This document shows positions 1 through 64,000 of a stretch of DNA of 64,000 bases, piece by piece. Positions within the stretch are counted from its first letter, which is position 1, and each line of letters starts with the position of its first letter. The stretch lies in the NCBI GenBank assembly GCA_023248155.1, contig JAHFFE010000007.1, forward strand, positions 4,401-68,400. Direction: 5' to 3'. The stretch is from Candidatus Omnitrophota bacterium (lineage in GTDB: Bacteria > Omnitrophota > Gorgyraeia > 1-14-0-20-64-10). The notes beneath the pieces were generated by a model. That model was given only the letters and a program-made list of their open reading frames with translations. It was not told the DNA's origin and made no database searches. The translations under genes and the position numbers were made by a program.

Positions 1-734
1 ACCGCGAAGTCGGCACGATCCGCTGCACCGAAGGAGTCGCTTCCATTTATGTGCCGGTTACCGCGTTGCTGCAGGACCGGTTCAAGGTGGCGGTCAAGCT
101 GGAGCATGATGTGACCACGGCCGCCTACGGCGAATGGGCGCTGGGCGCCGGCAATGATGTCGATATCATGCTGTTCATGTACTCGGGCGTCGGCTGCGGC
201 ATGATCATCAACGGCGAAATTTATCATGGCATCAGCGGAACGGCCGGCGAAGTTTCGCTGAAAGATCACCTCGACATCGGCGATGTCTGGATCGGCAATA
301 TCTCGGCGTTAAAACCGTGGCCGGCCCACTTGGGCATTCCGGATGACGCGCGCGAGGCGATTGAAAAGGGATCGACTTCCCGGATACTGGCATTAGCCGG
401 CGGAAAGATGGAAGCGATCACGATGCAGAGCGTTTTAGAAGCGCTTCGTTCCGGCGACAAGCTGGCGACCGAGGTAGTTCAGAAGGCCGGCGAACGGCTG
501 GGCGTGCGCATCGCGTTTTTGATTAACCTGCTCAACCCCGGCGCGATTGTAATTGGCGGCGGCGTTGAAGCGGCCGGTCCGGTTTTGATTGAAGCGGTCA
601 AGAAAATGATCCGAGCCTGTTCGTTTGAAGAGATGGCCAACGCCGTCAAAGTGGTTCCTGCCCGGCTGGGTGAAAACTCAGTGGCGCTGGGTGCCGCAAG
701 TCTTGTTATCCGGGATGTTTTTGCCGCTGTCTAG
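1..734 (+). CDS. ROK-family sugar kinase/regulator, C-terminal part (5' end lies outside the window)
   Basis: The ORF is open to the window edge in the 51..734 frame. It carries a ROK-like glycine-rich signature (SGVGCGMIINGEIYHGISGTAGE) and the typical C-terminal LNPGAIVIGGGV stretch. It sits directly upstream of a sugar phosphorylase. Confidence 0.5.
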   Translation, partial: REVGTIRCTEGVASIYVPVTALLQDRFKVAVKLEHDVTTAAYGEWALGAGNDVDIMLFMYSGVGCGMIINGEIYHGISGTAGEVSLKDHLDIGDVWIGNISALKPWPAHLGIPDDAREAIEKGSTSRILALAGGKMEAITMQSVLEALRSGDKLATEVVQKAGERLGVRIAFLINLLNPGAIVIGGGVEAAGPVLIEAVKKMIRACSFEEMANAVKVVPARLGENSVALGAASLVIRDVFAAV

Positions 735-796
735 TGCTATAATTATTTAGCGATACCATCCGCACGAAAGACCAAATCTAATTCAAGGAGTTTTCC

Positions 797-3217
797 ATGC
801 AATACGGACATTTCAGCAAGGACGGCAGCGAATATATTGTCACCAACCCGGCCACGCCGCGGCCCTGGTTCAACTACCTGTTCAATGATGTTTACCACTG
901 CCTGATTTCGCAGACCGGCGGCGGCTTTTCCTATTACCGCGATCCGAAATATTACCGTTTGCACCGCTACGATCATATCAGCTCCGATCGTCCCGGCCGC
1001 TATGTTTACCTGCGCGAACCGTCGACGGGCAAGACTTGGTCGCTCAACTGGCAGCCGATGCGCAACAAACTTCCGAAGTGGGAGTGCAAGCACGGCCTGG
1101 GTTACACCACCATTTCCGCCACCGCCAATGGCATTGAAGGAACCGTCACTTATTTCGTGCCGCAGGAAGCGCCCGCCGAAATCTGGATTGTTTCGCTGAA
1201 AAACGTTTCCAAATCGCAGAAAACCATTCAGGCGTTCCCGTTTGTTGAACTGGTCGCCGGCGATGTCGCTCTGGAAACGCATTACCGCAACATTCTCTGT
1301 CTGTACAACGAAGCGTCGTACGACAAATCACTGAAGGCGATCACGGCCTCGAAACTTCCGTTTAAAACCTGGCACAAGCCGGGCACCGCGTTCTTCTCGG
1401 CGTCGTTCAATCCGGACGCGTACGAGTGCAACCGCGAAGATTTCCTCGGCCCCTACAACGATCTCGACCGTCCCGACGCGCTGAAGCAAAAGAAACTGGG
1501 CAACCACAACTGCCGCGGCGAGGATATGGTCGCTGTTCTGCAGGGCACCTTTAAACTCAAGCCGGGCCAGACACAGCAGTTCGTCGTCGTCAACGGCATT
1601 ACCGAGCACAAGGCCGATGTTCCGGGCATCATCAAGCAGTTCCGCTCCGTCGACGCGGCCGTCAAGGAATTCGAGAAGGTCCGCGCGTTCTGGAAAGAGG
1701 CGCTCAAGCCGGTCTGGATCACGACGCCCGACGCGAAACTCGACCTGATGATCAACCAGTGGGGCAAGTACCAGTTATTCGCGATTACCCATTGGCGCGG
1801 CACCTCCCATTATCATGGCGCCGAAGGCGGGCAGGGCTACCGCGATACCGCGCAGGATGTCGAAGGTCTGCTCAGCATCGATCTGAAAACGGCCCGCACC
1901 AAGCTGGAACGGCTGTTATTCTACCAGTACAAGAGCGGGCATGCGGTCTCCGGTTTCTCCGAAGTTGAAGGCACCTGGGAAAATACCGGCGCGGCCGGTG
2001 TGGTCAAGAAGGCCGATGTGGCCGTCTGGCTGCCGTACAGCGTCGTGTCCTATGTGAAAGAAACCGGCGATACCGAATTTTTGAAGAAGGTCATTCCGTT
2101 CCACGACGGCGATGAAGCGACCGTCTACGAACATGTATTGCGCGCGGTCCGGCATATCTACAACACGCACGGCGAGCATCGCCTTCCGTTGATCGGCCAT
2201 GCCGACTGGAACGACGCCTATGATCATGTGGGCGTCAAGGGCAAGGGCGAAAGCATCTGGCTGGGTATGGCGCTGGTTCGGGCCTGCCGGCAGGTGCAGG
2301 ACCTGGCCCGGTTCCTCGGCGACAAGGCGATCGAGCAGGAGATGAACGCCAAAGCCGAAGAGATGACCGAGATCGTCAATAAAGAAGGATGGGAAGAGGA
2401 CTGGTACCTGGCCGCCTTTAACGACGAGGGACTCAAGATTGGTTCCAAGTACAACAAAGAAGGCAAAGTTCCTCTGAACTCCCAGACCTGGGCGATTTTG
2501 TCCGGCGTCGTTACGCCCGACCGTCTGCCGAAAATTCTGGACAAGATCGATCGCACGCTTGATACGCCGTATGGTCCGGCCTTGTTTCTGCCGACCTACA
2601 CCTCGTTCAATCCCGGCATTGGCCGCGTGACGGCATTTGCCGGCGGCACCAAAGAAAACGCGGCGGTCTTCTCGCACGCCTGCGCGTTCAAAGTGGTGGC
2701 CGATTGCACGATCAAGCGCGGAGACCGGGCGTACGATACCTTCTCCAAGCTGCTGCCGATTTCCAAGGCCAAGCAGAACCACGATAAATACAAAGTTGAG
2801 CCGTATGTCTGGGCCGAGTATATCGTCGGACCCGGATCGGCCGACCGGTTCGGTGAGGGCGCCTTTACCTGGAACACCGGCACCACGCCCTGGATGTACA
2901 ACGCCGCGACCGAGTGGATTTTGGGCGTCCGCCGCGAGTTCGACGGGTTGCTGGTTGATCCCTGTTTCCCGAAGAATTGGAAGGAAGCATCGATCCGCCG
3001 TCCGTTCCGCGGAGCAGTCTACGAGGTCCATATCAAAAATCCGGAAGGGGTTTGTTCCGGCGTGAAAAAGATCACCGTAGACGGGGTAGAGCAGTCCACG
3101 CCGTTCATCAAGCCGCATGGCGACGGGAAAGTTCATAAGGTTGAGGTGGTGATGGGCAAGAACGCGCTCAAAGTTGAGGATCGTTTCTCCGCTTTAGCCG
3201 CCGCTGCCAACCGCTAA
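797..3217 (+). CDS. GH94-family glycoside phosphorylase (cellobiose/cellodextrin/chitobiose phosphorylase-like)
   Basis: An 806-aa ORF preceded by an AAGGAG SD. The N-terminus MQYGHFSKDGSEYIVTNPATPRPWFNYL resembles cellobiose phosphorylase N-termini (MKFGxFDDxxREYVITxPxTPxPWINYLG). Length and overall layout fit GH94. Confidence 0.75.
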   Translation: MQYGHFSKDGSEYIVTNPATPRPWFNYLFNDVYHCLISQTGGGFSYYRDPKYYRLHRYDHISSDRPGRYVYLREPSTGKTWSLNWQPMRNKLPKWECKHGLGYTTISATANGIEGTVTYFVPQEAPAEIWIVSLKNVSKSQKTIQAFPFVELVAGDVALETHYRNILCLYNEASYDKSLKAITASKLPFKTWHKPGTAFFSASFNPDAYECNREDFLGPYNDLDRPDALKQKKLGNHNCRGEDMVAVLQGTFKLKPGQTQQFVVVNGITEHKADVPGIIKQFRSVDAAVKEFEKVRAFWKEALKPVWITTPDAKLDLMINQWGKYQLFAITHWRGTSHYHGAEGGQGYRDTAQDVEGLLSIDLKTARTKLERLLFYQYKSGHAVSGFSEVEGTWENTGAAGVVKKADVAVWLPYSVVSYVKETGDTEFLKKVIPFHDGDEATVYEHVLRAVRHIYNTHGEHRLPLIGHADWNDAYDHVGVKGKGESIWLGMALVRACRQVQDLARFLGDKAIEQEMNAKAEEMTEIVNKEGWEEDWYLAAFNDEGLKIGSKYNKEGKVPLNSQTWAILSGVVTPDRLPKILDKIDRTLDTPYGPALFLPTYTSFNPGIGRVTAFAGGTKENAAVFSHACAFKVVADCTIKRGDRAYDTFSKLLPISKAKQNHDKYKVEPYVWAEYIVGPGSADRFGEGAFTWNTGTTPWMYNAATEWILGVRREFDGLLVDPCFPKNWKEASIRRPFRGAVYEVHIKNPEGVCSGVKKITVDGVEQSTPFIKPHGDGKVHKVEVVMGKNALKVEDRFSALAAAANR

Positions 3218-3232
3218 TTCATTAACAGTGTC

Positions 3233-3290
3233 ATCCTGAGAGTGTATTTGCTCAGGATCTTAAGATGCTGAGCAAACGCTAACTCAGCAT
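3233..3290 (+). repeat. Two tandem near-identical hairpins in the GH94 3' UTR
   Basis: Hairpin 1 is ATCCTGAG-N10-CTCAGGAT (3233..3258). Hairpin 2 is ATGCTGAG-N10-CTCAGCAT (3265..3290). The stems differ by one compensatory base pair. Confidence 0.5.
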
Positions 3291-3303
3291 GACAGCCGTA
3301 TCC

Positions 3304-3340
3304 GGGGTGCTAGGAATTCCTAGCACCCCTTTTTCTTTTT
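3304..3340 (+). terminator. Rho-independent terminator downstream of the GH94 gene
   Basis: A perfect 26-nt palindrome GGGGTGCTAGGAATTCCTAGCACCCC is immediately followed by TTTTTCTTTTT. Confidence 0.8.
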
Positions 3341-3389
3341 ATAGAACTATTCGGTTCTTGTTAGTCGTGGAACAAATTTATAGGTAATC

Positions 3390-3418
3390 TTGACTTTTTA
3401 AAAGGATTCAGGTATATT
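3390..3418 (+). promoter_or_regulatory. Sigma70-like promoter for the giant-protein array
   Basis: TTGACT (3390..3395), an exact 17-nt spacer, then TATATT (3413..3418). This makes the TTG at 3419 an implausible start codon. Confidence 0.55.
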
Positions 3419-3445
3419 TTGTACAAAGGGGATACCTATAAGAGG

Positions 3446-5197
3446 ATGATTATCAAGATATCCAGGATAGGGTTCATTTTTATATTCCTTTCTTTTTCAG
3501 GGACAGCGATCCCGTCTATCTACGCGGTCCAGGAAGAAGGCCCCAAAACTTTCTGGGAAAGCCATGGTAAAGTAGAAGACGAAGAATCCGCGCCCGGTTT
3601 CAGCGGTGAATCGTCGATCGATACCGGATCCAAATTCCAAAAGCCCGACCAGCCAATCCCATTAACACTTGAAAATCTTCGCATTCCCACTCAGGACGGT
3701 TCCCTCAAAAAAACATATTCCGCGCGCGAGCCGTTGGTGATTCATATTCAGGACGCGCATGCCAACTATGAAGCGCAGAAACATCTGGCCAGTATTCTGG
3801 AATATCTGGTGGTCACGCACGGTCTTTCACTGATCCTCGTTGAGGGCGGCTCCCGCAACGATTCGCTTTCCTATATGCGCACCTACGCGCCGATTGAGAA
3901 ACGCAAAGAAGTCGCCGAAGAATTCTTGAAGAGCGGAAAAATCTCCGGTGAAAACTACCTGGACCTGACCACCGACTACAACTTTACCGTTTATGGCATC
4001 GAGAAACCGGAACTGTACGACGAGAACATGGAAGCGTTCTTCAGTGTTGAAAAAGTCCAGCCGCAGGCGCTCTCCGCGATGAAATCGTTCCGCGAGGCGG
4101 TGGAAAATCTCAAGCAGACGATCTATCCCGACGAAGTCAAAACGCTGGAACTGCGCGAGCTGGAAGTGAAGGAAGGGCGCATCCCGCTGGCCCAGCATTA
4201 CCAGTCTTTGGCCGATGAGGCCGGCAAGCGCAAAGTGGCGCTCGACGATAAAACTTATCCGAACCTGCTCAAATTCATCCGCGCCAGCGGCATGGAAAAA
4301 GAGCTGAACTTCAAAACGGTCGAAACCGAGCGGACCAAATTTCTGGAAGCGCTGACCAAATCACTGCCGAAGCCGGAAATGGACAAACTGCTTCAGCAGA
4401 GCTTGGATTTAAAGAAAGGGCTGGTGACGCCGGCCTCATTCTACGGCAACCTGCGCGGGTATATGAAGCCGGGGCAGAACGCCGAATATCCGATATTGGC
4501 CAACTACATTGAGTACCTGGCGCTGTTCGAGGCGATCGACCACGCGTCACTGTTTACCGAGGTCGAAAATTTGAGCGACCAGATTAAAGACAGCTATTTC
4601 AAGGAGAAGGGGCAGCGCATATTGGCCAAGGCGGCTAAAGATGTCGGTGTGCTGGAAGATTTACTCGAGCTGAAATTAACGCCCGACAGCTACGACTATT
4701 ACCGCACGCACCGCAAAGAGTTTAAACCCGATGAATGGGCCGATAACCTGCGCGCGCTGGGCAGCCAGCAAAATCCGCCGATGACGCTGCTGCTTTCGCC
4801 CGGCCCGCTGAACGCGGCGATGCCGGCGATGAGCAGTTTTTACGAGGTGGCGCGCCAGCGCGACCAGGCGATGATGGACAATGCGCTCAAGCAGATCAAG
4901 GAATTCAATGTTCCGTTCGCGGTGCTGATTGCCGGCGGGTTTCATACGCCGGCGTTTGAACGGCTCTTTAAAGAACAGAAAGCGTCATACGCGGTAGTTG
5001 CGCCCAAGGTCAGCAAAGTGACGCAGGAAGACACCGATAAATACCACCGCGTGCTCAAAGAAACGTATGTGCCGATGTCGGAGAAATACCGGCAGAAGCA
5101 GGGATTGCCGTCGTCGTCGCTCGGTGCGGCTTCCGTGCAGACTCGCAAGACAGCGACAGCTTCATTAACTGAAACAGGGGCCGCTTCCGAAGGGTAA
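3446..5197 (+). CDS. Exported protein 1 of the array (584 aa from ATG 3446); possible TraB/GumN-family fold
   Basis: The N-terminal hydrophobic segment IGFIFIFLSFSGTAIPSIYA|VQEEG is a compact version of the motif shared by the next four genes. HxxH (IQDAHANYEAQKH) and C-terminal FAVLIAGGFHTPAF weakly resemble TraB/GumN (FxxVGAGHLxG). The start is uncertain: 3446 is the first ATG after the promoter. Confidence 0.6.
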   Translation: MIIKISRIGFIFIFLSFSGTAIPSIYAVQEEGPKTFWESHGKVEDEESAPGFSGESSIDTGSKFQKPDQPIPLTLENLRIPTQDGSLKKTYSAREPLVIHIQDAHANYEAQKHLASILEYLVVTHGLSLILVEGGSRNDSLSYMRTYAPIEKRKEVAEEFLKSGKISGENYLDLTTDYNFTVYGIEKPELYDENMEAFFSVEKVQPQALSAMKSFREAVENLKQTIYPDEVKTLELRELEVKEGRIPLAQHYQSLADEAGKRKVALDDKTYPNLLKFIRASGMEKELNFKTVETERTKFLEALTKSLPKPEMDKLLQQSLDLKKGLVTPASFYGNLRGYMKPGQNAEYPILANYIEYLALFEAIDHASLFTEVENLSDQIKDSYFKEKGQRILAKAAKDVGVLEDLLELKLTPDSYDYYRTHRKEFKPDEWADNLRALGSQQNPPMTLLLSPGPLNAAMPAMSSFYEVARQRDQAMMDNALKQIKEFNVPFAVLIAGGFHTPAFERLFKEQKASYAVVAPKVSKVTQEDTDKYHRVLKETYVPMSEKYRQKQGLPSSSLGAASVQTRKTATASLTETGAASEG

Positions 5198-5226
5198 CGC
5201 TCAGCCAGGAGAGAGATAAAAATCCA

Positions 5227-8200
5227 ATGAGAATATTTCAGCGGGAAAGATATCGAACCATAATTGCCTTCATTACAATCCTTTCTATTTCCTTTACCCA
5301 AGCTTTGCCTGCCTGGGCTCTGCGCCCTGGGATTGAAGGCCGCTCCCAAGGTGGTCTTGAAGAAAGTCTCCGCGGCGGTACAGCACTTTCAGCTTCTTCT
5401 TCCACTGCTTTACAGGCTGTTTTTTCCGCGGTCGGTCAGATTGAAGATCAGGAGGGCCAACTTCCTGCCACCACGCGGGAGATTGTCATCTCTCTGCTCG
5501 ATCAATTAGAGCAAACCGATCCCACGATTGCCGCTAAGGTGGGCAACCGGGCAGCTGTTCTGTCCCAGATGGACGAACTATTATCCAAAGCTCCAAATGA
5601 AACCTGTCTGACCTGCGGAACGCACGCCGTTTCCAATGTCGCTTTTTCCAGCGCTGAGCGGGCAAAGCCGGAAGGATTACAGTCGGATCGTTTTAACGAT
5701 ACCGAGGTGTTAACTGCCATTTTGATTGTCCTCGATCTGATCAACAGCGGCCGGGTTTTATCGCTATCCGAATCGGATGGGCATCAGGTTCTGGCCAATT
5801 CCATGCTTTCGCTGCGTCAGGCGCTGAATATGCTTGAGGATCGGTTGCCCTCTCAAGACCGGAAGTTATGGACGGGGGCTGAGATTAAACAGGCGGATAT
5901 GGAGAGGCTGCTGAAGGACGGCTATCAGGTTGTCGCGCATCTCGATGGGGATCACTTCGTGCAGGTTACCCGCGTTGAAGGCGGGCGAGTCTGGTACAGC
6001 GAGCCTCGTACTGCGCAGTTTGACGCTGAAAGCCAGCTTTCGATTCGTGATTTTGGCAAACGCTGGGGAAGAGGCGTTGTCTTAACCAACGGGCGAATTC
6101 CTTCATCCAGAACCACATTGGCTGATTCCGCGTTATTAAATTTGCAGGGCTGCTGCGGCATCAACACTGTTTTTGGACAGAATGGCGGAGTTCGTTCCTT
6201 GCTGGACGCGCTGCTTCGTTTGAAATACCGGGCTCCAGACAATACCGGCATCGCCGTCATGACGGAAAATGGGATACAGGTGGTCCGGGTGGGCAAGGAT
6301 GTGCAGGGACATGGAGACGGGGCTCCGGATACGATGGTGGCATTACTTTACAATAATCCGATTTATCCGGAGGCGGTTCCGCTGGCGGTGGAGTGGGGCA
6401 AGAAAAATAGGGCGGGCCAACAGTTCCATACCGAATTAGAGAAAGCAGTAAAGGAAGGAATAGATGATTTTAGAGAGGCGTTAAAATTGTCCAATGCGCC
6501 GCGAAAAGAGACTCTCTTGAAATCGGCCGCCGGGCATTTTGCCCGAGCTGAACAGTATAAAGAACAGCTGACGGTGATGGCTGTTCAACAGGTGCGTGAT
6601 ACCGGGAAAAAACTGCTGGACGATGAGGGTTTGCCGGATCGGCGCGCTGAATTAAAGGGAGATGCATCTACGCTGCGGAACTTGTTTAGTACGGGCATAG
6701 ACGCTGTTACCGTTCATATCGGCCAGGTTGGTGGTATTTGGGCCGGTGATCAATTTTTAATTCGCCATGATAATTTGCGGCAGTTAGTTGAGAAGATCTC
6801 CGCCGCGTTTGGCCTTAACGAAGAGTTTGTCCGCCTCTTTTTGCGCGTGGAGTTATCCAATGTGACCACCGAGCGGTTTGGAGAGAATTCAGCTCAGGCG
6901 GGCGCGGTTTTGGAAGTATTTGACCGATTGTCTTATTCTGCTGTTTTAGGGACACTGACGAATGACCAGCAGGCGGAATGGGATCAGAAAGTGATGAAAT
7001 ATTTGCTGGGGCGCTGGCTCAAAGTTCCGTCTGATTTTAATGTCGACGCAGTACGGCATGTTTTTCGAGCGCAGGCTTCTTTGCTTGGAATGATAAGCCC
7101 TCGCGATGAAAACCCCAGTCTGCATCCTGAATTTCTAAGTGAACTGGCAAAAGAATTTGATCGGCGCATGCCTTCCAGGAAGGGCCAGTTTATGGCCTAC
7201 TGGAAACGTGAACGCGATCTGAATCAGCCGGGGCATGCGTTTGCCGCGCTAAATGAGGTTTTTCATAAATGGGCGTACCAATACAAGGTTGACCTGTGGG
7301 ATGCGAATTCAAAGAGCTATAAACAGGTTCAGTTGCTGGATCAACAGCAGTACAGGGTGCTTGCCGGAACAGGACAGGCTTCCGCCGCCACGGTTCGATT
7401 AATTGGAGAATTGGTGGTTGGCCATGGCCGCTGGGCCATGACCGGAGATCCCAGCCGCTGGAATGCCCATCCGCATGAGAGCAGGGACATGGTTCTGGTT
7501 CATAACGGTACGATTAACGGAATTACGAATGCCACGCTGAAAACCGAGCATAATACCAATGGATTGGCGGCTGCTTACCATGAGAATGGCAACCTGGAAG
7601 GTCCTGAAATTTTAACGGATACGCGGATTATCGTTACGCATTGGCAGTATTTGCAGGATAAAGCGGCCGCGGATCTCGAGTCAGGCCGCATGGGAGAGGA
7701 TTTGATCTATGCCGATGAATCGGACGAGGGAACGGCGCTTGGAACGCGGCTCGAAAAGAAAGGCGAAGGCGACGATGCTGTTACCGGATCAAAAACAACC
7801 GGCCGCGTGCGGGAATGGAACGCCATTGTTCGGAATTTAAGGTCGTCGGGCCGTCAGCATATTTCCGAGAATGAAGTTGCCGTTCGTTTGGCGATGACGG
7901 AAATGGCGGAGGGGTCCGAGATCGGCGTCAGCGCCAACAGTTTGCATGACCCCTTTGTTACTTACGTTGTCAGCCATGACCGGCCGGTGGATATTGTGAT
8001 TCATGAAGGCAAAGTATTGGTGACTTCCGACATGGCGGCCGGCATTGCGTTGTTTCCGGCAGCCGATGTTTCGAGAGCGGCTCAGGAATTATCTAGAATG
8101 CACCGCCGGCTCCAGAGCGAGCTGGAGGATCTCCGCCAGAGGCGGGATGAGAATGACCTTACCCCCGAAGAATATGTGGTCGAGGTCAAGCAGGCGTTTG

Positions 8201-11200
8201 CCGCTTACAAAAAATCAGCCAACCCCATCAAAGAAAAATTCAAGATCGATGTCTATCATTTGAAAGAGTTGAACAAATTCGCCGCTATTCGCAGGGTAGT
8301 CAACAGCGCGGGTGAAATTGAATTAAGCGTTGATATTTCGCATTTGGACGGAACACCGCTGACCGAAAAAGAATGGAATAAAGAGGCAAAATTTGAAAAA
8401 GCCAAAGTAGATCCGGATGTCGGTGTTAAGGGCGGGTACGCCACCTTTATTGAAAAACACGTGGATGAAATCCCGTCGATTTTGTTGGATGACGCCACCT
8501 CGTACATTGAAGTTGACGACGGTCGTCCCGCGCGCGTTCACCTTCCGGATATTAAGACCGATAAACTGACCGGCCGGTTCGGTCCCAAGCTTGAGCGTCT
8601 GCGCCGGGTTTTCTTGATTGGTGTCGGTTCTTCGTGGCGCGACGCCAAAATTGTCGAACAGATGTTTGGCGATTTGCTGCAGGGGGTGGAACTGGTGCAG
8701 ATTTCCGTTCAGGATCCGGTGGAAATTCAGAACCTTGGGATTAAACTGAACCCGGAAACTGATCTGGCGATCGGCATGAGCTGGTCCGGATCAACGGCAT
8801 CGATGGTCAAGCTGTTCAACCGTCTTTCGAGCGGAGAAGACCAGGGCCAGGATGTTCCGTTGATCGCCGTGACCGGTAAGACTTCATCGGATATGGCCAG
8901 CGTTGCCAAGAGAAGCGCGGGGTATGTGGATGTGCAGTCCGGGCCGGAATCATCGGTAGCAACCACGAAAGGATTTGAATCGGTCCTTTACTGCCTCTGT
9001 TTGCTGGGCGTGCAGTTAAGCCAGATGCAGGGCAATGACAGTTTAGTATCGGCCCGCACCCAGTATGTTCAGGAATTATGGGATTTGGTTGACCAACACA
9101 TGGATGCATTGGTGCGGGAACCCGGAAAATCTTCCGGACAAAAAGAACGGTCCACCGCTAAAGTTGAAAATCCCCAGGAACGTTCGAAAGTTCAAAAAGT
9201 GGCCGATGCCTGGCATAGCCGGCAGAAAGTGCTCGTCATTGGAAGCCGCGCCAATCCGGTTTATGTCGAAGGGGAACTTAAGGCGGAAGAAATTGCCTGG
9301 ACGGTCGGCAAGGCGGCGGATATCCGTGATGACAGCTGGCGGTCTTTGCTGGAAAACAGCGCCGATCCCCATGTGACCGAATCGGAGCGAGTCGCCACCA
9401 TTTTTAACATGACGGATCCGGGCACGTTGGATCAGTTTATAAAGGCCATTCGTGAAGTGACGGATCAGGGTATCCAGGTGGTGGTCCAGACATTTCAAAA
9501 AGACAATTCCCATTACGCTGAACTGCAGCGGATGGAACAAGAAGGAAGAATCGCCCTGTTTGAAGTTCCGCGGGTTCGCACGACGCTGCAGGCGTTGGTC
9601 GACGCGATTTTCTTTTTTCAATTTTCAATTGCGTTTGCCCGTTCGCACGGGTTAACAGATCCGCAGATCGATAACCCGAGAAACCTCGCGAAATCAGTCA
9701 CTGTCAGCGGCGCTCGCTCATTGGAAGAGCTGGTCCGGAACTCGGCGACCCGCGTGGTGAAGGTGGACGATATTACTGGGCGGCTGGATGCTTTGCAGCG
9801 CATCTACTCTGTCTATCGGAGCGGTTTAGCCGCGCGATGGGCGGAGCTGCGCTCCGCTCGTCAGCAGGCCGGCGCCCGCCTGTCCGTATTGTTGAATGGG
9901 CTTGTCCGGGAATGGTTTGGAAAACTGGCCAAGCCGAATGAACCGCAATCTCTCTGGCCGGAGGCATCTCAGCGTGATCGCGCTGAACGGTTGCTTGCCC
10001 GGTTTAAACAAGCGGCCAATGCCGATAATCCGACGGCTAAGGTATTGATTGTAACCGACGAAGAAGCCACCCAATACGCCGGCGAAGCGGCTGCCGGCGT
10101 CTATGGTTCCCGCGAGGTGGTTGTTTCAGGCGAACATAAAGATCTCTATGATGCCGATAAAGGCATTAAAATTCGCGCCGGAAAATGGTATTACCGTGCT
10201 TCGTATGACGTTGTTGCCGAGAATTACACGCTGAAGTTTGACGCGAAGCTGAATCCTTACGCGAATCCAGGCGAGCAGCCGGCGGATGCCGGTCCCATCG
10301 TGATTGTCAAAGGACAACAGCAGGTTTCTCTCAACGGAAAACAGTACCGCGTGGATCAGGGCTCGTTTCTCAAGGATCCCAAGGAAAAAGACAAGCTGGT
10401 TTCCGGGCTTCAGATGCGGGCTGAACAGCCTGACCTATTGCTGGCCGGCGTCGAAAATATCCGGGTTGTTCGGGCAACGGATCCCAATGTGGATCAGATG
10501 GTTGATCAGGATACGGTGGTGGTGCTGGTTTCGCGCGCGCGAAACAGGGGATCGGACAATAATAAGGACACGCTCCTTACAAAGCCCGATACCAGGAAAC
10601 AACTTCCTATTCCTTCGAATGCCCAATCCGAACAGACTATGCGCGCGTTGGCGGATCGTTTGGCAAAAAAAGCGATCCCTCTGGTGACGATTGCCGATCG
10701 TGATTCTCTCTTGGAGGATCCTTCATTGGACGAAGTTCGGGTCACGCACTTTTCGCTGGGGAGTGATTTTACTTCATCAAGCGTTTATCCGTCGACTTAT
10801 GTGGCATTGCTGGCGGCGGGTGTCCGGATGGGAGATATCTTGGGGCGTGATGTCCAGCCGGTGGCCCGCTCTCTGTTCGCGGTGCCTGGCATGGTGTCGA
10901 ATGTTCTGGGTTCAGAGCAGCTTCAGAAGCATCTGGAACAGGTTTTGTATCGAGTTCGCGGGTATAAAAAGGTGCATATTATCGGCGGCGGCCAATCGTA
11001 CGCCGATGCTAAGGAATTAGCCCGGGTTCTTTCAACGCTGGGTATTTTTGCTGAAGCCCAGTTGAATGACTCTGCCTGGCATGGGCCGTTGGCCGCGGCG
11101 GATCCTAACCGCAGAAAATACGGAGAACCGGGATCGGATGCCTACAAATATAAATATGGCGTCAATGACGGTTACGATACCGATGGCGATACATTGGTTG

Positions 11201-14200
11201 TCATCCTTGCGACCGACAGCCGGTTTTTTGATTCGGCCATTACCGATGGGCAGGTTTATGATTCCCGCAATGCCCGGGTTCTTTTCCTGACTTCGGATTC
11301 CAACTACGCGCCGAATCTTCCAAGCGGCGATAAAAATCCGGTTCACCGTTCGATCATTGATTCCGGACCTTTGCAATTAGAGGAGTTAACGGAAGCGCAG
11401 GCAAAAGATCCGTCATTGAAAAATCCGGAGGGTGTTTTTACGGTTCTTGACGCGCCTGATTTTCTCTCTAATTTTGGAGCGTTTGCGTTTGGAATCATGC
11501 TGGCGGATGAATTCTCGCATCAGAATGAGGAATCCCTTCGAACTCGTCCCGCCGAAGAGATTAGCCGGTTTAATTTGAGTGCCGAGTCCGCCTCTCCTGC
11601 GGGGGTTCCATTGGACTCTGTTCCTTTGCCGCAGCCGTTGAACAGTCTGGAGACTTTTTTGACCACGAGCGGCGGCCGCCCATTGGGCGAATCAAATCTT
11701 TTTAATCAATTAAGCACTCTGTCGGCAAAGCAATCGATCCAGGGGGTAATGGCTCCTTATCGTGACAGGCCGCAACAGACGGCTGTTTATCTGGCGTTTC
11801 CCTATCAAGATCCGGGTCAGGCTCAAACCGTGCTTACCGGTATTGTTTCAGATGTTGCCAATTTTCTGAAAAAGCGAGACCCAATCATCGATTCCTTTGG
11901 CCGAAGTTACGATGGGATTTTTTATCTGACACTGGTATTTGATAATACAGTCTGGTCTGCCGTTCCCGGCTTGCTTCAGGCAATTCAATCGTCTGTTCAG
12001 GCCCGCGCAGTTCCGGGAGCGCCTGTTTCTATTGATTCTTCCGCGATGCCTGGCACGGGAGTACAATCATCCACGGTATTTACGGGTCTCAGGGAAGGGG
12101 TTGTTGGCGGAGATGCGGCCGCTGAGACGGCCTTTATTGCCGAAATGAACCGGGTGCTTGGATTTGAGCACGTGTCCGATCAGGGGGATGTCGCGAACCA
12201 AATTCTGGAAGGTTATCGCCGGTTCCATGAAACGCGTACTCCTCAGGTTTTCGCGGTGCCCCATCCTTCCGGGGAGGCCAACCGATTCATATTGGCGGCC
12301 ATCGATGAAAATCTTCCCCATTTGGTAAACGCGCATGTGACCGAGCCGCTTGATCGGAGGGAAGGATTGGATTATGCGACATTAGCGGGACAGAGAATCG
12401 ATCATGTCGCCGGATTGATGGTCATGGATGTTCAAAATGTTCTTGCGGATGATATTGCCGCGATCGCCGCGAAAGCTCAGAAATCTTTAAGAGGCGCGGA
12501 TGCTCCCGCCGCGTTCCTCGCGATTTTTGATCCGTTTGAGTACCAACTTCCGGGATCGCCGCTAAAATCTTCTGTCTACGCTGAATTCCTGCTTGTTCAG
12601 GAAGGGGCCAAAGTTCGGACCATCATTTCCGATTATGTTCCTCTTCGTGGGCAACAGAATGCCTTCTCGGTGACCTTTCGGGATGATACCTTATCTGCCG
12701 AAGCGCTTGACCGCGATATTCGCGCGGCCATCACCCGACATGGTTTAAAGATTGCAACCGACCCTGCCGCAAATGAAATGGTATTCTCGGTTGTCTATGA
12801 AGGGGTTCGCTTTATGCGATACATTGTGAATTCCATTACTACCGTAGACGGCAAGCTTGATGAGAGATTGTTAACAACGGTTGAAGAGGTTGACGCCTTT
12901 GTCGCTCCGTCTTCCGCGGACAGTGCCGTGGTGTTGCGCGATCAATTGGTTGAACAGGCGCACCAGGAATTTCTGGCGGACCCCATCCAGGGGATTCATT
13001 TTAAAGCCGAATACGATACGCAAACAAATCAAACGGTTTTGGTTGTTGTCAGTGAAATTGGTCAGCCCAATCTGGTGGCGGCTGTTTCTGCCGTCGTATC
13101 AGAGGCCAAGCTTGATCTTGGGAGAAACTTTGGCGCGCTTTCGGATCGTTCCGGAGAAGATGTGGAGTATTTCATCGTACCGGGCGAAGTGCCGGCCGCG
13201 ACCATTGACCAGATTCAAAACAGACTCTCGGCAACGGTTACGCTTCATTTCCAGAGAGCAGTGTTGGAAGTGCTGCCTTCTTTAAATTCAAACGAAATAG
13301 CTCTCCATTTTCGTGACTTTAGATCCGCGGTTGAGAACGGGGTTGCTTTCCCAACTTTGTTGGCTGAGGGCACTTCCAATCCGGATAAGCAAATCCTCTC
13401 GTTTGCTGTTCGTCAGCCATCCGTTGCTGATATGCGAATACAGTTATTACAATCTATCGTCAGAATTTTCGACTTAAACTCAAACGGGATTACCGGAAAC
13501 ACTTTTTTTGAATACGACGGTGTAATGATCTTCCATGCGAATATCGCAAAAACCGCACTCGGTTCCCCGATTAACGTTGTACAACAGCAGATCACGGAGG
13601 TCTTGCAGCCGTTCAAGGCTGGTTTGGAAGAAACCGCTGGAAAAGCCACCGAGGATCAACGGCTGGATGTGTTGGGCGCCAGCGCACGGTTCCTGCGGGT
13701 TTTGGAGGCGGGCGGTGCCACGGTTACATTCTCCGGTCCTTTGCACGATAACGGTTTGGTTAATTCGTTGGAGGGCGCTGTCAGCGTTGTGAACGCGCAG
13801 CGGCTGGAGGGAGGCGCTTATACGGTGGCAACCTATTACCCGGGTGGTGGAACAAAGACGAGCGCTGTTCTTTTGGAACAGAGGGAATTGCCGGATGTTC
13901 AGGTTAGGGATGTGACCAGCGACTTGAATAATTTGCGCGCCTCAACGGCTGAAGCGGTTACTTTCACTCTGAATCAGGTGCCGGTTGTTTCGAGTCAACA
14001 GGCGATAACCCAGGGATTTGTATTCGGATCTTCAACCGGGCTGGCTCTCGGGGTAGCGTTAAGCCGTGTCCAGGATTCTAACGGGAATCGTTTGCCCGCG
14101 GCTTTTGTGGTAGCCAACGGAGATCAGCGGGCTGTCTTGGAGCGGATCGACGGGATTTCTCCGGAGAGCATCCACGCTACGGCAGACCAGGCCGAAGCGT

Positions 14201-14382
14201 GGCTGTTGGAACAGTATCCGGCTGTTACGTCCGATGCAATTCAGGATTTCGGAATAACGAAACCGGTTTCTCAAACCGTGGTACAGATTTTTGAAATTCT
14301 GTTTGGCATCACGCCGGATGCCGCGCTTCAGTTCCAATTAGAACAGTTAGTTGCCCAGGCCACGCTGGCCTTCCAGGCATAA
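5227..14382 (+). CDS. Giant exported protein 2 (3051 aa) with an embedded GlmS-like module (class II glutamine amidotransferase + 2 SIS domains)
   Basis: An uninterrupted 9.2 kb ORF with a GGAGAGAGA SD. The N-terminus is TM/signal plus AWALRPG..GLEE. Internal matches to E. coli GlmS by eye: [23 protein letters not shown] (MCGIVG..LRRLEYRGYDSAGLAV), [29 protein letters not shown] ([29 protein letters not shown]), [11 protein letters not shown] (ETDTEVIAHL), SIS motifs [14 protein letters not shown] and [11 protein letters not shown] (VASTKAFTTQL), and C-terminal [10 protein letters not shown], identical to the GlmS C-terminus. Confidence 0.85.
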   Translation: [3051 protein letters not shown]

Positions 14383-14386
14383 AAAA

Positions 14387-17300
14387 ATGAAAATAAAATT
14401 TTCTCCGGTTTTTAAGAGATTTGCAGGCTGGCTTGCAATCGTTTCATTAACACTTTTGCAGGCAGTACCCAGTTATGCTCTACGCCCCCTTGCTGCCGGA
14501 CAGGAAGAGCGAACTCAAAGCAGTTTGAAGCAGTCACTGCGTTTATCAGCTGGGAATGCCACCTCCGGTTTTGAGGAAATTCCTGCTGAAGTTGCTGCAG
14601 AAGCTGAACTGCGCAGATGGAAAGAAGATAAAGGCACTGGCTTCTTTATTACTCCTCAGGGCGGACGGGTGGCAATTCATACCAATGTTCCTGGATTGGA
14701 TGTAAATATTTTCTCGATTGATCGGGAAGCTCAGATCTACTCCACCGCTGTTGTGCTTGGTGAGCAAACGGTTCTCAAGAAGGGCGCCCAGGTGTATGGC
14801 ATCGTGCAAGACGCGGAAGTGCATGAGAATGCCGTCCAGCGCGGTATTTTAAGAACGCTTGTTTCGTTGGCTGAGGATTGGAATCCGAAATTTTTGGGAG
14901 CGCAAGTTCCTTCTGATCCGGCGATTATGACAAAGATCAGCGGCAAAGAAGTCATCAAATCCGTTCTGGGCAAGGGAGCCCGTATTGAAACCAATGAGGT
15001 GGAATTAATCAACACCCATGTTGATTCGGTGGATGACGATAACTATCGAACTATTTTAGGATTGGGCGGCATGTACCAGAATGTTGAGATCGGCGCTGGA
15101 AACCGCCACGTGGGTCAGGGGCGCATCAAGGTCATGTTCCCCACCCGGTTTGAAGATCTGGTAACGGTTATGGCCGATGAGGGAGTGGTGCAAGAGTTCG
15201 CCGAGGCGCGAATTCCGATGGGCCGCACCTACGCGGGCGATGCGCATGGATATATTGAGTTTACAGGCTCTAATGGTTATTTGTGGATGGACGGGGTTGG
15301 CACTGTTCACGAAGTCAGCAATCTGCCCTCCGTGGGTGTTTCTATTGGTGAGATCTTTGCCAGCTTTGACGGCACTCTTCCGCTGAAGGAAGCTACCATT
15401 CCGAAATTGACTTCAAAGCAAGGAAGCGGCCACTGGTGGGTTGGCGGTGGGGCCGGGACGATTTCCGCGGGAGCGGTAGTCATTGGTCTTCACCATGGCG
15501 CTGTAACGGAAACCGGTGATCTTTTGAAGGCGTCCAATGTCACCGCGCCGGCTGGTTTTGTTGTGTTACAAAATTCAGTGACGGGCATCCCTTTTCCGGG
15601 TAGTCATGTTACCGGTTTGAGCCAAACCAAACAGCAGAATCCTCTGTGGGTGTTCCGTGAGCATCCCGAAGTGGTCTGGGGGTTGGTCTATGAAGCATGG
15701 CAACAGGCCAAGCGGGTGGCCGAATTGCGGGCCATACAAAATACTGAGTTTGATAAAAATGCCTACCTGAAACAAGCGGCCATCGATTTGGCCCAGTGGC
15801 CGCAGAGAATGCTTTCTACTGTTTCCGCATTGGCAGGGCAAAGGAATCGTTCGGATGTAAAGCAGCAGGCCGATTCATTAAGAAAACAATTCAGCATGGA
15901 AGCGAATACTCCGCAGCTGTTGGACCAGTTGGTTGAAGGGACAACCGCAAAGACAAATGGGTACAGCGATGCGGTTGCGTTGGCAAGAAAGCTGTGGAGT
16001 GAAAGCCCTCTCTCTAAAAAAGATGCCGTGGTTCGAGATGCTTTGAAACAGCATGTTTTATGGTCCGATCAGGATCGCCGTTTTTTTGAGAACGGAGCGC
16101 AATCTCCCATAGTTCAATCGTCCGTAGAAAAAGACCCAACCGCTGTTGTGATCGGATCCAATCGCTTGACGGGCAACACTTACTTGGGCCGGGGCGTCAT
16201 CGTCGTGGGTTCTGAACTGCACGATGTTCGCGTGGAGGGTGTTTCCGAAGCCGATTATGCGGCTGGCAAGAGGGTTCTGGTGATTAACAGCCGTGTTCAG
16301 CGGACTTCTGTTGGAGAGGGAACTTCTCTGGTTCAAGTGGTTGCCGACGGCATGAAATTGGGCAAGAATTCAGATTTCAGACTTTCACGGCTGGAGCGCG
16401 GCGCTGTCGGGGATCAATCATGGGCCTCAGGCGCTTATTTTGTAAATTCCGCTGTCGGCAGTAAAGCCGAATTGAAAACAGGTTCCTACACATTCAATAC
16501 GACCGCCGGAAACACGGTAATCATTGGCGGTATTCTAATGGAGTCCGTCGTTGGAGACGGTTATGTGATGAACCATGCCGGAGCGGCCGGTTTTGGTGTG
16601 CGTGCTTCGAACATTCCTGTTAAGAATGAGACTGGAAAATTATTGGGAACAGTGCCTAATCCGACCAACCATTCCGACGGGGTGTTGATGGGAGATCCTT
16701 CTAAAGGCCCGGATCAGGTCTTTCTAGACGGGCATGTAATGATGGGCGCTCACGCCTGGCTGAAAACGGTTACGGACGATGGGGAATTAAATCCGGTCCA
16801 TATCGGGGCCGGTTCTTTTGTAAAAGGATTTGTTCCGCCGGGGCAGAGGGTTATCCCGCTTCAGTTCTTTGACGCGGCAGTCAACGGGAGTGCGAATCCT
16901 TCTCTGGTGCTGGATCGTCTTGGGCCATCCTTCATTCAGTTTTTGATCGGTTATCCGCTGCGTAAAGCTAATCCTGATCAGGCGCAGCTGGTTGCTTATT
17001 TGATGCCGACATTGATCCGCGAAGCCATTGCTCAATGGGATCAATACGGCAAAGCCATGGGTTTTTCGCCCGAGCAAATAGCTGCTGTGAAAGCACAGCT
17101 GTCCGACGAGCATTTGAACAGCGGCAATTGGAATTCGGTTTGGGATCCGGGCCGATCTGCGCCAGAGGCAGTCCAGCCGGGGCTGGTTCTTCAAGTTCCG
17201 TTGTTTAAAACTCCTGACAACAAATATGCTTTTGGCGGACCCAAACCTTCCGTTGATTCAAAAAAACCTGTTGTTTCGCTGGAGTCGGTGCCTGTCCAAA

Positions 17301-20224
17301 ATCGCGTTCTTGCCATTGAGTTGGGAGGCACATTCATACGGGTGGCTTTGGTGGACAATCGTGGTGATGGGAAAATTCTACTGACCGTTCCGGATGCGCA
17401 AATCGCGTTTATCCCGAATGTAGTTCATAGCGACGCATCCCAGAGACAGACGGTTCTGGATCAGATTGCGGCACAGGAACAGGCGCTCCTGAGGGCAGCC
17501 GGAATTGACGCTGCACAAATTGGTAAAAAAGCTGTCAGTTCTCCCGGTATTATCGATCCAAGCGGATTCGTGAACCTTCAATATAACTTGCCGTTTACCG
17601 GACAGAGCCTAGCGCAATTGCTGCAGGCAGATGTCATGAACGACATGGTAGCCGCTGTCTTTTCGGAAGCCACACCGGCAGCTTTTGAAGGGGTGGGCCG
17701 TGTTTTCTATGCGACTATTTCCAGCGGTGTTGGTGCGGCAGATATCGATAAATCAGGTCAGGTAACGAATCGTGAACTCGGAGGGCTTGCAGTACCCGGA
17801 GGCAAGTTGGAAGATTTTGTATCAGGAATCGCATTGGGCAATCTTGCTCGTCAAAAAGTCGAACAGCAGGCTGAAGGGTTTCAGAGGATTCTTCAGTTGG
17901 CGGATGGAGATAAGCAAAAAATTGAGGGAGTAACGGTCGGACTGGCTTTTGCCGAGGGAAATCCGGTTGCCGTTGAATTGGTCAATAACGCGGCTCGAAT
18001 ATTAGCTGATGGAATCGTGAGCATGACTCGTACTGTTGCGGATGGACAGCCTGAGTCTGTCCGATGGATTCTTGGCGGCGGAGTCGGCCAGGGAATCGGC
18101 CAGAGATTCCTCTCTTTGGTAGATGAGCAAGTGCGGAAAAATTTGGGGCCCTCTTCTGACTTGAAAATATTTATCCAGTTGTCTACTCAAAACCCGCAGG
18201 AGCGCGGGTTGGTGGGTGCGGCTCGAAAAACCGCCGCTGGCCAGGAAGAGACCATTACGCTGGAATCGGCCGCGCAGATCGTACGCGGTTGGGATCAACT
18301 GCAGTTGGCTCAGCAACAGGCGGTGGTACAGTCGTTGGCCGATCACGGCTACACGACGGAAAAACATCTCCGCAATAGCGGATTGGTCGTGAACGGATCT
18401 TCGGATCTGCCGGCCAGTTTCGTGGCGTTCCCGCCGGTCGTGGATGGCACGCCGCGGGGAAACGAGCGTGAAAATTTACTGGCGACTGGATTGTCTCCAG
18501 CTGTGTTGCAGAAGCAGGGCGTGATTATCGCTGCGGCAGGGGAAGGGTCCCGTCTTTTGCAGGCCGCAATTGAGCAACAATTGTTGCCGTCCGATGGCGC
18601 CGATATTTACACAAAACCGACAGCTCCGGTCACTCCGGTTCGCGGGCAGTCCACGCTGGGATACCAACTTGAAACTTTGGCCGACATGGCCGCCACGCAC
18701 GGTGTTTCCATGCCGGTTCGCGTGGTTTTGCATCCTGAAGTCGGCCGCAAAGTGGCCGACTGGATCGCGGCCAATCGAAATTTCGGGCTGCAGCATCTGG
18801 AGCTTGTTTTTCAGGGGATGAATCCGGCGCTGGATGAAACGGGGCAGATTGTTTTGCGCGATGATAATACCGTTTCGTTTAATCCGGACGGGACCGGCGG
18901 TGTGGTTCAAGCGGCGTTGGCCAACCGCGGCGAGCAATGGTTTTTGAATCAGCTGGGGCAGGATGGGCGCGTTCAGGTGATCAACGGCGATATGCTGCTT
19001 GAAGCCAACCTGGTTGGATTAGTCGCCGGGGTCGGCGAGACAAAACCGGTGGTAGGCATCGGCTATAGATACCCTCTGGAGAAAGAATCTCCCACAGGTC
19101 CGCACCGGTTCAAACTGGGGACATTCACGGTGTTGAATGAAGGAGGTCGAACGGTTGCAAAAATTGTTGAGTACAAAGAGCGCGGATTGGTAACTGGCAT
19201 GGCGGGTGCCGTTGTAACCGCCGAACAAGCAGGAACACCGATTATAGCCAACAGCGGTGTTTACGCGTTCCCGGTTGCCGGTCTGGCGGCAAAGACCGCT
19301 GATTTGGTTCCGCATCATCAGAAAGATAAAGATGCGGCCGGGGTGGCTGAAAAAGTTCAAAAGGTTGAAAATTTTGCTACCGATATTCCTGCGACATTCT
19401 CGTCTGATCAAGTTGGGATTTTGTCGGTCGATCAGGCTGTTTTAACGCCTGTCAAAGATGCAGCCGCTCTGAAGCAGGTTCGTGACGGGGCCGTTGCTCG
19501 CGAGCGAGCGCGTGCCCAGGCGCTGGGAATTAAATTGTCGGACCGGGCAAGCGTGGAATTTCATCCGGCGTTATTGACGGCGGGTCGGGTTCAAATCGGA
19601 AAAAATGTTCGTGTTGAAGGCAATGTCGGTATTTATTTCGGGCCGAATGGCGTAACGCTTTACAGACAGGCTCAACCGGATAAACCCTGGGAACCGTTTG
19701 CCATGGATCAGACCGAGACTCTCCGGTTTGCGTCTTCCGCCGCCGGCGTAGTCATTCGAATTCCGGACAATACGGTCTTTTCTGAAACAGGCATTACCGC
19801 GGGCGCGGAAGAGCGTGGTCAATTGCCGTCGGCGACGGTGCAGCGCGCGAATGTGGGCGTGGTGGCCGCTACACCACGCGGATTGGCCCTTGGTGTGGCG
19901 ATCCAACAAGGCGTACAGGGTGTGGAAGTGGCGTTCGTGGCTGATAATGAAGCGCAGGCATCGGGATTGGAAGAACGCGGCGTCCGTCGTTCGGCGATCT
20001 TTCTTGCGCCGCAGTATGGGTCGGTTTCAGCGGCTGCCGATGCTGCAACGGAATGGCTTTCAGCGAAAGGTTTCAGCGCACAACCGCTGGGTGTTAATGG
20101 TCCCGTCACAGGCCGGATTGAACTTGTTTTATCGGGATTGGGTATTCAGTTGGCGGCTGGCGCCGAAGAGATTTGGAACAACTTCGTTAACAATGTTACT
20201 GCGGCAATGAGCGCCCAGGCATAA
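14387..20224 (+). CDS. Giant exported protein 3 (1945 aa from ATG 14387) with an ASKHA sugar-kinase-like domain, a UDPGP-family UDP-sugar pyrophosphorylase-like domain and left-handed beta-helix segments
   Basis: The ATG lies 4 nt after the preceding stop. The N-terminus has the TM plus SYALRPLAAGQEE. Kinase motifs: VLAIELGGTFIRVALVD, SSPGIIDP, YATISSGVGAA, ELGGLAV. UDPGP motifs: IIAAAGEGSRL and FNPDGTGGV (UAP1/UGPase-type PDGNGG). Hexapeptide-like runs are present, e.g. GKNVRVEGNVGIYFGPNG. Confidence 0.85.
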   Translation: MKIKFSPVFKRFAGWLAIVSLTLLQAVPSYALRPLAAGQEERTQSSLKQSLRLSAGNATSGFEEIPAEVAAEAELRRWKEDKGTGFFITPQGGRVAIHTNVPGLDVNIFSIDREAQIYSTAVVLGEQTVLKKGAQVYGIVQDAEVHENAVQRGILRTLVSLAEDWNPKFLGAQVPSDPAIMTKISGKEVIKSVLGKGARIETNEVELINTHVDSVDDDNYRTILGLGGMYQNVEIGAGNRHVGQGRIKVMFPTRFEDLVTVMADEGVVQEFAEARIPMGRTYAGDAHGYIEFTGSNGYLWMDGVGTVHEVSNLPSVGVSIGEIFASFDGTLPLKEATIPKLTSKQGSGHWWVGGGAGTISAGAVVIGLHHGAVTETGDLLKASNVTAPAGFVVLQNSVTGIPFPGSHVTGLSQTKQQNPLWVFREHPEVVWGLVYEAWQQAKRVAELRAIQNTEFDKNAYLKQAAIDLAQWPQRMLSTVSALAGQRNRSDVKQQADSLRKQFSMEANTPQLLDQLVEGTTAKTNGYSDAVALARKLWSESPLSKKDAVVRDALKQHVLWSDQDRRFFENGAQSPIVQSSVEKDPTAVVIGSNRLTGNTYLGRGVIVVGSELHDVRVEGVSEADYAAGKRVLVINSRVQRTSVGEGTSLVQVVADGMKLGKNSDFRLSRLERGAVGDQSWASGAYFVNSAVGSKAELKTGSYTFNTTAGNTVIIGGILMESVVGDGYVMNHAGAAGFGVRASNIPVKNETGKLLGTVPNPTNHSDGVLMGDPSKGPDQVFLDGHVMMGAHAWLKTVTDDGELNPVHIGAGSFVKGFVPPGQRVIPLQFFDAAVNGSANPSLVLDRLGPSFIQFLIGYPLRKANPDQAQLVAYLMPTLIREAIAQWDQYGKAMGFSPEQIAAVKAQLSDEHLNSGNWNSVWDPGRSAPEAVQPGLVLQVPLFKTPDNKYAFGGPKPSVDSKKPVVSLESVPVQNRVLAIELGGTFIRVALVDNRGDGKILLTVPDAQIAFIPNVVHSDASQRQTVLDQIAAQEQALLRAAGIDAAQIGKKAVSSPGIIDPSGFVNLQYNLPFTGQSLAQLLQADVMNDMVAAVFSEATPAAFEGVGRVFYATISSGVGAADIDKSGQVTNRELGGLAVPGGKLEDFVSGIALGNLARQKVEQQAEGFQRILQLADGDKQKIEGVTVGLAFAEGNPVAVELVNNAARILADGIVSMTRTVADGQPESVRWILGGGVGQGIGQRFLSLVDEQVRKNLGPSSDLKIFIQLSTQNPQERGLVGAARKTAAGQEETITLESAAQIVRGWDQLQLAQQQAVVQSLADHGYTTEKHLRNSGLVVNGSSDLPASFVAFPPVVDGTPRGNERENLLATGLSPAVLQKQGVIIAAAGEGSRLLQAAIEQQLLPSDGADIYTKPTAPVTPVRGQSTLGYQLETLADMAATHGVSMPVRVVLHPEVGRKVADWIAANRNFGLQHLELVFQGMNPALDETGQIVLRDDNTVSFNPDGTGGVVQAALANRGEQWFLNQLGQDGRVQVINGDMLLEANLVGLVAGVGETKPVVGIGYRYPLEKESPTGPHRFKLGTFTVLNEGGRTVAKIVEYKERGLVTGMAGAVVTAEQAGTPIIANSGVYAFPVAGLAAKTADLVPHHQKDKDAAGVAEKVQKVENFATDIPATFSSDQVGILSVDQAVLTPVKDAAALKQVRDGAVARERARAQALGIKLSDRASVEFHPALLTAGRVQIGKNVRVEGNVGIYFGPNGVTLYRQAQPDKPWEPFAMDQTETLRFASSAAGVVIRIPDNTVFSETGITAGAEERGQLPSATVQRANVGVVAATPRGLALGVAIQQGVQGVEVAFVADNEAQASGLEERGVRRSAIFLAPQYGSVSAAADAATEWLSAKGFSAQPLGVNGPVTGRIELVLSGLGIQLAAGAEEIWNNFVNNVTAAMSAQA

Positions 20225-20229
20225 TCGTA

Positions 20230-23200
20230 ATGAATTTAAATCCAAAAAAAATCATCAGCGGCCTTATTGTAGGCACTTTCTTTTTCTCCCAGGTTACGCC
20301 CAGCTACGCGCTGCGCGTTCAGCAGCCAGTCGGCGGCGAAGCCGCTTCGGGGCTGGAAGAGAGACTGATCAGCCGTCCATCGCAAGGTTTTGCGACGCGC
20401 GTTGGCGCTGTGCGCGGTGCGGTTCAGACGGCCCGCCGCTCGGTAGGTGCCAAGCAGGCCTCTGTTGCCTGGAACCTTAAAGACGGGCAATTGAGCCCGA
20501 TTGCGTGGGCGTCGGGTCCGGCACTCCCGAATGCGACTACCGTGGTTCCCGCCGTTTTGTCGCGCGCCGAGCAGGGACTTAAATGGTTGTATGGAAAACG
20601 GTCTTCGGTTGCTGTTGTTGAAAACTCTCTAAGGAACGATTTATTAGGCGATTCGGTCTCCGTTGAGTTGCGTGCCAATCATGGCATGACGCTCGATTTT
20701 GATCGCGGAGACAATGCAGTTCGCTTGGATACGACAATTGCCGAAGAATTGTTCGATTCTACCGATATCGATCAGAACGGTCTTTCGGTTTTATACGGAA
20801 TCGGCTTTTTTTATCAACTGCAGTTGGTGGCTGGTCGTTCTCCTCGGGAAGCGGCGCATCTGACGCTGGCACTCTATCAAAATATTTCCGATACTGAACG
20901 GGCTGCGTTGCTTTCTGTTTTAAGATCTCCGCAAATCGATCATGGCAACCAATGGGCTCGCTTCTTTGAGGAAGGATCTAAGCCGGCGGACTATCGCGGG
21001 ATTGATTCGTTGGAACTTGAAACGCGGCTGGAAACCGAAACCAACACGGACACTCGAACAGCGCTTGAAGCAGTTGTCAATCATCGCGACAAATTGGTTT
21101 CTTGGTTGCTGGGCCAACAGTTGATCGACCTTCCGTACGATCGGACAAAAATGCTCGAAGCGATGACGGCCTTTGAAACCAATGTGGATGCCGGTCGTTC
21201 TTTGGCATTTGAGGCGGTCAAAGGTTTCGACCGTAAAGTTGAACAGGCGAATGCCGATCGAGTCGGCACCATGATTCGCGAAGAGTGGCTTCCGGATAAT
21301 ATGCCATACCCGACACTGCTGGCTGGTCGTTACAGCCGCGCGTTTGGCAACCAGGGCGGGTTGGCAGCCAATGCCGTCTATGTGGAAGCTAATCCGGGAA
21401 TCCGTGATTTAGCCCAGTTGTTGGAAACAGAGGCAAAAGCAGAACAGTTGCTGGCTGAATTAAAAGCATTGGAGAGCAGCGTTCCTGCGCGTGCCTTGCC
21501 GAAATTTAGAAAAGCAGAACAAAGAATCGAAGCATTACTGGTTCAGTTGGGGCCCGGTATTGCGCGCATCCGTTTGCTTGTTTCAGGTCAGGCGGCTGCG
21601 TTGACGCAATATAAAGGAGCACTGCAGCAGATTCGTGAAAATATCACGATCTTTTACCGCGAAGCAGCAAGAGTCATTGAGTCGGCCCGTGACACGGCCA
21701 ATGCGGCCGGCGGCAAAGGAATCCTGCGACGGTTAACACAGAATGTTTCAAAACCATTTCAAGCCGCACAAGAAAAAGTGTCCGAATTTGCGGCCCAGAG
21801 CGGTCGTTTGGCAACAATTACCAATGATTTGGAAACCGCAGCGCTTCAGGCACCGTCACAGCCGGCTGCTTTTAGTGTTTTGTTGCAGCGGCCATCACCG
21901 ACCGGCTCCATCAACTTCAATGCCAACGAATTAGTCGAAAAACCAGAACAGGAACCGGCACTGCGCGAATTGGCCCGATTGGGAGGCCAGAATAGCTATA
22001 CCAGCCCCAGCTATGACTGGGTTTCTGAAGCGACCGATATCATTGAAGCCGCTCCGTTGTTTATTTATGAGCGGACCGTTGTACTGGAAGATGGCAAATC
22101 CGTCACTGTTTTTGAAGTCGACCAGGAAGGTCTCGAGCAGACAGTCCGGCAGATGGCCGATTACTGGGCGCTGAACATTGATAAAACAATCGATTCAGAA
22201 CATCTGGCATTAGCCCGCGAAATTGTTGTTGCCGCCGATCCTGTTCTTTCAGGGCGGGCCGGTCAATTAACAGGGCAGGGCATATCAGTAGAAGCGGCAC
22301 ATCGGCAGGTAATTTATGAAGCGTCTGAGAAGCGTCCTGAACTGCTGCGGCTGGTGGGAACCACGGCTGCCTGGCTGGCCGCGGAATTTGACCGGCGGAT
22401 TACGGAGGTTGAGAAACATACCGAAGCGGAATGGCAGAAAGATCATTTTATCGACCGGATGGAGTCATTGCGCGATGTCGTGGTTACGGGGCGCTCTCCA
22501 TCTGAGTTACTGTCATTGGCTCAGGATGCGATTGGGAGTCATACGGCCGAGGTAGACCGTTTGACACCATTGGCATTACGCCGTCGTAGACCGATGCCGG
22601 CATTTCATTTGTTAACGACGCAAGCGCCTGGCCTCGTGCAAGGTTTCTTTCAAGCGGTTCTTGAAGAAGAGATGGCGTTGCGCAATGTGGCCAAAGCCAA
22701 AGGGTTGGATGATGAGGTTCGCGATCGCGTAAAACGGTACCAGCAGAGAATCGCCGAATTGGGCCGCACCGTCATTCAGGAATTTGGTTATCAGCCGATT
22801 CTGGAACAAAAGAAATCAGAACTTCCGGCCAGTATGGCGGATGACGAGAAGGAACGGCAGGCGATTCAACGGACGATTGCCGATCATATGCCGTTGCAGC
22901 AGGAACTGGCAAAATTGGCAGTGCTGGTTGAGTTTGCGGAAGCCGAAGGAAAACCGATGGATCCGAGCCACCCCGATCCTTCGCAGGTGGAAGAAATTAT
23001 TTCCGGACAAACCGTCGAGTTGACTGCCGAGGCGGTTCGGGCCGTTTGGCAGCGCAACCAGCTGGATCCTGAGCTGGCTAATAAGGTGATAGCGCTTGAT
23101 TCGACGCAGACTGATGAAGCGGCGATTGCTCAGGCGATTCATCAAACACCGATCTATGAAGAAGAACTGCAAAGCAATATCCGCTGGCTGGCGCGTCAGC

Positions 23201-26200
23201 GCGCAATTGACCAATTATCCAGGCAGCACGCCGAGCTTTATCTTGCGGAGCAGGCCAAATCAAATGGTATTAACCCTCCAAATTGGTACAGAAATCATAC
23301 CTCGTTGGCACAAACGACGGCTCGCCGCGAAGCGATTGCCGCGCATAACCTGCAAGGGTTGTTGATGGATCCGCGCTACGCCTATTCCAACGGTGCGTTG
23401 AAAGAAACCAGCGAAGGCCGGCTTCGTCCGACCGGTGCGCGTAAACGGTACCATCTGATTTACGGTCCCAGCCGCGTGAACTTGGGCGCAGGCGAGCGCG
23501 ATTCGGTTGAGGTTTGGCCGCAGTGGGTAGGCGTTACCGATCCGTTGGCGGCCGCACATGCGCTGGCGTTTTATCAGTTGATCAACTTCAATCCTGAAGT
23601 CCGCACGATTATGGAAGCGGAGAACCTGAAAGTTTCTGAGAATCAGTGGACCGCAATGGTGCGCGCGGTGCGCAATGCTGAAGCCTATTTCGTTGGACGG
23701 CTGGGTGTAGGCGATATTGAAGATCTGGCGCATCAATTCAACCGGCGTAATGGTCTGCCCGGCGCCTGGCTGAAAGACGGAGAATCGTACGCGGCCGGAC
23801 CGACCACCGGCTACTGCATTCCAAAAGACCTCTTATTCAAAATGTTCGTTGCGACGGCACTCGATGGCCGCAAGATGACGCAGATCGGTGTTCCGAGACA
23901 TCTGCAAGCCGGTGTCTTTAAAATGATGTCGGAAATTTTAGCGGCTCAAGCTAATTTCGACACGGTCACCGACTGGGAAGCCTGGGCTGCGCAAACAATG
24001 CTTTCCGAAAGTTCTCTTCGAGAACGGTTCGGCGCAGCGGATGGCGGGAAATTAAACCAGCTATTCAGCCAATATGTTTCTGTTACCGGCGGCGTGACGG
24101 CTTTCCATCTGACGAAAATGCTTCAGATTCTTCAGATGGTTGGCGTTCCCAGCCCGACATTAGTCCCAGGCAAAAATCTGCACGACGCGCTTTGGGCGCA
24201 ATGGGCCGACTTGAAGTTGACGCTGGCTGCCGAGCAGGTGAACCGCTCTTTGATTTTCCCGATGACGCGCGAGATTCCCGATGGTGTTGCCGAAGCCCGC
24301 CGCTTGAACCCGGGCGTGAATATTGCTGCTCCGGAACAAGCCTCAATTCATATGTTTGGCACCTACAAAGGCGATGATGTCGAGGCTCCGCCGCCCGATG
24401 TCCGGTTCTCCTGGACGATGCGTGCATTTATGATTTTATCCGGCTATGGAAAAGAAGTAGCGCTTTCCCTGGATGAAGACGGACAACTTTTGGCGCGGTT
24501 AAGCTGGGATGGTTTTCTTCCAGATTCCACGGATGAGGAAGATATTAAAGTGGCTCGGTTTGTGGCGCAGAAATTTGCAGGTAAAGATCAATTCGGGGCT
24601 GAAGATTTCGCGTTAGTTGAAAAATTAAAACAAGATTTTCCGCATCATACGACGGTTGGCAACATCACGATTACGGTGGTTCCGGGCGTTTCGGCCGAAG
24701 ACTTGCTCGGTTTTAACGCCGAGACAAAATTATTGTTGGGCGATCGCGCCGCCGCAGTGCGCGAACTGCTTATCTCGAAGGGTATTAACACCGGCCAGAT
24801 TACCGCGAATGCTGTGTTGCGCCATGAATTTCCGGCAGAATGGATTCCGTTGCTTGATCTTGACGCCAAAGAACAAACTGCTTTGAAAGAGGCGGTTGCC
24901 GGCGGAATTCATCCGTTGGTATTGCAGCAGCGCGGACCGGGTACCGATTTCGAGCAAGATTTGCAGGCGCAGGATGTTGCCGTTTTCTCGGTCACGCATC
25001 CGGGAATTGTAACGATGGATCCGTCTAAATTGCGCGACTTGATGCAATTGGGCCGCCCGAATGGGTTACAGAGTGCGTTGGTGGCGCATGATATGGTGGC
25101 GCAGGGCCGGCACCGCGTCTGGTTTGACCGCGATGTGATGCTTTGGTACGCGGCTGCGCGCGGCATTGATGCTGAAGGTAATCCGATTCAAAATTGGTCT
25201 GACCGTGATCAGCAAGGCCGCAAGGCTGTTTATAAAGCGTTCGGTTATGGTGAAGATACCTACCGGCCGCTTCTGGGTACCGATCTGCGGCAGGAAACAG
25301 CCCGGCAGGAACGCCGCGCCGCCGAATTGTTTGAATTGGTCCGGAGGGTCGCCGATTCTGATTTAACCACGCAAGTCACTGCCATCACAGCTTTGCAACA
25401 GCAACTTGATGAACTACGGACGCAACTGCGTACCGAAGCCGAGCTGGCGATCAAATACGAGCAGGCAATGCTTTCATTCCGCCGCAACAAACCGCGTGAT
25501 CAGATCATCCGCGGCTCGCTGGTGGCGCTGGCGTCCGGAAAACCGGTTGAACAATTTGATTTCGTGGATTGGCTTGCAGTCGGCGGCATTTATCTGCTGA
25601 ACGGCGCGCCGCAAGCCCGGCAGGATGAGGTTCGTTCTGTTTTTGACCGGGCCGGCCAAAAGATGGCTTCCGGCTTGGAAGAAAATCCGAATGTCGCGTT
25701 GTTAATCCGTCCGCGCCTGGAGCCGACTTCATTGAGCCGTGCAGAAAGAAAAGGGGAAATGTTCTCCGTCAAAGCGACTGAAACTTTCGCCGAAAAAGCG
25801 GTTGCCCGCCGCAAGGGTTTGGCGCTGCAAGCCGCGCGCCAGTCAGCGCTGCAGGCACGCGAAGAAGGTTTTCGTTCGATTGAGCCGGTTAATTCCGTGG
25901 ATGGAATTCTGCCTGCACTCAATGAAGCGCGCGCTGCCCTCAATGGAATGACTGAGCAGGTAGCGAATCGATCCGGGAATGCGGCGCAGATTCACCGCCA
26001 GAGCGGGCAGGTGATGGGAACTGCGGTAGCGGTACTGAATCGTTTGAATCAGGAATTAACACCGGGACCAGACAGGGAAGAAGTCGCCAAGAAAATTCAG
26101 GCGCTTTCCAAGGGCCGCGAACTGGATGAGAAAGCATGGAGTTCGTTTGGCGGCACCTATGAAGACGCGGGCGTACTGGCCCGGTTTTTTGAGCAGGCCG

Positions 26201-29200
26201 GCCCGAATCGCCGTGAATTGGTGGCGGCCGCGATGGAACTTTTGTATCTGACGATGCTGATCGATAAAACGGCCGAATTTGCCGCATTGCCATCCGACGA
26301 TGTCGATGCTCGCCAACTTTGGCGCGCGCTGTCCGTTTATTACGCCGAAACGCTTGACGACCATTTTTATGAATATAATCCCTGGGCGTTTGACCCGAAG
26401 CGCGGTTCAGCGTTTGTCGATTATTATGATGATGTTGGCGTCCTTAAACCGGAACATCGTGAAGAGCTGTACGGTCTTTCGTGGGCGCATCATCGCGCCG
26501 CTTATTCCTATATCCGCGCGCTGGTTCGCGCAAAAACCGATTACGGCAAACTTCCAAAAGAGGAGTATAACGCGTTGCTCGGCGATGTAACGCTCGGCGC
26601 GACTCCCGATCAAGATCAATTAGCCGTTCAGGCAATCGGCGCCGGAGCGCCCGGTCCCAATGAGTTGTTTTGGCGCGCCTATGGCCAGTACCGTGAAATT
26701 GCTGTGATGCAGAATGACGGGTTCGGGGTGCCTGTGGTGTTTGACCAGTTTGATCCCAATACTCCGGAAGTGATCGACGCGCAGCACCGGCTGAACTTCG
26801 CGTTTGTTTCGCCGGTAGGGCGGACCCATTATTCGCGCGCGCTGATGTCGGCCGCGCAGATGGGATCGAACATTTTTATTACGCGTAACGCCGTCGTGAC
26901 CGAAGTTGCCGGTTCCAATGGAAAAGTCGCCACGATCTCCGACGCGCAGTTTTGGTTGACCGAAGCGCAGTACCGCGAAGCACTGATTCGTTTCCGCGGC
27001 ATGGCCCCCAGCGATGCCGATGCGCAGATCGCGCAAGACCGTGCAGCCGGGCGGATTACGCCGCTCGGGATTCGCGTAGCGGCCCGCTTTACGCAACCGG
27101 TGGTTATTTCGGCCGGAGTGTATCTGCACCATCATTCGATTGAGCCGGAATGGATTGCCGCCGGTTATCCGGCCACCGACAAATCGCCGGTGGTTTATGA
27201 AATCAGTTACGACAAGGCGCTCTATCCGAAAATTTACAATCCGGCCGCTGATACAGGCGTTAACCTTCCGCCTGAGATCGATTGGATGCAGACCGATACC
27301 GACGATAGACCCGAAACTGATGTAAAGCAAGATATCGCCAAAATGCTAAGGCCGTTTGCCGAAACGCATGGCATTATCGTTGCCAAAGGTTCTTCTGAGT
27401 CGGGCGCGCGCAACTTCCGGCGGTTCGATTTCTTCAATGACAACGGTTTTAACGAACAGGTTCTTTCGGAAGCGGTCGATTTTATTTATGAAGTGTCGAA
27501 GGGTCAGAATGTCACGATCCAGCGCGCTATCATCGTTACGCCGATCGCCTGGATGGACCCCTCGGGCGTGAACGATTTTGTCAGCCGCCAGATCCGCGAT
27601 CATGGCGTGCCGGCGAATATTCACCGCTATCCGAAAGACTGGGTTTACAGCACGCAGAGAATTATTATGTCGGCCGGTATGCCGAAAAATCTGAATGATC
27701 TTGATAATCCTGCCAACTGGGAAGCGTCGCATCCGATCAGCTTAAGTAGTTTGCAGGTGGCGACCAATGTAGGGCGGCAGGGAACGCTGGAACTGCTTTC
27801 TCCCGATTTAATCCGTCCGGAATTTCGCGATCAGTTTATCCAGGGATTGCAGGATGCGGGGCGCCGTTCAATGGCAGCGATGGCCAAATATGCCCGGCAA
27901 TATTGGCATGAAGTTTATTTGCCGGCTTATCGCGCCGCGCATGATGGAGCCGATCCGCCCGAATTCGATGCGACCGGTGTTCCCTATTGGTGGCCGCGGT
28001 ATCTAATGCTCGATTTTCTGGCCGAGCCGGTTTTTTACCGTAATGGAGTGGAAGCGGTCGGCGCCCGTGTGGTTGATGTGATTCCCGGTGACGCCGCGCG
28101 CAATGTTTCGGCCCGTTTCGTTTTGCAGGATGCCGACGGCAACCGGTTCGATGGCGAAATCCGCGGGTTTAAATATTGGCTGCTGGAACCGAATGTCGGC
28201 ATCGGATTGTGGCCGAATCTTTGGAAGCGGGAAGAACTTCACGAAAGAGCGCGCGCCAAAGCGGATGGCAATCGTCCGATGGATTGGAACCAGGTTGGCG
28301 TCAGCGACCGGGTTGTGCTTGGCAATTATTTGGCGGCCGGCGAAGCGTTTATGAAAGCAAAATTCGGTGGTGATCATTATGGTCCGGGCGGCCCGCGCCG
28401 CGATCCTCCGCCGATGGGTCCTACTTCTGCGGACATATCGCCGCCAGCAACGGCAGTCACTTTCGTGCAACCGCTTGTTACGGATGTTACTTCTCTACAG
28501 CGTGTCGAAGAATTGAAGTTGGATCAAGATTTAAGCCACCCGCTTGCTCCGGTGATCGAAATTCAGCAGGAACCGGCGTCCGCTGAGCAGTTGAGGGCGT
28601 TATTACCGCATGCGCAGACATTCGCTGTCGTTACCGGTAAGCGGACGCTGATGAACCACCATGTCTATCCGTTTGAGGTAGGTAAGGGAACTGCGGCGGT
28701 TAATGTGATTGGTGTGAACGACGAATGGTTGACTGCGGATGGAAAAGCCACTCGGCTGATGGTCTACAATCCGGAGACCGGGCGTTATCTGGAGTTTCCT
28801 CTTGAGCAGCCGGTCGCCATTAACTCTGCGTTCATTGTTGAGTTGCCGCAGAGCCGCGAAGTAGAACGTCATCAGGAGTTAACGCAGCTGCTTGCTTCCA
28901 ATGGCGTGCGTGTTGTTAACCAGGCCGGTGAAGCACAGCGGCATATGGATGATAAAGCCTGGTTACGGCATGAGAGGATTCCTGAGGTGTTGGTTCCCAC
29001 CGCGATGGTTGTGGAGAAAAGCTCCTCTACTGGGGAGGCCACACTAGGGATCATCGCACGGGGAAGTCCTGCCGGAATCATCATTCAGCCTCGGTCTGGA
29101 ACGACCGAAGGTGAAGGAGTCGCATGGTTTTCCGCCGCGGATACCGATGGACAGTTGGCGCATTTGCGGAATTTATTGAAGACCGGCGATGCGATGGTCT

Positions 29201-31983
29201 CTGCTTTCCGCGGTAATGTAACGGTGGGTGGCCGGCCGCTGGTACTGCGTTTCAACTCTATTTCAGATCAGGTGATCTCCGCGTCGGCAGTGGTGGGTCA
29301 GCCTGATTCCCGAGTCGCTTCTCTTGGGCAAGGCGGTGAAAATATTCCGCTGGCTGAAGCGCTTACTCAATTAACAGGACCAGATAACGCATCCGTTGCA
29401 ATCACTGCCGCTGATTGGCAGCAAATTCAGCAATCGGCGCAGAATGTTGCCGATGTGCTCAGAACACCGGTGGCCGGCATCGATATGGTACTTGAAACAA
29501 CACCGGATGGTCATATTCGCGGTGTTTTGATTGAAGCCAATGCCCGTCCCGGCACACTGATCTTGGGCGAGACGGTCCAGTTCCCAGCATCGGATGCCGT
29601 TGAGGATGCATCCATTGAAAGCAGTCCGGCCGCCCCGGTCGGCCCGGCATTTTGGACTGCTCTCGGAATTTCCCAAACAACCACGCGACCAACGCCCTCT
29701 TCAATCACTACTTTGTCACAATGGATCGATCTGTTGCGGAGTGGTCGAACCGATTGGATGACACCGCACTATACGGGAGATTTTGAAGCCCATCGGGTGA
29801 TTTTGGATGAATGGATCAGCCAAGCGCTGAAACGGGAAGTCCCGGGAACATCCGGCACTCCGTTGTTTGATCCGAATCGTCCGATCGCTATAACGCGAAC
29901 TCCCGGCCGGTTTCTGTTTCCGGTGACAGGCCGGCATCTGGATTATTTGGGCGGACAGGGCGGATCGATCGGATCACCTACCCAACAGGAAACGGTGCTC
30001 ATTGCGCAGGAAGTGGAAGGGTTAAATGGACAGATTGAAATTTATCAGATAGTTGCCCCTGATCCGTCTGTTGCCGAAGTCTATCCCAATAATGGATTGG
30101 GCGCCAGAACGATTGATCTAAATAGCCCCTTTGTAAATCCAGACCGGCCGATTCGGACGCTGGCCGATTGGGATACCTGGGCCAAAACGGTGACTGATCA
30201 GAGAAGAGTCGCCCGCGCCCCGGATACCAAAGTTAATTACGCGGACGATTTGGCCGCGGCAATCATCGCGTTTGCCCGCACCGAGCTCGGAGATCCTTCA
30301 GGTAAAATCCGCGCTTATCTGGACCGGATTGCCAGTGAAGGTAAGGGTTTTCGGTTTGCGCTGGCCAGCAACCTACCGACTGGCGGCGGATTGAGTTCCT
30401 CGTCGGCGGTGGCGATTGGATTCGCGCAGACATTGGCCCAGCTGGCTGGCGTTCAGTTGACACATGATCAACTGGTTAATTTTGGTTATGCCGAACGATT
30501 TTACGCCGGTACGCAGGGTGGCTTAAAAGACCACGCCCATCTTACCGGCGATACGGGATATCTTGGGGTTGCTCCTACGCGCACCATCGCGACGATGAGT
30601 CCAATTCCAGGCGCGTCGGTGTTGTTGCTCGATTCCGGCGTTTCGCGCGATAGAGCAATAGCCCTTTCTCCCAAACTAGGCAGCAAGGGCAATGACGAAC
30701 AGAATATTAAAGGTCGTACGGCTACTGGCTATGCATTGGTCAATCTCTTGCTGAGGCATATTCATCCTGAGTTAACAGCCCGGATTGCACCCGATACGCA
30801 AAATCCGGATGGTTATCTTCGCAATCTGGTTCCCGGTAATCCGGGTGGAATGTCGGTACAGGAAGTTTACAAATTGCTGGGCGAAATTCCGGCAGAAGGA
30901 CTCACCCGTAAACAAATGTATGAATTAATGCCGGAATTTAAGTCTGATCTTGATCGTTTATTTGCCAAGGGTGAGGAGCCGCCTGAGCCGTACGCGCTGC
31001 GTGAAATGGCATTGTTTTTCTTTGCCGAAGAATCGCGCAACTGGGAAGTGGTTCGCGTGCTTAACGCTTTGAAAGCGGATGAGATTAATTCGGATCAGGC
31101 GTTTGAACGGTTGATTGAAGTCGGACGCGCCGCGCACAATGGCGACCGCGTCACCCGTTATGAAATTACGCCAGGTGATCAGGGTTCTTTGAATGTCAAC
31201 GCGATCGGTTGGGATTGGCATCTTTCCGATCCGACGCTCGATCAGTATATCGCGAACTCTGATTCCAACGAAGCCGCGCTTTGGCGCCAGGCCGGCCGGC
31301 TGGAACGATCGATTGAACCGCTCGACCGGCTGGTGGATCTGGTTGAATATTATAACCAGCAGCATGGTGGAAATTCCGATGTTGCTGTCGTGATGGGCGC
31401 CGGTTTGGGTGGGACCGTCGGCGTTTTGGCCCGTTCTGATTCTGTCGATGGATTAACGCAATTTCTGAACGAGCATTATTACCAGCCGTTAGGCTTGACC
31501 CATGGACCGGTTATCCGCGCGCAAGCGGGTAAGGGTGCCAGTGTATTGGTTTCCCCAACGGCCGGTCTTGAGGAATCGGCTACCAAGGTTGCTGTTCCTT
31601 CGGCTAGCCGGACAGTGTTCAATGGTCTTGGCGTGGTGGCCGGACCGACCACCACCGGATTGCAGTGGGGGTTGGCCATTGCGCGCAATGGTAAACAGCG
31701 CGACGGCCGGCCGGTGCCGGTAGTTTTTCTGGTCAATAACGATGAGCAGCGCGCGCAGTTGACGAAGGCCGGTTTCGGCGATTTTATTTTCACAAATGAA
31801 TCGGAAGCCATCGCGGCGATTACCGGTTATGGCGTTAAACCGGTTCTGGTTGGTGTGGGTCAATCGGTGCCTGAATCGGTATTCGTCTTGTTTGCCGAGT
31901 TATTCGGCATCGAACTTTCTAATGTGCAGGCCGATTTTTGGCAGGGCGCTTATGCTTCCGCGGCGGTCGATGTCAACGCGTAA
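20230..31983 (+). CDS. Giant exported protein 4 (3917 aa) with a UDP-glucose/GDP-mannose dehydrogenase-like catalytic motif and a C-terminal GHMP-kinase-like domain
   Basis: It starts 5 nt after the preceding stop. The N-terminus has the TM plus SYALRVQQPVGGEAASGLEE. GPTTGYCIPKDLLFKMF matches the UDPGDH catalytic-Cys motif GGSCxPKD. GFRFALASNLPTGGGLSSSSAVAIG matches the GHMP kinase PxGSGLGSSAA motif. Confidence 0.85.
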   Translation: MNLNPKKIISGLIVGTFFFSQVTPSYALRVQQPVGGEAASGLEERLISRPSQGFATRVGAVRGAVQTARRSVGAKQASVAWNLKDGQLSPIAWASGPALPNATTVVPAVLSRAEQGLKWLYGKRSSVAVVENSLRNDLLGDSVSVELRANHGMTLDFDRGDNAVRLDTTIAEELFDSTDIDQNGLSVLYGIGFFYQLQLVAGRSPREAAHLTLALYQNISDTERAALLSVLRSPQIDHGNQWARFFEEGSKPADYRGIDSLELETRLETETNTDTRTALEAVVNHRDKLVSWLLGQQLIDLPYDRTKMLEAMTAFETNVDAGRSLAFEAVKGFDRKVEQANADRVGTMIREEWLPDNMPYPTLLAGRYSRAFGNQGGLAANAVYVEANPGIRDLAQLLETEAKAEQLLAELKALESSVPARALPKFRKAEQRIEALLVQLGPGIARIRLLVSGQAAALTQYKGALQQIRENITIFYREAARVIESARDTANAAGGKGILRRLTQNVSKPFQAAQEKVSEFAAQSGRLATITNDLETAALQAPSQPAAFSVLLQRPSPTGSINFNANELVEKPEQEPALRELARLGGQNSYTSPSYDWVSEATDIIEAAPLFIYERTVVLEDGKSVTVFEVDQEGLEQTVRQMADYWALNIDKTIDSEHLALAREIVVAADPVLSGRAGQLTGQGISVEAAHRQVIYEASEKRPELLRLVGTTAAWLAAEFDRRITEVEKHTEAEWQKDHFIDRMESLRDVVVTGRSPSELLSLAQDAIGSHTAEVDRLTPLALRRRRPMPAFHLLTTQAPGLVQGFFQAVLEEEMALRNVAKAKGLDDEVRDRVKRYQQRIAELGRTVIQEFGYQPILEQKKSELPASMADDEKERQAIQRTIADHMPLQQELAKLAVLVEFAEAEGKPMDPSHPDPSQVEEIISGQTVELTAEAVRAVWQRNQLDPELANKVIALDSTQTDEAAIAQAIHQTPIYEEELQSNIRWLARQRAIDQLSRQHAELYLAEQAKSNGINPPNWYRNHTSLAQTTARREAIAAHNLQGLLMDPRYAYSNGALKETSEGRLRPTGARKRYHLIYGPSRVNLGAGERDSVEVWPQWVGVTDPLAAAHALAFYQLINFNPEVRTIMEAENLKVSENQWTAMVRAVRNAEAYFVGRLGVGDIEDLAHQFNRRNGLPGAWLKDGESYAAGPTTGYCIPKDLLFKMFVATALDGRKMTQIGVPRHLQAGVFKMMSEILAAQANFDTVTDWEAWAAQTMLSESSLRERFGAADGGKLNQLFSQYVSVTGGVTAFHLTKMLQILQMVGVPSPTLVPGKNLHDALWAQWADLKLTLAAEQVNRSLIFPMTREIPDGVAEARRLNPGVNIAAPEQASIHMFGTYKGDDVEAPPPDVRFSWTMRAFMILSGYGKEVALSLDEDGQLLARLSWDGFLPDSTDEEDIKVARFVAQKFAGKDQFGAEDFALVEKLKQDFPHHTTVGNITITVVPGVSAEDLLGFNAETKLLLGDRAAAVRELLISKGINTGQITANAVLRHEFPAEWIPLLDLDAKEQTALKEAVAGGIHPLVLQQRGPGTDFEQDLQAQDVAVFSVTHPGIVTMDPSKLRDLMQLGRPNGLQSALVAHDMVAQGRHRVWFDRDVMLWYAAARGIDAEGNPIQNWSDRDQQGRKAVYKAFGYGEDTYRPLLGTDLRQETARQERRAAELFELVRRVADSDLTTQVTAITALQQQLDELRTQLRTEAELAIKYEQAMLSFRRNKPRDQIIRGSLVALASGKPVEQFDFVDWLAVGGIYLLNGAPQARQDEVRSVFDRAGQKMASGLEENPNVALLIRPRLEPTSLSRAERKGEMFSVKATETFAEKAVARRKGLALQAARQSALQAREEGFRSIEPVNSVDGILPALNEARAALNGMTEQVANRSGNAAQIHRQSGQVMGTAVAVLNRLNQELTPGPDREEVAKKIQALSKGRELDEKAWSSFGGTYEDAGVLARFFEQAGPNRRELVAAAMELLYLTMLIDKTAEFAALPSDDVDARQLWRALSVYYAETLDDHFYEYNPWAFDPKRGSAFVDYYDDVGVLKPEHREELYGLSWAHHRAAYSYIRALVRAKTDYGKLPKEEYNALLGDVTLGATPDQDQLAVQAIGAGAPGPNELFWRAYGQYREIAVMQNDGFGVPVVFDQFDPNTPEVIDAQHRLNFAFVSPVGRTHYSRALMSAAQMGSNIFITRNAVVTEVAGSNGKVATISDAQFWLTEAQYREALIRFRGMAPSDADAQIAQDRAAGRITPLGIRVAARFTQPVVISAGVYLHHHSIEPEWIAAGYPATDKSPVVYEISYDKALYPKIYNPAADTGVNLPPEIDWMQTDTDDRPETDVKQDIAKMLRPFAETHGIIVAKGSSESGARNFRRFDFFNDNGFNEQVLSEAVDFIYEVSKGQNVTIQRAIIVTPIAWMDPSGVNDFVSRQIRDHGVPANIHRYPKDWVYSTQRIIMSAGMPKNLNDLDNPANWEASHPISLSSLQVATNVGRQGTLELLSPDLIRPEFRDQFIQGLQDAGRRSMAAMAKYARQYWHEVYLPAYRAAHDGADPPEFDATGVPYWWPRYLMLDFLAEPVFYRNGVEAVGARVVDVIPGDAARNVSARFVLQDADGNRFDGEIRGFKYWLLEPNVGIGLWPNLWKREELHERARAKADGNRPMDWNQVGVSDRVVLGNYLAAGEAFMKAKFGGDHYGPGGPRRDPPPMGPTSADISPPATAVTFVQPLVTDVTSLQRVEELKLDQDLSHPLAPVIEIQQEPASAEQLRALLPHAQTFAVVTGKRTLMNHHVYPFEVGKGTAAVNVIGVNDEWLTADGKATRLMVYNPETGRYLEFPLEQPVAINSAFIVELPQSREVERHQELTQLLASNGVRVVNQAGEAQRHMDDKAWLRHERIPEVLVPTAMVVEKSSSTGEATLGIIARGSPAGIIIQPRSGTTEGEGVAWFSAADTDGQLAHLRNLLKTGDAMVSAFRGNVTVGGRPLVLRFNSISDQVISASAVVGQPDSRVASLGQGGENIPLAEALTQLTGPDNASVAITAADWQQIQQSAQNVADVLRTPVAGIDMVLETTPDGHIRGVLIEANARPGTLILGETVQFPASDAVEDASIESSPAAPVGPAFWTALGISQTTTRPTPSSITTLSQWIDLLRSGRTDWMTPHYTGDFEAHRVILDEWISQALKREVPGTSGTPLFDPNRPIAITRTPGRFLFPVTGRHLDYLGGQGGSIGSPTQQETVLIAQEVEGLNGQIEIYQIVAPDPSVAEVYPNNGLGARTIDLNSPFVNPDRPIRTLADWDTWAKTVTDQRRVARAPDTKVNYADDLAAAIIAFARTELGDPSGKIRAYLDRIASEGKGFRFALASNLPTGGGLSSSSAVAIGFAQTLAQLAGVQLTHDQLVNFGYAERFYAGTQGGLKDHAHLTGDTGYLGVAPTRTIATMSPIPGASVLLLDSGVSRDRAIALSPKLGSKGNDEQNIKGRTATGYALVNLLLRHIHPELTARIAPDTQNPDGYLRNLVPGNPGGMSVQEVYKLLGEIPAEGLTRKQMYELMPEFKSDLDRLFAKGEEPPEPYALREMALFFFAEESRNWEVVRVLNALKADEINSDQAFERLIEVGRAAHNGDRVTRYEITPGDQGSLNVNAIGWDWHLSDPTLDQYIANSDSNEAALWRQAGRLERSIEPLDRLVDLVEYYNQQHGGNSDVAVVMGAGLGGTVGVLARSDSVDGLTQFLNEHYYQPLGLTHGPVIRAQAGKGASVLVSPTAGLEESATKVAVPSASRTVFNGLGVVAGPTTTGLQWGLAIARNGKQRDGRPVPVVFLVNNDEQRAQLTKAGFGDFIFTNESEAIAAITGYGVKPVLVGVGQSVPESVFVLFAELFGIELSNVQADFWQGAYASAAVDVNA

Positions 31984-34900
31984 TACACTTTTCCAAAAGA
32001 TCTCAGGCGCCGTTCTTATCGGCGCCTTTCTTTTTGTGAACGCGGCGCCGGGTTATGCACTGCGCGCCACTCAGCCGGTAGTGGGCTCCGGTGCCGAAGA
32101 GCTTAGACAAAAACTTTCCGTCAATAATTCCGTTCCTGCTTTTGCCGGACAGGAGGAAACGCCGCCATCGCCGATTATGGGCCATCGTTTGGTGGAGACC
32201 GGAATTCCGGGTTACCGCCGCGTTGTTTATTTTCTGCAGGACGGTTCTTCGTGGAATGGCGGTGTTGTCCGTTCTGATGTCCCTGAAAATGCGATTGCTT
32301 CGACCGCTTATCTAGCCCCGTACAGTTTTGCGGAAGGGGCAGCGGCGCGATTGGAAGATGGCGCGCAGGTGGCAGACGGATCGGCCGTTATTAATTCGGC
32401 GATTCGTTCCGGCGCGAAGTTGAATGGTTCCGTCGCGGAAAATGCGCTGGTTCATCCGGCGGCCTGGGTTTCGTATTCAGCGCTGGGTCCGGCGTTTGAT
32501 GACGACAGCTGGAGTTATTCGCTAGCGACCGAAAGAGACTCCGAGCTTTCAGTTCGCAATCATTTGGCTTTTTTTGCGCGTAATACTTACCGCGTGGAAG
32601 TCGGTTACAACAGTTCGGTGCGCGGATCGGTTTTTCAAGACAGCGCTGTCGGCCCGGACAGTGATATTTTTGGGAGCGCGTTGGTAATCAGCCGCTGGGG
32701 TGAACAGACCCGCATGGACGGCGGCGTAAAATCGTGGCTGGCGGTCGGCGCGCAGGGCCATGCCGATATTGCCGGCGTTCAGCATCGTCCTGACGGGACC
32801 GAGATTCCGGCCGCGCTGGAAATCGCCGAGGCCGCTTATCAGGGATTGCCGGCCGAACAATATCCCGGCACTCAAATTCACGAGCACCATGTCGGTTATA
32901 CAGAGGCGGTTATTACCAACAGCGTACCGTTAGTCGGTTATACCGCCGGGGAATTAACTGTTACACCTTATCTGGTTCCTCCCATAACCTTATTCGGCGA
33001 TTACACAATTTTCTCGATCTTCGCCGGTTCTCCGAATCCACAGGGAATTAAAACTGACGGCAGGCCGACGCCCGGTGTTATTACGCGCTTGACCGGCGGT
33101 CCCGGCGAACAGAGCAGTCAGCATGGCCGGATTATTTCCGACCCGCTTTCAATTCTCCCCGGATTTTCAAATGTGATCGGCCGTCTGCTGGGATTCCCGG
33201 AACTGGATAATCCATTGGCACTGCTGACCGAACCGGAAGTGACGCATCTGGGCCCTCTCTCGGCTGTCGGCGCCGATGCGCAGCTCGGTTTAAATGGTCT
33301 GGAAGGATGGGGGCAGATATTACCGGCCGAAGCGCGCGGCCAGTTAAGCCGCGGTTCCGGCATTGCGCCCTGGGTATTTTTGTATTCTCCCGAGGTTCTT
33401 TTTTCTTTGATGGGTCAGCTGGCTTCCGGTTTACCTGCGAATGATCAGTCCCGGTACGATGATTTGCCGCAGCGGTTACTGGAATCAGGACTGGCCTTAA
33501 GCCGATGGATGCTCGATCAGGAACAGGCAAAAGACGCGCAAGCCAACGCGCAGGTGATTGAACGGCTTGAGCGGTACATCGCTGGTTTTTCGGCATTGAT
33601 TGAGAGCGAGGCCTGGGCCGGAAAATGGGTGCAGGATGGGGAACTGCGTCACCCGGAACAGTGGCAACGCTATGGCGATCGGTGGGAAACCAGTTCTCTA
33701 AATCTTGCAAACATGCATCGTCAGATTCATCCATTTGCCGATTCGGTTCCGTATACGCAAGTTCCTCTTCGTTACTTGTTGGCGGTTCCCGATGGTGTCG
33801 ATCGTCCCGATTGGAGCCAGTGGACCGGCTACTATCTGAAACCCGAAGACCTTCAGACCAGTCCGCCCACACCGCTCGATCAATTAGAGCAGGTGGATGA
33901 ATCGTTAAAAGAATGGAGAATTATCGGACAGGACGCAAAATTTTATTACACGGTCGAGGGCGGCCGGATCGGCCGTGAAGTCGATTTAAAGATGATTCAT
34001 CCTTCTGCGCTGATTGGTCCCGGCACGGTGTTAATCGGAGCGGCCACTTCGGTGGGCGAAGGGACCCGCCTGCTTCGCGTCATTGCCGATAATACGGTAA
34101 TCGGCAGCGAAACCCATCTGACCGCCGTTTATTCCAGAAGCACTGTTTTTGGAAACGGGATTAAACTGACTTGGGCGAAAACGACCCGCCTGGTGAGGAT
34201 TGGAGATGGCACCGTCGGTTCCTATGTCGGCATCTCGGAAGGGAGTGTCGTTGGAAAAAATAATACCTTTGAGCCATTTGCGCTGGTGATTAATTCCACC
34301 ACGGGACCTAATAACGTGATCGGCATTTCGTTGGTGAACAGCCAGGTTCAGCCTGGTTTCATGGGACGGCATCTTTCGACGGCGGTGCATAACCTTCAGC
34401 AGCAATCGGTTCGTTTTCAAGTCAACGGAAAAAACTATGATTTGAAGGCCGCTTCCCTCAATGTGGCTGGTGGGTTGTTCGTTCAGGGCAATGATAAGAC
34501 CCCGGTTCGTTTGAGTTCGGCTTATCCGCTTTCGCTGACAACGATTGATCCGGGGAATGGACAGAAGTTCGCAGTCGGCGCTTTCAGCGTTCTTAAAAAT
34601 CAAATTCGTCTCGACGACGGGCAAATCCTGCCACTGACATTTCATGCGTTCAATCATGTGGCATCCACTGATCCGCTATTTGCCCAGCCGGGCCGGCACA
34701 ACGACTCCATCGGCGGCGCGCTGGAATTCCCGGGAATTTTTCTGCGCAATTTTATCTATCGGACGAAGAAAGGAATTTATGACGATCTGGCCGCGCAGGG
34801 ATTAACGCGCGAGCAGATTCTTGTCCATCCGCGGATGCTGCAGTCCGATTATATGATTGAGGCGACCATTGTCAGCGCGCTGGTGCAGGTAATCAATCAA

Positions 34901-35734
34901 CTGCGCGAGATCGATATGGATGCGTATGATCATTTGGTTGGAACCGGTAATGCGGCGCTGGGCCGGCTGTTAAAATTGGCGGAAGGTGATCTGTCGCAAA
35001 TTGAGCAGGGCGATCAATCTGCGCTAGGTGTTCGAACTCCCCAGCTGCAGGTACAAATTAAAATGGCTATTAGGCAGGTTCAGCAGGCATTGGATTCTTT
35101 GCCGGGAAGCCGTCCTTCCGCCGGCACCGTTTCTTCGTCGGGGCATACGGCCGCGCAGTTATTGGAAGGGGTTGCGCGGTTGTCGCAAAATCTCGATGGC
35201 CGCTGGCGGATGCGCAACCACACGTTTACTGAAGTCGAATGGCGTTACCAGGCGTACGATGCGTCCCGCCGCGCGCGCGATACCTGGGTTCCTGTCTCGA
35301 AACCCGATTCATTGCCGATTCCGCTGCCGGCCGGAGCATTGTCCGAAGGGAAATATCTTTTTATCGCCCCGAGCGTGGCTGTTCCCGAACTTTGGGCTGG
35401 TTTGGGCCGGCTGAAGCCGTCTTCCGGAGAAACAATCGGTCTGGTTATTTTTGGCCGAGATGCCGGTCATCTGGAAACTATTCGGGCAGAGATGATGGGG
35501 TATTCATTTGCGTCATCGGCGAAATTCATCGATCTATCTCAGTACAGCGACGATTTGATGCGGGCGGTTGCGGGTCAGGTGGCTGTGCTGGGCAGTAATG
35601 ATGCATTTGAATACCGGCTGATCCGAACATTCAGCGATCTCGGTGTTATTGGGAAGTTCCTCCAAATTCCGGATATTTCGTTCCGTGCCTGGGAGCGGCA
35701 AATTCAGAACGCCGGGTTCGAAGAATATGTATAA
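31970..35734 (+). CDS. Giant exported protein 5 (1254 aa from ATG 31970) with a left-handed beta-helix (hexapeptide acyltransferase-like) region
   Basis: The ATG overlaps the last 14 nt of gene 4. The N-terminus is MSTRNTLFQKISGAVLIGAFLFVNAAPGYALRATQPVVGSGAEELRQ. An LbH-like run IGPGTVLIGAATSVGEGTRLLRVIADNTVIGSETHLTAV...IGDGTVGSYVGISEGSVVGKNN is present. The upstream in-frame ATGs at 31796 and 31952 would add a non-hydrophobic extension, so 31970 is preferred. Confidence 0.8.
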   Translation: MSTRNTLFQKISGAVLIGAFLFVNAAPGYALRATQPVVGSGAEELRQKLSVNNSVPAFAGQEETPPSPIMGHRLVETGIPGYRRVVYFLQDGSSWNGGVVRSDVPENAIASTAYLAPYSFAEGAAARLEDGAQVADGSAVINSAIRSGAKLNGSVAENALVHPAAWVSYSALGPAFDDDSWSYSLATERDSELSVRNHLAFFARNTYRVEVGYNSSVRGSVFQDSAVGPDSDIFGSALVISRWGEQTRMDGGVKSWLAVGAQGHADIAGVQHRPDGTEIPAALEIAEAAYQGLPAEQYPGTQIHEHHVGYTEAVITNSVPLVGYTAGELTVTPYLVPPITLFGDYTIFSIFAGSPNPQGIKTDGRPTPGVITRLTGGPGEQSSQHGRIISDPLSILPGFSNVIGRLLGFPELDNPLALLTEPEVTHLGPLSAVGADAQLGLNGLEGWGQILPAEARGQLSRGSGIAPWVFLYSPEVLFSLMGQLASGLPANDQSRYDDLPQRLLESGLALSRWMLDQEQAKDAQANAQVIERLERYIAGFSALIESEAWAGKWVQDGELRHPEQWQRYGDRWETSSLNLANMHRQIHPFADSVPYTQVPLRYLLAVPDGVDRPDWSQWTGYYLKPEDLQTSPPTPLDQLEQVDESLKEWRIIGQDAKFYYTVEGGRIGREVDLKMIHPSALIGPGTVLIGAATSVGEGTRLLRVIADNTVIGSETHLTAVYSRSTVFGNGIKLTWAKTTRLVRIGDGTVGSYVGISEGSVVGKNNTFEPFALVINSTTGPNNVIGISLVNSQVQPGFMGRHLSTAVHNLQQQSVRFQVNGKNYDLKAASLNVAGGLFVQGNDKTPVRLSSAYPLSLTTIDPGNGQKFAVGAFSVLKNQIRLDDGQILPLTFHAFNHVASTDPLFAQPGRHNDSIGGALEFPGIFLRNFIYRTKKGIYDDLAAQGLTREQILVHPRMLQSDYMIEATIVSALVQVINQLREIDMDAYDHLVGTGNAALGRLLKLAEGDLSQIEQGDQSALGVRTPQLQVQIKMAIRQVQQALDSLPGSRPSAGTVSSSGHTAAQLLEGVARLSQNLDGRWRMRNHTFTEVEWRYQAYDASRRARDTWVPVSKPDSLPIPLPAGALSEGKYLFIAPSVAVPELWAGLGRLKPSSGETIGLVIFGRDAGHLETIRAEMMGYSFASSAKFIDLSQYSDDLMRAVAGQVAVLGSNDAFEYRLIRTFSDLGVIGKFLQIPDISFRAWERQIQNAGFEEYV

Positions 35735-35830
35735 TATAGATATAGGTTCGATTTACATTTCTTTAGGTGCCATTGACGAACCATCGGTTATCGGCGATAC
35801 TTCGAGCAGACAGAGGAGACCAGGACTTTT

Positions 35831-37744
35831 ATGAATATCCCAAGCGATAAATCGCCCCGTTTCGTTTTCCGGTTTTTTTCAGCTTTGTTTATGGTGGCCC
35901 TGGTTTTCGTAATGCCTGCAACCCTCTTTGCCGATCCAACGCCGGTTCCCGAATCTTCCGCTGAAGCGGCCAAACCGCCTACGGCCCAGAATAACAAGGA
36001 TTATGTGCCGGGCGAGGTATTGGTCCGTATCAAGGATGGTGTTCCGGTCTCGCAGGTGGCGGCACTCGCCAAATCGATGGGCGCGAACCTCGACCGCCGC
36101 GTTACTTCGTGGGGACTCTATCTTTTTAAGTTCAGTGATTCCGCTCCAATTGATGAAGTTGTCAATCGTCTTCGCCAGCACCCGGCGGTTCAATATGCCG
36201 AGCCCAACGGAAAAATGCAGTTGTTCGGCGTCGGCGACGGCAGCGGATCCGGTTCGGAAAATTCTTCGGCAGGAACCCCGATTCTGGTGGCCGTGATTGA
36301 TACCGGCATTGATTTGAATCATACGGCGTTCGCCGGACATCTGTATCAGAACCTGCGCGAGATCGCCGGCGACGGCATTGATAACGACGGCAACGGTTAT
36401 GTCGACGACGTCAATGGATTTGATTTTTACAGCCGTTCCTCCTCCCCGATGGGAACGGCTGGTTCCGGCGCGCACGGTACGCAGGTGACCGGGCGCATTT
36501 TGCAGGGTGCCGTCGACGCGCCGGTTTCGGTGATGGCGCTGAGGGTCGGCCCCGGGCCGTCGCTTTCGTTGGCGGCCATCGTTGAAGCGATCGATTACGC
36601 CGTCAACAACGGCGCGAAAGTTATCAATATGAGCCTCGGCGCAACGATGCCGTATCAGGCGCTTTCCGAAGCGGTTCAGCGCGCGATTGACCGCGGCGTG
36701 ATTGTCGTGGCGGCGGCTGGCAACAGCGGCGCCGTGACGCCGAACTATCCGGCCGCTTTGCCGGGCGTGATATCGGTGGCCGCGTCCGACGCCAATGGCG
36801 CAAAAACCTGGTGGTCAAACTACGGCAGCACTGTCGATTTCACGGCGCCCGGTGATCAGGTAGTCACTACGACTTTCGGCGGAGGAAACGCCGCCGTCAG
36901 CGGAACTTCATTCTCGGCGCCGTTTGTGGCCGGCATGGTCGCGCGTATTCTTTCGGCCATGCCGAACCTCGGCGTAAATGATGTGATTAATAATTTGAAG
37001 GCATTTGCCAAAGATATTTACGCGGTGAACCACAGTTTTTACCAGGGCAAGCTGGGGCAGGGATTCCTCGACGAGCAGGTGGCTTCGCGCATCGCGCAGG
37101 CATTTCCGTTAGCGCCGCGGTCTCCGGCCGATCAGCCGCAGAATCAGAAGGATATGCTCGATGCCCAATTGGCCGCCGCGCAGAGGGAAGTCGCCCGGCT
37201 TGAATCGGAACTTTCCGCCGCAGACCGGAACCTGACCGCCGCGCATGAAGCTACTGTCGCTGCGAATGCACAAGTGGATCAGGCGGTGCAGAATGCCAAC
37301 CAGGCCTGGAAAGATTTCACGAATGCCTGGAGCGCCTGGTTCCGCGCCAGTTACTCGATCCGTGTTTCTCCGCAGGAAAAAGAATCACTGCGCCAGAAAA
37401 TGCAGCAGGCCTGGGAAAAAATGAACAAGGCCAACGCCGAAAAGCAGGATGCCCAGGCCCGCCAGCGCGTGGCGCAGTCGGATGAGAACCGGATCCGGAC
37501 CCAGCGTGAATCAATCGCCACCCAGCTGCGCGGCGCGCGCCAGCAGGTGGACGACATCAACCGGCGCCTTTCGGCGCTGATCAACCCGGCGCAGGGGGGA
37601 CAGGCCGAAACGAACTCGTTGTTGGGCCGTCTGCACGCGATTTCTCAATCGCTTAGTTTCGGGCCGCGCGGTCTGGGAATGCAGGAAGCGTCCGAATTGT
37701 CGCTGCCGGGTTCCGACAACGATCAGAATACAAGCGCTAAATAA
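35831..37744 (+). CDS. Secreted S8 subtilisin-like serine protease with a C-terminal coiled-coil region
   Basis: A GAGGAGA SD precedes the ATG. There is a signal peptide. Catalytic triad motifs: VAVIDTGID (Asp), HGTQVTG (His), GTSFSAPFVAG (Ser). The C-terminal ~180 aa are Q/A/R/E-rich heptad-like sequence. Confidence 0.85.
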   Translation: MNIPSDKSPRFVFRFFSALFMVALVFVMPATLFADPTPVPESSAEAAKPPTAQNNKDYVPGEVLVRIKDGVPVSQVAALAKSMGANLDRRVTSWGLYLFKFSDSAPIDEVVNRLRQHPAVQYAEPNGKMQLFGVGDGSGSGSENSSAGTPILVAVIDTGIDLNHTAFAGHLYQNLREIAGDGIDNDGNGYVDDVNGFDFYSRSSSPMGTAGSGAHGTQVTGRILQGAVDAPVSVMALRVGPGPSLSLAAIVEAIDYAVNNGAKVINMSLGATMPYQALSEAVQRAIDRGVIVVAAAGNSGAVTPNYPAALPGVISVAASDANGAKTWWSNYGSTVDFTAPGDQVVTTTFGGGNAAVSGTSFSAPFVAGMVARILSAMPNLGVNDVINNLKAFAKDIYAVNHSFYQGKLGQGFLDEQVASRIAQAFPLAPRSPADQPQNQKDMLDAQLAAAQREVARLESELSAADRNLTAAHEATVAANAQVDQAVQNANQAWKDFTNAWSAWFRASYSIRVSPQEKESLRQKMQQAWEKMNKANAEKQDAQARQRVAQSDENRIRTQRESIATQLRGARQQVDDINRRLSALINPAQGGQAETNSLLGRLHAISQSLSFGPRGLGMQEASELSLPGSDNDQNTSAK

Positions 37745-37796
37745 CGGCCCTCGCCGCCGTCTTGTCATCGCTCCACGCCTCTGGTAAACTGATTCC

Positions 37797-38252
37797 GTGA
37801 AGAAACAATTCATTTTTTGGATCATTTTTTTGTCTTTTTTCGCTTCCGCGCATGCGGCAGAACTTGATCTGTTTGCCCAGGTGGACCGGCAGCAGCTGCG
37901 CCCAGGAGAACGGCTGACCTACGCCGTTACACTGGTGGGAGCGATGGTTCACGGCACGCCCCGTTTGGAACTCAACGAATTCAAGGGATTTTCGGTTATT
38001 TCTACCGGTCAGTCCCAGCAGGTTCGGATGCACAACGGGCAGACCCAGCAGGCGGTTACATTGACCTACACGCTTTCTCCATCGACGCCGGGCACTTATC
38101 TTTTAGGTCCGGCGCGCGTCGAATACGAAGGCAAGGTCTATGCCACTGAAGCCATTGAAATTCAGGTTGTTGAAGACGGTGAACAAAAAGTTCCGCCGGC
38201 TCGGGGCAACCCGCGTAAAGCTCCGGCGTTAAGAGGAGGAGTCGTTTTGTGA
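37797..38252 (+). CDS. Small secreted protein of unknown function
   Basis: A GTG start is followed by a signal peptide MKKQFIFWIIFLSFFASAHA. No family was recognised. Confidence 0.5.
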   Translation: MKKQFIFWIIFLSFFASAHAAELDLFAQVDRQQLRPGERLTYAVTLVGAMVHGTPRLELNEFKGFSVISTGQSQQVRMHNGQTQQAVTLTYTLSPSTPGTYLLGPARVEYEGKVYATEAIEIQVVEDGEQKVPPARGNPRKAPALRGGVVL

Positions 38253-38992
38253 ACAGGCATTTTTTTCCCGCGCTGGCGCTGATTCTTTCAATCGGGCTTG
38301 TCGGCGGCTGCGCCGGCGGCCAGAAAAAGCGGCAGATCGAAACACTTGAAACGCGCACAACAGAACTGCAACAGCAGTTGTCCGATGCCGAAAATTCGCG
38401 CCGCTCTCTGCAGCGCGCGCTGGATCAGGCCCGCGCCGACTTAAGCGAGGCGCAGCGCGACCATGCCGATCAGATTCGCCGGCTTTTGCAGGATAAAGAA
38501 AAGGAAACCGACAGCCTCGTAGAAGCGCAGCGCCGCCTGGCGATCAGCCTGAAAAAAGAGCTCGACGATTCCAAAGCCAAGCTGGAAATGACCGAGCGCG
38601 GGCTCGTCTTGACGCTGCTCGACGAAATTTTCTTTGATTCCGGCAAGGCCGTCATTAAAGAGGAAAGTTTCCCGACGCTCGATAAGGTGGCCAAGGTTCT
38701 CAAGGAGACCGTTCCGAACAGTTCGGTGGCGGTGGAAGGGCACACCGACGACCAGCCGATCAAATATTCGGGCTGGCGGACCAACTGGGAACTTTCCAGC
38801 GGCCGGGCGTTGGCCGTGGTTCATTACTTTATCGATCAGCAAAAGGTAGCCTCAGAACGGATGCAGGCGGTAGCCCGCGGGGAATTTCACCCAGTGGCTT
38901 CTAATACGACCGCAGAAGGCCGCCGGCAGAATCGGCGCGTGGAAGTAGTGATCCTGCCCAGCCATCTCAAGAAAGACAAGCCGGGGCGCTGA
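38249..38992 (+). CDS. OmpA/MotB-family lipoprotein with a coiled-coil linker
   Basis: Lipobox LVGGC. The coiled-coil region (ELQQQLSDAENSRRSLQRALDQAR...) is followed by an OmpA-like C-terminal domain (FFDSGKAVIKEES...VEGHTDDQP...GRRQNRRVEVV). Confidence 0.75.
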   Translation: MNRHFFPALALILSIGLVGGCAGGQKKRQIETLETRTTELQQQLSDAENSRRSLQRALDQARADLSEAQRDHADQIRRLLQDKEKETDSLVEAQRRLAISLKKELDDSKAKLEMTERGLVLTLLDEIFFDSGKAVIKEESFPTLDKVAKVLKETVPNSSVAVEGHTDDQPIKYSGWRTNWELSSGRALAVVHYFIDQQKVASERMQAVARGEFHPVASNTTAEGRRQNRRVEVVILPSHLKKDKPGR

Positions 38993-38999
38993 TAAAATC

Positions 39000-40238
39000 A
39001 TGTCATGGATGAAAGGTCTCCGCTGCCGCGAATGCGGGCGCGATTTTCCGGCTAAAGCGCTGTTTGTCTGCGAATACTGTTTCGGGTCGCTCGAGGTTGA
39101 TTACGACTACGAAGCGATGCACGGCAAACTGACGCGCGCCGCGATTGAAAAGCGGCCGGCCAATATCTGGCGCTACCGCGAACTGCTTCCGATTGACGGC
39201 GATCCAACGGTCGGTTTCCATACCGGCATGACGCCGCTGTTCCGCGCCGAACGATTGGGCAAGGCGCTGGGCGTCAAAGAACTGTACATCAAAGACGATT
39301 CCGTCTGCCATCCGACACTGTCATTTAAAGACCGCGTCGTTTCGGTTGCGCTTTCCCGCGCCAAAGAACTTGGTTTTGATACGGCCGCTTGCGCGTCCAC
39401 CGGAAACCTGGGCAACTCCGTCGCATCGCTTTCAGCCAAGGCCGGCATGAAGCGCGTGATTTTTATTCCGGCCGATCTGGAGATGGGCAAGGTGGTCGGT
39501 TCCTTGATCTACGCGCCGAACCTGGTGGCCGTTGAAGGGAACTACGACGAAGTCAACCGCCTCTGCGCCGAGATCGCGGGCCGCTACCACTGGGCGTTCG
39601 TGAATATCAACATTCGTCCCTATTACGCTGAAGGATCCAAAACCTACGGATTTGAAATCGCCGAACAGATGGGGTGGACAACGCCCAAGCATATCGTGGT
39701 TCCGGCGGCCAGCGGTTCGTTGCTGGTGAAAATCTGGAAGGGGTTCAAGGAACTCCACAAGCTGGGTCTGATTTCAAAACCGGAATCCCGTCTGTACGCG
39801 GCGCAGCCCGACGGCTGTTCGCCGATCGTGACGGCCGTCAACAGCGGCGTGGATGTGATCAAGCCGGTCAAGCCGAAGACGATCGCAAAATCGCTGGCGA
39901 TCGGCAACCCGGCCGACGGTTATTACGCGACTGACGCGATCCGCGAAACGCAGGGCGGCGCGGCCTCGGTCACCGACGCCGAAATCGTCGATGCGATGAA
40001 GTTATTGGCCCAGACCGAAGGAATCTTTACCGAGACGGCCGGCGGCGTAACCGTGGCGGCCGCGAAGAAGCTGATCGAAGAAAAGAAAATTCCGCGTGAT
40101 GAATCGATTGTGATCTGTATCACCGGGCAGGGTTTGAAAACGCAGGAAGCGGTAATGGATCATATCGGCAAGCCGATCAAAATCCGGCCGACGCTGGAAT
40201 CGTTTGAGACGGAAGTCGCTTCTAAAACCAACTTGTAA
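39000..40238 (+). CDS. Threonine-synthase-like PLP-dependent enzyme with an N-terminal Zn-ribbon (ThrC homolog of the sulfide-dependent homocysteine pathway type)
   Basis: An N-terminal CRECG...CEYC ribbon, the PLP-lysine motif SFKDR and a fold-type II PLP core (ACASTGNLGNS). Confidence 0.8.
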   Translation: MSWMKGLRCRECGRDFPAKALFVCEYCFGSLEVDYDYEAMHGKLTRAAIEKRPANIWRYRELLPIDGDPTVGFHTGMTPLFRAERLGKALGVKELYIKDDSVCHPTLSFKDRVVSVALSRAKELGFDTAACASTGNLGNSVASLSAKAGMKRVIFIPADLEMGKVVGSLIYAPNLVAVEGNYDEVNRLCAEIAGRYHWAFVNINIRPYYAEGSKTYGFEIAEQMGWTTPKHIVVPAASGSLLVKIWKGFKELHKLGLISKPESRLYAAQPDGCSPIVTAVNSGVDVIKPVKPKTIAKSLAIGNPADGYYATDAIRETQGGAASVTDAEIVDAMKLLAQTEGIFTETAGGVTVAAAKKLIEEKKIPRDESIVICITGQGLKTQEAVMDHIGKPIKIRPTLESFETEVASKTNL

Positions 40239-40248
40239 GGAGGAGAGC

Positions 40249-40524
40249 ATGGCGATTGTTGTTCGAATTCCGACCCCGCTCCAGAAATTGACGGGCGATA
40301 AAGCTGAAGTGACCGCCGAGGGCGGAAGTGTGCAGGATTTGTTGACCGATTTGGACCGGCAGTTTCCGGGACTGAAAGACCGGCTTTGCGATCCAAGCGG
40401 CAAACTGCGCCGGTTTGTGAATTTGTATGTCAACGAAGAAGACATTCGCTTTTTAAAGCAGGAATCGACGGCGCTGAAAGACGGCGACGAAGTGTCGATC
40501 ATTCCCGCGATAGCCGGAGGATAA
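40249..40524 (+). CDS. MoaD/ThiS-family sulfur carrier protein ending in Gly-Gly
   Basis: A 91-aa ORF with a GGAGGAG SD. The C-terminus is ...SIIPAIAGG-stop. Its GG codons also form the SD of the next gene. Confidence 0.75.
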   Translation: MAIVVRIPTPLQKLTGDKAEVTAEGGSVQDLLTDLDRQFPGLKDRLCDPSGKLRRFVNLYVNEEDIRFLKQESTALKDGDEVSIIPAIAGG

Positions 40525-40530
40525 CCAACC

Positions 40531-40773
40531 ATGCCCAAGCGAATGGTTCAGCTGATTTTTCCGCAAAAGCTGATTAAGAAACCGGTCATTTACACGATGG
40601 CCGTCAAATGCAAGGTGGTTCCGAATGTCCGCCGCGCCAAAGTGACCGAGACCGTCGGCAATATGACGCTGGAACTGGAAGGAACCAAAGAGAACCTCGA
40701 AAAAGGAATTAAATTCCTGATCCGGCAGGGCGTCAAGGTGGAACCTGTCATGGGCGATGTCCTCGAGTCTTAA
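40531..40773 (+). CDS. NIL-domain protein (stand-alone MetN C-terminal-like domain)
   Basis: An 80-aa ORF whose pattern VIYTMAVKCKVVPNVRRAKVTETVGNMTLELEG...FLIRQGVKVEPV resembles NIL domains associated with sulfur/methionine systems. Confidence 0.5.
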   Translation: MPKRMVQLIFPQKLIKKPVIYTMAVKCKVVPNVRRAKVTETVGNMTLELEGTKENLEKGIKFLIRQGVKVEPVMGDVLES

Positions 40774-40776
40774 CTC

Positions 40777-40897
40777 GTCCGCTGAAAAAGCTCCGTCTGC
40801 TTTGTTGCATGCGGCGCTCTCTCGTGCGGCGTATAAGCCACATACGCCTCCTCGGTCGCTTGCATGCGCCGTGCATCCGAGAGCTTTTTGAGCGGAC
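40777..40897 (+). repeat. 120-nt element bounded by 17-bp near-perfect inverted repeats
   Basis: GTCCGCTGAAAAAGCTC (40777..40793) pairs with GAGCTTTTTGAGCGGAC (40881..40897), 16 of 17 complementary. Additional internal complementarity exists (GCATGCGGCG / CGCCGTGCAT). Confidence 0.5.
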
Positions 40898-40936
40898 TTT
40901 CAAAACAGGTTTTCTCATAACCCGGTTTCATTCCTG

Positions 40937-41524
40937 ATGAATGAGTTTCTTCCCGATGACCGCGCGCTGATCGAGGGCGTTGCGGCGCGGGATCCCGAAG
41001 CGTTCCGGTCCGTCATGGAACAGTATTCGGGGCCGGTGTTCAATTTGTCCTACCGTTTTTTGTCCAATCGCGCCGACGCCGAAGAAGTCGCGCAGGAAGT
41101 TTTCTTAAAGCTCTATCTTCATCCTCCTGTTCTGCAGCCCTCCGTCAAATTATTTACCTGGCTTTACCGCGTGACCGTCAATGCGTCGCTGGACGCCTTG
41201 CGCCGCCGCAAGCGTGCCGGGATTGCTTTCTCTACCGATCAGACCTATGAAACCGCCGAAGGCGAAACCGTTTCTCCGGGCACGCTGCTGGCCGATCCTA
41301 TCGGACCGCGCACGCGGATCGAAAACCGCGACCGTCTGCGCTGCGCGCGTGAAGCGATCGCGCAGCTGCCTGATGCATTAAAGGCACCGCTTATTTTGTC
41401 GGTTCTTGAGGAACTACCGCATTCCGAGATCGCCGTTATTTTAAAAATCAGCCCCAAGGCGGTCGAGCGCCGGATCCATCGTGCCCGTCAGCTTTTGAGC
41501 GATCAGTTGCGGTCATTTTTATAA
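40937..41524 (+). CDS. ECF-type RNA polymerase sigma-70 factor
   Basis: Region 2 is AEEVAQEVFLKLYLH..WLYRVTVNASLD. Region 4 HTH is LPHSEIAVILKISPKAVERRIHRARQLL. Confidence 0.85.
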   Translation: MNEFLPDDRALIEGVAARDPEAFRSVMEQYSGPVFNLSYRFLSNRADAEEVAQEVFLKLYLHPPVLQPSVKLFTWLYRVTVNASLDALRRRKRAGIAFSTDQTYETAEGETVSPGTLLADPIGPRTRIENRDRLRCAREAIAQLPDALKAPLILSVLEELPHSEIAVILKISPKAVERRIHRARQLLSDQLRSFL

Positions 41525-41560
41525 GGTAGGGGGGATTCGCCGATTCCCGGCGTTTAATAG

Positions 41561-41917
41561 ATGAAGGGAATAAATGGCATGAAAAACGAAAAATCAGATC
41601 AACCGTTGGATCAATTACTGCGGGATGCCTGCGCGCCTGTACCGGTCTCGGCCGATTTCCGGCGTCAGTTGTGGGGCCGTTTGATAAAACCGGCCGAAGT
41701 TGTTTCCATTTCTGTCTGGTCGGGTGCTTTGGCCGCCGCTGTTTTTCTGGGTGTTTTTATTGGAACCGTGCAAACCGCTTTGCCGGTCGCGCGCGCAGAT
41801 GCCGCGGTTCAATCTGTTTTAACCCGCCATGAACGGTGGGATCTGTTCGCCGATGCGCCGCACGACACGCTGGCTGGATCGGTGATCCGCTTAAGTGCCA
41901 AAGGAGAAAAACAATGA
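41561..41917 (+). CDS. Putative single-pass anti-sigma factor
   Basis: It lies directly downstream of the ECF sigma gene and has one TM helix (ISVWSGALAAAVFLGVFIGTV). The start may be the ATG at 41579. It overlaps the next gene by ATGA. Confidence 0.5.
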   Translation: MKGINGMKNEKSDQPLDQLLRDACAPVPVSADFRRQLWGRLIKPAEVVSISVWSGALAAAVFLGVFIGTVQTALPVARADAAVQSVLTRHERWDLFADAPHDTLAGSVIRLSAKGEKQ

Positions 41918-42369
41918 AACGGTTCTGGATCGCCGCGGTGTTGCTGGCATTGTCCGGTTTGGCTGCGTACGGATTGGCGCGCGGCTGCTGCCGTTTTTGG
42001 GCAAAAAAAGAAGGGGTCAACGAACAGATTCTTGACCGCCTGGCGCTGACGAGTGAACAGCGATTGGCCGTGGCGCCGATTGAGGCCGATTATTTGAAAA
42101 AGAAAAACGCCACCTGCGAATTGCTTTGCGCCAAGCGCGCCCAGTTGATTCAAACGATGAAGCAGCCCGAATGGGACCGCGATGTTTTATTTCAGTTGGT
42201 TCAGGAGATCGGGCAGGAGCAAACATTGTTTGAGCAGGAAACGATCGATTATTTAACTGCGCTCAATCAGTATCTGGATGAACCGCAAAAGAAGCGGCTC
42301 AGGGAGCTGGTTACAGCGGAGCTGCGTACCGCCTGCCAGGCCACGGCTTGTGGGAGGAATTCAAAATGA
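41914..42369 (+). CDS. Periplasmic stress/metal sensor of the Spy/CpxP/CnrX (LTxxQ) family
   Basis: An AAGGAGA SD, a signal peptide MKRFWIAAVLLALSGLAAYG, then an LTSEQRLAV motif and helical repeats. Its position after sigma/anti-sigma mirrors cnrYXH-type modules. Confidence 0.5.
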   Translation: MKRFWIAAVLLALSGLAAYGLARGCCRFWAKKEGVNEQILDRLALTSEQRLAVAPIEADYLKKKNATCELLCAKRAQLIQTMKQPEWDRDVLFQLVQEIGQEQTLFEQETIDYLTALNQYLDEPQKKRLRELVTAELRTACQATACGRNSK

Positions 42370-42803
42370 AGAAAAACCTTTTAGTGATGCTGGCACTTTC
42401 CGTTTCTCTGCTGTTCTCGGGCGTCGCATCGGCAGAGCATGATGCGAGCCATATGAAAATGGATGCCATCCAGAAACCGGTCGTTGCCAAAACACCGTCC
42501 CCGATTGAGGTGAAGCCGGGCCAGTTGATCCTTGAGGTCGACGGGCTTGTCTGCGCGGTCTGCGGTTACGGCATTGAGCGCAATGTCGCAAAACTTGACT
42601 TTATCGACCGGAAGAAATTCAGCCATGGCGTATTGACCGACGTCTACAATCAGCGGTTGGTTCTGGCGCTTGTGCCGGGAAAATCGGTGGATCTAAAAGC
42701 GCTTTCGGAAGCAATCAAACATGCCGGCTATCCGCTCAAGGCCGTCTACCTATTCTCGGCTGAGGGGCATCCAACACGGATTGAGGCGGCGGATATTCGA
42801 TGA
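42366..42803 (+). CDS. Periplasmic heavy-metal-binding (HMA-like, CxxC) protein
   Basis: A GGGAGG SD, a signal peptide, and LEVDGLVCAVCGYGIERNVAKL, which resembles an HMA GMxCxxC-type site. Confidence 0.5.
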   Translation: MKKNLLVMLALSVSLLFSGVASAEHDASHMKMDAIQKPVVAKTPSPIEVKPGQLILEVDGLVCAVCGYGIERNVAKLDFIDRKKFSHGVLTDVYNQRLVLALVPGKSVDLKALSEAIKHAGYPLKAVYLFSAEGHPTRIEAADIR

Positions 42804-43669
42804 AACGGAAGGCGGCTTTGCTGCTGCTTGTTCTCTTGCTGGGCGCCGTTTCAACGGCCTGGGCACGCCAGCCGGTTATGGATATGATGCCTCGGTGGAA
42901 GCATGGGTATGGCTTCCAGTTTGCCCATTCCTCCCGTACGTCTTCCACGCTGAAAGAAGGCGATTCTGAAATTAACAATCCTTTTGGCCGGAAACGCCGC
43001 GTGGAAATGGAATGGCTGCAGGGGGTTTATTCGTTCAGTCAGGAGCGCCGCGTTTCTTTCAAGATCCCTTGGGTTAACCAAAGCCGGACCACGCTAAGGC
43101 ATGGTGCCCCAGTAAAAGAAACCGGAACCGGTTGGGGGGACCTGATTCTCGGTTTTCTCTTTAAAAAATATTGGGACAGAGAAAATACCACCGCCAATGT
43201 GAGCGTGGTGCCGTCTATCCGTATTCCGACCGGCAGCACCGACGATGCTTATCCCGTGGGTGACGGCAGCACCGATTTTGGTTTAAGCTTCTCCTACAAC
43301 CGCGATACTCCGCGCACCTATCAGTTTTACGAAACATTTTATTGGCTCAACGGGCATGGCCGGCAGGGGATCTCCCAGGGCGATGAAATCGGCCTCAATG
43401 CCGATCTGGGATTGAACGTCTACCGGAACCAGGAAAAGAATTGGGGCATTATGCTGGCCTGGAGCAATACGCTGCGGCACGAAATGCAGGGAGTGGACCA
43501 GGAGGGAGAAACCGGCGGAACGCTCTTGTCGATGGGGCCGATGGTGATGTTCTCCTGGAGAAATTTTATCAGTCATGTGGGATATAAAATACCGGTCTAC
43601 GAACGGCTTCAGGATCAGCAGGTTTCTTATGGTCCGGAACTGGAGATTGAAGCAGGGATGGCCTTCTGA
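42800..43669 (+). CDS. Outer membrane beta-barrel protein, possibly of the small OM transport family often found in metal operons
   Basis: A signal peptide MKRKAALLLLVLLLGAVSTAWA, alternating beta-strand-like pattern, and a C-terminal ...GMAF with terminal Phe. Confidence 0.45.
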   Translation: MKRKAALLLLVLLLGAVSTAWARQPVMDMMPRWKHGYGFQFAHSSRTSSTLKEGDSEINNPFGRKRRVEMEWLQGVYSFSQERRVSFKIPWVNQSRTTLRHGAPVKETGTGWGDLILGFLFKKYWDRENTTANVSVVPSIRIPTGSTDDAYPVGDGSTDFGLSFSYNRDTPRTYQFYETFYWLNGHGRQGISQGDEIGLNADLGLNVYRNQEKNWGIMLAWSNTLRHEMQGVDQEGETGGTLLSMGPMVMFSWRNFISHVGYKIPVYERLQDQQVSYGPELEIEAGMAF

Positions 43670-45096
43670 TGATAACGATCCGCCGATTAGTTCCCGGAAT
43701 AGCGATCCTCTTTTTATTAGCGGGATGCGCAACGGTGTCCGCGAAAACGGATTTTTCCGGAGTGCAGAAAACGGTCGCTTCACGCACGGAAGCGCGCGTG
43801 CATTGGAATCAGGGCGGGCCCGAGGATGCGGCGGTGGCCCAGGCCATTGAATCAACATTGGGAAAAGAACTTACCGTAGAGGCCGCGGTGCAGCTGGCGC
43901 TCTTGAACAACCGGACTCTTCAGGCTACCTTCGAAGAATTAGGGATTGCCCAGGCCGATTTGGTGCAGGCCGGTCTGCTTAAGAATCCTGTCTTTGCAGG
44001 TCATGTCCGGTTTTCCGATCAGTCCGGTCAAGGGACCAACACAGAATTTTCGGTTTCACAGGATTTTATGGAACTTTTCGCGCGGTCCCTGCGGAAAAAA
44101 GTTGCCGCCGCGCAGCTTGAGAGTGTCCAGTTTCGGGTCAGCGATGCCGTGTTGAAATTGTCTGCCGAAGTTCGCTTGGCCTATTACGCTCTGCAAGGAG
44201 CGGAACATTCTCAAAAATCGTTTGAGACCATTGTGCAAGCGGCCCAGGCGGCCGTGGATCTGGCCGAGCGTCAGCACACTGCGGGCAATAGTAACGATTT
44301 GGAATTTGCCGGCGAACAGGCCGCTTTTCAGCAAGCCAATCTGGATCTGATACGAAGCCAGGCCGAATTGCTTTCTGCCCGCGAGAGATTGAATCGTCTG
44401 ATCGGTCTTACGGAAAATCCGTCATGGACCATTTCGGAAATAGTGCCCGCAATGCCTTCCAGGGAACCTTCCGGTGAAACGCTGGAACAACAGGCGCTTT
44501 CTCAGCGGCTGGATTTATTGGCTGCCCGGAACGATGTTCACGCATCGGAGCAAGTAGTGGATCTGGCCCGTCGGGGAGCGTGGCCGGCGGTTAACATCGG
44601 GGTGGATACCGAACGGGATCCGGATGGCACCCGCGTTACCGGCCCATCCTGGGAAGCGGAACTTCCGGTTTTTGATCAGAAGCAAACACCTGTTGCCAGG
44701 GCGCAGGCCCAGCTCCGCCAGAACCAGAACCGGGTTGCCGCTCTGGAAACCCAGATTCGCTCCGAAGTCCGCGCCTCCCTGAACCATGTTCAGGTATCCC
44801 GTCAGCTGATTGACCGGTATCGGGATGAAATGATTCCGCTTCGGGAGAAAATCGTCGCGGAAACTCAGAAACATTACAACTTTATGCTCAAAGGCGCTTT
44901 TCAACTTTTGCAGGCCAAACGCGATGAATTGAACGCCTACCGCGAATATATGAACGCTTTGCAGGATTACTGGCAGGCCCGAACCGATTTGGAGCGGGCC
45001 GTGGGCGGGCGCCTGCCGGTTTCCGAATCGAGCCCCATTCCGATGGCTCACCCGGCGGAACCAAAACAGGAAGCCGCGCACCACCATCATCATTAG
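43669..45096 (+). CDS. TolC/CusC-like outer membrane efflux factor (OMF) with a C-terminal His5 tail
   Basis: Lipoprotein-like N-terminus (LLAGC). The OMF signature LTVEAAVQLALLNNRTLQATFEELGIAQADLVQAGLLKNP and two helical repeats. It ends AAHHHHH-stop. Confidence 0.8.
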   Translation: MITIRRLVPGIAILFLLAGCATVSAKTDFSGVQKTVASRTEARVHWNQGGPEDAAVAQAIESTLGKELTVEAAVQLALLNNRTLQATFEELGIAQADLVQAGLLKNPVFAGHVRFSDQSGQGTNTEFSVSQDFMELFARSLRKKVAAAQLESVQFRVSDAVLKLSAEVRLAYYALQGAEHSQKSFETIVQAAQAAVDLAERQHTAGNSNDLEFAGEQAAFQQANLDLIRSQAELLSARERLNRLIGLTENPSWTISEIVPAMPSREPSGETLEQQALSQRLDLLAARNDVHASEQVVDLARRGAWPAVNIGVDTERDPDGTRVTGPSWEAELPVFDQKQTPVARAQAQLRQNQNRVAALETQIRSEVRASLNHVQVSRQLIDRYRDEMIPLREKIVAETQKHYNFMLKGAFQLLQAKRDELNAYREYMNALQDYWQARTDLERAVGGRLPVSESSPIPMAHPAEPKQEAAHHHHH

Positions 45097-45109
45097 AAGG
45101 GAATTTACG

Positions 45110-46507
45110 ATGGCGAAACTGATACTAAAACTTTGGGCAGTGACATTTTTGATTGCCATGGTAACTGCGCCTGCTATGGCAGATCCGACTGATATTCAGC
45201 CAGAGAAGGCCCAGAATTCATCAGCGTATACTCCCGTGGTCACCCCTAACGGAAGCACCCTTTGTTGGAAGATGGTGGATGGCGTTAAGGAGTTCCACCT
45301 GACTGTTGAGGAGGTTGAATGGGAGGTGGCTCCCGGCATGAAAATTAAGGCCTGGGGCTACAATGGCCAGACTCCCGGACCTACCCTCGAGGCGGTGGAA
45401 GGTGATCGGGTCCGCATTCTTGTGACGAACAAACTTCCTGAACCGACCGCGGTTCATTGGCACGGAGTCCTTCTTCCCAGCGGAATGGACGGCGTGCAGG
45501 GGCTTACTCAAAAACCGATTATGCCGGGTGAAACTTTCGCCTATGAATTCACGCTCAAGCAGCACGGCACCCAGATGTACCATTCCCACGGCGATGAAAT
45601 GGTCCAGATGGGGCTGGGGGCGATGGGGTTCTTTATCATTCATCCCAAAACTGCTCCCACTAAAATTGACCGGGACTACGCGATCTTTTTGAACGAATGG
45701 TTCGTGAAGCCGGGAACCTCCCGGCCCGACCCGAATGTCATGACCGACTTCAACCTCTTCACCTTCAACAGCCGCGCATTCCCCGGAACCGCTCCGCTTT
45801 TGGCAAGGCCGGGCGAGCGGGTTCGTATTCGTGTCGGGAATGTGGGCCAGGAGTTCCATGCGATTCACCTGCACGGGCATAATTTTAAAATGGTTGGCAC
45901 CGAGGGCGGGGATATTCCGGAATCGGCGCAGTATCCGGAAACAACCGTGGCGATCGGGCCGGGCCAGACGCGCGATTTCGAATTTACCGCCGTTCCCGGA
46001 GACTGGGCGTTTCACTGCCATCTGCGGCATCACCCGATGAACGCCATGGCGCATGATATTCCCAATGTGATCGGTGTCAGCCAAGAAGGCGTGGAGGAGA
46101 AAATCCAGGCGCTTCTGCCGGACTACATGGCGATGGGTGAGAGCGGAATGGGCGAACATTCCGAGCATGCCAAGCATATGCAAGGGCCGGCCAATACGCT
46201 TCCGATGATGGGCGGCGAGGGGCCTTTTGGAAATGTCGGTATGGGCGGCATGTTTACGGTGCTTAAAGTTCACGAGGATGTTCCCGATTTTAAAGACGCG
46301 GATGATTACACGAAACAAGTGAAACTGCCCGGCGATTTCGGATGGTACAAAAATCCCGCGGGAACCGTGGCCGAACTTGCTCCCGGATATGAAAACCAGT
46401 TAACAAAGGAGGGAACGATCTATACCTGCCCGATGCACCCGGAAGTCAGACAGGATAAACCCGGTGCTTGCCCCAAATGCGGCATGACTTTAGAAAAGGA
46501 GAAATAA
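45110..46507 (+). CDS. Multicopper oxidase (CopA/CueO-like) with a Met/His-rich segment and a C-terminal CPMHPE...CPKCGM metal-binding module
   Basis: Copper-site motifs HWHG, HSHGDEM and HCHLRHHPMNAMAH. Met-rich stretch MGESGMGEHSEHAKHMQGPANTLPMMGG. C-terminal [22 protein letters not shown]. Confidence 0.85.
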   Translation: MAKLILKLWAVTFLIAMVTAPAMADPTDIQPEKAQNSSAYTPVVTPNGSTLCWKMVDGVKEFHLTVEEVEWEVAPGMKIKAWGYNGQTPGPTLEAVEGDRVRILVTNKLPEPTAVHWHGVLLPSGMDGVQGLTQKPIMPGETFAYEFTLKQHGTQMYHSHGDEMVQMGLGAMGFFIIHPKTAPTKIDRDYAIFLNEWFVKPGTSRPDPNVMTDFNLFTFNSRAFPGTAPLLARPGERVRIRVGNVGQEFHAIHLHGHNFKMVGTEGGDIPESAQYPETTVAIGPGQTRDFEFTAVPGDWAFHCHLRHHPMNAMAHDIPNVIGVSQEGVEEKIQALLPDYMAMGESGMGEHSEHAKHMQGPANTLPMMGGEGPFGNVGMGGMFTVLKVHEDVPDFKDADDYTKQVKLPGDFGWYKNPAGTVAELAPGYENQLTKEGTIYTCPMHPEVRQDKPGACPKCGMTLEKEK

Positions 46508-46508
46508 A

Positions 46509-46907
46509 ATGCGCAACATAGTAATGGCCGGAATGGCGGCGGCGTTTTTGATGATGTTGGGTTTCTCGAATTTACCGGCGGCTGTGGCGCACGATGCCAA
46601 TATGCCGGGGATGGAGAACGGAAGGGATGTGGCTATTAAAGGGGAACTGGTGGATTCTCTCTGCTATGTGGCGATGGCCGGAAAAGGTTCGGGCCATAAA
46701 CAGTGCGCGATGGATTGCGCGAAAGCCGGAATTCCCGTCAGTATCGTTGAAGAGGGCACCGGTAAGTTGTATACGGTTCTTCCTAAAGAGGACAAGACAG
46801 GGTATCCTGCCAGCGTTATCAGCAAAATGGGCCAACAAGTAACGTTGAAGGGTGATCTTTACGAGACCGGCGGCAATAAGTATGTGACCGTCGAATCGGT
46901 GGAATAA
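46509..46907 (+). CDS. Periplasmic Cys/His/Met-containing protein, putative metal-binding
   Basis: A signal peptide, the motif CYVAMAGKGSGHKQCAMDCAKAG, and location inside the copper operon. Confidence 0.4.
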   Translation: MRNIVMAGMAAAFLMMLGFSNLPAAVAHDANMPGMENGRDVAIKGELVDSLCYVAMAGKGSGHKQCAMDCAKAGIPVSIVEEGTGKLYTVLPKEDKTGYPASVISKMGQQVTLKGDLYETGGNKYVTVESVE

Positions 46908-46912
46908 AGCCG

Positions 46913-47386
46913 ATGCTGTCCGGAGCGCGGCACCTGCAGAATATTCATCCGCTCATCGTTCACTTTCCGATAGCGTTTTTGATCGCTGCCGCGCTCTTTT
47001 ATTTTATGGCGTGGGTTTTTAATAAGGATGATTTTGCCAGAACAGGATTCCGGGTGCTTTTGCTCGGGGCCCTGTCTTTGGCGGTCGCCGTCTGGACAGG
47101 GCTTCGTGCCGAAGACGGAGTCATGGTGGCACTGGATGTGAGGCAGAAGCTTCTTTTGCCCCACGAGCAATTCATGATTGCCACGGCGGTTTTGTGCGCT
47201 ATCGTTACGCTGTGGGCGATTGTCGGAAGGCCTTTTCCGAAAAAAGGAAGAGTCCTGTTTTTAGCGCTGCTTCTCGCGATGGTCATTACGATGACGATCG
47301 GCGCTGATTTTGGCGGGCAGCTTGTTTACGATTACAATGCCGGCGGTAGCTTGCCGCAGCCGATTCACTTTAAAATAGTTCAATGA
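46913..47386 (+). CDS. Small integral membrane protein (DUF2231-like, [10 protein letters not shown] motif)
   Basis: About four predicted TM helices and a conserved [13 protein letters not shown]-terminal helix. It lies between the periplasmic protein and the ATPase. Confidence 0.5.
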
Positions 47387-49494
47387 AATACACCTGTCCG
47401 ATGCATCCGGAAATTATTTTAGATCAACCCGGTTCTTGCCCGAAATGCGGGATGTTTTTGGAGCTTAAAGACGCCGCGGGTTCTCCCGAAGACCTCGAAT
47501 ACAGACAGATGTCGCGCCGGTTCTGGGCGAGCCTCATACTGTCCGTTCCGATTATTTTACTCGCGATCCCAGAATTGATTCCGGGCAATCCTTTGGAAAA
47601 AATTGTTTCCATGCGCGTTATCAACTGGATTGAATTTGCTTTCGCTACGCCGGTGGTGCTCTGGGGCGGGGGGTGGTTTTTTGAGCGCGGGGTTTTATCC
47701 GTTGCGCGGCGAAGCCTTAACATGTTTACGCTGATTGCCTTGGGCGTAGGAGCGGCTTATGGGTACAGCGTGATCGCGCTGGTTTTCCCTTCCGTATTTC
47801 CGAGCGCTTTCCAAAGTCACGGCGGTGAAGTCCCGGTTTATTTCGAAGCCGCGGCAGCGATCACGGTGCTGGTTATTTTGGGTCAGCTCCTGGAGCTCAG
47901 GGCGCGCCGCCAGACCAGTGACGCCATCAAGGCGCTTCTTAATCTTGCGCCAAAGACGGCAAGGGTGATTCGGGATAACAACAACGAAGAAGATATCCCA
48001 TTGGAACAGGTAGCGGTGGGAGATAGGCTTCGCGTGCGTCCCGGCGAAAGTATTCCCACGGACGGCGTGGTTCTGGAAGGATCCAGCTCTGTGGATGAGT
48101 CGATGGTGACCGGGGAACCCATTCCCGTGGAAAAAGTCGCGGGGTCTAAAGTCGTGGGAGGGACGGTCAGCGGCACCGGCAGTTTTATTATGCGCGCCGA
48201 GCGCGTGGGAGCCGACACGCTCCTTTCTAAAATCGTTCATATGGTGAGCGAGGCGCAAAGAAGCCGCGCCCCCATTCAGCGCCTTGTCGACAGTGTCTCA
48301 GCCTATTTTGTGCCGGCGGTTATTCTTGCGGCGATTTCGACCTCTGTTATTTGGGGATTTTTCGGACCTGAACCGCGAATGGCTTATGCGATCGTGAATG
48401 CCGTCGCCGTGTTGATCATCGCTTGCCCGTGCGCTTTGGGACTGGCCACGCCCATGTCCATTATGGTCGGTGTCGGCCGCGGCGCGACGATGGGCATTCT
48501 GATCAAGAACGCCGAAGCCCTTGAGACTTTCCGGAAAGTCGACACGCTTATTTTCGACAAAACAGGCACGCTCACGGAAGGCAAGCCCAGACTTGTTTCC
48601 ATTCTGCCCGAAGCAGGAGTAAGCGAAGAAGAATTTCTGCATCTCGCGGCCAGCCTTGAACGGGGGAGTGAACACCCGCTGGCGCAGGCGATCGTGAAGG
48701 GAGCCGAATCCAAAAATGTCCGGTTCGTCGAAACCAAAGCTTTTAAATCAGTGACGGGTAAAGGCGTGGCGGGAACCGTCGACGGAAAAAATATCGTTCT
48801 TGGAAATCAGGAATGGATCGAAGAGCTGGGCATTTCATCGGCGCGGTTGATACCCAAGGCCGACGAATTGCGGAAGGACGGACAGACCGTCATGTTTTTA
48901 GCGGATAAGGGCCGTCTGCTTGGAATTCTCGGCGTTTCAGATTCCATCAAGGCTTCTACTCCCGAAGCGATCCGGATGCTGCATAACGAGGGACTGCGTT
49001 TAATCATGGTCACCGGAGACAATCAAGTGACTGCCGATGCGGTAGCGCGCAAGCTCGGCATTGATGAGGTGCGGGCCGGAATATTGCCCGAGAAAAAAGG
49101 AGAAATTATCAGGGAACTCCAGGCCAAAGGGCATTTGGTTGCCATGGCTGGTGACGGTGTCAATGATGCCCCCGCGCTGGCGCAGGCAAATGTGGGCATC
49201 GCGATGGGCAGCGGAACGGATGTCGCCATCGAAAGCGCGGGCGTGACGCTGGTGAAAGGAGATCTGCGGGGCATCGCCAAGGCAAGGAAATTAAGCCGTG
49301 CGACCATGCGCAATATCCGCGAAAACCTCTTTTTCGCTTTCGTTTATAATATTCTCGGAGTTCCCGTCTCGGCCGGGATTCTCTATCCATTTTTCGGCAT
49401 CCTGCTTTCTCCGGTCATCGCGAGCACGGCGATGAGTTTTAGTTCGGTATCGGTCATCGTGAACGCTTTACGATTGCGCAGGGTTTCGCTTTAG
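47383..49494 (+). CDS. copA: Copper-translocating P1B-type ATPase with an N-terminal CPMHPE...CPKCGM metal-binding module
   Basis: [24 protein letters not shown], the CPC motif ([11 protein letters not shown]), [15 protein letters not shown], and 8 TM segments. Confidence 0.9.
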
Positions 49495-49497
49495 CCT

Positions 49498-50364
49498 ATG
49501 TCCGAACATTCACACGATCCGTTGACAACAAGGGCCGCCTCGCCGCTGGCGGGCGCGTTGATCATTACGGCCACGGTCATGGTGTTGGAAATCATTGCCG
49601 GCCTTCTTTCGAACAGCCTGGCTCTTTTAGCGGATGCCGGGCATATGGCCACCGATGCTGCGGCGCTCGGAATGAGTTTGTTCGCCTGCTGGATTGCCCG
49701 TCAGCCGGCAACCCGGACCAAAACCTATGGGTTCTACCGGACCGAGATTTTAGCGGCGCTCTTGAATGGGCTGACCCTCTGGCTGGTTGTGGCATGGATC
49801 ATCTATCACGCTGTTCAGCGGTTCGTTCATCCTCCCGTTGTTCGCGCCCCGATGATGCTGGTAACGGCTGTCATTGGTCTGGCGGCGAACCTGGGGTGCG
49901 CCTGGCTGTTGAGGCCCTCTCAGGCGCAAAGTCTCAATATGCGCAGCGCTTATCTGCATGTCTTATCGGATGCGCTGGGTTCTGTCAGCGTCATCGCGGC
50001 CGCGGTGGTTATCCAAATGACTGGCTGGTCCCTGGCAGATCCCTTGGCGAGTCTTCTCGTTTGCGGCCTTATTCTCTGGAGTTCATGGAAGTTGATTTCT
50101 CAGTCGGTCAATATTTTACTGGAAGGGACGCCGCCCCATATCGATGCCATGGAAGTGACGCGGGCCATGCAAGCCGTTGCAGGGGTGCGATCGGTTCACG
50201 ATGTTCATATCTGGACGATTACTTCGGGGATGGAGGCGATGAGCGCCCATGTGGTGGTTGATAATTCGAACGACAGCCGGGGATTGTTGGATCGCCTGAA
50301 TACGCTTCTGTGTGACCGGTTCAAGATCCATCACACGACCATTCAGTTGGAAGAAGCTCTGTGA
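49498..50364 (+). CDS. Cation diffusion facilitator (CzcD-type) metal efflux transporter
   Basis: His-rich N-terminus (SEHSHD), the CDF signature LLSNSLALLADAGHMATD, six TM segments and a C-terminal cytoplasmic domain. Confidence 0.85.
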   Translation: MSEHSHDPLTTRAASPLAGALIITATVMVLEIIAGLLSNSLALLADAGHMATDAAALGMSLFACWIARQPATRTKTYGFYRTEILAALLNGLTLWLVVAWIIYHAVQRFVHPPVVRAPMMLVTAVIGLAANLGCAWLLRPSQAQSLNMRSAYLHVLSDALGSVSVIAAAVVIQMTGWSLADPLASLLVCGLILWSSWKLISQSVNILLEGTPPHIDAMEVTRAMQAVAGVRSVHDVHIWTITSGMEAMSAHVVVDNSNDSRGLLDRLNTLLCDRFKIHHTTIQLEEAL

Positions 50365-50394
50365 TACGATAATCCAAACTCAGGGAGGTTGTTG

Positions 50395-50580
50395 ATGCCG
50401 ATTATTACCGTAGATCTATTTGAGGGCCGCTCGCGCGAACAAAAAGAAGCGTTCGCGAAAAAAGTGACCGATGCCGCCGTGGAGTTGCTCAAAGCACCGG
50501 CCGATCATACCTGGGTTGTTTACAACGACCATGCCAAGTCCGACTGGGCGATGGGCGGAAAACTGTGCGACGGGAGATAA
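50395..50580 (+). CDS. 4-oxalocrotonate tautomerase family protein
   Basis: A 61-aa ORF starting MPIITVDLFEGRSREQKEAFAKKVTDA, with Pro-1 after Met. A GGGAGG SD lies ~8 nt upstream. Confidence 0.7.
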   Translation: MPIITVDLFEGRSREQKEAFAKKVTDAAVELLKAPADHTWVVYNDHAKSDWAMGGKLCDGR

Positions 50581-50584
50581 TGCC

Positions 50585-51310
50585 ATGGCTGACCTGAACC
50601 TGATCGCGGCGTTTGGCGCCGGATTTTTGTCGTTTCTTTCACCCTGTGTTCTGCCGTTGATTCCCGGGTATATCTCGTTTATCTCGGGTCTTTCTTTGGG
50701 TGATTTACAGGGATCGGATGAGGGGGGTGCTGTGGTGCGGCGCGCGTTTCTCAGCAGTCTCTGGTTCGTCTTCGGTTTCTCAGCCGTTTTTGTAGCATTG
50801 GGTGCTTCGGCCACAGCCGTCGGCGTCTTATTGCTGGAGCGGCTTGATCTGTTCCGGTGGATTGCCGGTGCTTTGATTATTCTGTTCGGCATCCATTTAA
50901 CCGGCATCATCCGGATTCCGTTCCTGCAGTACGAGAAGAAAATTGATGTTCGCCAGCGCCCGCTTTCTGCGGTCGGCGCGTTTTTAGTCGGCGCGGCTTT
51001 CGCGTTTGGCTGGACGCCCTGTATCGGCCCGATTTTGGCCGGCATTCTGGGGTTGGCCGCTACGCAGGAAACGGTCGGCAAGGGGATGCTGCTGCTGCTG
51101 GTCTATTCGGCCGGATTAGGCATTCCGTTTTTGCTTACCAGTTTGGGTGTGGCGCAGTTTATGAAATGGTTTGCCCGGTTTCGCCGTTATCTGCGCATCG
51201 TCGAAATTTTCAGCGGTGTTTTGCTGATTGTGATCGGACTCTTTATCGTCACAGACCGTTTGAGCTGGCTGGCCCGCTATTTGACCATGCTCGATGGTTT
51301 CTCAAAATAA
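50585..51310 (+). CDS. ccdA: Cytochrome c-type biogenesis/thiol-disulfide electron transporter CcdA (DsbD family)
   Basis: MADLNLIAAFGAGFLSFLSPCVLPLIPGYISF with the first conserved Cys, a second Cys in GWTPCIGPIL, and six TM segments. Confidence 0.8.
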   Translation: MADLNLIAAFGAGFLSFLSPCVLPLIPGYISFISGLSLGDLQGSDEGGAVVRRAFLSSLWFVFGFSAVFVALGASATAVGVLLLERLDLFRWIAGALIILFGIHLTGIIRIPFLQYEKKIDVRQRPLSAVGAFLVGAAFAFGWTPCIGPILAGILGLAATQETVGKGMLLLLVYSAGLGIPFLLTSLGVAQFMKWFARFRRYLRIVEIFSGVLLIVIGLFIVTDRLSWLARYLTMLDGFSK

Positions 51311-51326
51311 TTGAGGAGATTTTAAA

Positions 51327-51884
51327 ATGAAAAAGATGGCCTTATTGCTTTTAATCGCCGGTTTTGTCGCAGCCGGCTGCCAGCAATCGAATCAAACGGC
51401 TCCGGAGAAGAAAGAGTCTTCTTCCGCTCAGCCACAGCCGAGCCTCACCAGCGGATCTTTCGTGAACCGGATGCCTGCCGCCCAGTTCCAGTTAACCGAC
51501 ATCGCCGGAAAGCCGGTCTCGCTTTCAGCGTTGAAAGGGAAGGTGGTCATCCTTGATTTCTGGGCGACCTGGTGTCCGCCGTGCCGGCAGGAGATCCCCC
51601 ATTTCAAGGAATTGTACGCGCAGTACAAAGAGCGTGGCCTGGAAATCGTCGGATTATCGGTCGATGACAGCAGCGCCGAAGTCGTTTCGTTCGTGAAAGA
51701 AAATAAAATCGGATATCCGGTCGCGATGGCCGACGGCGCGCTCCAAAAAGCATATGGGGGTATTCGCGGAATTCCAACCACATTTATGCTCGACAAAAGG
51801 GGCGCCATTGCCAAGAAATATGTCGGTTATCAGGATAAATCGGTCTTCGAAAGCGACATCGTCGCGTTGTTAAACGAGGCGTAG
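51327..51884 (+). CDS. TlpA/ResA-family periplasmic thiol:disulfide oxidoreductase lipoprotein
   Basis: Lipobox LLIAGFVAAGC and the thioredoxin motif WATWCPPC. Confidence 0.85.
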   Translation: MKKMALLLLIAGFVAAGCQQSNQTAPEKKESSSAQPQPSLTSGSFVNRMPAAQFQLTDIAGKPVSLSALKGKVVILDFWATWCPPCRQEIPHFKELYAQYKERGLEIVGLSVDDSSAEVVSFVKENKIGYPVAMADGALQKAYGGIRGIPTTFMLDKRGAIAKKYVGYQDKSVFESDIVALLNEA

Positions 51885-51896
51885 GCCTGGTATAAT
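51867..51896 (+). promoter_or_regulatory. Putative promoter of the gcv operon with an extended -10
   Basis: TTGTTA, an 18-nt spacer, then TGgTATAAT (-10 at 51891..51896). The gcvT ATG at 51905 is only ~9 nt downstream, so the transcript would be leaderless or near-leaderless. There is no room for a glycine riboswitch. Confidence 0.45.
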
Positions 51897-51904
51897 ACCA
51901 ATTT

Positions 51905-53023
51905 ATGTCGTCCTCGCATTCCGTTCTGCCTTCCGAATCGTTGAAGCGGACCGTGCTGTATTCGCGGCACGTTCAGCTGGGCGCCCGCATCGGTCCGTTT
52001 GCCGGCTGGGAGCTTCCGCTTTACTATAGTTCCATTTTGCAGGAACATCAGGCTGTTCGCACCGCGGTCGGATTGTTTGACGTTTCCCATCTGGGCCATC
52101 TGGAACTGCACGGGCCCGGAACAGCCTCGCAGCTGCAGCTGTTGTTCACGCAGGACTTGGCTGGTATGCAAATCGGCAGCGCCGTTTACAGTCCGATGCT
52201 TAATCCTCAGGGCTGGATCATCGATGAGATGATCATCTACCGCCTCGGGCAGGAACGGTTCCGCCTGGTGGTGAATGCGGCCAACGGCGGCAAGGTGATC
52301 CACTGGCTGAAAGCGCACCTTTCAAAAAATGTCCGTATTGACGATCTGCGCGAAAAATATGGAACGCTGGCCGTTCAGGGGCCGCGCGCCGTCGAACTGT
52401 TCAGCAAGATTTCATCGATGGATTTTGCCGGCGTGCCGCGCTACCGGATTGTTTCGGCAATCATGGCGGAGCGTTCCGTTTGGGTGGCGCGCACCGGATA
52501 CACCGGAGAAGACGGCGGGGAACTGTTTGCCTCATCAGCCGATCTGCCTTATTTGTGGGACGCGCTGCTGGAAGCCGGCAAGCCGATGGGCATTCAACCG
52601 GTTGGTCTGGGCGCGCGCGACACTTTGCGGCTCGAGGCCGGGCTTCCGCTGGGCGGCATTGATCTCGATGAACAGACCACACCGTTGGAAGCCGGACTGG
52701 ACTGGACTATTTTCTGGCGCAAAGGGCCGTTCATGGGCCGTGAAGCGCTGGAAAAACAGCAGCGCAACGGGTTGCATCGCCGGCTGGCCGGTTTTCAGAT
52801 GGACGGCGCCGGGATCCCGCGTTTGGGGTACCCGATTTATTCGGGAGAAGACAAAGTCGGCCTGGTGACCAGCGGAACGATGCTGGCCGACGGGCGGGGA
52901 ATCGGAATGGGGTATCTGCCGCCGTTATTGGGGAAACCGGGTACACCGGTTAAGATTGGAATTCATCAGCGCGCCGTTGATGCGCATGTCGTACAACTGC
53001 CATTTTACCGGAGAAAAAAATAA
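51905..53023 (+). CDS. gcvT: Glycine cleavage system T protein (aminomethyltransferase)
   Basis: LYSRHVQLGARIGPFAGWELPLYY...VGLFDVSHLG is the canonical GcvT N-terminus. It is followed by gcvH and gcvP. Confidence 0.9.
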   Translation: MSSSHSVLPSESLKRTVLYSRHVQLGARIGPFAGWELPLYYSSILQEHQAVRTAVGLFDVSHLGHLELHGPGTASQLQLLFTQDLAGMQIGSAVYSPMLNPQGWIIDEMIIYRLGQERFRLVVNAANGGKVIHWLKAHLSKNVRIDDLREKYGTLAVQGPRAVELFSKISSMDFAGVPRYRIVSAIMAERSVWVARTGYTGEDGGELFASSADLPYLWDALLEAGKPMGIQPVGLGARDTLRLEAGLPLGGIDLDEQTTPLEAGLDWTIFWRKGPFMGREALEKQQRNGLHRRLAGFQMDGAGIPRLGYPIYSGEDKVGLVTSGTMLADGRGIGMGYLPPLLGKPGTPVKIGIHQRAVDAHVVQLPFYRRKK

Positions 53024-53025
53024 CC

Positions 53026-53412
53026 ATGGATTTGAACGGATTGAAATATACGAAAACCCACGAATGGCTGCGCGTCGAGGGTCAGCTGGGCATCGTCGGT
53101 ATTACACAGCATGCGCAGGAAGAAATTTCCGACGTGGTTTTTGTCGAGCTTCCGAAGGTCGGCAAAATGGTCAGCCAGGGCGAAGAAACCGCCGTGGTCG
53201 AATCGGTCAAGGCCGCATTCTCGATCTACGCGCCGATCTCCGGAACGATCACCACGGTCAATGAATCGCTTTCCAAAGATCCCGGGCTGATCAACCGTTC
53301 TCCGCTCGAACAGGGTTGGATTTATAAAATAGAATTGCGCGATCCTGCCGAAGCCAAGGCATTAATGGATGCGCCCGCTTACGAAGCCTGGGCCAAGGGG
53401 AATAAACACTAA
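53026..53412 (+). CDS. gcvH: Glycine cleavage system H protein (lipoyl carrier)
   Basis: YTKTHEWLRVEG...ESVKA carries the lipoyl-lysine motif. Confidence 0.9.
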   Translation: MDLNGLKYTKTHEWLRVEGQLGIVGITQHAQEEISDVVFVELPKVGKMVSQGEETAVVESVKAAFSIYAPISGTITTVNESLSKDPGLINRSPLEQGWIYKIELRDPAEAKALMDAPAYEAWAKGNKH

Positions 53413-53414
53413 AG

Positions 53415-54758
53415 ATGGATTATGTTCCGATCACCGACCATGACCGGGAGGTGATGCTTGAGAAAATCGGTGTTTCCAGCGTTCAGAATCTGCTGAACAT
53501 TCCGCGCGATGTTCCGCGCGCGCGGCTGCAGCTGCCGCCGCCGCTGAGCGAGCCGGAACTGCTCGATCTTTGCCGCCAGATCGCGCTAAGCAACCGCTCC
53601 ATCGATCCGAAACGGTCGTTTTTGGGCGCCGGTGCTTATTCGCATTACGCGCCCAGTATTGTGCGCTACATCGCGTCGCGCGGCGAATTTTTAACGGCCT
53701 ATACGCCGTATCAGCCCGAAGCGTCGCAGGGGACGCTGCAGGCGATGTACGAATTTCAAAGTTTGTTGTGCGAGTTGACCGGCATGGATGTCGCCAACTG
53801 CTCATTGTACGACGGCGCGACTGCCGTCGCCGAGGCCTGCCTCGTCGCGCTGCGCGAAACCGACCGCAAAAAACTGATCCTTTCATCCGGACTGCATCCG
53901 GAGTACCGCCAAACGGTCCGCACCTATTTTCAGCATTCCGATATTGAGGTCATCGAAGCGCCCTTGCAGAGCGGAACCACCGATCTTGATTTTCTGAATT
54001 CGTCCGTCAACTCTGAGGTGGCCGCCGTCGTTGTGCAGGTTCCCAACGCGCTCGGTCTTCTGGAACCGGTCGATGCGATTGAAAAAACAACGCATGCCAA
54101 AGGCGCGTTGTTCATCACTTCGGTCAACCCGGTCTCGCTTGGCATTTTAAAACCGCCCGGGGAGTATGGCGCCGACATCGTCGTGGGCGAAGGCCAGCCG
54201 CTCGGCATCGACGCCGCTTATGGCGGGCCGTACCTCGGTTTGTTCGCCTGCCGGCAGACGCTGGTGCGCAAGATGCCGGGCCGCGTCGTCGGCATGACGC
54301 GCGACGCGCATGGCCGGCGCGGATTCGTGCTGACGCTGCAGACGCGCGAACAGCATATCCGCCGCGCGAAAGCGACTTCCAATATCTGCACCAACGAAGC
54401 AATGATGGCGCTAGCCGCCGCTGTGTATATGGCGTCGCACGGGCAGCAGGGCTTCCGTGAACTGGCCGAGCAAAATCTGCGCAAAGCGCATTATGCCTGC
54501 GAACAACTCTCTAAAATTCCCGGAGTTTCGCCGATGTTCGGCAAACCGTTCTTTAACGAATTCGCGCTCGAGGTTCCGATTGATCCGGAAACGTTGAACC
54601 GCCGCCTCGAAGCCAAAGGTTTTCTGGGCGGGTTGCCGCTGGCGCGTTGGGACGCGCAATGGAAACGCGGATGGCTCGTCTGCGCGACGGAAGTCCAGAC
54701 CAAAGAATCGATCGACGCGTTCGCGCAGGCCGTTGCCGAAAGCTGTAAAGACCGATGA
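53415..54758 (+). CDS. gcvPA: Glycine dehydrogenase (decarboxylating) subunit 1
   Basis: A 447-aa N-terminal-subunit type P protein (FLGAGAYSHYAPSIV, YTPYQPEASQGTLQAMYEFQ). Confidence 0.9.
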   Translation: MDYVPITDHDREVMLEKIGVSSVQNLLNIPRDVPRARLQLPPPLSEPELLDLCRQIALSNRSIDPKRSFLGAGAYSHYAPSIVRYIASRGEFLTAYTPYQPEASQGTLQAMYEFQSLLCELTGMDVANCSLYDGATAVAEACLVALRETDRKKLILSSGLHPEYRQTVRTYFQHSDIEVIEAPLQSGTTDLDFLNSSVNSEVAAVVVQVPNALGLLEPVDAIEKTTHAKGALFITSVNPVSLGILKPPGEYGADIVVGEGQPLGIDAAYGGPYLGLFACRQTLVRKMPGRVVGMTRDAHGRRGFVLTLQTREQHIRRAKATSNICTNEAMMALAAAVYMASHGQQGFRELAEQNLRKAHYACEQLSKIPGVSPMFGKPFFNEFALEVPIDPETLNRRLEAKGFLGGLPLARWDAQWKRGWLVCATEVQTKESIDAFAQAVAESCKDR

Positions 54759-56239
54759 GCGAGGTCACGATGGAAAAAAAGCATTCGCCGGGCCGGATCC
54801 TTGAACCGTTGCTGAAGGATCTCGGTCAGGACGGCCGGCGTGCGTTCCAGCTTCCTAAAACCGATCTGCCGGCTGTTGCCCCGGAGACGCAAATTCCGTC
54901 GGACTGGGTGCGCAGCAAACCGGCCGCGCTGCCGGAGCTCAGCGAGCGCGACCTGGTCAAACATTTCATGCGGCTGGCCCATTTGAATTTCTCGGTCGAG
55001 ACTAATTTTTATCCGCTCGGTTCCTGCACGATGAAATACAATCCGCGCGTTCATGAAGAGATCGCTGGTCTCTCCGGTTTCGCGCAGCTGCATCCGTACG
55101 CGCCCGATTCTCTGTCGCAAGGCACGCTGCAACTGTTGTTTGAACTGGAACGGATGCTTGCGGAAGTTCTCGGCATGGATGCCGTCACATTGCAGCCGGC
55201 CGCCGGCGCGCACGGCGAATTCACGGCGCTGTTAATGGCGCGCGCCTATCATGAGGCGCAGGGCCGTCCGCGCAAAAAAGTAGTGGTGACCGATTCATCG
55301 CACGGAACCAACCCGGCCAGCGCCGCTCTCTGCGGGTTTGATGTCGTCGAAGTGAAATCGAACGCGCGCGGCCGCGTTTCGCTGGAGTCGCTCGCGTCGG
55401 TCGTCGATCACGACACCGCGGTTTTTATGATGACCAACCCGAACACGCTCGGCTTGTTCGAAGAAGAAGTGATGAAAGTGACACAGCTCGTTCATGACAA
55501 AGGCGGACTGGTTTACATGGACGGCGCGAATATGAACGCGTTGCTGGGGCAGGTGCGCCCCGGCGATATGGGTTTCGACATGGTCCATGTGAATATCCAT
55601 AAAACATTTTCGATTCCGCATGGCAGCGGCGGCCCCGGCGGCGGGCCCGTCGGCGTGAAGGCCCATTTGAAGCCGTTCCTGCCAGCGCCGATGGTGGCCT
55701 CCGGCTCGGCTGGTTACCGCCTGGAATCGCCGGGTCCGCAGTCGATCGGCCGCGTCCGCTCGTTCTTCGGGAATGTCGGCGCGCTGGTACGCGCTTACGC
55801 CTACATTCGCAGTCTCGGAACCGACGGCTTGAAACAGGTTTCAGAAGGCGCGATCTTAAACGCCAACTACCTGAAGGAACTTTTGCGCGGCATCTACCCG
55901 ATTGCCGTCGATGAATCGTGCATGCATGAATTCATTGCCTCAGCCAAAGAAATGAAAGCCAGCCAGGGGATCAAGGCGATGGATATCGCCAAGCGCCTGC
56001 TTGATTACGGTTTTTACGCGCCGACAATCTGCTTCCCGCTGATCGTCGAAGAAGCGCTGATGATCGAGCCGTCCGAAACCGAATCGCGGCAGACGCTCGA
56101 ATCATTTGCCGACGCGCTGGCCAAGATCAAGCACGAATCGGAAGAAACGCCAGAGCGGCTTCGCACGGCGCCGCACCGGATGCCGGTTTCCCGCCTCGAC
56201 GAAGTTCAAGCCGCGCGCGAGCCAAATCTGCGTTGGTAG
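54755..56239 (+). CDS. gcvPB: Glycine dehydrogenase (decarboxylating) subunit 2
   Basis: A 494-aa C-terminal-subunit P protein with PLP-lysine context (HVNIHKTFSIPHGGGGPG). Confidence 0.9.
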   Translation: MSEVTMEKKHSPGRILEPLLKDLGQDGRRAFQLPKTDLPAVAPETQIPSDWVRSKPAALPELSERDLVKHFMRLAHLNFSVETNFYPLGSCTMKYNPRVHEEIAGLSGFAQLHPYAPDSLSQGTLQLLFELERMLAEVLGMDAVTLQPAAGAHGEFTALLMARAYHEAQGRPRKKVVVTDSSHGTNPASAALCGFDVVEVKSNARGRVSLESLASVVDHDTAVFMMTNPNTLGLFEEEVMKVTQLVHDKGGLVYMDGANMNALLGQVRPGDMGFDMVHVNIHKTFSIPHGSGGPGGGPVGVKAHLKPFLPAPMVASGSAGYRLESPGPQSIGRVRSFFGNVGALVRAYAYIRSLGTDGLKQVSEGAILNANYLKELLRGIYPIAVDESCMHEFIASAKEMKASQGIKAMDIAKRLLDYGFYAPTICFPLIVEEALMIEPSETESRQTLESFADALAKIKHESEETPERLRTAPHRMPVSRLDEVQAAREPNLRW

Positions 56240-56772
56240 GTTTTTGCGTTTGGTTCACGGGACTGCCTGCTTCCGGAAAGACGACTCACGCCCAGTTGCT
56301 TGCTCAATCCCTCAAGCGCCAATCCTGCCCAGTTGAACTATTCGATGGGGACCGTCTCCGTCAGGAGATTTCCCGCGGGTTAGGTTTCAGCAAGCAGGAC
56401 AGGGATCTCCATGTTCAACGGGTAGGGGAACTCGCGTTAGAGCGCGTGCGGGCCGGACAGGTGGCCGTCTGCGCGTTGGTGAGCCCCTACCGGGTGGCGC
56501 GCGATCACTGCCGCGCGATGATAGGAACCGACCGGTTTATTGAAGTTTTTGTGCAGGCTCCTTTATCGGAGTGTGAGCGCAGAGATCCTAAGGGATTGTA
56601 CGCAAAAGCCCGCTCAGGGAAATTGCCCGGCTTCACCGGTATCAGTGATCCGTATGAACCGCCGTTGGCCCCCGACCTCGTTTTAGATACAGCGGTTTGT
56701 TCCATACAGGAAAATGTTCAACGGCTGGACTCTTATCTGACGCATCAGGGATTTCTGCCATGGCCCCACTAG
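56233..56772 (+). CDS. cysC: Adenylylsulfate (APS) kinase
   Basis: A TTG start overlaps gcvPB. P-loop VWFTGLPASGKTT (APS kinase: IWLTGLSGSGKST), plus DGD..R and LSExERRDPKGLY motifs. Confidence 0.7.
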   Translation: MVGFCVWFTGLPASGKTTHAQLLAQSLKRQSCPVELFDGDRLRQEISRGLGFSKQDRDLHVQRVGELALERVRAGQVAVCALVSPYRVARDHCRAMIGTDRFIEVFVQAPLSECERRDPKGLYAKARSGKLPGFTGISDPYEPPLAPDLVLDTAVCSIQENVQRLDSYLTHQGFLPWPH

Positions 56773-57377
56773 ATAAAGAAATGTGCAATCTGCGTTTCAT
56801 TAGTGATCCCCGGATGGACCCGGCGGAAAATATGAAGAAAGACCTCGAAATCGCGCAGGACGTTTGCGCGGGACAGGCGCCGGTTACATTGCGTTTATAC
56901 GGTTGGGACCGTCCGGCTCTTTCCCTGGGGCGCCGGCAGAAACTGGAACAACTGCCTGCTGATCAGATTGGGTCAGGCCGCGTGATTGTGGAGCGTCCTA
57001 CGGGCGGGGGAGCGGTACTGCACGATGCCGATGAATTCACCTACGCGTTAGCGCTTCCGCGCACTGCGTTTCAGAACCGGATGAAGCCCTCCGATATTCC
57101 CGCCTGGATCCATCAATCACTCAAAGAACAACTGCAGAAACAAGTCTCTCTGCCGGATCTGCAATGCGCGCCGGCTCGGCCGGCTTCTTCAGAGTTTTGT
57201 TTTCAGTCGCCTGTTCTGGGTGATCTTTTGATCGGCAATCGAAAAGTGGCCGGTTCAGCGATGCGCGTCTGGCGCGGCGGGCTGTTGATCCAGGGATCTA
57301 TTCAGGGTCTGCCTGTGGCGCGCGAGGTGCTTCGGGAATCACTGAATGCGGTTATTGAGCGTTTTTTGATTCTTTAA
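56760..57377 (+). CDS. Lipoate-protein ligase/octanoyltransferase family catalytic domain (LplA/LipB-like)
   Basis: VIVERPTGGGAVLHDADEFTYAL matches the LplA/LipB RxxSGGGAVxHD motif. It is adjacent to the gcvH operon. The start is uncertain: ATG 56760 overlaps cysC, and an alternative ATG lies at 56781. Confidence 0.6.
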   Translation: MAPLDKEMCNLRFISDPRMDPAENMKKDLEIAQDVCAGQAPVTLRLYGWDRPALSLGRRQKLEQLPADQIGSGRVIVERPTGGGAVLHDADEFTYALALPRTAFQNRMKPSDIPAWIHQSLKEQLQKQVSLPDLQCAPARPASSEFCFQSPVLGDLLIGNRKVAGSAMRVWRGGLLIQGSIQGLPVAREVLRESLNAVIERFLIL

Positions 57378-57390
57378 ATGGAGATCTAGA

Positions 57391-58101
57391 TTGCAATACT
57401 CCGTTGTTATTCCAGTGCACAATGAACGTGAATCGATCCGCATTTTGCATGAAGAGTTAGAGGAAGTCCTGAGATTTCTTGGCCGGACTTACGAAATTAT
57501 TTTCGTGGACGACGGGTCAGCGGATGGAACGACAGAAGTTCTGCGATCTTTGTGTTCCAGTCATCCGGAACTGCTCGCGGTCTATTTTCCGAATCGGCGC
57601 GGGCAGTCTGCGGCTTTTGAGACAGGATTTGCGCTTTCCTCAGGGGATGTGGTCATTACTCTGGATGCGGACCTTCAAAACAACCCGCGGGATATCCCCC
57701 GTTTGTTGGAAAAACTGGAAGAAGGCTACGATGTGGTCTGCGGATGGAGAACGCACCGTTGCGACCCCTGGCATCGCAGGTGGAGTTCTGGGGCTGCCAA
57801 CTTTATGCGCCGTAGATTTTTAGGCGAGAAAATACATGATGTCGGGTGCTCTTTAAGGGTTTACCGAAAACAAGTGCTCCGGAAATTGAGTTTGGGCGCG
57901 TATGGTCATCGTTTTATAACCGCTTTGCTCTTGAGATCAGGTTTGAAGGTTTGTGAGGTTTCGGTCCGGCATCACCCTCGCCGGTTTGGCCGTTCAAAAT
58001 ATAACTTAAGAAACCGGTTTTATGAAAGCACAGCGGGATTTGTTCGTCTTCTTCTCAGTCGATCGCCGGATCTATTTGATCAAAAGCAGTGTTCCTCCTG
58101 A
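57391..58101 (+). CDS. GT2-family glycosyltransferase, polyprenyl-phosphate sugar synthase type (ArnC/DPM1-like)
   Basis: A TTG start. YSVVIPVHNERESI...YEIIFVDDGSADGT...DADLQNNP fits GT2 DxD/ED topology. The C-terminal region has a predicted TM segment. Confidence 0.8.
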   Translation: MQYSVVIPVHNERESIRILHEELEEVLRFLGRTYEIIFVDDGSADGTTEVLRSLCSSHPELLAVYFPNRRGQSAAFETGFALSSGDVVITLDADLQNNPRDIPRLLEKLEEGYDVVCGWRTHRCDPWHRRWSSGAANFMRRRFLGEKIHDVGCSLRVYRKQVLRKLSLGAYGHRFITALLLRSGLKVCEVSVRHHPRRFGRSKYNLRNRFYESTAGFVRLLLSRSPDLFDQKQCSS

Positions 58102-59534
58102 ATTCCATTTTAAGCCGTCCTATTCTCGGCCGGCCAAGCGCGGCCAGAATCCGCGCAATTCTCTTTCTTGTTGTAGTCATGGGCCTGGCGTTTCGTATCT
58201 TTGGTTTATCGTTGGAATCTTTCTGGCGCGATGAGATACGGACCGTTACGGTGTCGAGCTGGCCGATCCCACAGCTGATTTTCGACCGGCTTCACCGCGG
58301 ACATAGTCCCGTTTATTTTCTTCTCATGCACGGCTGGTTGCGGCTTGTCCCTCTCACGGAGTTTTGGATACGGTTTCCGTCCGCGGTTATGGGGGCCGCG
58401 AGCATTCCATTGATGTTTTTTGTTGGCAGGTCATTGCTGGGAACTCGAGCAGCTCTTGTTGCCGCTCTTTTTTTCTCTCTCAATACTTTTCAAATCGAAT
58501 ATGCGCAGGAAGCCCGGATGTACAGCGCTGTGGTTTTCTTCGGACTCTTATCTACGAGTTGTCTTCTGAATGTCCTCAAATTCCGAACGAGATACGGGTG
58601 GAACGCGTACGGAATTGCCTCCTTGGTAGGGCTTTCGTTGAGCGCGTCTTATTTCTTTGTATTGATTGGACAGGTTTTCTTGGGGCAGGCGCGTCTTGCG
58701 GTTGATTCCGTCGATCGGAAACGTTTTTATGGCTGGTTGTTTTCTTTGATCGTTGTTTTTGTCCTTCTCTGGTCAGTGATTTTCTTTCTTTCCCGAGGTT
58801 ACGGCATACTAAGCGTTGCTCCGGCCCATTTTTCTGTTTGGGAGTGGCTCCAGGGAATCTTTCAAAAATTTTGGTCTCTTGAGTACTTGCCAATAGACCT
58901 GAATCTTACGGCATTCGTGATTTTCGGACTTATTCCTGGAATTCTTGGGTACGAGTTGTGGGTTTCAGGTTTATCCCGTGAGCGGATCGCCCTGTTGTTC
59001 TGGTTATTTTTTCCCGTGGTGTTGCTGGCGCTCTTATCGCCGTGCATTCGGCATGATATCCGATACCTATTGTTTCCTGCCTGCGCCTGGCCGCTTCTTT
59101 TGGGAGCTTTTTTTGCTGTTAGGAGACGAAGCGCAATCAGGGTGGGTGTGTTCACGGTGGTTCTTTGCTTGAATTTGTTAAACCTGGCCTACTATTATTT
59201 TCTGCCGCAAAAACCTTCCTGGAGAGAAATCGGATCTTACGCAATGCAGCACGCTCGGGGTAGAGAACCGATGTACGTCTATCCGGAGGACCTGGTTTAT
59301 GACTTGAGCTACTATTATAAAAGCGGCGAGGTCCGACCCCTCCGATTGCAATCCGATTTTACCAATCGAGAGATATTGGATGCCGGCGGCGGGTGGATTG
59401 TTTTGGTTTGGCAGTCGCACGGTTCCGATCCGGGTTTGCGGCGATGGCTGTACTTGATCGAACGCCGTTTCGGCGCTGTGTATCACCGTTCATGGAGAGG
59501 GGCTCAGCTTTATCATTATGAATCCTCGCTCTGA
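58089..59534 (+). CDS. Integral membrane glycosyltransferase of the PMT_2/ArnT (GT39/GT83-like) family
   Basis: A multi-TM 481-aa protein with a first-loop WRDE motif (FWRDEIRT). It overlaps the GT2 gene. This is the classic pairing of a polyprenyl-P-sugar synthase with a transferase. Confidence 0.65.
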   Translation: MFLLNSILSRPILGRPSAARIRAILFLVVVMGLAFRIFGLSLESFWRDEIRTVTVSSWPIPQLIFDRLHRGHSPVYFLLMHGWLRLVPLTEFWIRFPSAVMGAASIPLMFFVGRSLLGTRAALVAALFFSLNTFQIEYAQEARMYSAVVFFGLLSTSCLLNVLKFRTRYGWNAYGIASLVGLSLSASYFFVLIGQVFLGQARLAVDSVDRKRFYGWLFSLIVVFVLLWSVIFFLSRGYGILSVAPAHFSVWEWLQGIFQKFWSLEYLPIDLNLTAFVIFGLIPGILGYELWVSGLSRERIALLFWLFFPVVLLALLSPCIRHDIRYLLFPACAWPLLLGAFFAVRRRSAIRVGVFTVVLCLNLLNLAYYYFLPQKPSWREIGSYAMQHARGREPMYVYPEDLVYDLSYYYKSGEVRPLRLQSDFTNREILDAGGGWIVLVWQSHGSDPGLRRWLYLIERRFGAVYHRSWRGAQLYHYESSL

Positions 59535-60249
59535 GCTAAAAAAGCACTACGCTAAAATCGGTGATTCGACAAACGATTTTAGATGCCAGGCCTTGTTTGC
59601 CTGGATATGCCGTCATCTGGAACAATCTCCCGTGTTGGATTTTGGGTGCGGGACGGGCGGATTCCTCCGTTTTCTGAAGAACAAAAAAGGCTGGCTAGGA
59701 GTGGGGCTGGATCCCGACCCCGAGATGGTTCTCCGTGCGAAAGCGTTTGATCCCGCGCTGGATTTTTGTGTAGGCGGGATAGGAACCGCTGCAGCTCTCC
59801 AAGGCGCTTTCGGGACGATTGTCCTTATCGATGTGCTGGAGCATATTTCCGATGATGAGCAGACGCTCGTTCAACTTCAGGATAAACTTCTGCCTGGCGG
59901 GCGGCTGATCGTTGCCGTTCCTGCCTATCCCGGATTGTTCGGTCAAAGGGATTTAGCCATAGGACATTACCGGCGATATCAAAAAGCGGAGCTGGTCAAA
60001 AAAATCGAGAAAGCCGGATATGCCGTTCGACAAATTCGGTATTGGAATATGCTCGGTGTTATTCCTTACGCAGTCAGCCAAAAACTCTTGGGAAAGACCG
60101 AGGGTTGCTCATGGAGGAATGCGGACTCTGGGGGATTGCTGGAAAAAATTATGCGGCAGATTCTTCATGGCTGGTACGTCTGTGTAGAGAACAACATCAG
60201 CGCGGGCTGGGGCCTCACCTTGCTGTGCGTTGCGTCGAAGGTGAGTTAA
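59518..60249 (+). CDS. Class I SAM-dependent methyltransferase
   Basis: Motif I VLDFGCGTGGF and motif II LIVAVPA. Confidence 0.8.
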   Translation: MNPRSELKKHYAKIGDSTNDFRCQALFAWICRHLEQSPVLDFGCGTGGFLRFLKNKKGWLGVGLDPDPEMVLRAKAFDPALDFCVGGIGTAAALQGAFGTIVLIDVLEHISDDEQTLVQLQDKLLPGGRLIVAVPAYPGLFGQRDLAIGHYRRYQKAELVKKIEKAGYAVRQIRYWNMLGVIPYAVSQKLLGKTEGCSWRNADSGGLLEKIMRQILHGWYVCVENNISAGWGLTLLCVASKVS

Positions 60250-62207
60250 AACCCCTCTCCGTAAACCTGAGTGAAGTCGGTATTCCGGATGAATGCTTCG
60301 ACTTCTTCGTAATTTTCTATTTGTTCCTGCAGTGGAAGCAAAGATTGTTTCACGAGATTGCTCGATACCCGTCTTTTTGGCAATTCCAGAAAATCAAATA
60401 TTTTAGAGTCAAATGTTTTCTGGGGATCCAGCGAAAACTCCTCATAGGACAACCACAGACATTTTCTTTTTTTATTTAAACATTGAGCCGCGTGGCTAAG
60501 GTCGGCCTTGATCCCATTGTGGTAGGCCAATGCCTGATCAGGAAGTAACTTTATCGCGACGGGGCGGGGTATTTCATCGCAGTCATTACTTTGCAGCCAT
60601 ACTCCCGTTTTAGTCGCTGTGAGATAGGACACGAATTGGTTTAGGGTATTTAGACGATAAAGAACAATCCATTTCACCTCTGGAAATTCGCGGCTAAGTT
60701 CTTGAAAAGATATTTTTAGCCGTCTTAGATGACCGAAGAAAATCTTGAGTCCGCATACAGTTGCGTTACAGTTATTTAAGGTATAGCGCAAGTGACGGAA
60801 AACGTCTTTTTTAGAAGTAAAACATTTGCCCAGGCCGTAGGTTTGAGCGGTGGACAGGACTTCATCTGCGAAAGAGGCTGCAGGATGGGAGTTCAGATAA
60901 TTAATGAGAAGGTTGCTGCCGGTTCTTTCATGGCAAAGAATGAACACCGGTTTTTCGAGTTTCTTTTTTTTGAGGTAATAATGAGCGGCAATTCTTATTC
61001 TAAATAAACTTCGCTTAAGGCCAAGAGGGAGTTTCTTTTTGAGGTCTGCGAAAATTGTCGTAAATTTATTCCCAACAGGTTTTATTAAGTTGAGCCACAG
61101 GTTTTTCCAATGCATTAGGTACATTGCCAAGCCGCTTTTTTTTCCGGCATAGTATGCCGGATTGGGAAGGAAATATCCGGCTGTGTAGCGGATCCGGTCG
61201 ATCGGTGACCGAAGCTGTCTCGATAAATCAGTTTTCGGAACACGTTCTTTTTGATAAATTTCCGAAGTTTTTTCAAATATGAAGAATTGAATCAGCCTCT
61301 CCGTCGTCCGATCGTTTTTGAAAGTGTTTTGAACGTCTTCCAATAGCACTTTGATTTTTTTTCTGGAAGCAGCGGCTGGTTCTGGGAACTGGCTTAAGAT
61401 TTTTTCCACCGCCGTGTTTCCAAGCAGGTTCATGACGAGTGCCAGGTCCAAAAGTTGGATCAGGCTCGGGTTGTACATTTCTGCGGTGTGAAGCGCTAGA
61501 TGGCCGGCTGCGTCCTCGTCCGAGAATACCCGAACATTTTCTCCGAAAGCGGGGTAAGGTTTTGAATTCGCCCACGCTTCTTCGAGATTCATTTCAATTA
61601 CATGGCCGCCGATTGGGTAGTTGAGCCGCCAGTGTAAATCAATGTCCAACCCATCTTTTTCAAACGAAGCGCGGCCGCCGGGATTTTCCTTCAGCAGCTT
61701 ATGGGGGGCAAAGTGTATCTGGTCATGCCACCGATTTTTAGTCGGATATTTCCTTAAACCGAAGCCTTCACCTAGAAGGAGTTGTTCGACGGCGGTTAGA
61801 TCGCTTTCTCGGATTAGGATATCGATGTCAGCCATTTCCCTGAACGACATCTTTTCGTATACGCGCAGGCTCAGGTCGATTCCTTTAAGAGGGATGACCG
61901 GAATATTGTGATGAGAAAGATCCAGGGCGATCTTCTTGAACTGCGACAGCTTGTGATGATTGTGCCATTCGGACTGCATCAGTGTCTTGGTCAATGCTGC
62001 GCACACTTTTGGGTCCATGGAAGAAAACGCCCCGTTCTTCTCCAGCACAAAAGCGACGAATCCAAGTACGCGCTGGTTTCGTCCGATACGGAGCATTTCT
62101 GCCCAATTCAAAACAGAAAGATCCAGAATGTTTGGATCCAGATGTTCTGTTTGAGGTGAGGCGATCCACCGAAGGCATTGAAGGATCAATTTCATTTCAC
62201 TTTCCAT
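60246..62207 (-). CDS. Fusion of an uncharacterised nucleotidyltransferase (NTP_transf_5-like) with a Stf0-type sulfotransferase domain
   Basis: A 653-aa minus-strand ORF in an AT-richer region. The N-terminal half has a DxD-like nucleotidyltransferase pattern (REMADIDILIRESD). The C-terminal half has a PAPS-binding-like FILCHERTGSNLL (Stf0: RSGST-LL). Confidence 0.6.
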   Translation of the reverse strand: MESEMKLILQCLRWIASPQTEHLDPNILDLSVLNWAEMLRIGRNQRVLGFVAFVLEKNGAFSSMDPKVCAALTKTLMQSEWHNHHKLSQFKKIALDLSHHNIPVIPLKGIDLSLRVYEKMSFREMADIDILIRESDLTAVEQLLLGEGFGLRKYPTKNRWHDQIHFAPHKLLKENPGGRASFEKDGLDIDLHWRLNYPIGGHVIEMNLEEAWANSKPYPAFGENVRVFSDEDAAGHLALHTAEMYNPSLIQLLDLALVMNLLGNTAVEKILSQFPEPAAASRKKIKVLLEDVQNTFKNDRTTERLIQFFIFEKTSEIYQKERVPKTDLSRQLRSPIDRIRYTAGYFLPNPAYYAGKKSGLAMYLMHWKNLWLNLIKPVGNKFTTIFADLKKKLPLGLKRSLFRIRIAAHYYLKKKKLEKPVFILCHERTGSNLLINYLNSHPAASFADEVLSTAQTYGLGKCFTSKKDVFRHLRYTLNNCNATVCGLKIFFGHLRRLKISFQELSREFPEVKWIVLYRLNTLNQFVSYLTATKTGVWLQSNDCDEIPRPVAIKLLPDQALAYHNGIKADLSHAAQCLNKKRKCLWLSYEEFSLDPQKTFDSKIFDFLELPKRRVSSNLVKQSLLPLQEQIENYEEVEAFIRNTDFTQVYGEGF

Positions 62208-62248
62208 AAAAAGCTATTGTACACTATTCCTATTCCCGAAAGGATCGC

Positions 62249-62506
62249 ATGGCTACGGTAGACAAGAAAAAAGTACTTTGGCGGGAGGTGGCCGATCAAA
62301 CGGTCATTCTACGGATGGAGACTGGATTCTCTTATTCACTCGATGGGGCCGCCCGTTTGATCTGGAGCGGAGTGGTGATGGGAAAGAGTTCGGAAGAGAT
62401 TGCCGCGGAATTGTCTCGGGCCTATGCGATTGATGAGCGTACCTCCAAACAAGATGTCCAGGCGTTTTTGGAAGATCTCTGCAAAGAAGGCTTGATTGAT
62501 CCCTAG
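62249..62506 (+). CDS. PqqD-family RiPP recognition element (RRE) protein 1
   Basis: An 85-aa ORF with VILRMETGFSYSLDGAARLIWSGVVMGKSSEEIAAEL...FLEDLCKEGLI, the typical PqqD/B1 pattern. Confidence 0.7.
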   Translation: MATVDKKKVLWREVADQTVILRMETGFSYSLDGAARLIWSGVVMGKSSEEIAAELSRAYAIDERTSKQDVQAFLEDLCKEGLIDP

Positions 62507-62529
62507 TTTCTCCAAAGGAACAAGCATCG

Positions 62530-62853
62530 ATGAAAATGAATAACGCAAAGAAGGGCCCTTTTCTCTGCAGGGCGGAGCACGTGGTTTGGAAGATTATCAA
62601 GGATAAGGTTGTCCTGCTGAATCTCGACAGCGGAGCTTATTTTGAAACGAATGGATTGGGTCTGGATATTTTTAAGCTGTGCGATGGAAAAAAAACTCTT
62701 GAAGAGATCGCTTCCATTGTCAGTTCCAAATTCAAGAAAGGAACGGACCGGGTTTACAAAGAATCTAAAAGTTTTATAGAGGAGCTTGAGAAACAGAACT
62801 TGGTGAAGGCTCTAAAAAAGTCTCTGTCCGTTATTCGCCCGATAAGAAGGTAA
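62530..62853 (+). CDS. PqqD-family RiPP recognition element (RRE) protein 2
   Basis: A 107-aa ORF with VVLLNLDSGAYFETNGLGLDIFKLCDGKKTLEEIASIV...FIEELEKQNLV. Confidence 0.7.
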   Translation: MKMNNAKKGPFLCRAEHVVWKIIKDKVVLLNLDSGAYFETNGLGLDIFKLCDGKKTLEEIASIVSSKFKKGTDRVYKESKSFIEELEKQNLVKALKKSLSVIRPIRR

Positions 62854-62938
62854 CTTGGCGCAGGTTGCCGAGGTGTTTTAGTACCGGTTTTTGGTACTTA
62901 GTAGATTTGGTCTTCTTTTGATCCTTCTTTTCACTCAT
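62831..62938 (-). CDS. 35-aa peptide with a lasso-type leader motif (candidate RRE-binding leader/precursor-like peptide)
   Basis: The minus-strand ORF encodes MSEKKDQKKTKSTKYQKPVLKHLGNLRQVTFLSGE. A strong SD GAGGTGG lies 5 nt upstream of the ATG. Its own promoter is listed below. YQKPVLKHLGNLRQVTF matches YxxPxLx3Gx5Tx exactly. It overlaps the last 23 nt of PqqD-like gene 2 on the other strand. Confidence 0.4.
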   Translation of the reverse strand: MSEKKDQKKTKSTKYQKPVLKHLGNLRQVTFLSGE

Positions 62939-62962
62939 AGGTTCCACCTCGCTTTAGGATAG

Positions 62963-62992
62963 AATATAGCAGTGAAACGAACGCCCGTCAAG
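62963..62992 (-). promoter_or_regulatory. Sigma70-like promoter (minus strand) for the 35-aa peptide
   Basis: On the minus strand: TTGACG (plus 62986..62991), an exact 17-nt spacer, then TATATT (plus 62963..62968), ~25 nt upstream of the peptide ATG. Confidence 0.5.
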
Positions 62993-63691
62993 ATTTCTGT
63001 CATTATGCCCGCTTACAACGCTGCCCTTACCATCCGTGCGGCTATTCGTTCGGTTCTTCGTCAAAAAGGCCCATCATTTGAATTATTGATAGCCGACGAT
63101 GCTTCCACCGATTCGACTTGGGGCTGTATTCAGAAATTCCGGCAGGATCCAAGAATCCGATCGTTTCGTTTCCGGCGCAATCGAGGAGTAGCCGCGGCCA
63201 GTAATTATCTGATCAGCGAGGCGAGAGGGAAGTATCTCTCGTCCTGCGATGCCGACGATATGCTTCTGCCCGGCAATTTGCGCCGGCTCGCGCATGTTTT
63301 GGACACCAGTCCTTCTTGTGGAGTGGCCTATGCCGACTCGTTGATCGTATCCTCCTCTCGAACACGAAGGATGGTGTCCCGATCTGCCATTGAGACTTTC
63401 TGGGAGCTTCTCGGCGGACGCTTTACCAACGGTGGGACGCTGATCCGACGATCTTTGGTCAAAAGAATAGGCGGCTATCGTACTCAATTTGTTTTTCTTG
63501 AGGACTGCGACCTTTTTGTCCGCTTGTCCGAGATCACGAAGTTTTACTACGTCAAAGGTAAACCGCTGTATTGTCAGAGGAAGACAAAAGGCTCTCTTTC
63601 CGATCAGTCTCAAAGAAAATTGAGACAAGTTTCCCGGATCATTCTTCGTGATGCGCTCAAGAGGCGGTATGGCTACCAAGCACAGTGGTGA
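62972..63691 (+). CDS. GT2-family glycosyltransferase
   Basis: A GTG start. KISVIMPAYNAALTI...ELLIADDASTDST...CDADD fits GT2 motifs. Confidence 0.8.
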   Translation: MKRTPVKISVIMPAYNAALTIRAAIRSVLRQKGPSFELLIADDASTDSTWGCIQKFRQDPRIRSFRFRRNRGVAAASNYLISEARGKYLSSCDADDMLLPGNLRRLAHVLDTSPSCGVAYADSLIVSSSRTRRMVSRSAIETFWELLGGRFTNGGTLIRRSLVKRIGGYRTQFVFLEDCDLFVRLSEITKFYYVKGKPLYCQRKTKGSLSDQSQRKLRQVSRIILRDALKRRYGYQAQW

Positions 63692-64000
63692 GTCCGGCGT
63701 ACCGGTTCTTATCTCCGGCTCGGCGGCGAATCAGTTAAATCTGGCTTCGGCTTTTGGTTCTAGCATGAAACCCTTCATTCGCTCCGGCGCCGAACTTGTG
63801 TTGGAGCATGTTTCGCCGGCTCGCATTCGGCCGGGCGATATCATCGCCTATGCCGCTCTCTCAGGGGCATCCGTCACGCACCGCGTTGTCAAAGTGTTCA
63901 TTAAAGAAAAAACACTTCTTTTTCTGACCAAAGGGGACAACAAGTCCATTCCAGACCCGATTGTTCATCAAAAACAAATTCTGGGCAGGGTTGTGAAAAT
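63669..64000 (+). CDS. S26-family (signal peptidase I-like) serine peptidase, 3'-truncated by the window end
   Basis: The ATG at 63669 overlaps the GT2 stop. FGSSMKPFIRSG matches the SPase I box B (SxSMxPT, Ser nucleophile). TKGDNKSIPD matches the GDNRxxSxD box. It is open to the window end. Confidence 0.5.
   Translation, partial: MATKHSGESGVPVLISGSAANQLNLASAFGSSMKPFIRSGAELVLEHVSPARIRPGDIIAYAALSGASVTHRVVKVFIKEKTLLFLTKGDNKSIPDPIVHQKQILGRVVK

Follow-up and report, generated by a model that had tools for sequence, protein, structure and literature searches.

The closest described counterparts of the locus analyzed here are the long and giant proteins of Omnitrophota, in which signal peptides precede series of metabolic enzyme domains (PGM/PMM, ROK, hexokinase, NUDIX), and for which S8 peptidases have already been suggested as processing enzymes (West-Roberts 2023, bioRxiv 10.1101/2023.11.21.568195; Nielsen & Lui 2026, bioRxiv 10.64898/2026.06.07.730766). 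The original prediction held that no standard system explains the scale and organization of the locus; in the light of these reports, which describe such multi-enzyme proteins, the array is a small multi-gene version of them. We give an even chance to the reading that the region is one instance of a conserved Omnitrophota cassette that makes and exports modular multi-enzyme polyproteins and probably processes them.

The analyzed window is a 64,000-nucleotide stretch of a Candidatus Omnitrophota contig. It contains six consecutive ORFs, named A to F, with the following features (aa, amino acid positions; CTD, C-terminal domain).

51-734, plus strand: ROK kinase, 5'-truncated by the window edge, conserved upstream context (Pfam ROK, 2e-31)
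797-3217, plus strand: GH94 glycoside phosphorylase, conserved upstream context (Pfam GH94, 8e-102)
3304-3329, plus strand: strong terminator-like hairpin closing the GH94 unit (11-bp stem, 8 GC pairs, T-run)
3390-3418, plus strand: sigma-70-like promoter match TTGACT-17-TATATT (10/12, consensus match only)
3446-5197, plus strand: gene A, ~583 aa from the ATG at 3446; the ORF opens at TTG 3419
5227-14382, plus strand: gene B, first large modular protein, 3051 aa
5227-5364, plus strand: leader of B, a signal peptide ending in PAWA followed by LRP, then GGLEE
6154-9705, plus strand: GlmS-like module of B, aa 310-1493, colinear with canonical GlmS (NCBIfam, PDB phmmer, Omnitrophota GlmS phmmer)
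10930-11109, plus strand: further SIS-like stretch of B, aa ~1902-1961 (Pfam SIS best at aa 1914-1961; weak phmmer stretch)
13927-14379, plus strand: CTD of B
14387-20224, plus strand: gene C, 1945 aa (leader, dark region, ROK, AGQEE, UAP1-like, CTD)
14387-14510, plus strand: leader of C, same design as in B
17309-18223, plus strand: ROK kinase of C, aa 975-1279 (Pfam ROK, 6e-8; NCBIfam NanK-like)
18236-18250, plus strand: AGQEE linker of C
18260-18925, plus strand: UAP1/AGX1-type UDP-GlcNAc pyrophosphorylase-like region of C, aa 1292-1513 (PDB 1vm8 and 1jv1, 6e-6 to 3e-5)
19784-20221, plus strand: CTD of C
20230-31983, plus strand: gene D, 3917 aa (leader, ~3000 dark aa, weak ATP-grasp match, GHMP kinase, AGLEE, CTD)
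20230-20364, plus strand: leader of D, same design
30223-31482, plus strand: galactokinase-like GHMP kinase of D, aa 3332-3751 (Pfam GHMP_kinases_N, 5e-11; NCBIfam galactokinase, 1e-9)
31531-31980, plus strand: CTD of D
31561-31575, plus strand: AGLEE of D
31970-35734, plus strand: gene E, 1254 aa from the ATG at 31970
31970-32160, plus strand: leader of E, same design
34025-34288, plus strand: weak left-handed beta-helix (LbH) of E, aa 686-773, below the Pfam threshold
35282-35731, plus strand: CTD of E
35831-37744, plus strand: gene F, secreted S8 subtilase, 637 aa (Pfam, 1.3e-40 and 8.7e-15)
37797-38252, plus strand: BatD-domain protein
38249-38992, plus strand: OmpA-family lipoprotein

The ORFs were verified at these coordinates as consecutive plus-strand frames with tiny gaps or overlap, as originally predicted: A to F are spaced by gaps of 29, 4 and 5 nt, a 14-nt overlap and then 96 nt, and the genes look co-oriented and operon-like. 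B to E (3051, 1945, 3917 and 1254 aa) sum to 10,167 aa. Since protein A is neither mega-sized nor related to them, the array encodes four large proteins rather than the five that had been claimed. No paralogy was found among B to E outside their N-termini. A database gene call for the last of them, P0124 (1260 aa, N-terminus MLPRRSMSTRNT), would start six codons upstream, at 31952.

The order ROK, GH94, A and a large protein is conserved in 17 loci at 68-83% identity. The syntenic large ORFs sought in related genomes exist in at least 17 loci, and orthologous ORFs of 3000-6000 aa in the same synteny occur in many species-level genomes. Besides ROK and GH94, the upstream genes of relatives include an ABC sugar transporter and a NagA-like amidohydrolase. 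B to E diverge far faster than the flanking genes; in the orthologs of locus L002, B is only 34% identical, versus 72% for A and 77% for GH94. The window is metagenome-derived and most of B to E has no database homolog, as might be expected if the long ORFs were assembly chimeras, pseudogenes or products of mis-joined contigs. This explanation is extremely improbable and effectively refuted by independent assemblies, the syntenic orthologs and the uninterrupted frames of 1254-3917 codons at ~53% GC. Protein C is identical in sequence in independent assemblies (ENA, NCBI, Logan), an exact-sequence look-up matched protein F in the same three sources, and three database proteins are identical at both termini (first 60 and last ~175 residues) to proteins of the array: P0125 to B, P0126 to the C-terminal 3008 aa of D, and P0124 to E.

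B to E share one plan: a signal peptide, the motif (D)-x-L-R-P, unrelated modules split by [A/S/G]G[L/Q/A/F]EE (AGLEE-type) motifs, and a CTD. The string [WYF]ALR is present at all four N-termini and at only two other places in the six-frame translation. The CTD is a rare domain of ~130 aa, predicted to be alpha/beta Rossmann-like, and is located at the extreme C-terminus; the copy in E is divergent. AGLEE-type motifs were observed 68 times versus 3.8 expected in 21 family proteins. A comparison of clades gave 29 observed versus 3.1 expected in the close clade and 8 versus 5.8 in distant clades. Only the clade of the window combines the S8 subtilase with the AGLEE motif and the CTD. The motif marks module edges: it lies between the ROK and UAP parts of C (aa 1284), the module of E opens with AGQEE-TPPSP after the leader, and in a relative, P0129, an FTHFS domain (aa 1392-1922) is bordered by AGLEE at aa 1383 and 1931. 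The same modules are found in one ORF or in several among relatives, with breakpoints exactly at AGLEE: L168 reads ...KTQAGLEETPPSPIVSH where E of the window has ...AFAGQEETPPSPIMGH, and this conservation is at the peptide, not the DNA level. C aa 84-1015 aligns at ~52% identity with the C-terminal portion of one ORF each in L007 and L008 (3083 and 3316 aa). For E aa 59-1252 the counterpart, at 59% identity, is the C-terminal portion of one L168 ORF that also holds a D-like GHMP part. Alternatively, AGLEE might not be a protease site but link modules structurally or serve in docking.

Judged from their sequences, the detectable modules of B to E are cytoplasmic-type hexosamine and nucleotide-sugar enzymes with retained catalytic motifs. 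The GlmS-like module of B is complete and keeps CGI, YR.xD, RWA..NAHPH..HNG, both SIS phosphate-binding motifs, EGxLKxxE and the C-terminal PRNLAKSVTV. CGI at aa 310, following Q-G-C, is at the Ntn nucleophile position, occupied exactly by one of the six cysteines of B; RWA..NAHPH..HNG lies at aa 724-765, and two SIS domains end in DNPRNLAKSVTV. Compared with GlmS, the module is twice as long owing to inserts, including one of ~370 aa in the glutaminase domain, and sits 309 residues into a 3051-aa protein with an export signal. It is extremely diverged, scoring 149 bits (1.7e-43) against NCBIfam glmS, far under the equivalog cutoff of 418 bits, and 43 bits against canonical Omnitrophota GlmS in phmmer. 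Like Ntn amidotransferases that bear a propeptide (B. subtilis PurF, for example), the module has its cysteine in an internal position, where cleavage would be required to expose it. In D, ~3000 aa have no detectable homolog and aa 1-3090 gave no PDB match; aa 3014-3110 match ATP-grasp weakly. E has a weak NUDIX match below the Pfam threshold. Family members elsewhere carry PGM/PMM, APH, GATase, WD40 and a full FTHFS domain; a 610-bit FTHFS module in a relative argues for real, cofactor-dependent catalysis. The hexosamine theme is drawn from the smaller part of B to E, as ~70% of their sequence lacks a detectable homolog.

All six proteins A to F possess an N-terminal hydrophobic segment with signal-peptide features, judged by eye and hydropathy, those of C and D being below the Kyte-Doolittle threshold used. 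In B to E, a positive n-region precedes an h-region of ~12 residues and a c-region with Pro and small-x-small. Cysteine is nearly absent from A to F (7 residues in 11,387 aa); in the window it makes up 0.8-2.9% of most cytoplasmic-type neighbors and ~0 of other signal-peptide proteins. The products thus look exported, as predicted, by signal-peptide features and extreme cysteine depletion. No apparatus for crossing the outer membrane or entering a host was seen among the Pfam-annotated genes of the window.

Export is hard to square with modules that depend on cytoplasmic cofactors. B to E might instead form a membrane-anchored cytoplasmic metabolon, the N-terminal helix being an anchor and not a cleaved signal peptide. 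Most of their length would then remain in the cytoplasm, and imported chitobiose or GlcNAc would be channelled via GH94, ROK and NagA to UDP-GlcNAc for the cell wall. Every recognizable module would fit, as would the neighboring GH94 and ROK genes, the NagA-like gene and ABC importer of relatives, and the canonical glmS that follows gene A in four distant loci; Nielsen & Lui read TM-only long proteins as cytoplasm-facing. We nevertheless regard the metabolon as unlikely: the N-termini have the typical make-up of cleaved Sec signals (N-in, C-out), the cysteine loss matches exported and not cytoplasmic proteins of the window, and the partners A and F have signal peptides and folds that are typically extracytoplasmic. 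The divergence of the GlmS module also speaks against it, as do canonical glmS and glmU, which are reported for almost every complete genome of another Omnitrophota class.

Export signals would also suit a structural surface coat or adhesin, with enzyme-like domains serving as catalytically irrelevant sugar binders by which the cell holds on to amino-sugar polymers in the wall of a host or prey. Proposed roles for giant proteins of Omnitrophota include a coat, adhesion and the degradation of cell walls, folds that bind hexosamines would match ligands such as peptidoglycan, pseudomurein or chitin, and surface proteins typically evolve fast. We consider such a role quite improbable, as B to E have no repeats and no adhesin, lectin, dockerin or Ig-like domains, they keep catalytic residues (the Ntn-position Cys of B, the PRNLAKSVTV lysine motif, EGxLKxxE), and the near-canonical FTHFS of a relative has no sugar-binding role. 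TRF found no tandem repeats in the array, bearing out the original view that these are not classical repetitive adhesins; nor are they ordinary well-known surface proteins, most of the sequence being without detectable homolog.

Returning to the exported polyprotein cassette, two genes are candidates for processing its products. Protein A has an N-terminal signal or anchor and then an alpha/beta core of the Tiki/TraB/EreA/ChaN superfamily (aa 84-183 and 490-540 of a 582-aa query), an invariant His/Asp/Glu/Arg/Asn set and zero cysteines. As in Tiki, TraB-PrgY, erythromycin esterase, ChaN and RRSP, it has His, Glu, Arg, Asn and G-x-x-H-like motifs in two half-domains. It differs from that superfamily in its first motif, H-I-Q-D-x-H instead of G-x-x-H, in having no Pfam or NCBIfam match, in the ~300-aa helical insert that splits the halves of the core, and in being confined mostly to MAGs labelled Omnitrophota, its family occurring at no fewer than 561 genomic loci. 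Of the known members, Tiki is tethered to the membrane on its extracytoplasmic side and clips proteins at the N-terminus once they have been secreted, and RRSP works as an endopeptidase with a specific cleavage site. We describe A as a membrane-anchored member of the Tiki/TraB/erythromycin-esterase fold and a putative hydrolase; it need not be a protease, since the superfamily also includes esterases and haem-binding proteins.

Protein A usually adjoins large LRP-leader proteins across the phylum. The ORF following A is large in 39 of 50 loci, and 32 of these 39 have a signal peptide and an LR motif with D at -2 and P at +2. In a strict-motif control, the motif was found in 27/40 ORFs downstream of A versus 9/119 others. 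Most of these nine are further array members.

Protein F has a fervidolysin-type N-terminal prodomain, the catalytic motifs DTG, HGT and GTS, and a coiled-coil tail of ~170 aa, features compared by alignment with the L008 ortholog. Its orthologs form ~29 clusters in Omnitrophota. That the array ends in a subtilase holds beyond the window: an F ortholog comes immediately after the last large protein in L008, L167, L168 and L169 too, and an S8 subtilase does so in 5 of 6 cases of the window's clade. Further downstream in relatives, OmpA is conserved, and BatD or Lactamase_B is variable.

A and F are tied to B to E as putative substrates by gene adjacency and co-occurrence, and we infer the cleavage and biological role of the polyproteins. 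B to E would be translocated by Sec. Membrane-tethered A would then act on the LRP leader and may shorten or free the N-terminus, in the way Tiki acts on Wnt. Subtilase F would cut the AGLEE linkers, freeing single modules as in a viral polyprotein or MARTX toxin, and the GlmS module would also be cleaved before Cys310, as in Ntn amidotransferases with propeptides. More speculatively, because the modules need ATP, UTP, glutamine and sugar phosphates, the enzymes may work at sites with access to the cytoplasm of a host or prey, which fits the proposal that members of the phylum live as predators or epibionts, and their activity could feed the adjacent GH94/ROK/NagA/ABC amino-sugar utilization genes.

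Among known systems, cargo of T9SS and autotransporters shares with B to E the Sec signal, a variable passenger and a conserved CTD only at the extreme C-terminus. However, the CTD of B to E is predicted to be alpha/beta Rossmann-like, not a beta-sandwich or beta-barrel, B to E gave no TIGR04183 or autotransporter matches, and no T9SS genes were seen. MARTX toxins and viral polyproteins, as a functional analogy only, resemble the array in conserved ends around variable, shuffled, unrelated enzyme modules, in short conserved inter-module sites with a dedicated protease encoded alongside the cargo, and in a module repertoire that varies between close relatives. Unlike MARTX, B to E have no RtxA repeats or cysteine protease domain (Pfam, NCBIfam), the annotated neighbors include no type I secretion genes, and the modules, whose processing is presumed, are housekeeping-type metabolic enzymes rather than known toxins.

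The nearest system is that of the Omnitrophota giant multi-enzyme proteins or 'Archaeovorins'. B to E share with them the phylum, the signal peptide, the tiling of cytoplasmic-type enzymes (ROK, PGM/PMM, kinases, NUDIX), the scarcity of homologs, fast divergence and nearby carbohydrate-utilization genes. They differ in size (1.25-3.9 kaa each over four ORFs versus 10-147 kaa), in having one hydrophobic segment each instead of tens of TM helices, in the absence of SecA-DEAD or C39 domains from Pfam and NCBIfam scans, and in annotated window neighbors that include no T2SS or pilus component. The accessible portions of West-Roberts 2023 and Nielsen & Lui 2026 contain no mention of TraB, Tiki or erythromycin, and the LRP leader, AGLEE delimiter and CTD were not seen in them. 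The cassette exposes what look like shared sorting and processing signals of the Omnitrophota giant proteins.

Six consecutive plus-strand genes, here called A to F, encode a Tiki/TraB-type protein (A), four large modular proteins (B-E) and an S8 subtilase (F). The array and the elements ahead of it, in window coordinates, are as follows.

3304-3329, ahead of A: terminator-like hairpin, by consensus match only
3390-3418, between the hairpin and A: sigma-70-like promoter match, likewise by consensus only
3419/3446-5197, plus strand: A, ORF of about 583-592 aa
5227-14382, plus strand: B, ORF of 3051 aa
14387-20224, plus strand: C, ORF of 1945 aa
20230-31983, plus strand: D, ORF of 3917 aa
31970-35734, plus strand: E, ORF of 1254 aa
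35831-37744, plus strand: F, ORF of 637 aa

The successive junctions from A to F comprise gaps of 29, 4 and 5 nt, a 14-nt overlap and a gap of 96 nt, and consensus matching found no convincing terminator within the array. At 32005-32027, 22 nt past the D stop and within the signal-peptide-coding segment of E, lies a perfect GC-rich inverted repeat of 8 bp (AGGCGCC...GGCGCCT) with a T-run behind it. It may be an attenuator within the operon or a chance occurrence, the latter because the count of terminator-like elements in this region is no higher than in shuffled sequences.

The original prediction of long consecutive plus-strand ORFs followed by an S8 protease stands, the coordinates, the junctions and the subtilase F all having been found. 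Its view that the array has no internal tandem repeats is borne out by Tandem Repeats Finder, which reported 0 arrays in 3000-38000, and by all-against-all BLASTP, which detected neither intra-protein repeats nor any similarity among B-E beyond the first 40-60 residues. The five mega-proteins that it proposed are reduced to four, since A is neither large nor related to B-E; the lengths of B-E sum to 10,167 aa, and no single one reaches 10,000 aa. Syntenic arrays, which it had suggested looking for in relatives, do exist: the order ROK-GH94-A-large protein is kept in 17 loci of the window's clade (defined by an A at least 65% identical), with flanks that are 68-83% identical and large proteins that are only 30-52% identical. 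Nor are the A-F ORFs assembly artefacts, as had been feared in the form of chimeras. The sequence of C is identical in independent ENA, NCBI and Logan assemblies, where exact-sequence look-up also matches F; the printed N- and C-terminal stretches of the database proteins P0125, P0126 and P0124 are those of B, the C-terminal 3008 aa of D, and E, respectively; and many species-level genomes have orthologous ORFs of several kilobases in the same syntenic arrangement.

All four large proteins begin with a leader that consists of a positive n-region, a hydrophobic core of ~12 residues and a c-region with proline and a small-x-small pattern (PAWA, PSYA, PSYA and PGYA in B, C, D and E), which is directly followed by L-R-(P). 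At 5-15 residues past L-R-(P) stands GGLEE, AGQEE, SGLEE or SGAEE, a form of the inter-module motif [AGS]G[LQAF]EE (AGLEE hereafter). This motif occurs 14 times in B-E, compared with ~0.7 occurrences by chance as estimated from residue frequencies, and a slightly wider pattern is found 68 times in 21 family proteins versus 3.8 in shuffled sequences. The enrichment is confined to the window's clade, where 29 occurrences were observed versus 3.1 expected; elsewhere the numbers are 8 versus 5.8. In C, an AGLEE-type motif at aa 1284 separates a ROK domain (975-1279) from a UAP-like domain (1292-1513), UAP being UDP-GlcNAc pyrophosphorylase, and in D such a motif at aa 3778 lies between a GHMP kinase and the C-terminal domain. 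In a relative (P0129), motifs at aa 1383 and 1931 flank a formate-tetrahydrofolate ligase (FTHFS) domain (1392-1922), and one more follows a ROK domain. The synonymous positions of the AGLEE codons are free to vary, so the motif is a peptide-level signal; on the same ground, a role in recombination at the DNA level was rejected.

B, C, D and, more divergently, E share a common end, a C-terminal domain (CTD) of ~130 aa with the pattern LPSA..vGVvAG..GLAxGVA..PVAFVV..Q..L..G...LFGIxL...W..F...A-COOH. A search of 1.84 billion representative proteins with the CTD profile matched only 32 proteins, always at the extreme C-terminus. Most of these are 780-4734 aa long and the remainder are shorter or fragmentary; the full-length ones share leaders of the B-E type. 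In its structural model (pLDDT 80), the CTD is a Rossmann-like alpha/beta domain of four strands that has generic structural neighbours only. Leader, delimiter and CTD show a beads-on-a-string organization, in which the leader is followed by AGLEE, a module, AGLEE, more modules, and finally AGLEE and the CTD.

The boundaries of the ORFs are fluid among relatives, with breakpoints at the AGLEE motif. The counterpart of C aa 84-1015 is the C-terminal part of one ORF each in the related loci L007 (3083 aa) and L008 (3316 aa). In L168, D aa 2236-3782 has its counterpart in the same ORF as E aa 59-1252, the two being separated by an additional module of 450 aa, and the junction falls exactly at the AGLEE motif ('...KKTQAGLEETPPSPIVSH' in L168 versus '...PAFAGQEETPPSPIMGH' in E of the window). 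Past the GHMP module, the motif leads into the CTD in the window and into a further module in L168. PIN/MazE-type toxin-antitoxin pairs on the opposite strand were seen between two large array genes (L167:3749-4422) and, close to the end of the contig, behind the last array gene seen (L007:16774-17450). Two IS200-type Y1 transposase genes separate the A homolog from a 4689-aa Kelch/DUF2341 protein (L004:11745-13827), and the same locus encodes a 2551-aa HEAT-repeat protein with an AVAMRP leader upstream of A.

In B, aa 310-1493 form an expanded but complete and colinear homolog of GlmS (glutamine-fructose-6-phosphate aminotransferase). In the phmmer alignment, GlmS residues 2-44, 62-105, 217-458 and 594-608 align to B residues 310-352, 724-765, 1041-1316 and 1479-1493. 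The module retains the CGI motif with the nucleophile, YRxxD, RWA..NAHPH..HNG, EGxLKxxE, the C-terminal PRNLAKSVTV, and the SIS phosphate-binding motifs (SxSGxT). By its motifs and their order, it follows the GlmS plan of a class II Ntn glutaminase domain and two SIS domains, and its score is 149 bits, below the NCBIfam equivalog cutoff of 418. The nucleophile is residue 310 of the precursor, not a free N-terminus, and is one of only 6 cysteines in 3051 residues. The module could thus be workable only after cleavage before Cys310, as in propeptide-bearing Ntn amidotransferases. Two further cysteine pairs, a CxxC (CLTCGTH; aa 127-130, nucleotides 5605-5616) in the otherwise cysteine-free N-terminal 309 residues and a C-x-C (aa 1256-1258) within the SIS domain, may represent a metal or redox site.

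Four distant Omnitrophota species have a canonical 609-aa glmS gene (MCGI...) directly after the A gene:

L034:1712-3541: canonical glmS, 609 aa
L038:11513-13342: canonical glmS, 609 aa
L049:11476-13305: canonical glmS, 609 aa
L051:4237-6066: canonical glmS, 609 aa

Two of these loci, L038 and L049, have a large ORF upstream of A as well (811 aa, and at least 3251 aa reaching the locus end). In contrast, the gene after A in the window (B) bears a highly diverged GlmS module; a recent fusion of such a glmS gene was rejected as its source, the similarity being ~43 bits only.

C combines a ROK kinase with a UAP1/AGX1-type UDP-GlcNAc pyrophosphorylase-like region, and its ROK domain was rejected as a recent copy of the neighboring ROK gene (20% identity, E = 0.24). 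D has a galactokinase-like GHMP kinase and a weak ATP-grasp match, and E has left-handed beta-helix and NUDIX matches, both sub-threshold. Each protein has 1-3 detectable enzyme modules, and no homolog could be detected for ~70% of B-E, D aa 1-3000 among it. PDB sequence searches with E and with D aa 1-3090 gave no match at E <= 5. A genome-collection scan with C matched patterns and retrieved no relatives, and a word-indexed protein search with C returned only itself and two partial homologs; B-E are too divergent for such scans. Relatives with the CTD or in syntenic arrays contain PGM/PMM, SIS, GATase, APH kinase, GHMP and WD40 domains, and the FTHFS module of one relative is near-canonical (3e-183). 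Judging from these matches, the detectable content of B-E is dominated by hexosamine and nucleotide-sugar enzymes, in agreement with the conserved upstream genes for an ABC sugar importer, a NagA-like amidohydrolase, ROK and a GH94 phosphorylase. That B-E could instead be a structural coat or adhesin built from pseudo-enzyme binding modules is disfavoured by the retention of catalytic motifs and the absence of adhesin features.

Homologs of A number 304, and all the source names given for them are Omnitrophota or Omnitrophica; a pattern scan of one genome per GTDB species places the family in at least 561 loci. Of the 78 A loci kept, about two thirds have Omnitrophota or Omnitrophica in the record title. 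'Uncultured Planctomycetia' or 'Planctomycetales' is the title of about two dozen TPA MAGs and plain 'bacterium' that of three records, and Ratteibacteria, Elusimicrobiota and Deltaproteobacteria occur once each. The window is accordingly assigned to an uncultured Omnitrophota bacterium. Many of the 'uncultured Planctomycetia' MAGs (L009, L011, L013, L014, L017, L019, L020, L022-L025 and others) have an A up to 65-73% identical to that of the window, and 16 such loci share the synteny with GH94 and/or ROK as well; under these titles, Omnitrophota genomes have probably been mislabelled.

No Pfam or NCBIfam family, TraB, Erythro_esteras and Cofac_haem_bdg included, matches A at E <= 0.01, and a profile of the A family gave only chance matches against PDB sequences; the relationship was revealed by the fold search. 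In the AlphaFold model (pLDDT 88.3, pTM 0.83), an alpha/beta core formed by residues ~84-183 and 490-540 is interrupted by a helical insert of ~300 residues, and this core has the fold of the Tiki/TraB/EreA/ChaN superfamily. In an alignment of 88 sequences, conservation is complete or at least 90% for H99, D102 and H104 (HIQDxH), E132 (VEGG), R471, N478 and GGFH499. Judged by the order of the motifs, the conserved His, Glu, Arg, Asn and second G-x-x-H may be the counterparts of the catalytic-type residues in the two half-domains of the superfamily. The superfamily includes N-terminal-trimming and site-specific proteases (Tiki, RRSP), as well as esterases and haem binders, and because of this diversity we can only infer that A is a protease. 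At its N-terminus, A has a signal or anchor whose n-region is positive and which is followed by an acidic stretch, and cysteines are absent from the protein; these features are consistent with an extracytoplasmic location of the putative catalytic domain.

The gene following A is typically large. Among 50 species-level loci with an ORF at most 1.2 kb after A, this ORF is large (at least 700 aa, or running off the contig end) in 39. Of these, 32 have L-R after a signal peptide; D stands at -2 in 17 of them and P at +2 in 16. A stricter leader motif is present in 27 of 40 downstream ORFs with a hydrophobic N-terminal segment versus 9 of 119 other small ORFs of this kind, and most of these 9 are themselves truncated array members from tandem arrangements. 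The possibility that LRP generally marks the secreted proteins of these genomes was rejected, as A, F, BatD and OmpA are without it and control ORFs are rarely positive. Arrays with two or three leader-bearing large proteins after A are common, as are large ORFs preceding A.

F matches Pfam Peptidase_S8 (1.3e-40) and a Fervidolysin_NPro-like domain (8.7e-15), and its motifs VIDTG (D157), AHGT (H215) and GTSFSAP (S360) are kept in the ortholog. It thus comprises an S8 catalytic domain with an Asp/His/Ser triad and an N-terminal inhibitor-type prodomain. The closest named homologs are Omnitrophota/Omnitrophica MAG proteins, and subtilases of the F type form ~29 clusters. Such a subtilase immediately follows the last large protein in the window, L008, L167, L168 and L169, and not in the more distant L170. 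A metagenome scan with a two-sequence subtilase alignment gave at least 80 generic subtilases with 28-43% identity, and none among the matches listed coincided with CTD, A or F-tail matches.

Further downstream, a PALP (cysteine-synthase-like) gene follows OmpA at 39000-40900, and ThiS and NIL-domain genes are next to it in L168 and L169, which suggests a conserved sulfur-carrier-type module downstream of the cassette. The region beyond it is partly syntenic in L168:

40937-51310: heavy-metal resistance cluster with an ECF sigma factor, a Metal_resist protein, a MetA-like porin, OEP, a multicopper oxidase with HMBD, DUF2231, a P-type ATPase with HMBD, a CDF cation-efflux protein and DsbD

Glycine cleavage genes for GcvT and then GcvP subunits 1 and 2 are located at 51905-56239. 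In 58000-64000, GC content is down from ~0.55 to 0.46-0.50 and AT skew is strongly negative; the genes there encode a PMT_2 glycosyltransferase-like membrane protein and, on the minus strand, an NTP_transf_5 and sulfotransferase protein. Given this composition and the glycan-type gene content, the region may be a horizontally acquired glycan-modification island.

In a hydropathy scan, each of B-E has one N-terminal signal-like segment and no further transmembrane segments; the hydrophobic segments of C and D are below the cutoff used. The A-F proteins have 7 cysteines in 11,387 residues (0.06%), compared with mostly 0.8-2.9% in the cytoplasmic-type proteins of the window (GcvT, with none, is an exception), and the other signal-peptide proteins of the window (BatD, the MetA-like porin, OEP and OmpA) have no cysteine or a lipobox cysteine only. 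A long-term cysteine purge that spares the GlmS nucleophile favours extracytoplasmic residence with retained catalysis. Topology signals and the purge both count against the disfavoured alternative that B-E form a cytoplasm-facing, membrane-anchored metabolon for amino-sugar salvage. Taken together, the locus shows a beads-on-a-string array accompanied by two accessory enzymes that co-evolve with it, and the signs of export are strong.

The most economical mechanism would be that B-E are polyproteins exported by the Sec system. A membrane-tethered, Tiki-fold A would handle their N-termini, the subtilase F would cut the AGLEE linkers, and an Ntn-type cleavage would activate the GlmS module of B; we infer every one of these cleavage steps. 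Under such processing, fusion or splitting of ORFs at AGLEE would be tolerated, since the mature products would be unchanged. For Omnitrophota, known for giant ORFs, a predatory or epibiotic lifestyle has been proposed, and RNA of Velamenicoccus has been reported to enter archaeal cells; given this lifestyle and the RNA entry, it can be speculated that the B-E enzymes act within a host or prey cell or where such a cell has been breached. A wider reading, which we consider rather unlikely, is that A and the D-x-L-R-P leader constitute an undescribed, phylum-wide sorting and maturation system of Omnitrophota, with a logic comparable to sortase/LPXTG and exosortase/PEP-CTERM, that marks large and giant proteins for export. 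In the window's clade this system would deliver AGLEE-delimited polyproteins to be cut by the subtilase into single enzymes of cytoplasmic type but free of cysteine (GlmS, sugar kinases, UDP-GlcNAc pyrophosphorylase, PGM, FTHFS), which would work in the host or prey cell, or at its breached surface, and redirect its metabolites to the epibiont.

The giant proteins of Omnitrophota rank among the largest predicted proteins in biology, and recent papers explicitly raise the questions of their export route, their cutting and the extracytoplasmic role of their metabolic domains. The A-F locus is a compact and tractable case, with four ORFs of 1-4 kaa that have one hydrophobic segment each and clear module borders. 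It offers as handles the leader motif with its Tiki-fold enzyme, a motif resembling a polyprotein junction, a co-occurring subtilase and a cleavage-dependent GlmS module. If the processing is true, it would also account for the plastic gene length in the phylum and add a new protein-sorting signal; if the B-E enzymes act in host cells, they would be a new kind of metabolic effector.

Comparison with established systems excluded several classes. A MARTX toxin was rejected, as Pfam and NCBIfam searches of B-E found neither RtxA glycine-rich repeats nor an inositol-hexakisphosphate-activated cysteine protease domain, and no T1SS is among the annotated neighbors. T9SS cargo and autotransporters were rejected in view of the missing Por_Secre_tail beta-sandwich CTD and C-terminal beta-barrel translocator, and a classical repetitive adhesin (RTX, Bap, Ig-like) because B-E have no repeats and no adhesin Pfam match. 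The annotated neighbors in the window are ROK, GH94, BatD, OmpA, PALP, ECF sigma factor, metal-resistance and glycine-cleavage genes; no T2SS, T4P or Tad genes are among those annotated by Pfam.

The portions of the two recent accounts consulted do not mention the Tiki-fold partner family and its phylum-wide pairing with the D-x-L-R-P leader, the AGLEE delimiter at which ORFs split and fuse, the rare CTD, or the near-total cysteine purge with the internal Ntn cysteine kept. The thresholds are 10,000 aa or more for the long-protein catalogue of Nielsen & Lui (10.64898/2026.06.07.730766) and more than 30,000 aa for the giant proteins of West-Roberts et al. (10.1101/2023.11.21.568195). West-Roberts et al. 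suggest that S8 and C39 peptidases may cut giant proteins, and Nielsen & Lui note the paradox of cofactor-dependent enzymes outside the cytoplasm. B-E share with class 1 of Nielsen & Lui the Omnitrophota origin and, by hydropathy scan, the signal peptide/TM feature. However, they are shorter (3051, 1945, 3917 and 1254 aa). Class 1 proteins tile many distinct metabolic Pfam domains with no dominant repeat; B-E likewise have no repeats, and 1-3 modules can be recognized in each, with ~70% of the sequence dark. The organization had been thought to fit no recognized system, but long Omnitrophota proteins that tile sugar-metabolism enzymes after signal peptides are already described in both papers. 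The A-F array is thus a small-format member of a known long-protein phenomenon in Omnitrophota and is not categorically new.

Follow-up and report, generated by a model that had tools for sequence, protein, structure and literature searches.

A common leader in four tandem giant proteins of an uncultured Omnitrophota bacterium and recurrence of its G-x-E-E motif between modules suggest exported multi-enzyme precursors with fixed junctions for cutting or docking

A row of very large genes in an uncultured Omnitrophota bacterium raises the question of why proteins with differing bodies begin in nearly the same way. The window, that is, the whole stretch of DNA that was analysed (64,000 nt; GCA_023248155.1, JAHFFE010000007.1:4401-68400), contains an array of five genes, for all of which a sequence-only reading had described a hydrophobic signal followed by P-[SGA]-[YW]-A-L-R and G-x-E-E. 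Four of the genes (g2 to g5) bear this out. In the six-frame translation of the window, P-[SGA]-[YW]-A-L-R has four matches, each of them the N-terminus of a giant gene, and the pattern P[SGA][YWF]A[LIVM][RKQ] likewise matches exactly four times when the 64 kb are read in all six frames (nt 5308, 14468, 20299, and 32048). Each of the latter matches belongs to the beginning of a giant ORF, where an n-region with basic residues and then a hydrophobic stretch precede it and [AGS]-G-x-E-E follows within 6–13 residues. The first gene (g1) does not belong to this set because its sequence PSIYAVQEEG contains neither L-R nor G-x-E-E. The features of the locus are as follows.

3304–3418, plus strand: probable operon boundary, with a hairpin (3304–3329) after the GH94 gene and a promoter match (3390–3418) ahead of g1
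3446–5197, plus strand: g1, 583 aa, putative exported hydrolase (TIKI/ChaN/erythromycin-esterase/TraB-like) with a large helical insertion
5227–5364, plus strand: g2 leader, with the predicted signal peptide (5227–5319, ..ISFTQALPAWA), L-R-P (5320–5328), and GGLEE (5350–5364)
5227–14382, plus strand: g2, 3051 aa, with a GlmS-like region, AGLEE (13618–13632), and the C-terminal domain, CTD (14014–14379, E 1e-14)
14387–14509, plus strand: g3 leader, with the predicted signal peptide (14387–14479, ..LTLLQAVPSYA), L-R-P (14480–14488), and AGQEE (14495–14509)
14564–14578, plus strand: second junction copy of g3, SGFEE
14387–20224, plus strand: g3 (start corrected to the ATG at 14387), 1945 aa, with a ROK-kinase-like module and the CTD (19811–20221, E 3e-24)
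18236–18250 and 19799–19813, plus strand: internal junctions of g3, directly after the ROK domain and directly before the CTD, respectively
19961–19975 and 20156–20170, plus strand: further internal junctions of g3
20230–20361, plus strand: g4 leader, with the predicted signal peptide (20230–20310, ..FFFSQVTPSYA), L-R-V (20311–20319), and SGLEE (20347–20361)
20230–31983, plus strand: g4, 3917 aa, with a GHMP-kinase-like module and the CTD (31597–31980, E 3e-19)
25669–25683 and 31561–31575, plus strand: internal junctions of g4, SGLEE and, just before the CTD, AGLEE
31952–32158, plus strand: g5 leader, with the predicted signal peptide (up to 32059, ..FLFVNAAPGYA) and L-R-A (32060–32068)
32087–32101 and 32144–32158, plus strand: junctions of the g5 leader, SGAEE and AGQEE
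31952–35734, plus strand: g5 (start corrected to the ATG at 31952 or 31970, overlapping the end of g4), about 1260 aa, with a left-handed beta-helix (hexapeptide-like) module
35711–35725, plus strand: end of g5, AGFEE-YV, without the CTD of g2 to g4
35831–37744, plus strand: S8 subtilase, predicted to be exported (fervidolysin-type prodomain, C-terminal coiled coil), a candidate protease for the junctions
37797–38252 and 38249–38992, plus strand: BatD-like and OmpA-like envelope proteins downstream of the S8 gene

The GlmS-like assignment for g2 is based on a GATase-like motif spotted by eye in the translation together with a Pfam SIS match. At the putative operon start, the hairpin resembles an intrinsic terminator (11-bp stem with 8 GC pairs, T tract), and the promoter match is sigma-70-like (10/12).

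The leader-coding DNA of g2 to g5 is merely 47–58% identical, and at least half of the identical leader residues are encoded by different codons. Therefore, the leaders are conserved at the protein level, as had been claimed. The codons of the junction motif correspond to background codon usage, which argues for selection on the peptide. The search for other carriers that had been proposed beforehand was performed exhaustively on 1.84e9 representatives, using a leader profile of 52 positions built from the four window leaders and one homologue. Only 35 proteins were found at E ≤ 1e-3; the motif is kept in homologues, and all 35 matches begin at protein residues 1–15. The full-length matches range from 811 to 4868 aa, nearly all of them from 1,200 to 4,900 aa. 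The similarity of the leaders is well beyond chance. No curated family or paper describing the leader or the junction motif was found in NCBIfam, Pfam, and the literature.

The leader consists of three parts, namely a Sec-type signal peptide, L-R-(P), and (A/S)-G-(L/Q/A)-E-E, the latter two being separated by 10–17 semi-conserved residues. In the family, the predicted signal peptide has a basic n-region, continues with ..(F)FA.LTILSFTFTQA.P-A-W-A, and ends with an A-x-A site (..SFTFTQA.PAWA|LRP). Among the 35 leaders, its median length is 31 residues, with about 20 uncharged residues and a net charge of the n-region of mostly +2 to +5; the window leaders carry K/R before the hydrophobic stretch. 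At the site itself, P occupies −4 in 33/35 leaders, A or S occupies −3 in 31/35, and A is found at −1 in 35/35. On the mature side, +1 is L in 33/35 and M in 2/35, never Pro, and +2 is R in 35/35. Thus, the AxA-type signal peptidase site followed by a conserved mature N-terminus, as postulated by the sequence-only reading, recurs throughout the family. The n-region, h-region, and c-region have the sequence characteristics of a Sec signal peptide that would be cleaved by signal peptidase I, as judged by the −3/−1 rule only. In P0010, P0029, P0034, L004, L005, and L008, L-R is set apart from A-W-A and is still kept upstream of GLEE; therefore, it is part of the mature end and not of the signal peptide. 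L-R is also specific to the N-terminus, as it precedes internal junctions at 8/57 sites, which is the random level. Between L-R-P and GLEE, spacer subtypes can be distinguished that resemble descent groups. Further transmembrane segments are not present in g2 to g5.

Several other signal types were considered. A lipoprotein signal (signal peptidase II) was rejected, as none of the leaders has a Cys at +1; Cys is found at −5 in just 8/35 leaders, in a context (T-Q-A-C-P) that is not a lipobox ([LVI][ASTVI][GAS]-C). A type IV pilin-like (class III) signal, in which the cleavage motif G|F/M-x-x-x-E lies ahead of the hydrophobic segment, was also rejected because, upon direct reading of the leaders, the conserved site is located after this segment. 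YSIRK, ESPR, and KxYKxGKxW families were detected neither in an NCBIfam scan of the first 78 residues (E ≤ 10) nor in Pfam scans of the full proteins. With no curated signal-motif model matching in either database, the earlier statement that the motif cannot be assigned to a known sorting system stands.

A Tat (twin-arginine) signal exporting pre-folded enzyme modules would agree with the long signal, with its moderately hydrophobic, S/T-rich h-region and A-x-A site, with cargoes of enzyme-like folds that are normally cytoplasmic, and with the R-R right before F-(F/L)-A in about 14/36 leaders (RRFFA, RRFLA; listing read by eye). However, R-R is present in 0/4 window leaders (g2 RERYRT, g3 KR, g4 KK, g5 QK), most family members have a single R, the window ORFs include no Tat genes, and cargoes of 140–430 kDa are far above the size of known Tat substrates. 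A Tat signal calls for a near-invariant twin arginine in (S/T)-R-R-x-F-L-K, and the Tat assignment, to which we attach hardly any probability, was rejected. An uncleaved signal-anchor that tethers the giant at the periplasmic face of the inner membrane, with P-x-W-A-L-R-P in a juxtamembrane position, appears to be just as remote. A stretch of about 20 uncharged residues can span a membrane, and a preprint (10.64898/2026.06.07.730766) reports a predicted membrane association for the majority of very long Omnitrophota proteins; yet the almost invariant P at −4, A at −3, and A at −1 form a classic signal-peptidase I site, and the polar T/Q at −8/−7 together with Pro at −4 cut the helical core to about 12–14 residues.

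The third part of the leader is not confined to the N-terminus. The junction motif, with the consensus (A/S/T)-G-(L/Q/A/M)-E-E, has its first copy in the leader and recurs internally, between modules, which speaks against the earlier view of G-x-E-E as part of a terminal sorting tag. The pattern [AGS]G[LQAMVF]EE is represented by 14 copies in g2 to g5 (about 0.3 expected) and by none in the remaining window ORFs of at least 300 aa; family-wide, there are 86 copies versus 3.9 expected. Without the use of any prior pattern, GLEE was the most over-represented 4-mer in the giants of the close clade. The motif coincides with the borders of homologous modules: 154 of the 587 BLASTP HSP ends between family members lie within 25 aa of a junction, compared with 22.5 ± 4.8 for random positions. 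The same g3-type module has the leader in front of it in the window and, in the fused homologue P0003, an internal AGAEE. Altogether, the modules separated by the motif in the family include GlmS/SIS, ROK, GHMP kinase, PGM, beta-helix, and others. Because the motif recurs between modules and also stands before the common C-terminal domain, the proteins are organized as beads on a string, with the leader as the first bead. The invariant G-x-E-E sits within otherwise variable P/A/Q-rich linkers.

The CTD, of about 135 aa, was found in g2, g3, and g4 (E 1e-14 to 3e-24) with an HMM built without the window sequences, and the downstream bodies, which had been described as unrelated, are therefore not wholly so. 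The CTD tails end with ..W..F....LAFQA, without a hydrophobic helix. A Pfam scan of 14 C-terminal domains yielded no meaningful match, an assignment to LPXTG, PEP-CTERM, T9SS CTD, or similar sorting domains was rejected on this basis, and an anchoring signal of a known kind was not found for the array proteins. The AF2 model of the CTD (pLDDT 53) was too poor for a fold search.

Candidate processing enzymes are encoded at both ends of the array. The g1 protein has its own ordinary signal peptide (3446–3526) without the leader motif, and its orthologues have divergent signal peptides (PLAFAAAEDSPKG, PVFAAADEEPAPK, and others), behind which solely an acidic patch recurs. Rather than a leader carrier, g1 is a candidate partner enzyme. 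Its fold is that of TIKI (alpha/beta with a parallel beta-sheet core), although it remains below the Pfam gathering threshold (Cofac_haem_bdg, 14.9 bits versus a cut-off of 27.7; weak matches in 10/50 g1 homologues, best E 9.5e-6). Among the homologues, D103 and H105 are conserved in at least 90% and E133 and H500 are invariant, resulting in conserved D-x-H, E, and H residues in which the first acidic residue is Asp, not Glu. The catalytic set of the TIKI superfamily is 2His/2Glu (PMC6254334), and H105 and E133 are 28 positions apart in the sequence, as are H3902 and E3930 in RRSP. A TIKI-like hydrolase gene is located directly upstream of a leader-bearing protein in 14/14 informative loci, and in the close-clade loci reaching far enough past the g1-type gene, the next gene always encodes such a protein.

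At the other end, the S8 gene has a hydrophobic N-terminal signal, a Fervidolysin_NPro-like prodomain (E 9e-15), and a strong Pfam Peptidase_S8 match (E 1.3e-40, 139.9 bits versus a cut-off of 21.8). It follows the array in both loci with a visible array end, the window and, as an orthologue, L002, the linkage being based on these two loci only. BatD is next after S8 also in L002, and the BatD-like and OmpA-like genes are possibly in the same operon as S8. As g1, S8, BatD, and the OmpA-like protein have N-terminal signals, they would share a compartment with the giants. Of the co-occurring protease or sortase-like gene that had been suggested, the former thus has candidates; a secretin, Omp85/TpsB, sortase, or exosortase-like gene was not found in the operon.

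Known systems share single aspects with the array. YSIRK-G/S is found in Gram-positive surface proteins and ESPR in autotransporters and TPS exoproteins. Both are, like the leader, recognisable motifs in or next to a Sec signal peptide that are kept across differing bodies, in the case of ESPR often on very large exoproteins. However, they have no sequence relation to the leader, their curated models do not match it, and they lie in the n-region, whereas the leader is conserved in the late h-region, the c-region, and +1 to +3 and is restricted to one Omnitrophota clade. In the Bacteroidetes lipoprotein export signal and the lipoprotein +2 rule, a short peptide right after the cut likewise could set the destination; in contrast, the array proteins have no lipobox Cys at +1 but L-R-P and a distant acidic motif, and a sorting role would be hypothetical. 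An assignment to TPS exoproteins was rejected, because Pfam detected no N-terminal TPS (haemagglutination activity) domain in g2 to g5 and no Omp85-type TpsB gene is adjacent; the neighbouring genes encode g1, an alpha/beta plus helical protein, S8, and the BatD-like and OmpA-like proteins. Tiki removes N-terminal residues from mature Wnt once this has been secreted, which parallels a possible trimming of L-R-P...AGLEE. Tiki and TraB-PrgY have the fold and probably the conserved His/Glu residues in common with g1, which differs by a helical insertion of about 300 residues and by its sub-threshold Pfam score.

MARTX toxins are likewise very large secreted proteins of exchangeable enzyme-like modules, which inter-module processing would free, and they also include a TIKI-fold hydrolase, the effector RRSP (PMC6254334). 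However, RTX repeats and the cysteine protease domain were not detected by Pfam in the array proteins, which have an N-terminal Sec signal instead of a C-terminal type I secretion signal and a different junction motif, and the TIKI-like protein comes from a gene of its own (a fused one in distant lineages) instead of forming an effector module. In cyanobactin precursors, the S8 protease PatA cleaves after G-L-E-A-S (PMC4282754); a five-residue G-L-E-x-x motif before each cassette and a subtilisin-like protease in the same cluster resemble the array, whereas the precursors are small cytoplasmic peptides in contrast to exported proteins of 140–430 kDa, and heterocyclase or macrocyclase genes are absent here. 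The window S8 was rejected as a PatA/PatG (NCBIfam TIGR03895, 78.2 bits versus a cut-off of 421), and the likeness is limited to the G-L-E-x-x precedent. According to two preprints (10.1101/2023.11.21.568195; 10.64898/2026.06.07.730766), very long Omnitrophota proteins have signal peptides and sugar-metabolism and kinase domains, and S8 and C39 peptidases are proposed to cut them. These proteins have at least 10,000 aa and many transmembrane helices, in contrast to the 1–4 kaa genes of the array. Term searches in both preprints brought up nothing on a common leader, AGLEE-type junctions, a partner gene of the TIKI type, or tandem 1–4 kaa arrays; the word "motif" occurs once in the former and not at all in the latter.

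Could the leader nevertheless be a dedicated sorting or secretion tag? The mature L-R-P...G-L-E-E would then be read by a machinery moving the giants across or onto the outer membrane, resembling N-terminal TPS domains or the Bacteroidetes lipoprotein export signal, which would leave the internal copies of AGLEE as incidental linkers. The N-terminal specificity of L-R speaks for a tag, and the CTD shows that these proteins do carry conserved terminal modules. Moreover, in distant Omnitrophota, a related (D/T)(K/T)-L-R-(P/A/T) is found soon after the signal peptide in 11/19 array-side proteins versus 10/60 other signal-peptide-like ORFs, and type II/IV secretion genes have been reported near Omnitrophota giant genes (10.1101/2023.11.21.568195). 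Yet the operon offers no matching export or sorting gene, curated signal models (TPS, YSIRK, ESPR, and others) do not match, and AGLEE, the most strongly conserved element beyond the signal peptide, is clearly non-terminal, so that a tag seems unlikely. We also doubt that the leader has no dedicated function, being an ordinary Sec signal peptide in an inherited 5' cassette that was spread by duplication and module shuffling, conserved only because very long chains need a good export signal, with AGLEE as a structurally convenient, uncleaved linker. The demonstrable module shuffling, the small family in one clade, the generic Sec features, and the descent-like spacer subtypes would fit. However, signal peptides normally diverge fast, whereas here the h-region, c-region, and +1/+2 are nearly invariant despite unalignable bodies and synonymous codon turnover; the invariant G-x-E-E exceeds what a passive linker needs, and it would be left unexplained why two genes for exported hydrolases are strictly adjacent.

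Processing or docking at the junctions is the reading that we prefer. The precursors would cross the inner membrane via the Sec pathway, signal peptidase I would remove the signal peptide by a predicted cut between A and L, and L-R-(P) would become the new N-terminus. Subsequently, the AGLEE junctions would be recognised, most likely for cleavage, by the exported hydrolases of the same operon, S8 at the array end and/or the TIKI-like g1 at its start; the AGLEE sites could also stay uncut, as linkers, or serve for docking. We give this sequence of Sec export, signal peptidase cleavage, and processing or docking an even chance. It counts against it that ATP-dependent kinase-like modules make no obvious biochemical sense outside the cytoplasm, except in the case of degeneration or of delivery into another cell. 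As distant Omnitrophota keep signal peptides of a related kind as well as L-R yet lack AGLEE, any processing logic would be clade-specific. With moderate confidence, we regard the common N-terminus as the leader of giant, modular exported proteins that form a rare family in one Omnitrophota clade, and the recurrence of G-x-E-E suggests that these giants are exported multi-enzyme precursors.

The pattern P-[SGA]-[YWF]-A-[LIVM]-[RKQ], applied as a regular expression to all six frames of the window, has only four matches, at nt 5308, 14468, 20299 and 32048. All four lie at the starts of g2, g3, g4 and g5, the giant genes of a tandem array, after a basic and then a hydrophobic stretch, and in each case [AGS]-G-x-E-E follows within 6–13 residues. 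The sequence-only reading had assigned this motif to all five array proteins. For g2–g5 this is borne out, including the downstream G-x-E-E, but gene 1 (g1) has a signal peptide with neither L-R nor G-x-E-E. The signal peptides of g1 orthologues are not conserved; an acidic patch after the cleavage site alone recurs. The array and its neighbours are organized as follows.

51-734, + strand: ROK fragment
797-3217, + strand: GH94 phosphorylase
3304-3329, + strand: strong terminator-like hairpin
3390-3418, + strand: promoter-like site
3446-5197, + strand: g1, 583 aa
5227-14382, + strand: g2, 3051 aa; SIS (Pfam)
14387-20224, + strand: g3, 1945 aa; ROK (Pfam)
20230-31983, + strand: g4, 3917 aa; GHMP kinase (Pfam)
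31952 or 31970-35734, + strand: g5, about 1260 aa; hexapeptide/beta-helix, weak (Pfam)
35831-37744, + strand: S8 subtilase
after the S8 subtilase, + strand: BatD-like and OmpA-like genes

The gaps g2/g3 and g3/g4 are only 4–5 nt long, and g4 and g5 overlap by 14–32 nt (31952-31983), which suggests that the array genes are translationally coupled. Pfam recognizes just isolated enzyme-like domains in the giants, and no transmembrane-quality hydrophobic segment was found in g2–g5 outside the N-termini; the sole further KD match (g2 161-179) has charged residues inside. The ROK kinase-GH94 (cellobiose/chitobiose phosphorylase-like) pair upstream of the array (51-3217) is syntenic in the related metagenome contig L003 (788-4475), and conserved ORFs also precede g1 in the GTDB loci of the close clade. 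Elsewhere in the window, 40937-49494 is a metal (copper) resistance cluster with genes for an ECF sigma factor, a Metal_resist periplasmic protein, a MetA-pathway-type outer-membrane protein, an OEP/TolC-like protein, a multicopper oxidase with a heavy-metal-binding domain and DUF2231, as well as a 703-aa ORF. At the right end (58000-64000), G+C drops from about 55% to 46–50% and the AT skew is strongly negative; this region may be of different origin.

The coding stretches of the four leaders are only 47–58% identical as DNA, and in each pair the codons differ at 4–6 of the 8–10 identical residues. The similarity is therefore old and kept at the protein level, as the sequence-only reading had proposed. 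A profile search for further carriers, which the same reading had suggested, was performed exhaustively against 1.84e9 representative proteins, with 52 positions derived from the four window leaders and P0003, a g3 homologue and fusion protein with the N-terminus MKTLQRRNFQSFFAGLTILSVTFTQVIPAWALRPG...AGLEERL. It returned 35 matches at E<=1e-3 and 8 at E<=1e-10, all of which begin at target residue 1–15. The leader family thus comprises 35 clusters at 50% identity among the 1.84e9 proteins; full-length targets have 811–4868 aa, and the short ones are fragments. The leader alignment A1, used in a word-indexed search among 5.8e9 proteins, gave only 37 candidates, none of which scored. With just three clusters in 5.8e9 proteins, g3 homologues are very rare, and the motif is retained in these relatives too, in P0003 and in P0002, where the same leader lies upstream of a mis-called start. 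No NCBIfam (first 78 residues) or Pfam model matches the leader, and a full-text literature search with the leader and junction peptide strings returned nothing relevant.

The leader consensus is a basic n-region, with a net charge mostly of +2 to +5, followed by ..(F)F-A-x-L-T-I-L-S-F-T-F-T-Q-A-x-P-A-W-A/L-R-P, the slash denoting the predicted cut, at a median distance of 31 residues from the leader start. Among the 35 leaders, position −4 is P in 33, −3 is A or S in 31, −2 is W, Y or F in 31 and −1 is A in all 35; on the other side, +1 is L in 33 (M in 2), +2 is R in 35 and +3 is P in 20. By these residues, the leader is built like a Sec signal peptide and has a canonical, predicted signal-peptidase I site, in agreement with the A-x-A-type site and conserved mature N-terminus originally described. 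Such conservation is unusually high for signal peptides. The length of these signals, together with R-R-F-(F/L)-A in about 14 of 36 leaders (read by eye from the leader listing), would also fit a Tat signal, which we considered; however, R-R occurs in none of the four window leaders, and the giant cargo sizes are implausible for this route. The leader works like the family-specific signal peptides YSIRK and ESPR, although it is a member of neither.

Where L-R is displaced from A-W-A, it still sits 8–14 residues before the first GLEE (family proteins P0010, P0029 and P0034; related loci L004, L005 and L008). L-R...GLEE as one internally recurring unit was rejected: L-R lies upstream of 8 of the 57 internal junctions versus 8.7 expected. 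The leader is therefore tripartite: the signal peptide is followed by L-R-(P), which is specific to the N-terminus, and then by a junction motif of general occurrence, here in its first copy. The L-R-P may direct a later sorting step, as the sequence-only reading proposed, or mark a short N-terminal peptide for removal. Later array genes of four related loci (L090 10391-18094, L088 10409, L002 13252 and L010 20972) have a second leader type, ..LLRLSAW.TLQALVAVQ..PPFAYA, then 5–25 residues, T-L-R-(A/V) and SGLEE, so that the L-R and GLEE elements outlast a change of signal peptide. In L011 (1647-2213) and in P0018, leaders (..LTILS..SQAF and ..TQACPAWA) lead into an unrelated, Cys/Arg-rich sequence that soon reaches a stop; each is probably a carrier-gene copy that has decayed or suffered a frameshift, beside an intact one.

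The junction motif [AGS]G[LQAMVF]EE occurs twice in g2, six times in g3 and three times each in g4 and g5, compared to about 0.3 copies expected in total from shuffles, and is absent from g1, S8, GH94 and every other window ORF of at least 300 aa. Across 36 family proteins, 86 copies were observed versus 3.9 expected. With g4 added, 32 sites are N-terminal and 57 are internal, lying at module borders, so that the view of G-x-E-E as a terminal tag has to be abandoned. An unbiased enrichment analysis of the close-clade giants also had GLEE as the top 4-mer (21 observed versus 1.5 expected), with AGLE second, and the internal consensus is (P/A-rich)-[PQT]-[AQ]-A-G-L-E-E-[TVA]. A DNA- or RNA-level role was rejected because codon choice at the junctions follows background; the constraint therefore acts on the peptide. 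In g3, one junction (at 1285) directly follows the ROK domain (Pfam 976-1280) and another directly precedes the C-terminal domain, while the g3-type body is headed by the leader in the window and, in the fused P0003, by an internal PTQ-AGAEE. Of 587 ends of BLASTP alignments among family members, 154 fall no more than 25 residues from a junction versus 22.5 +/- 4.8 at random, an excess of about seven-fold for endpoints that are not mutually independent. Judged from these sequence boundaries, the junction sites mark module borders. Near residue 2900 of P0022 (4868 aa), an internal hydrophobic segment (..FQPGLEEGGSPRRGILRRAAAGLLTVGASLLILLGS..) lies right after a PGLEE junction; it resembles a second signal peptide or a membrane segment, and perhaps two carrier genes are fused here.

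At their ends, g2, g3, g4 and many relatives have in common a C-terminal domain some 135 residues long, which in every case follows a junction:

14014-14379, + strand: C-terminal domain of g2
19811-20221, + strand: C-terminal domain of g3
31597-31980, + strand: C-terminal domain of g4

Its consensus is ..GVIAGP..GLA.G.ALS..PVAFVVEN..EA....ELGT..PV..IQ.LL.NLFGIEL...W..F....LAFQA. An HMM built without window sequences detects it at the very C-terminal ends of g3 (3e-24), g4 (3e-19) and g2 (1e-14) and has no match in g5. The giant bodies are thus not entirely unrelated, contrary to the sequence-only reading, and conserved modules stand at both ends of these proteins. No Pfam family matches the domain, and its AF2 model is poor (pLDDT 53). 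Other conserved tails occur in g5 and some relatives (..LAALLEAG.YD..FAAKLAQ.AY.LFV and ..FLGIP...S...IA.RS..FW).

Two exported hydrolases are linked to the giants. The AF2 model of g1 is confident (pLDDT 87, pTM 0.81) and shows an alpha/beta core interrupted by a helical insert some 300 residues long, in agreement with weak matches of the TIKI-superfamily Pfam model Cofac_haem_bdg in 10 of 50 g1 homologues. Little or no variation is seen at D103-x-H105, E133 and H500 (in A-G-G-F-H-T), and E133 follows H105 by 28 residues, the same spacing as between the catalytic residues H3902 and E3930 of RRSP (PMC6254334). A sequence-profile search of the PDB with g1 gave chance-level matches only. Membership of g1 in the TIKI superfamily is supported by the modelled fold, without reaching sequence thresholds. 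Thus, from the model, the weak matches and the conserved residues, g1 is probably an active hydrolase of a superfamily that includes site-specific proteases (Tiki, RRSP) and esterases. The family, helix-expanded and TIKI/ChaN/EreA-like, has the motifs IIHIQDAH.NYEAQ and AGGFHT and is found across Omnitrophota.

The gene after the array clearly encodes an S8 subtilase, which has a fervidolysin-type prodomain; mycosin, QhpE and PatA/PatG, all of them site-specific maturation proteases, are its best NCBIfam neighbours, all far below their cut-offs. In L002, the only other locus with a visible array end, an orthologue likewise comes after the array, so that a co-occurring protease, anticipated by the sequence-only reading, is present in the window and in L002. 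The linkage was seen in just these two loci because, of the C-terminal-domain alignments, A4 (14 sequences) was too diverse for locus finding and the narrower A5 gave only 3 metagenome loci. N-terminal signals are present in g1, S8, BatD and the OmpA-like protein alike, so that these would meet the giants outside the cytoplasm. Candidate substrate peptides for S8 and g1 are LRPGIEGRSQGGLEESLRG and KTAAGQEETITLES.

A scan of one genome per GTDB species gave 562 confirmed stretches of the g1 family, nearly all in MAGs named Candidatus Omnitrophota or Omnitrophica, with some in TPA bins labelled Planctomycetia. The leader as defined here is confined to the clade with g1 at least 65% identical to that of the window. 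In this clade, the gene after g1 bears the leader in 14 of the 14 loci that reach at least about 1 kb past g1. The contigs of four further family members (P0017, P0024, P0031 and P0033) are too short for a view of the neighbouring genes. Distant Omnitrophota have related signal peptides (..LFSKFISGIIAVSFILTSVPVRSYA..), followed after 0–8 residues by (D/T)(K/T)-L-R-(P/A/T); of 19 array-side proteins, 11 have L-R no more than about 30 residues from the hydrophobic region, versus 10 of 60 other signal-peptide-like ORFs. Many distant lineages have the g1 domain as part of a giant protein, where it is fused immediately after the signal peptide, and the g1 signature 4-mers HIQD and GGFH occur 43 times each among 90 distant-lineage ORFs of at least 1000 aa. 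These fusions have 1,700–3,900+ aa (loci L015-L083).

MARTX toxins, giant modular secreted proteins that are processed between modules, are a precedent for such a system. The AGLEE junction resembles MARTX inter-effector sites and cyanobactin recognition sequences in logic only. The PatA subtilase, which cleaves after GLEAS in cyanobactin precursors (PMC4282754), is a precedent for a subtilase reading G-L-E-x-x before repeated cassettes. Two preprints on very long Omnitrophota proteins (10.1101/2023.11.21.568195; 10.64898/2026.06.07.730766) describe signal peptides and sugar-metabolism and kinase domains in these proteins and possible cutting by S8/C39 peptidases; one of the two states that the cleavage points are unknown. 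A term search of both yielded no mention of a leader in common, of junction motifs or of a TIKI-like partner.

The motif statistics, the domain borders, the gene linkage and the g1 fold are observations; as the best-supported mechanism, we infer a route in which the giants would be exported through Sec, signal peptidase I would cut them at A/L-R-P, and one or both of the linked hydrolases (g1, S8) would recognise the AGLEE junctions, most simply by a cleavage that would release the modules. These modules resemble cytoplasmic, partly ATP-dependent sugar enzymes, yet they stand behind export signals, which is sensible only if they act in another cell, have other substrates or are degenerate. Tentatively, and with more doubt than belief, we suggest that this clade of host-dependent Omnitrophota nanobacteria makes exported polyproteins, tandem-gene precursors of 1,200–4,900 aa with one leader, cut at AGLEE by dedicated exported hydrolases (helix-expanded TIKI-like and/or S8), which would set free GlmS-, ROK-, GHMP-, PGM- and GlmU-like enzyme modules for amino sugars and sugar phosphates outside the cytoplasm, and perhaps deliver them to the surface or interior of a host cell. 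If true, the system would parallel, in bacteria, viral polyprotein processing or the release of MARTX effectors, with a junction code not described before.

Omnitrophota are abundant, ultra-small and mostly uncultured bacteria, and their very long proteins are a recognised puzzle. For one clade, a border-marking five-residue motif, a common leader and two linked exported hydrolases amount to a concrete, testable processing code. The junctions offer a rational way to divide the giants into units for structure prediction and expression, and the leader is a signal-peptide family absent from current curated libraries. Added to this is a helix-expanded branch of the TIKI superfamily that spans the phylum, with members adjoining giant proteins or fused to them; the leader family, though small, is a pointer to a link between TIKI-like genes and giant proteins across the phylum.

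Follow-up and report, generated by a model that had tools for sequence, protein, structure and literature searches.

The window (the whole 64,000-nt stretch analysed here) carries four co-oriented genes for giant proteins, g2 and giants 3 to 5 (Table 1). The g2 product is identical to protein P0001, as called in NCBI/ENA, and an orthologue, P0002, is co-linear with it and 84% identical. Against this orthologue, dN/dS is 0.158 over the whole gene, 0.02-0.09 in the GlmS core and 0.22 in the C-terminal extension (aa 2109-2930). g2 is a real gene under purifying selection, which is strongest on the catalytic core.

Giant 3 matches Pfam ROK (E=5.9e-8) and a NanK-like model (E=5e-9) and carries an 'ELGGT' motif, and giant 4 matches GHMP_kinases_N (E=5e-11) and galactokinase models, with a motif II of 'PTGGGLSSSS'; profile searches returned no recognised domain in giant 5. 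Relatives of the window giants embed PGM-like and GlmU-like hexapeptide domains, and relatives were found in an Omnitrophota MAG. The 592-aa protein lies immediately upstream of the GlmS-like giant in loci L001, L004, L005, L008 and L013; searches of Pfam, NCBIfam and the PDB gave no match to it. The S8 subtilase also follows giants in L005. In related loci, a NagA-like amidohydrolase precedes the same ROK-GH94 order, and in L001 an ABC permease also precedes these genes.

Table 1. Genes and features of the g2 locus (nt, positions in the window; aa, residues of the protein concerned).
Feature	nt	Strand	aa	Basis
ROK kinase (5' end lies outside window; complete gene ~400 aa)	51-734 (as listed ORF)	+		Pfam
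GH94 glycoside phosphorylase	797-3217	+		Pfam
592-aa signal-peptide protein	3419-5197	+		synteny
g2, predicted pre-pro-protein	5227-14382	+	3051 aa	ORF
Sec-type signal peptide	5227-5319	+	1-31	predicted from sequence
Post-signal motif LRP...GLEE[SA]L	5320-5370	+	32-48	conserved in g2-g5 and relatives
C39-like papain-fold peptidase domain	5557-6096	+	~111-290	weak profile/PDB matches
Putative nucleophile, in C127-x-x-C130	5614-5616	+	C130	conservation
His in 'DHFVQV'	5953-5955	+	H243	conservation
Double-glycine-type leader motif TLADSALLNLQGC	6115-6153	+	297-309	19-giant profile, PSSM
Predicted scissile bond	6153/6154	+	C309/C310	leader motif
Ntn (class II) glutaminase domain, C310 = Cys1	6154-8346	+	310-~1040	alignments, GATase_6
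~370-aa mostly helical insertion in glutaminase domain	6277-7398	+	351-724	
Isomerase module 1 (two SIS subdomains, C-tail)	8347-9705	+	1041-1493	
Linker and isomerase module 2	9706-11550	+		
Degenerate second copy of whole isomerase domain	10393-11550	+	1723-2108	hhalign
His of the His504 loop 'AWHGPLA'	11080-11082	+	H1952	module 2
C-terminal extension	11551-14016	+	2109-2930	variable among relatives
Conserved C-terminal domain common to giants	14017-14379	+	~120 aa	alignment
Giant 3, embedded ROK-kinase-like domain (aa ~985-1293)	14387-20224	+	1945 aa	Pfam, signal motif
Giant 4, GHMP-kinase-like domain (aa ~3360-3475)	20230-31983	+	3917 aa	Pfam, signal motif
Giant 5 (from Met before signal peptide)	31970-35734	+	~1254 aa	signal motif
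Secreted subtilase (S8), fervidolysin-type pro-domain	35831-37744	+		Pfam

The GlmS-like unit and its two isomerase modules

The initial annotation placed a complete GlmS-like module at residues ~300 to 1500 of an exported-type protein. Residues 310-1493 run co-linear to GlmS over its full span, Cys1 through the C-terminal PRNLAKSVTV, and match the NCBIfam glmS model TIGR01135 in three stretches (E=1.7e-43), with a score of 149 bits that is far under the 418-bit GlmS equivalog cutoff. A phmmer search of the PDB with g2 ranked E. coli GlmS and human GFAT first and paired C310 with Cys1, and a profile of the long GlmS-like family described below matched GFAT1 with E=7e-50. Judged by these matches, the similarity of the module to GlmS is far beyond chance.

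All quoted motifs lie where the annotation had put them: GCCGINTVFG at aa 308-317 (nt 6148-6177) and the 29-residue glutaminase core at aa 735-763, with PRNLAKSVTV, which is indeed identical to residues 598-607 of E. coli GlmS, following at aa 1484-1493 (nt 9676-9705). The large insertions that it noted between conserved blocks are real: residues 310-~375, ~725-800 and ~1038-1493 correspond to GlmS 1-65, 70-131 and 216-608, respectively. The insertion at aa 351-724 is common to g2 and the free-standing family, and the glutaminase domain bears further ones. By Pfam alone the module nearly goes undetected: the whole protein gave a sole SIS match (aa 1914-1961, E=3.2e-7, outside the annotated range), and sub-fragments gave weak GATase_6 (E=1.2e-5) and SIS matches.

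The catalytic set of GlmS comprises Cys1, Glu488, His504 and Lys603 (PMC9272926). The glutaminase domain of g2 keeps C310, R335 (R26), D338 (D29), R735 (R73), W736 (W74), N760-G761 (N98-G99), T797-D798-T799 (T122-D123-T124) and S934-D935, and in module 1 the phosphate loop is preserved along with K485, E488 and the K603 tail. By alignment, nearly all catalytic and substrate-binding residues of the module are retained rather than lost. Three substitutions, Q348W, T76M and H77T, may change which substrates are used or abolish use of the canonical ones.

His504 is replaced by W1371 in module 1 and is kept there in no family member examined. The His504 loop is found in module 2, whose family profile matches the canonical GlmS profile with 99.1% probability (hhalign, E=8e-19). 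Module 2 keeps H1952-G-P-L, E1930 (E481) and E1943 (E495), lacks S303, S349, T352, K485 and E488, and has no K603 tail; H1952 is invariant throughout the long GlmS-like family. As aligned, the functional GlmS-like unit reaches about residue 2108: the annotated range stands for the part co-linear with GlmS and stops short of the His504 loop.

In GlmS, His504 acts in the site of the neighbouring subunit (PMC3224219). Because the canonical residue reaches into its partner's active site, we infer that the tandem copies in g2 are most likely arranged as an intramolecular pseudo-dimer sharing a single composite active site, in which H1952 would be expected at the E1355/K1489 site. The active-site loops have pLDDT <50 in the AlphaFold model.

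Co-linear relatives place the module in an undescribed "long GlmS-like" family and not among one-off insertions. The unit occurs in ~20 giant clusters and in ~37 free-standing clusters of >1000 aa (mostly 1290-1880 aa) that begin MCG/MCGIV (P0015-P0068, P0152 and P0153). The free-standing proteins are co-linear with g2 aa 310-~2030, with the same insertions, a module 1 without His504 and an 'ESAHGPL' motif in module 2; identity to g2 is 20-33% in whole-unit alignment and up to ~37% in matched stretches. Unlike g2, they lack a signal peptide, C39-like domain and leader motif, and their sequences indicate that they obtain a free Cys1 simply by starting MCGIV, through ordinary Met removal. Their genomic contexts are unrelated to the g2 locus.

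No domain was detected in aa 2109-2930 with Pfam, NCBIfam or the PDB; the counterpart of this extension contains DUF4954 and a GlmU-type hexapeptide in P0003 and hexapeptide repeats in P0008. Residues 2930-3028 of g2, in the conserved C-terminal domain, align with g4 3801-3894, and P0003 and P0008 align with this domain at their C-termini; no family model matched it.

Export signal, C39-like domain and leader motif

The g2 protein begins with MRIFQRERYR, followed by TIIAFITILSISF and TQALPAWA. This N-terminus has an n/h/c layout in which the h-region spans 12-13 residues, A-W-A occupies -3/-1 and there is a helix-breaking Pro; signal peptidase cleavage is predicted between A31 and L32. The ending P-x-[WY]-A-L-R is present in all four window giants and in relatives, among which P28, A31, L32, R33 and P34 of g2 are invariant. 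The post-signal motif matched no NCBIfam model, and no hydrophobic segments beyond the signal peptide were found. On these sequence features, the product is putatively periplasmic or extracellular. Such a location is without an obvious supply of glutamine, Fru-6-P or ATP, which counts against the explanation that we favour.

C39 is the top match of the following region in two independent libraries, Pfam (PF03412, E=0.0021; 18.4 bits, below the 22-bit threshold) and the PDB (7n87, the C39 domain of PCAT1, at E=0.026; the HFVVI motif of 7n87 falls within the alignment). PF03412 is matched by 4 of 15 relatives (best E=9.5e-6). Across 15 diverse giants, C130 is invariant and H243 nearly so; an acidic residue lies within 'VWYSEP'. 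AlphaFold modelled the N-terminal part with pLDDT 55.9 and the C39 region with <50. The domain is presumably extracytoplasmic, because it is located after the Sec signal.

A leader-like motif ends exactly at the Ntn Cys in all 19 giants examined; in g2, the stretch spanning the predicted cut is LNLQGCCGINTVFG. The profile has L-12 (13/19), E/D-8 (12/19), L-7 (13/19), I/V-4 (14/19), G-2 (17/19) and C, A, S or G at -1. This consensus agrees with the published C39 recognition code of Leu-12, Glu-8, Leu-7, Val/Ile/Leu-4, then GG/GA/GS (PMC6363468). The g2 site, in which position -8 is Ala and not Glu, scores 19.0 bits with a leave-one-out PSSM, the best in 10.8 kaa scanned (shuffled maximum, 11.3). 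The -1 residue of the giants is usually Cys; this and the Ala at -8 of g2 count against the favoured explanation.

Proposed maturation and alternative readings

We give slightly better than even probability to g2 encoding a pre-pro-enzyme that is exported, cut between C309 and C310 by its C39-like domain, and thereby converted into a long, pseudo-dimeric GlmS-like enzyme belonging to a set of amino-sugar or nucleotide-sugar giants. The Sec-type signal peptide would send the product to export. The C39-like domain (C130/H243) would then recognise the adjacent leader helix through L298, L303, L306, G308 and C309, and its cut would release a ~280-aa pro-region and make C310 the free alpha-amino nucleophile that Ntn (class II) glutamine amidotransferases need. 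We infer this self-cleavage and unmasking of Cys1 with strong support from the motif. The freed unit (aa 310-~2108) would belong to a distinct 'long' subfamily derived from GlmS and act as a glutamine-dependent ketose-phosphate aminotransferase/isomerase in which module 2 supplies the His504 loop to the module 1 site; its likeliest chemistry would be GlcN-6-P-synthase-like amination of a sugar phosphate. The GlmS-, ROK-, GHMP-kinase-, PGM- and GlmU-hexapeptide-like domains embedded in the four giants and their relatives may together add up to the steps in an amino-sugar or nucleotide-sugar pathway. The giants adjoin genes for amino-sugar/oligosaccharide catabolism (NagA-like, ROK, GH94), and the genome is of Omnitrophota type.

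The initial annotation had suggested that the internal Ntn Cys implies either autoproteolysis at a Gly-Cys bond or an ammonia-dependent or non-catalytic role. Proteolytic unmasking is supported by the leader motif and C39-like domain, but the predicted cut lies between C309 and C310, and a C39-like peptidase within the preceding ~200 aa, acting on the leader motif, explains it most simply. Many members of the Ntn superfamily process themselves, and B. subtilis PurF is known to lose a propeptide. C310 could likewise free itself through an N-to-S acyl shift at C309-C310, with the C39-like domain, whose C39 similarity is weak in g2, processing other giants or substrates or serving as a non-catalytic chaperone. 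Giant 4 contains a further leader-like site, though a weaker one (12.5 bits in the PSSM scan), which suggests that the peptidase may have targets in trans. However, autoproteolysis neither needs nor explains a 12-residue amphipathic L-12/E-8/L-7/I-4/G-2 motif in 19 divergent giants, a peptidase-like domain lies directly upstream in every giant with a GlmS-like unit, and the peptidase has kept its Cys and His, whereas non-catalytic C39-like domains lack the Cys. We regard this alternative as improbable.

It also seems unlikely that g2 goes unprocessed, as a pseudo-enzyme or binding module with an inert internal Cys on a surface protein for adhesion or prey recognition, its SIS domains binding sugar phosphates or amino sugars or using free ammonia. 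The sub-cutoff GlmS score, the substitutions at Q348, T76 and H77 and substrates not expected outside the cell fit such a role, and Omnitrophota giants are generally regarded as surface or attachment proteins (bioRxiv 10.1101/2023.11.21.568195). A binding module, however, needs no Cys1 exactly at a protease site, and C1, R26, D29, R73, W74, N98-G99 and D123 are conserved across very divergent members, as are S303, S347, S349, T352, K485, E488 and K603, with His504 in trans and a core dN/dS of 0.02-0.09. Alternatively, the topology may be misread, and the four giants would form a cytoplasmic, membrane-associated amino-sugar/nucleotide-sugar metabolon with the C39 cut made in the cytoplasm. Glutamine, Fru-6-P and ATP are cytoplasmic, and the C39 domains of PCAT transporters work there. 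Doubts about where the metabolic domains are predicted to reside come from the authors of the Omnitrophota studies themselves (bioRxiv 10.1101/2023.11.21.568195). We assign this arrangement a low probability: the N-terminus has the layout of a cleavable Sec signal with no further hydrophobic segments, the flanking 592-aa protein and S8 subtilase carry signal peptides too, and there are just 6 Cys among the 3051 residues of g2.

Comparison with known systems

Compared with GlmS/GFAT (EC 2.6.1.16; TIGR01135), the g2 module is internal, not N-terminal, and shares its polypeptide with a signal peptide, a peptidase and a tail of ~950 aa. It measures 1184 aa against 608 aa in E. coli GlmS, with ~575 aa of insertions (~370 within the glutaminase domain), its catalytic isomerase copy lacks His504 and would rely on the tandem degenerate copy for it, and it differs in the Q348W, T76M and H77T substitutions and the sub-cutoff score. 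With the C39 peptidases of PCAT/AMS transporters (ComA, PCAT1, LahT; PF03412) g2 shares a papain-like Cys/His signature with 'HFV.V' and a substrate motif of L-12, E-8, L-7, V/I/L-4, G-2 and a small -1 residue. In contrast to these, g2 has peptidase and substrate on one polypeptide without an ABC transporter, the domain follows a Sec signal, a 2740-aa enzyme forms the 'cargo', the -1 residue in giants is mostly Cys, and sequence similarity is marginal. By analogy of function, Ntn amidotransferases and hydrolases such as B. subtilis PurF, and self-cleaving multi-domain toxins (MARTX/TcdB), likewise have an N-terminal nucleophile or effector domain that becomes active once the preceding part of the chain is removed; however, the PurF propeptide is only 11 aa and contains no protease, and the cysteine protease domains of the toxins fold differently, with inositol phosphate as their activator.

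The initial annotation called a periplasmic enzyme of this kind unprecedented, which is too strong: Omnitrophota giants ('Archaeovorins') with a signal peptide, an N-terminal C39 domain and predicted-extracellular sugar-phosphate enzyme domains have been described (West-Roberts et al. 2023, bioRxiv 10.1101/2023.11.21.568195; a 2026 complete-genome preprint, 10.64898/2026.06.07.730766). The window giants resemble them in the signal peptide, the C39 domain near the N-terminus, the associated S8 peptidase, the Omnitrophota host and the embedded sugar-metabolic domains (PGM/PMM, ROK, PGI and others). With 1.3-3.9 kaa, however, the window giants are shorter by a factor of 10-30, and they lack TM helices. 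Neither preprint reports a GlmS-like unit or a defined cleavage site, or mentions amidotransferase, SIS, glutamine or double-glycine. The GlmS unit and the predicted coupling of protease to nucleophile are thus not among the traits reported there.

A glucosamine-6-phosphate synthase homologue within gene 2

Gene 2 (g2) encodes a signal-peptide-bearing giant protein containing a module whose homology to glucosamine-6-phosphate synthase (GlmS) is, on sequence comparison, unambiguous. The three motifs quoted in the initial annotation lie exactly where it had placed them, including PRNLAKSVTV, which matches the C-tail of E. coli GlmS at every residue. Its claim of a GlmS module inside g2 was confirmed: the NCBIfam glmS model matched g2 at E=1.7e-43 in three stretches, and a PDB sequence search ranked E. 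coli GlmS and human GFAT1 best, with C310 aligned to Cys1. Moreover, the family profile reached GFAT1 at E=7e-50. The whole protein missed the TIGR01135 equivalog cutoff (149 bits vs 418.05) and scored 142.6 against the NF001484 cutoff of 381. Pfam gave a single SIS match for the whole protein, outside the range originally flagged (residues about 300 to 1500), and the GATase_6 and SIS matches of g2 fragments were all sub-threshold. This near miss is probably why the module is unannotated, and reliance on Pfam alone would have led to its wrongful rejection.

g2 is a real gene. A co-linear orthologue shares 84% identity with it; across the pair, dN/dS is 0.16 for the whole gene, with values of 0.02-0.09 for the GlmS core and 0.22-0.33 for the C-terminal third. 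The C-terminal 900 aa gave no matches in a PDB sequence search. A scan of the window found no tRNA or Rfam features, and thus no glmS ribozyme there.

Features of the locus (window positions)
Feature	Positions	Strand	Remarks
g2 ORF	5227-14382	+	9156 nt, 3051 aa
Cysteines of g2	5605-5616, 6151-6156, 8992-9000		only six in 3051 aa: C127/C130, C309/C310, C1256/C1258
g3	14387-20224	+	ROK-kinase-like domain embedded
g3, ROK-like domain	17300-18230		'ELGGT' ATP-loop variant kept
g4	20230-31983	+	GHMP-kinase-like domain embedded
g4, leader-like site	23998-24036		aa 1257-1269
g4, GHMP-like domain	30300-30650		motif II 'PTGGGLSSSS' kept
g5	31970-35734	+	same N-terminus as g2-g4
'LR[PVA]...G.EE.L' after signal peptide	~5320-5370, 14480-14540, 20314-20370, 32057-32110		conserved in all four giants
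Hexapeptide-looking N-terminal regions of g3 and g5	14387-15800; 31970-33400		left-handed beta-helix repeats, by eye
Shared C-terminal domain '..GLALGVA...AFVV.N..Q..'	14017-14379, 19772-20221, 31531-31980, weakly 35282-35731		also ends relatives
592-aa signal-peptide protein	3419-5197		always immediately 5' of the GlmS-like giant, in five related loci
Copper/cation resistance cluster	42800-50364		unrelated to giants

We transferred E. coli positions to g2 via the family HMM and a seven-giant alignment, and nearly all catalytic residues proved to be kept, including C310, R335, R735, W736, E1355 and K1489. The glutamine-site and oxyanion residues (R335, R735, W736, N760-G761 and D798) are present in g2 and invariant among the giants, and both SIS subdomains are present with the phosphate loop S347-x-S349-x-x-T352 and S303. 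The substitutions relative to E. coli GlmS are T76M, H77T, Q348W, E351S and His504 to W1371. His504 is one of three isomerase catalytic residues in GlmS (PMC9272926). Module 1 of g2 (the isomerase at aa 1041-1493) holds the equivalents of E488 and K603 and carries W1371 at position 504; His at this position occurs in 0 of the 22 family members examined.

Residues of E. coli GlmS and their g2 equivalents
E. coli GlmS	g2
Cys1	C310
R26	R335
D29	D338
R73	R735
W74	W736
N98-G99	N760-G761
T122-D123-T124	T797-D798-T799
S303	S1136
S347 / S349 / T352	S1185 / S1187 / T1190
K485	K1352
E488	E1355
K603	K1489

A full HMMER search with g2 aa 310-1493 against 1.84 billion representatives found 55 proteins at E<=1e-30, and canonical GlmS of ~610 aa began at about E=1e-16. 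The better matches fall into two groups. Some are giants with lengths of about 2200-4900 aa; the others, 37 in number, are free-standing, begin with MCGIV and exceed 1000 aa, most of them measuring 1290-1880 aa. The free-standing relatives are co-linear with g2 aa 310-~2030, so the GlmS-proper region and ~600 further residues form one ancestral unit, and the range first flagged as the whole module falls short of it. Two free-standing relatives were examined in their genomic surroundings, which were uninformative.

Profile-profile comparison showed that g2 aa ~1723-2108 repeats the isomerase domain over its whole length (module 2; hhalign probability 99.1%, E=8e-19). This copy is without S303, S349, T352, K485 and E488 and has no Lys603 tail, and it keeps an intact His504 loop, A-W-H1952-G-P-L-A, plus E481 and E495; H1952 does not vary within the family. 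In canonical GlmS, an active site is complete only with the His504 equivalent supplied by the adjacent subunit (PMC3224219). Retention of the isomerase catalytic residues is thus complementary, with all but His504 in module 1 and only His504 in module 2, as would be expected of tandem copies paired into an intramolecular pseudo-dimer with a single composite active site. The AlphaFold model of aa 1040-2150, built like the other model described below on alignments of 7 sequences only, is adequate for fold assignment only; its active-site loops lie below pLDDT 50, and it does not show where H1952 lies relative to the active site. By its score below the cutoff and the placement of His504 outside the catalytic copy, g2 is not a GlmS equivalog, and its unit very probably works like one. 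These proteins define a new long GlmS-like family, previously unrecognised and barely detected by Pfam, in which the homodimeric GlmS site appears to have been re-created in one chain by duplication and complementary decay.

A leader motif and a C39-like domain upstream of C310

C310 is internal in the g2 translation product and would be position 1 of a mature chain only after the predicted cleavage. We aligned the regions 5' of the Ntn Cys across the giants and counted residues over 19. The alignment revealed a helix-type leader motif with Leu at -12 (13/19), Ser/Thr at -11 (12/19), Glu/Asp at -8 (12/19), Leu at -7 (13/19), Ile/Val at -4 (14/19), Gly at -2 (17/19) and, at -1, Cys (9), Ala (4), Ser (3) or Gly (3). 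The motif ends exactly at the Ntn Cys, and CG[IV] comes next. The code of the C39 double-glycine peptidases is Leu-12, Glu-8, Leu-7 and Val/Leu/Ile-4, followed by GG/GA/GS (PMC6363468), and as read from the alignment the leader motif of the giants is this recognition code. In g2 it takes the form T-L-A-D-S-A-L-L-N-L-Q-G-C|C (aa 297-309|310). With a PSSM derived from the remaining giants, this site scored 19.0 bits, the best position in the five locus proteins, against a maximum of 11.3 in 20 shuffles. Giant 4 (g4) carries MLSESSLRERFGA|ADGGKL, which scored 12.5 bits in the leader PSSM against the shuffled maximum of 11.3 and may be a second, trans target of the g2 peptidase.

The domain directly 5' of the leader (aa ~111-290) contains C130, the putative peptidase nucleophile, invariant among 15 giants and lying within C127-x-x-C130; H243 ('DHFVQV'), shared by no fewer than 90% of these giants; and, in most giants, an acidic D/E ~15 residues after the His (E258 in g2). 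Its best family was Pfam Peptidase_C39 (PF03412), which the g2 segment approached with 18.4 bits against a threshold of 22 (E=0.0021) and which matched 4/15 relatives (best E=9.5e-6). Additionally, the C39 domain of PCAT1 was the top match of a PDB profile search (E=0.026), with the His motifs aligned. The AlphaFold model of aa 60-1060 (pLDDT 55.9, below 50 across the C39 region) is too poor for the domain and the junction.

Our proposal is that the C39-like domain severs the C309|C310 bond, either in cis or in trans; this would yield a processed unit with the new N-terminal semi-tryptic peptide CGINTVFGQNGGVR. The CxxC of C127-x-x-C130 hints at redox control of the peptidase. From the internal position of the Cys, the initial annotation had derived either autoproteolytic processing at G|C or an ammonia-dependent or non-catalytic role; this interpretation is supported in part and substantially sharpened, in that processing at the nucleophile now has a candidate peptidase and a predicted bond. 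The proposal shows how enzymes with an absolute need for a free N-terminal Cys could sit inside a larger protein: with a peptidase and a recognition helix immediately upstream, the amidotransferase would be made a zymogen. A literature search for prior coupling of C39 and amidotransferase found none.

Neighbouring giants and possible role

The giants g2 to g5 share an N-terminus with a positive n-region, a hydrophobic core of 12-15 residues and P-x-[WY]-A-L-R followed by G..EE.L; its sequence looks like that of a cleavable Sec signal carrying an A-x-A site. No hydrophobic segments other than the signal peptide were found in them. No NCBIfam model matched the signal and the 'LR[PVA]...G.EE.L' motif behind it, and this motif may serve for sorting or docking in a way specific to the lineage. 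A C-terminal domain of ~110-120 aa is clearly common to g2, g3 and g4 and weakly to g5 (13% identity), and it has no NCBIfam/family or PDB match. The related loci encode PGM/PMM-like and DUF4954 / GlmU-type hexapeptide domains, and the hexapeptide-looking repeats of g3 and g5 recall the DUF4954 / GlmU-type domains of relatives P0003 and P0004.

Gene order is conserved as NagA-like amidohydrolase, ROK, GH94 phosphorylase, 592-aa protein and giants, and both the window and one relative locus, L005, have an S8 subtilase 3' of the giants. In L005, a PIN/MazE-type toxin-antitoxin pair (15742-16415) lies between the GlmS-like giant and the PGM-like giant. The 592-aa protein has no detectable family homology and no PDB sequence match; its constant position upstream makes it a possible partner or export factor. 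Further 3', the genes have no connection with the giants. The resistance cluster among them comprises a MetA-pathway-type outer-membrane channel, an OEP, a multicopper oxidase with HMBD, a P-type ATPase with HMBD and a CDF transporter. A downstream type I secretion/PCAT partner was considered and rejected, because the OEP-family gene is part of this cluster and no ABC/C39 transporter is present.

Like the GlmS unit, the ROK-like and GHMP-like inserts look catalytically intact despite their exported context. The largest uncertainty is physiological: sequence features say that the giants are exported, and in that location glutamine, sugar phosphates and ATP should be out of their reach. Three reconciliations are possible: the giants may act at or inside another cell, their topology may have been misread, or their roles may be non-catalytic. 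In a more far-reaching model, which we consider unlikely, the four Sec-exported giants would make up a self-activating amino-sugar/nucleotide-sugar assembly line beyond the producer cytoplasm, such as on or within a prey or host cell that has glutamine, sugar phosphates and ATP, and the CxxC C39 peptidase would be a redox- or location-gated switch that unmasks Cys1 only on arrival. Were such an assembly line to exist, it would include the first protease-gated Ntn amidotransferase and would, for the first time, tie Omnitrophota giant proteins to a concrete biochemical role and a cleavage site.

Relation to known Omnitrophota giant proteins

One g2 relative (48% identical) comes from a 'Candidatus Omnitrophota bacterium' MAG and two others from MAGs labelled Planctomycetia (relatives 45-48%). 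The giants resemble Archaeovorin-type proteins in the Omnitrophota host (of the relative), the N-terminal signal peptide and C39-like domain, and the embedded sugar-metabolic domains, but those in the window measure 1254-3917 aa against at least 30,000 aa for Archaeovorins. Archaeovorin-type TM helices, HEAT repeats and glycosyltransferases were not found in them (no hydrophobic segment beside the signal peptide, no such Pfam domains).

Omnitrophota giants have been reported to bear signal peptides and, close to the N-terminus, C39 domains that were suggested to 'cleave the giant proteins', and their sugar-phosphate enzyme domains were predicted, doubtfully, to be extracellular (10.1101/2023.11.21.568195; 10.64898/2026.06.07.730766). 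In the 2026 study, the largest architecture cluster consists of 24 long proteins with C39 as their only Pfam match (10.64898/2026.06.07.730766). The general theme of signal peptide, C39 and sugar domains in Omnitrophota giants is thus already known. Neither these two preprints nor a full-text search yielded a GlmS-derived unit, a pseudo-dimeric organisation or the exact juxtaposition of C39 motif and Ntn nucleophile. g2 combines features of known kinds, namely GlmS, proposed C39 processing and Omnitrophota long proteins. For questions about the cleavage of Omnitrophota giants, its position, and the function of their metabolic domains, this locus offers a case that is short enough to clone and in which the scissile bond is predicted exactly.
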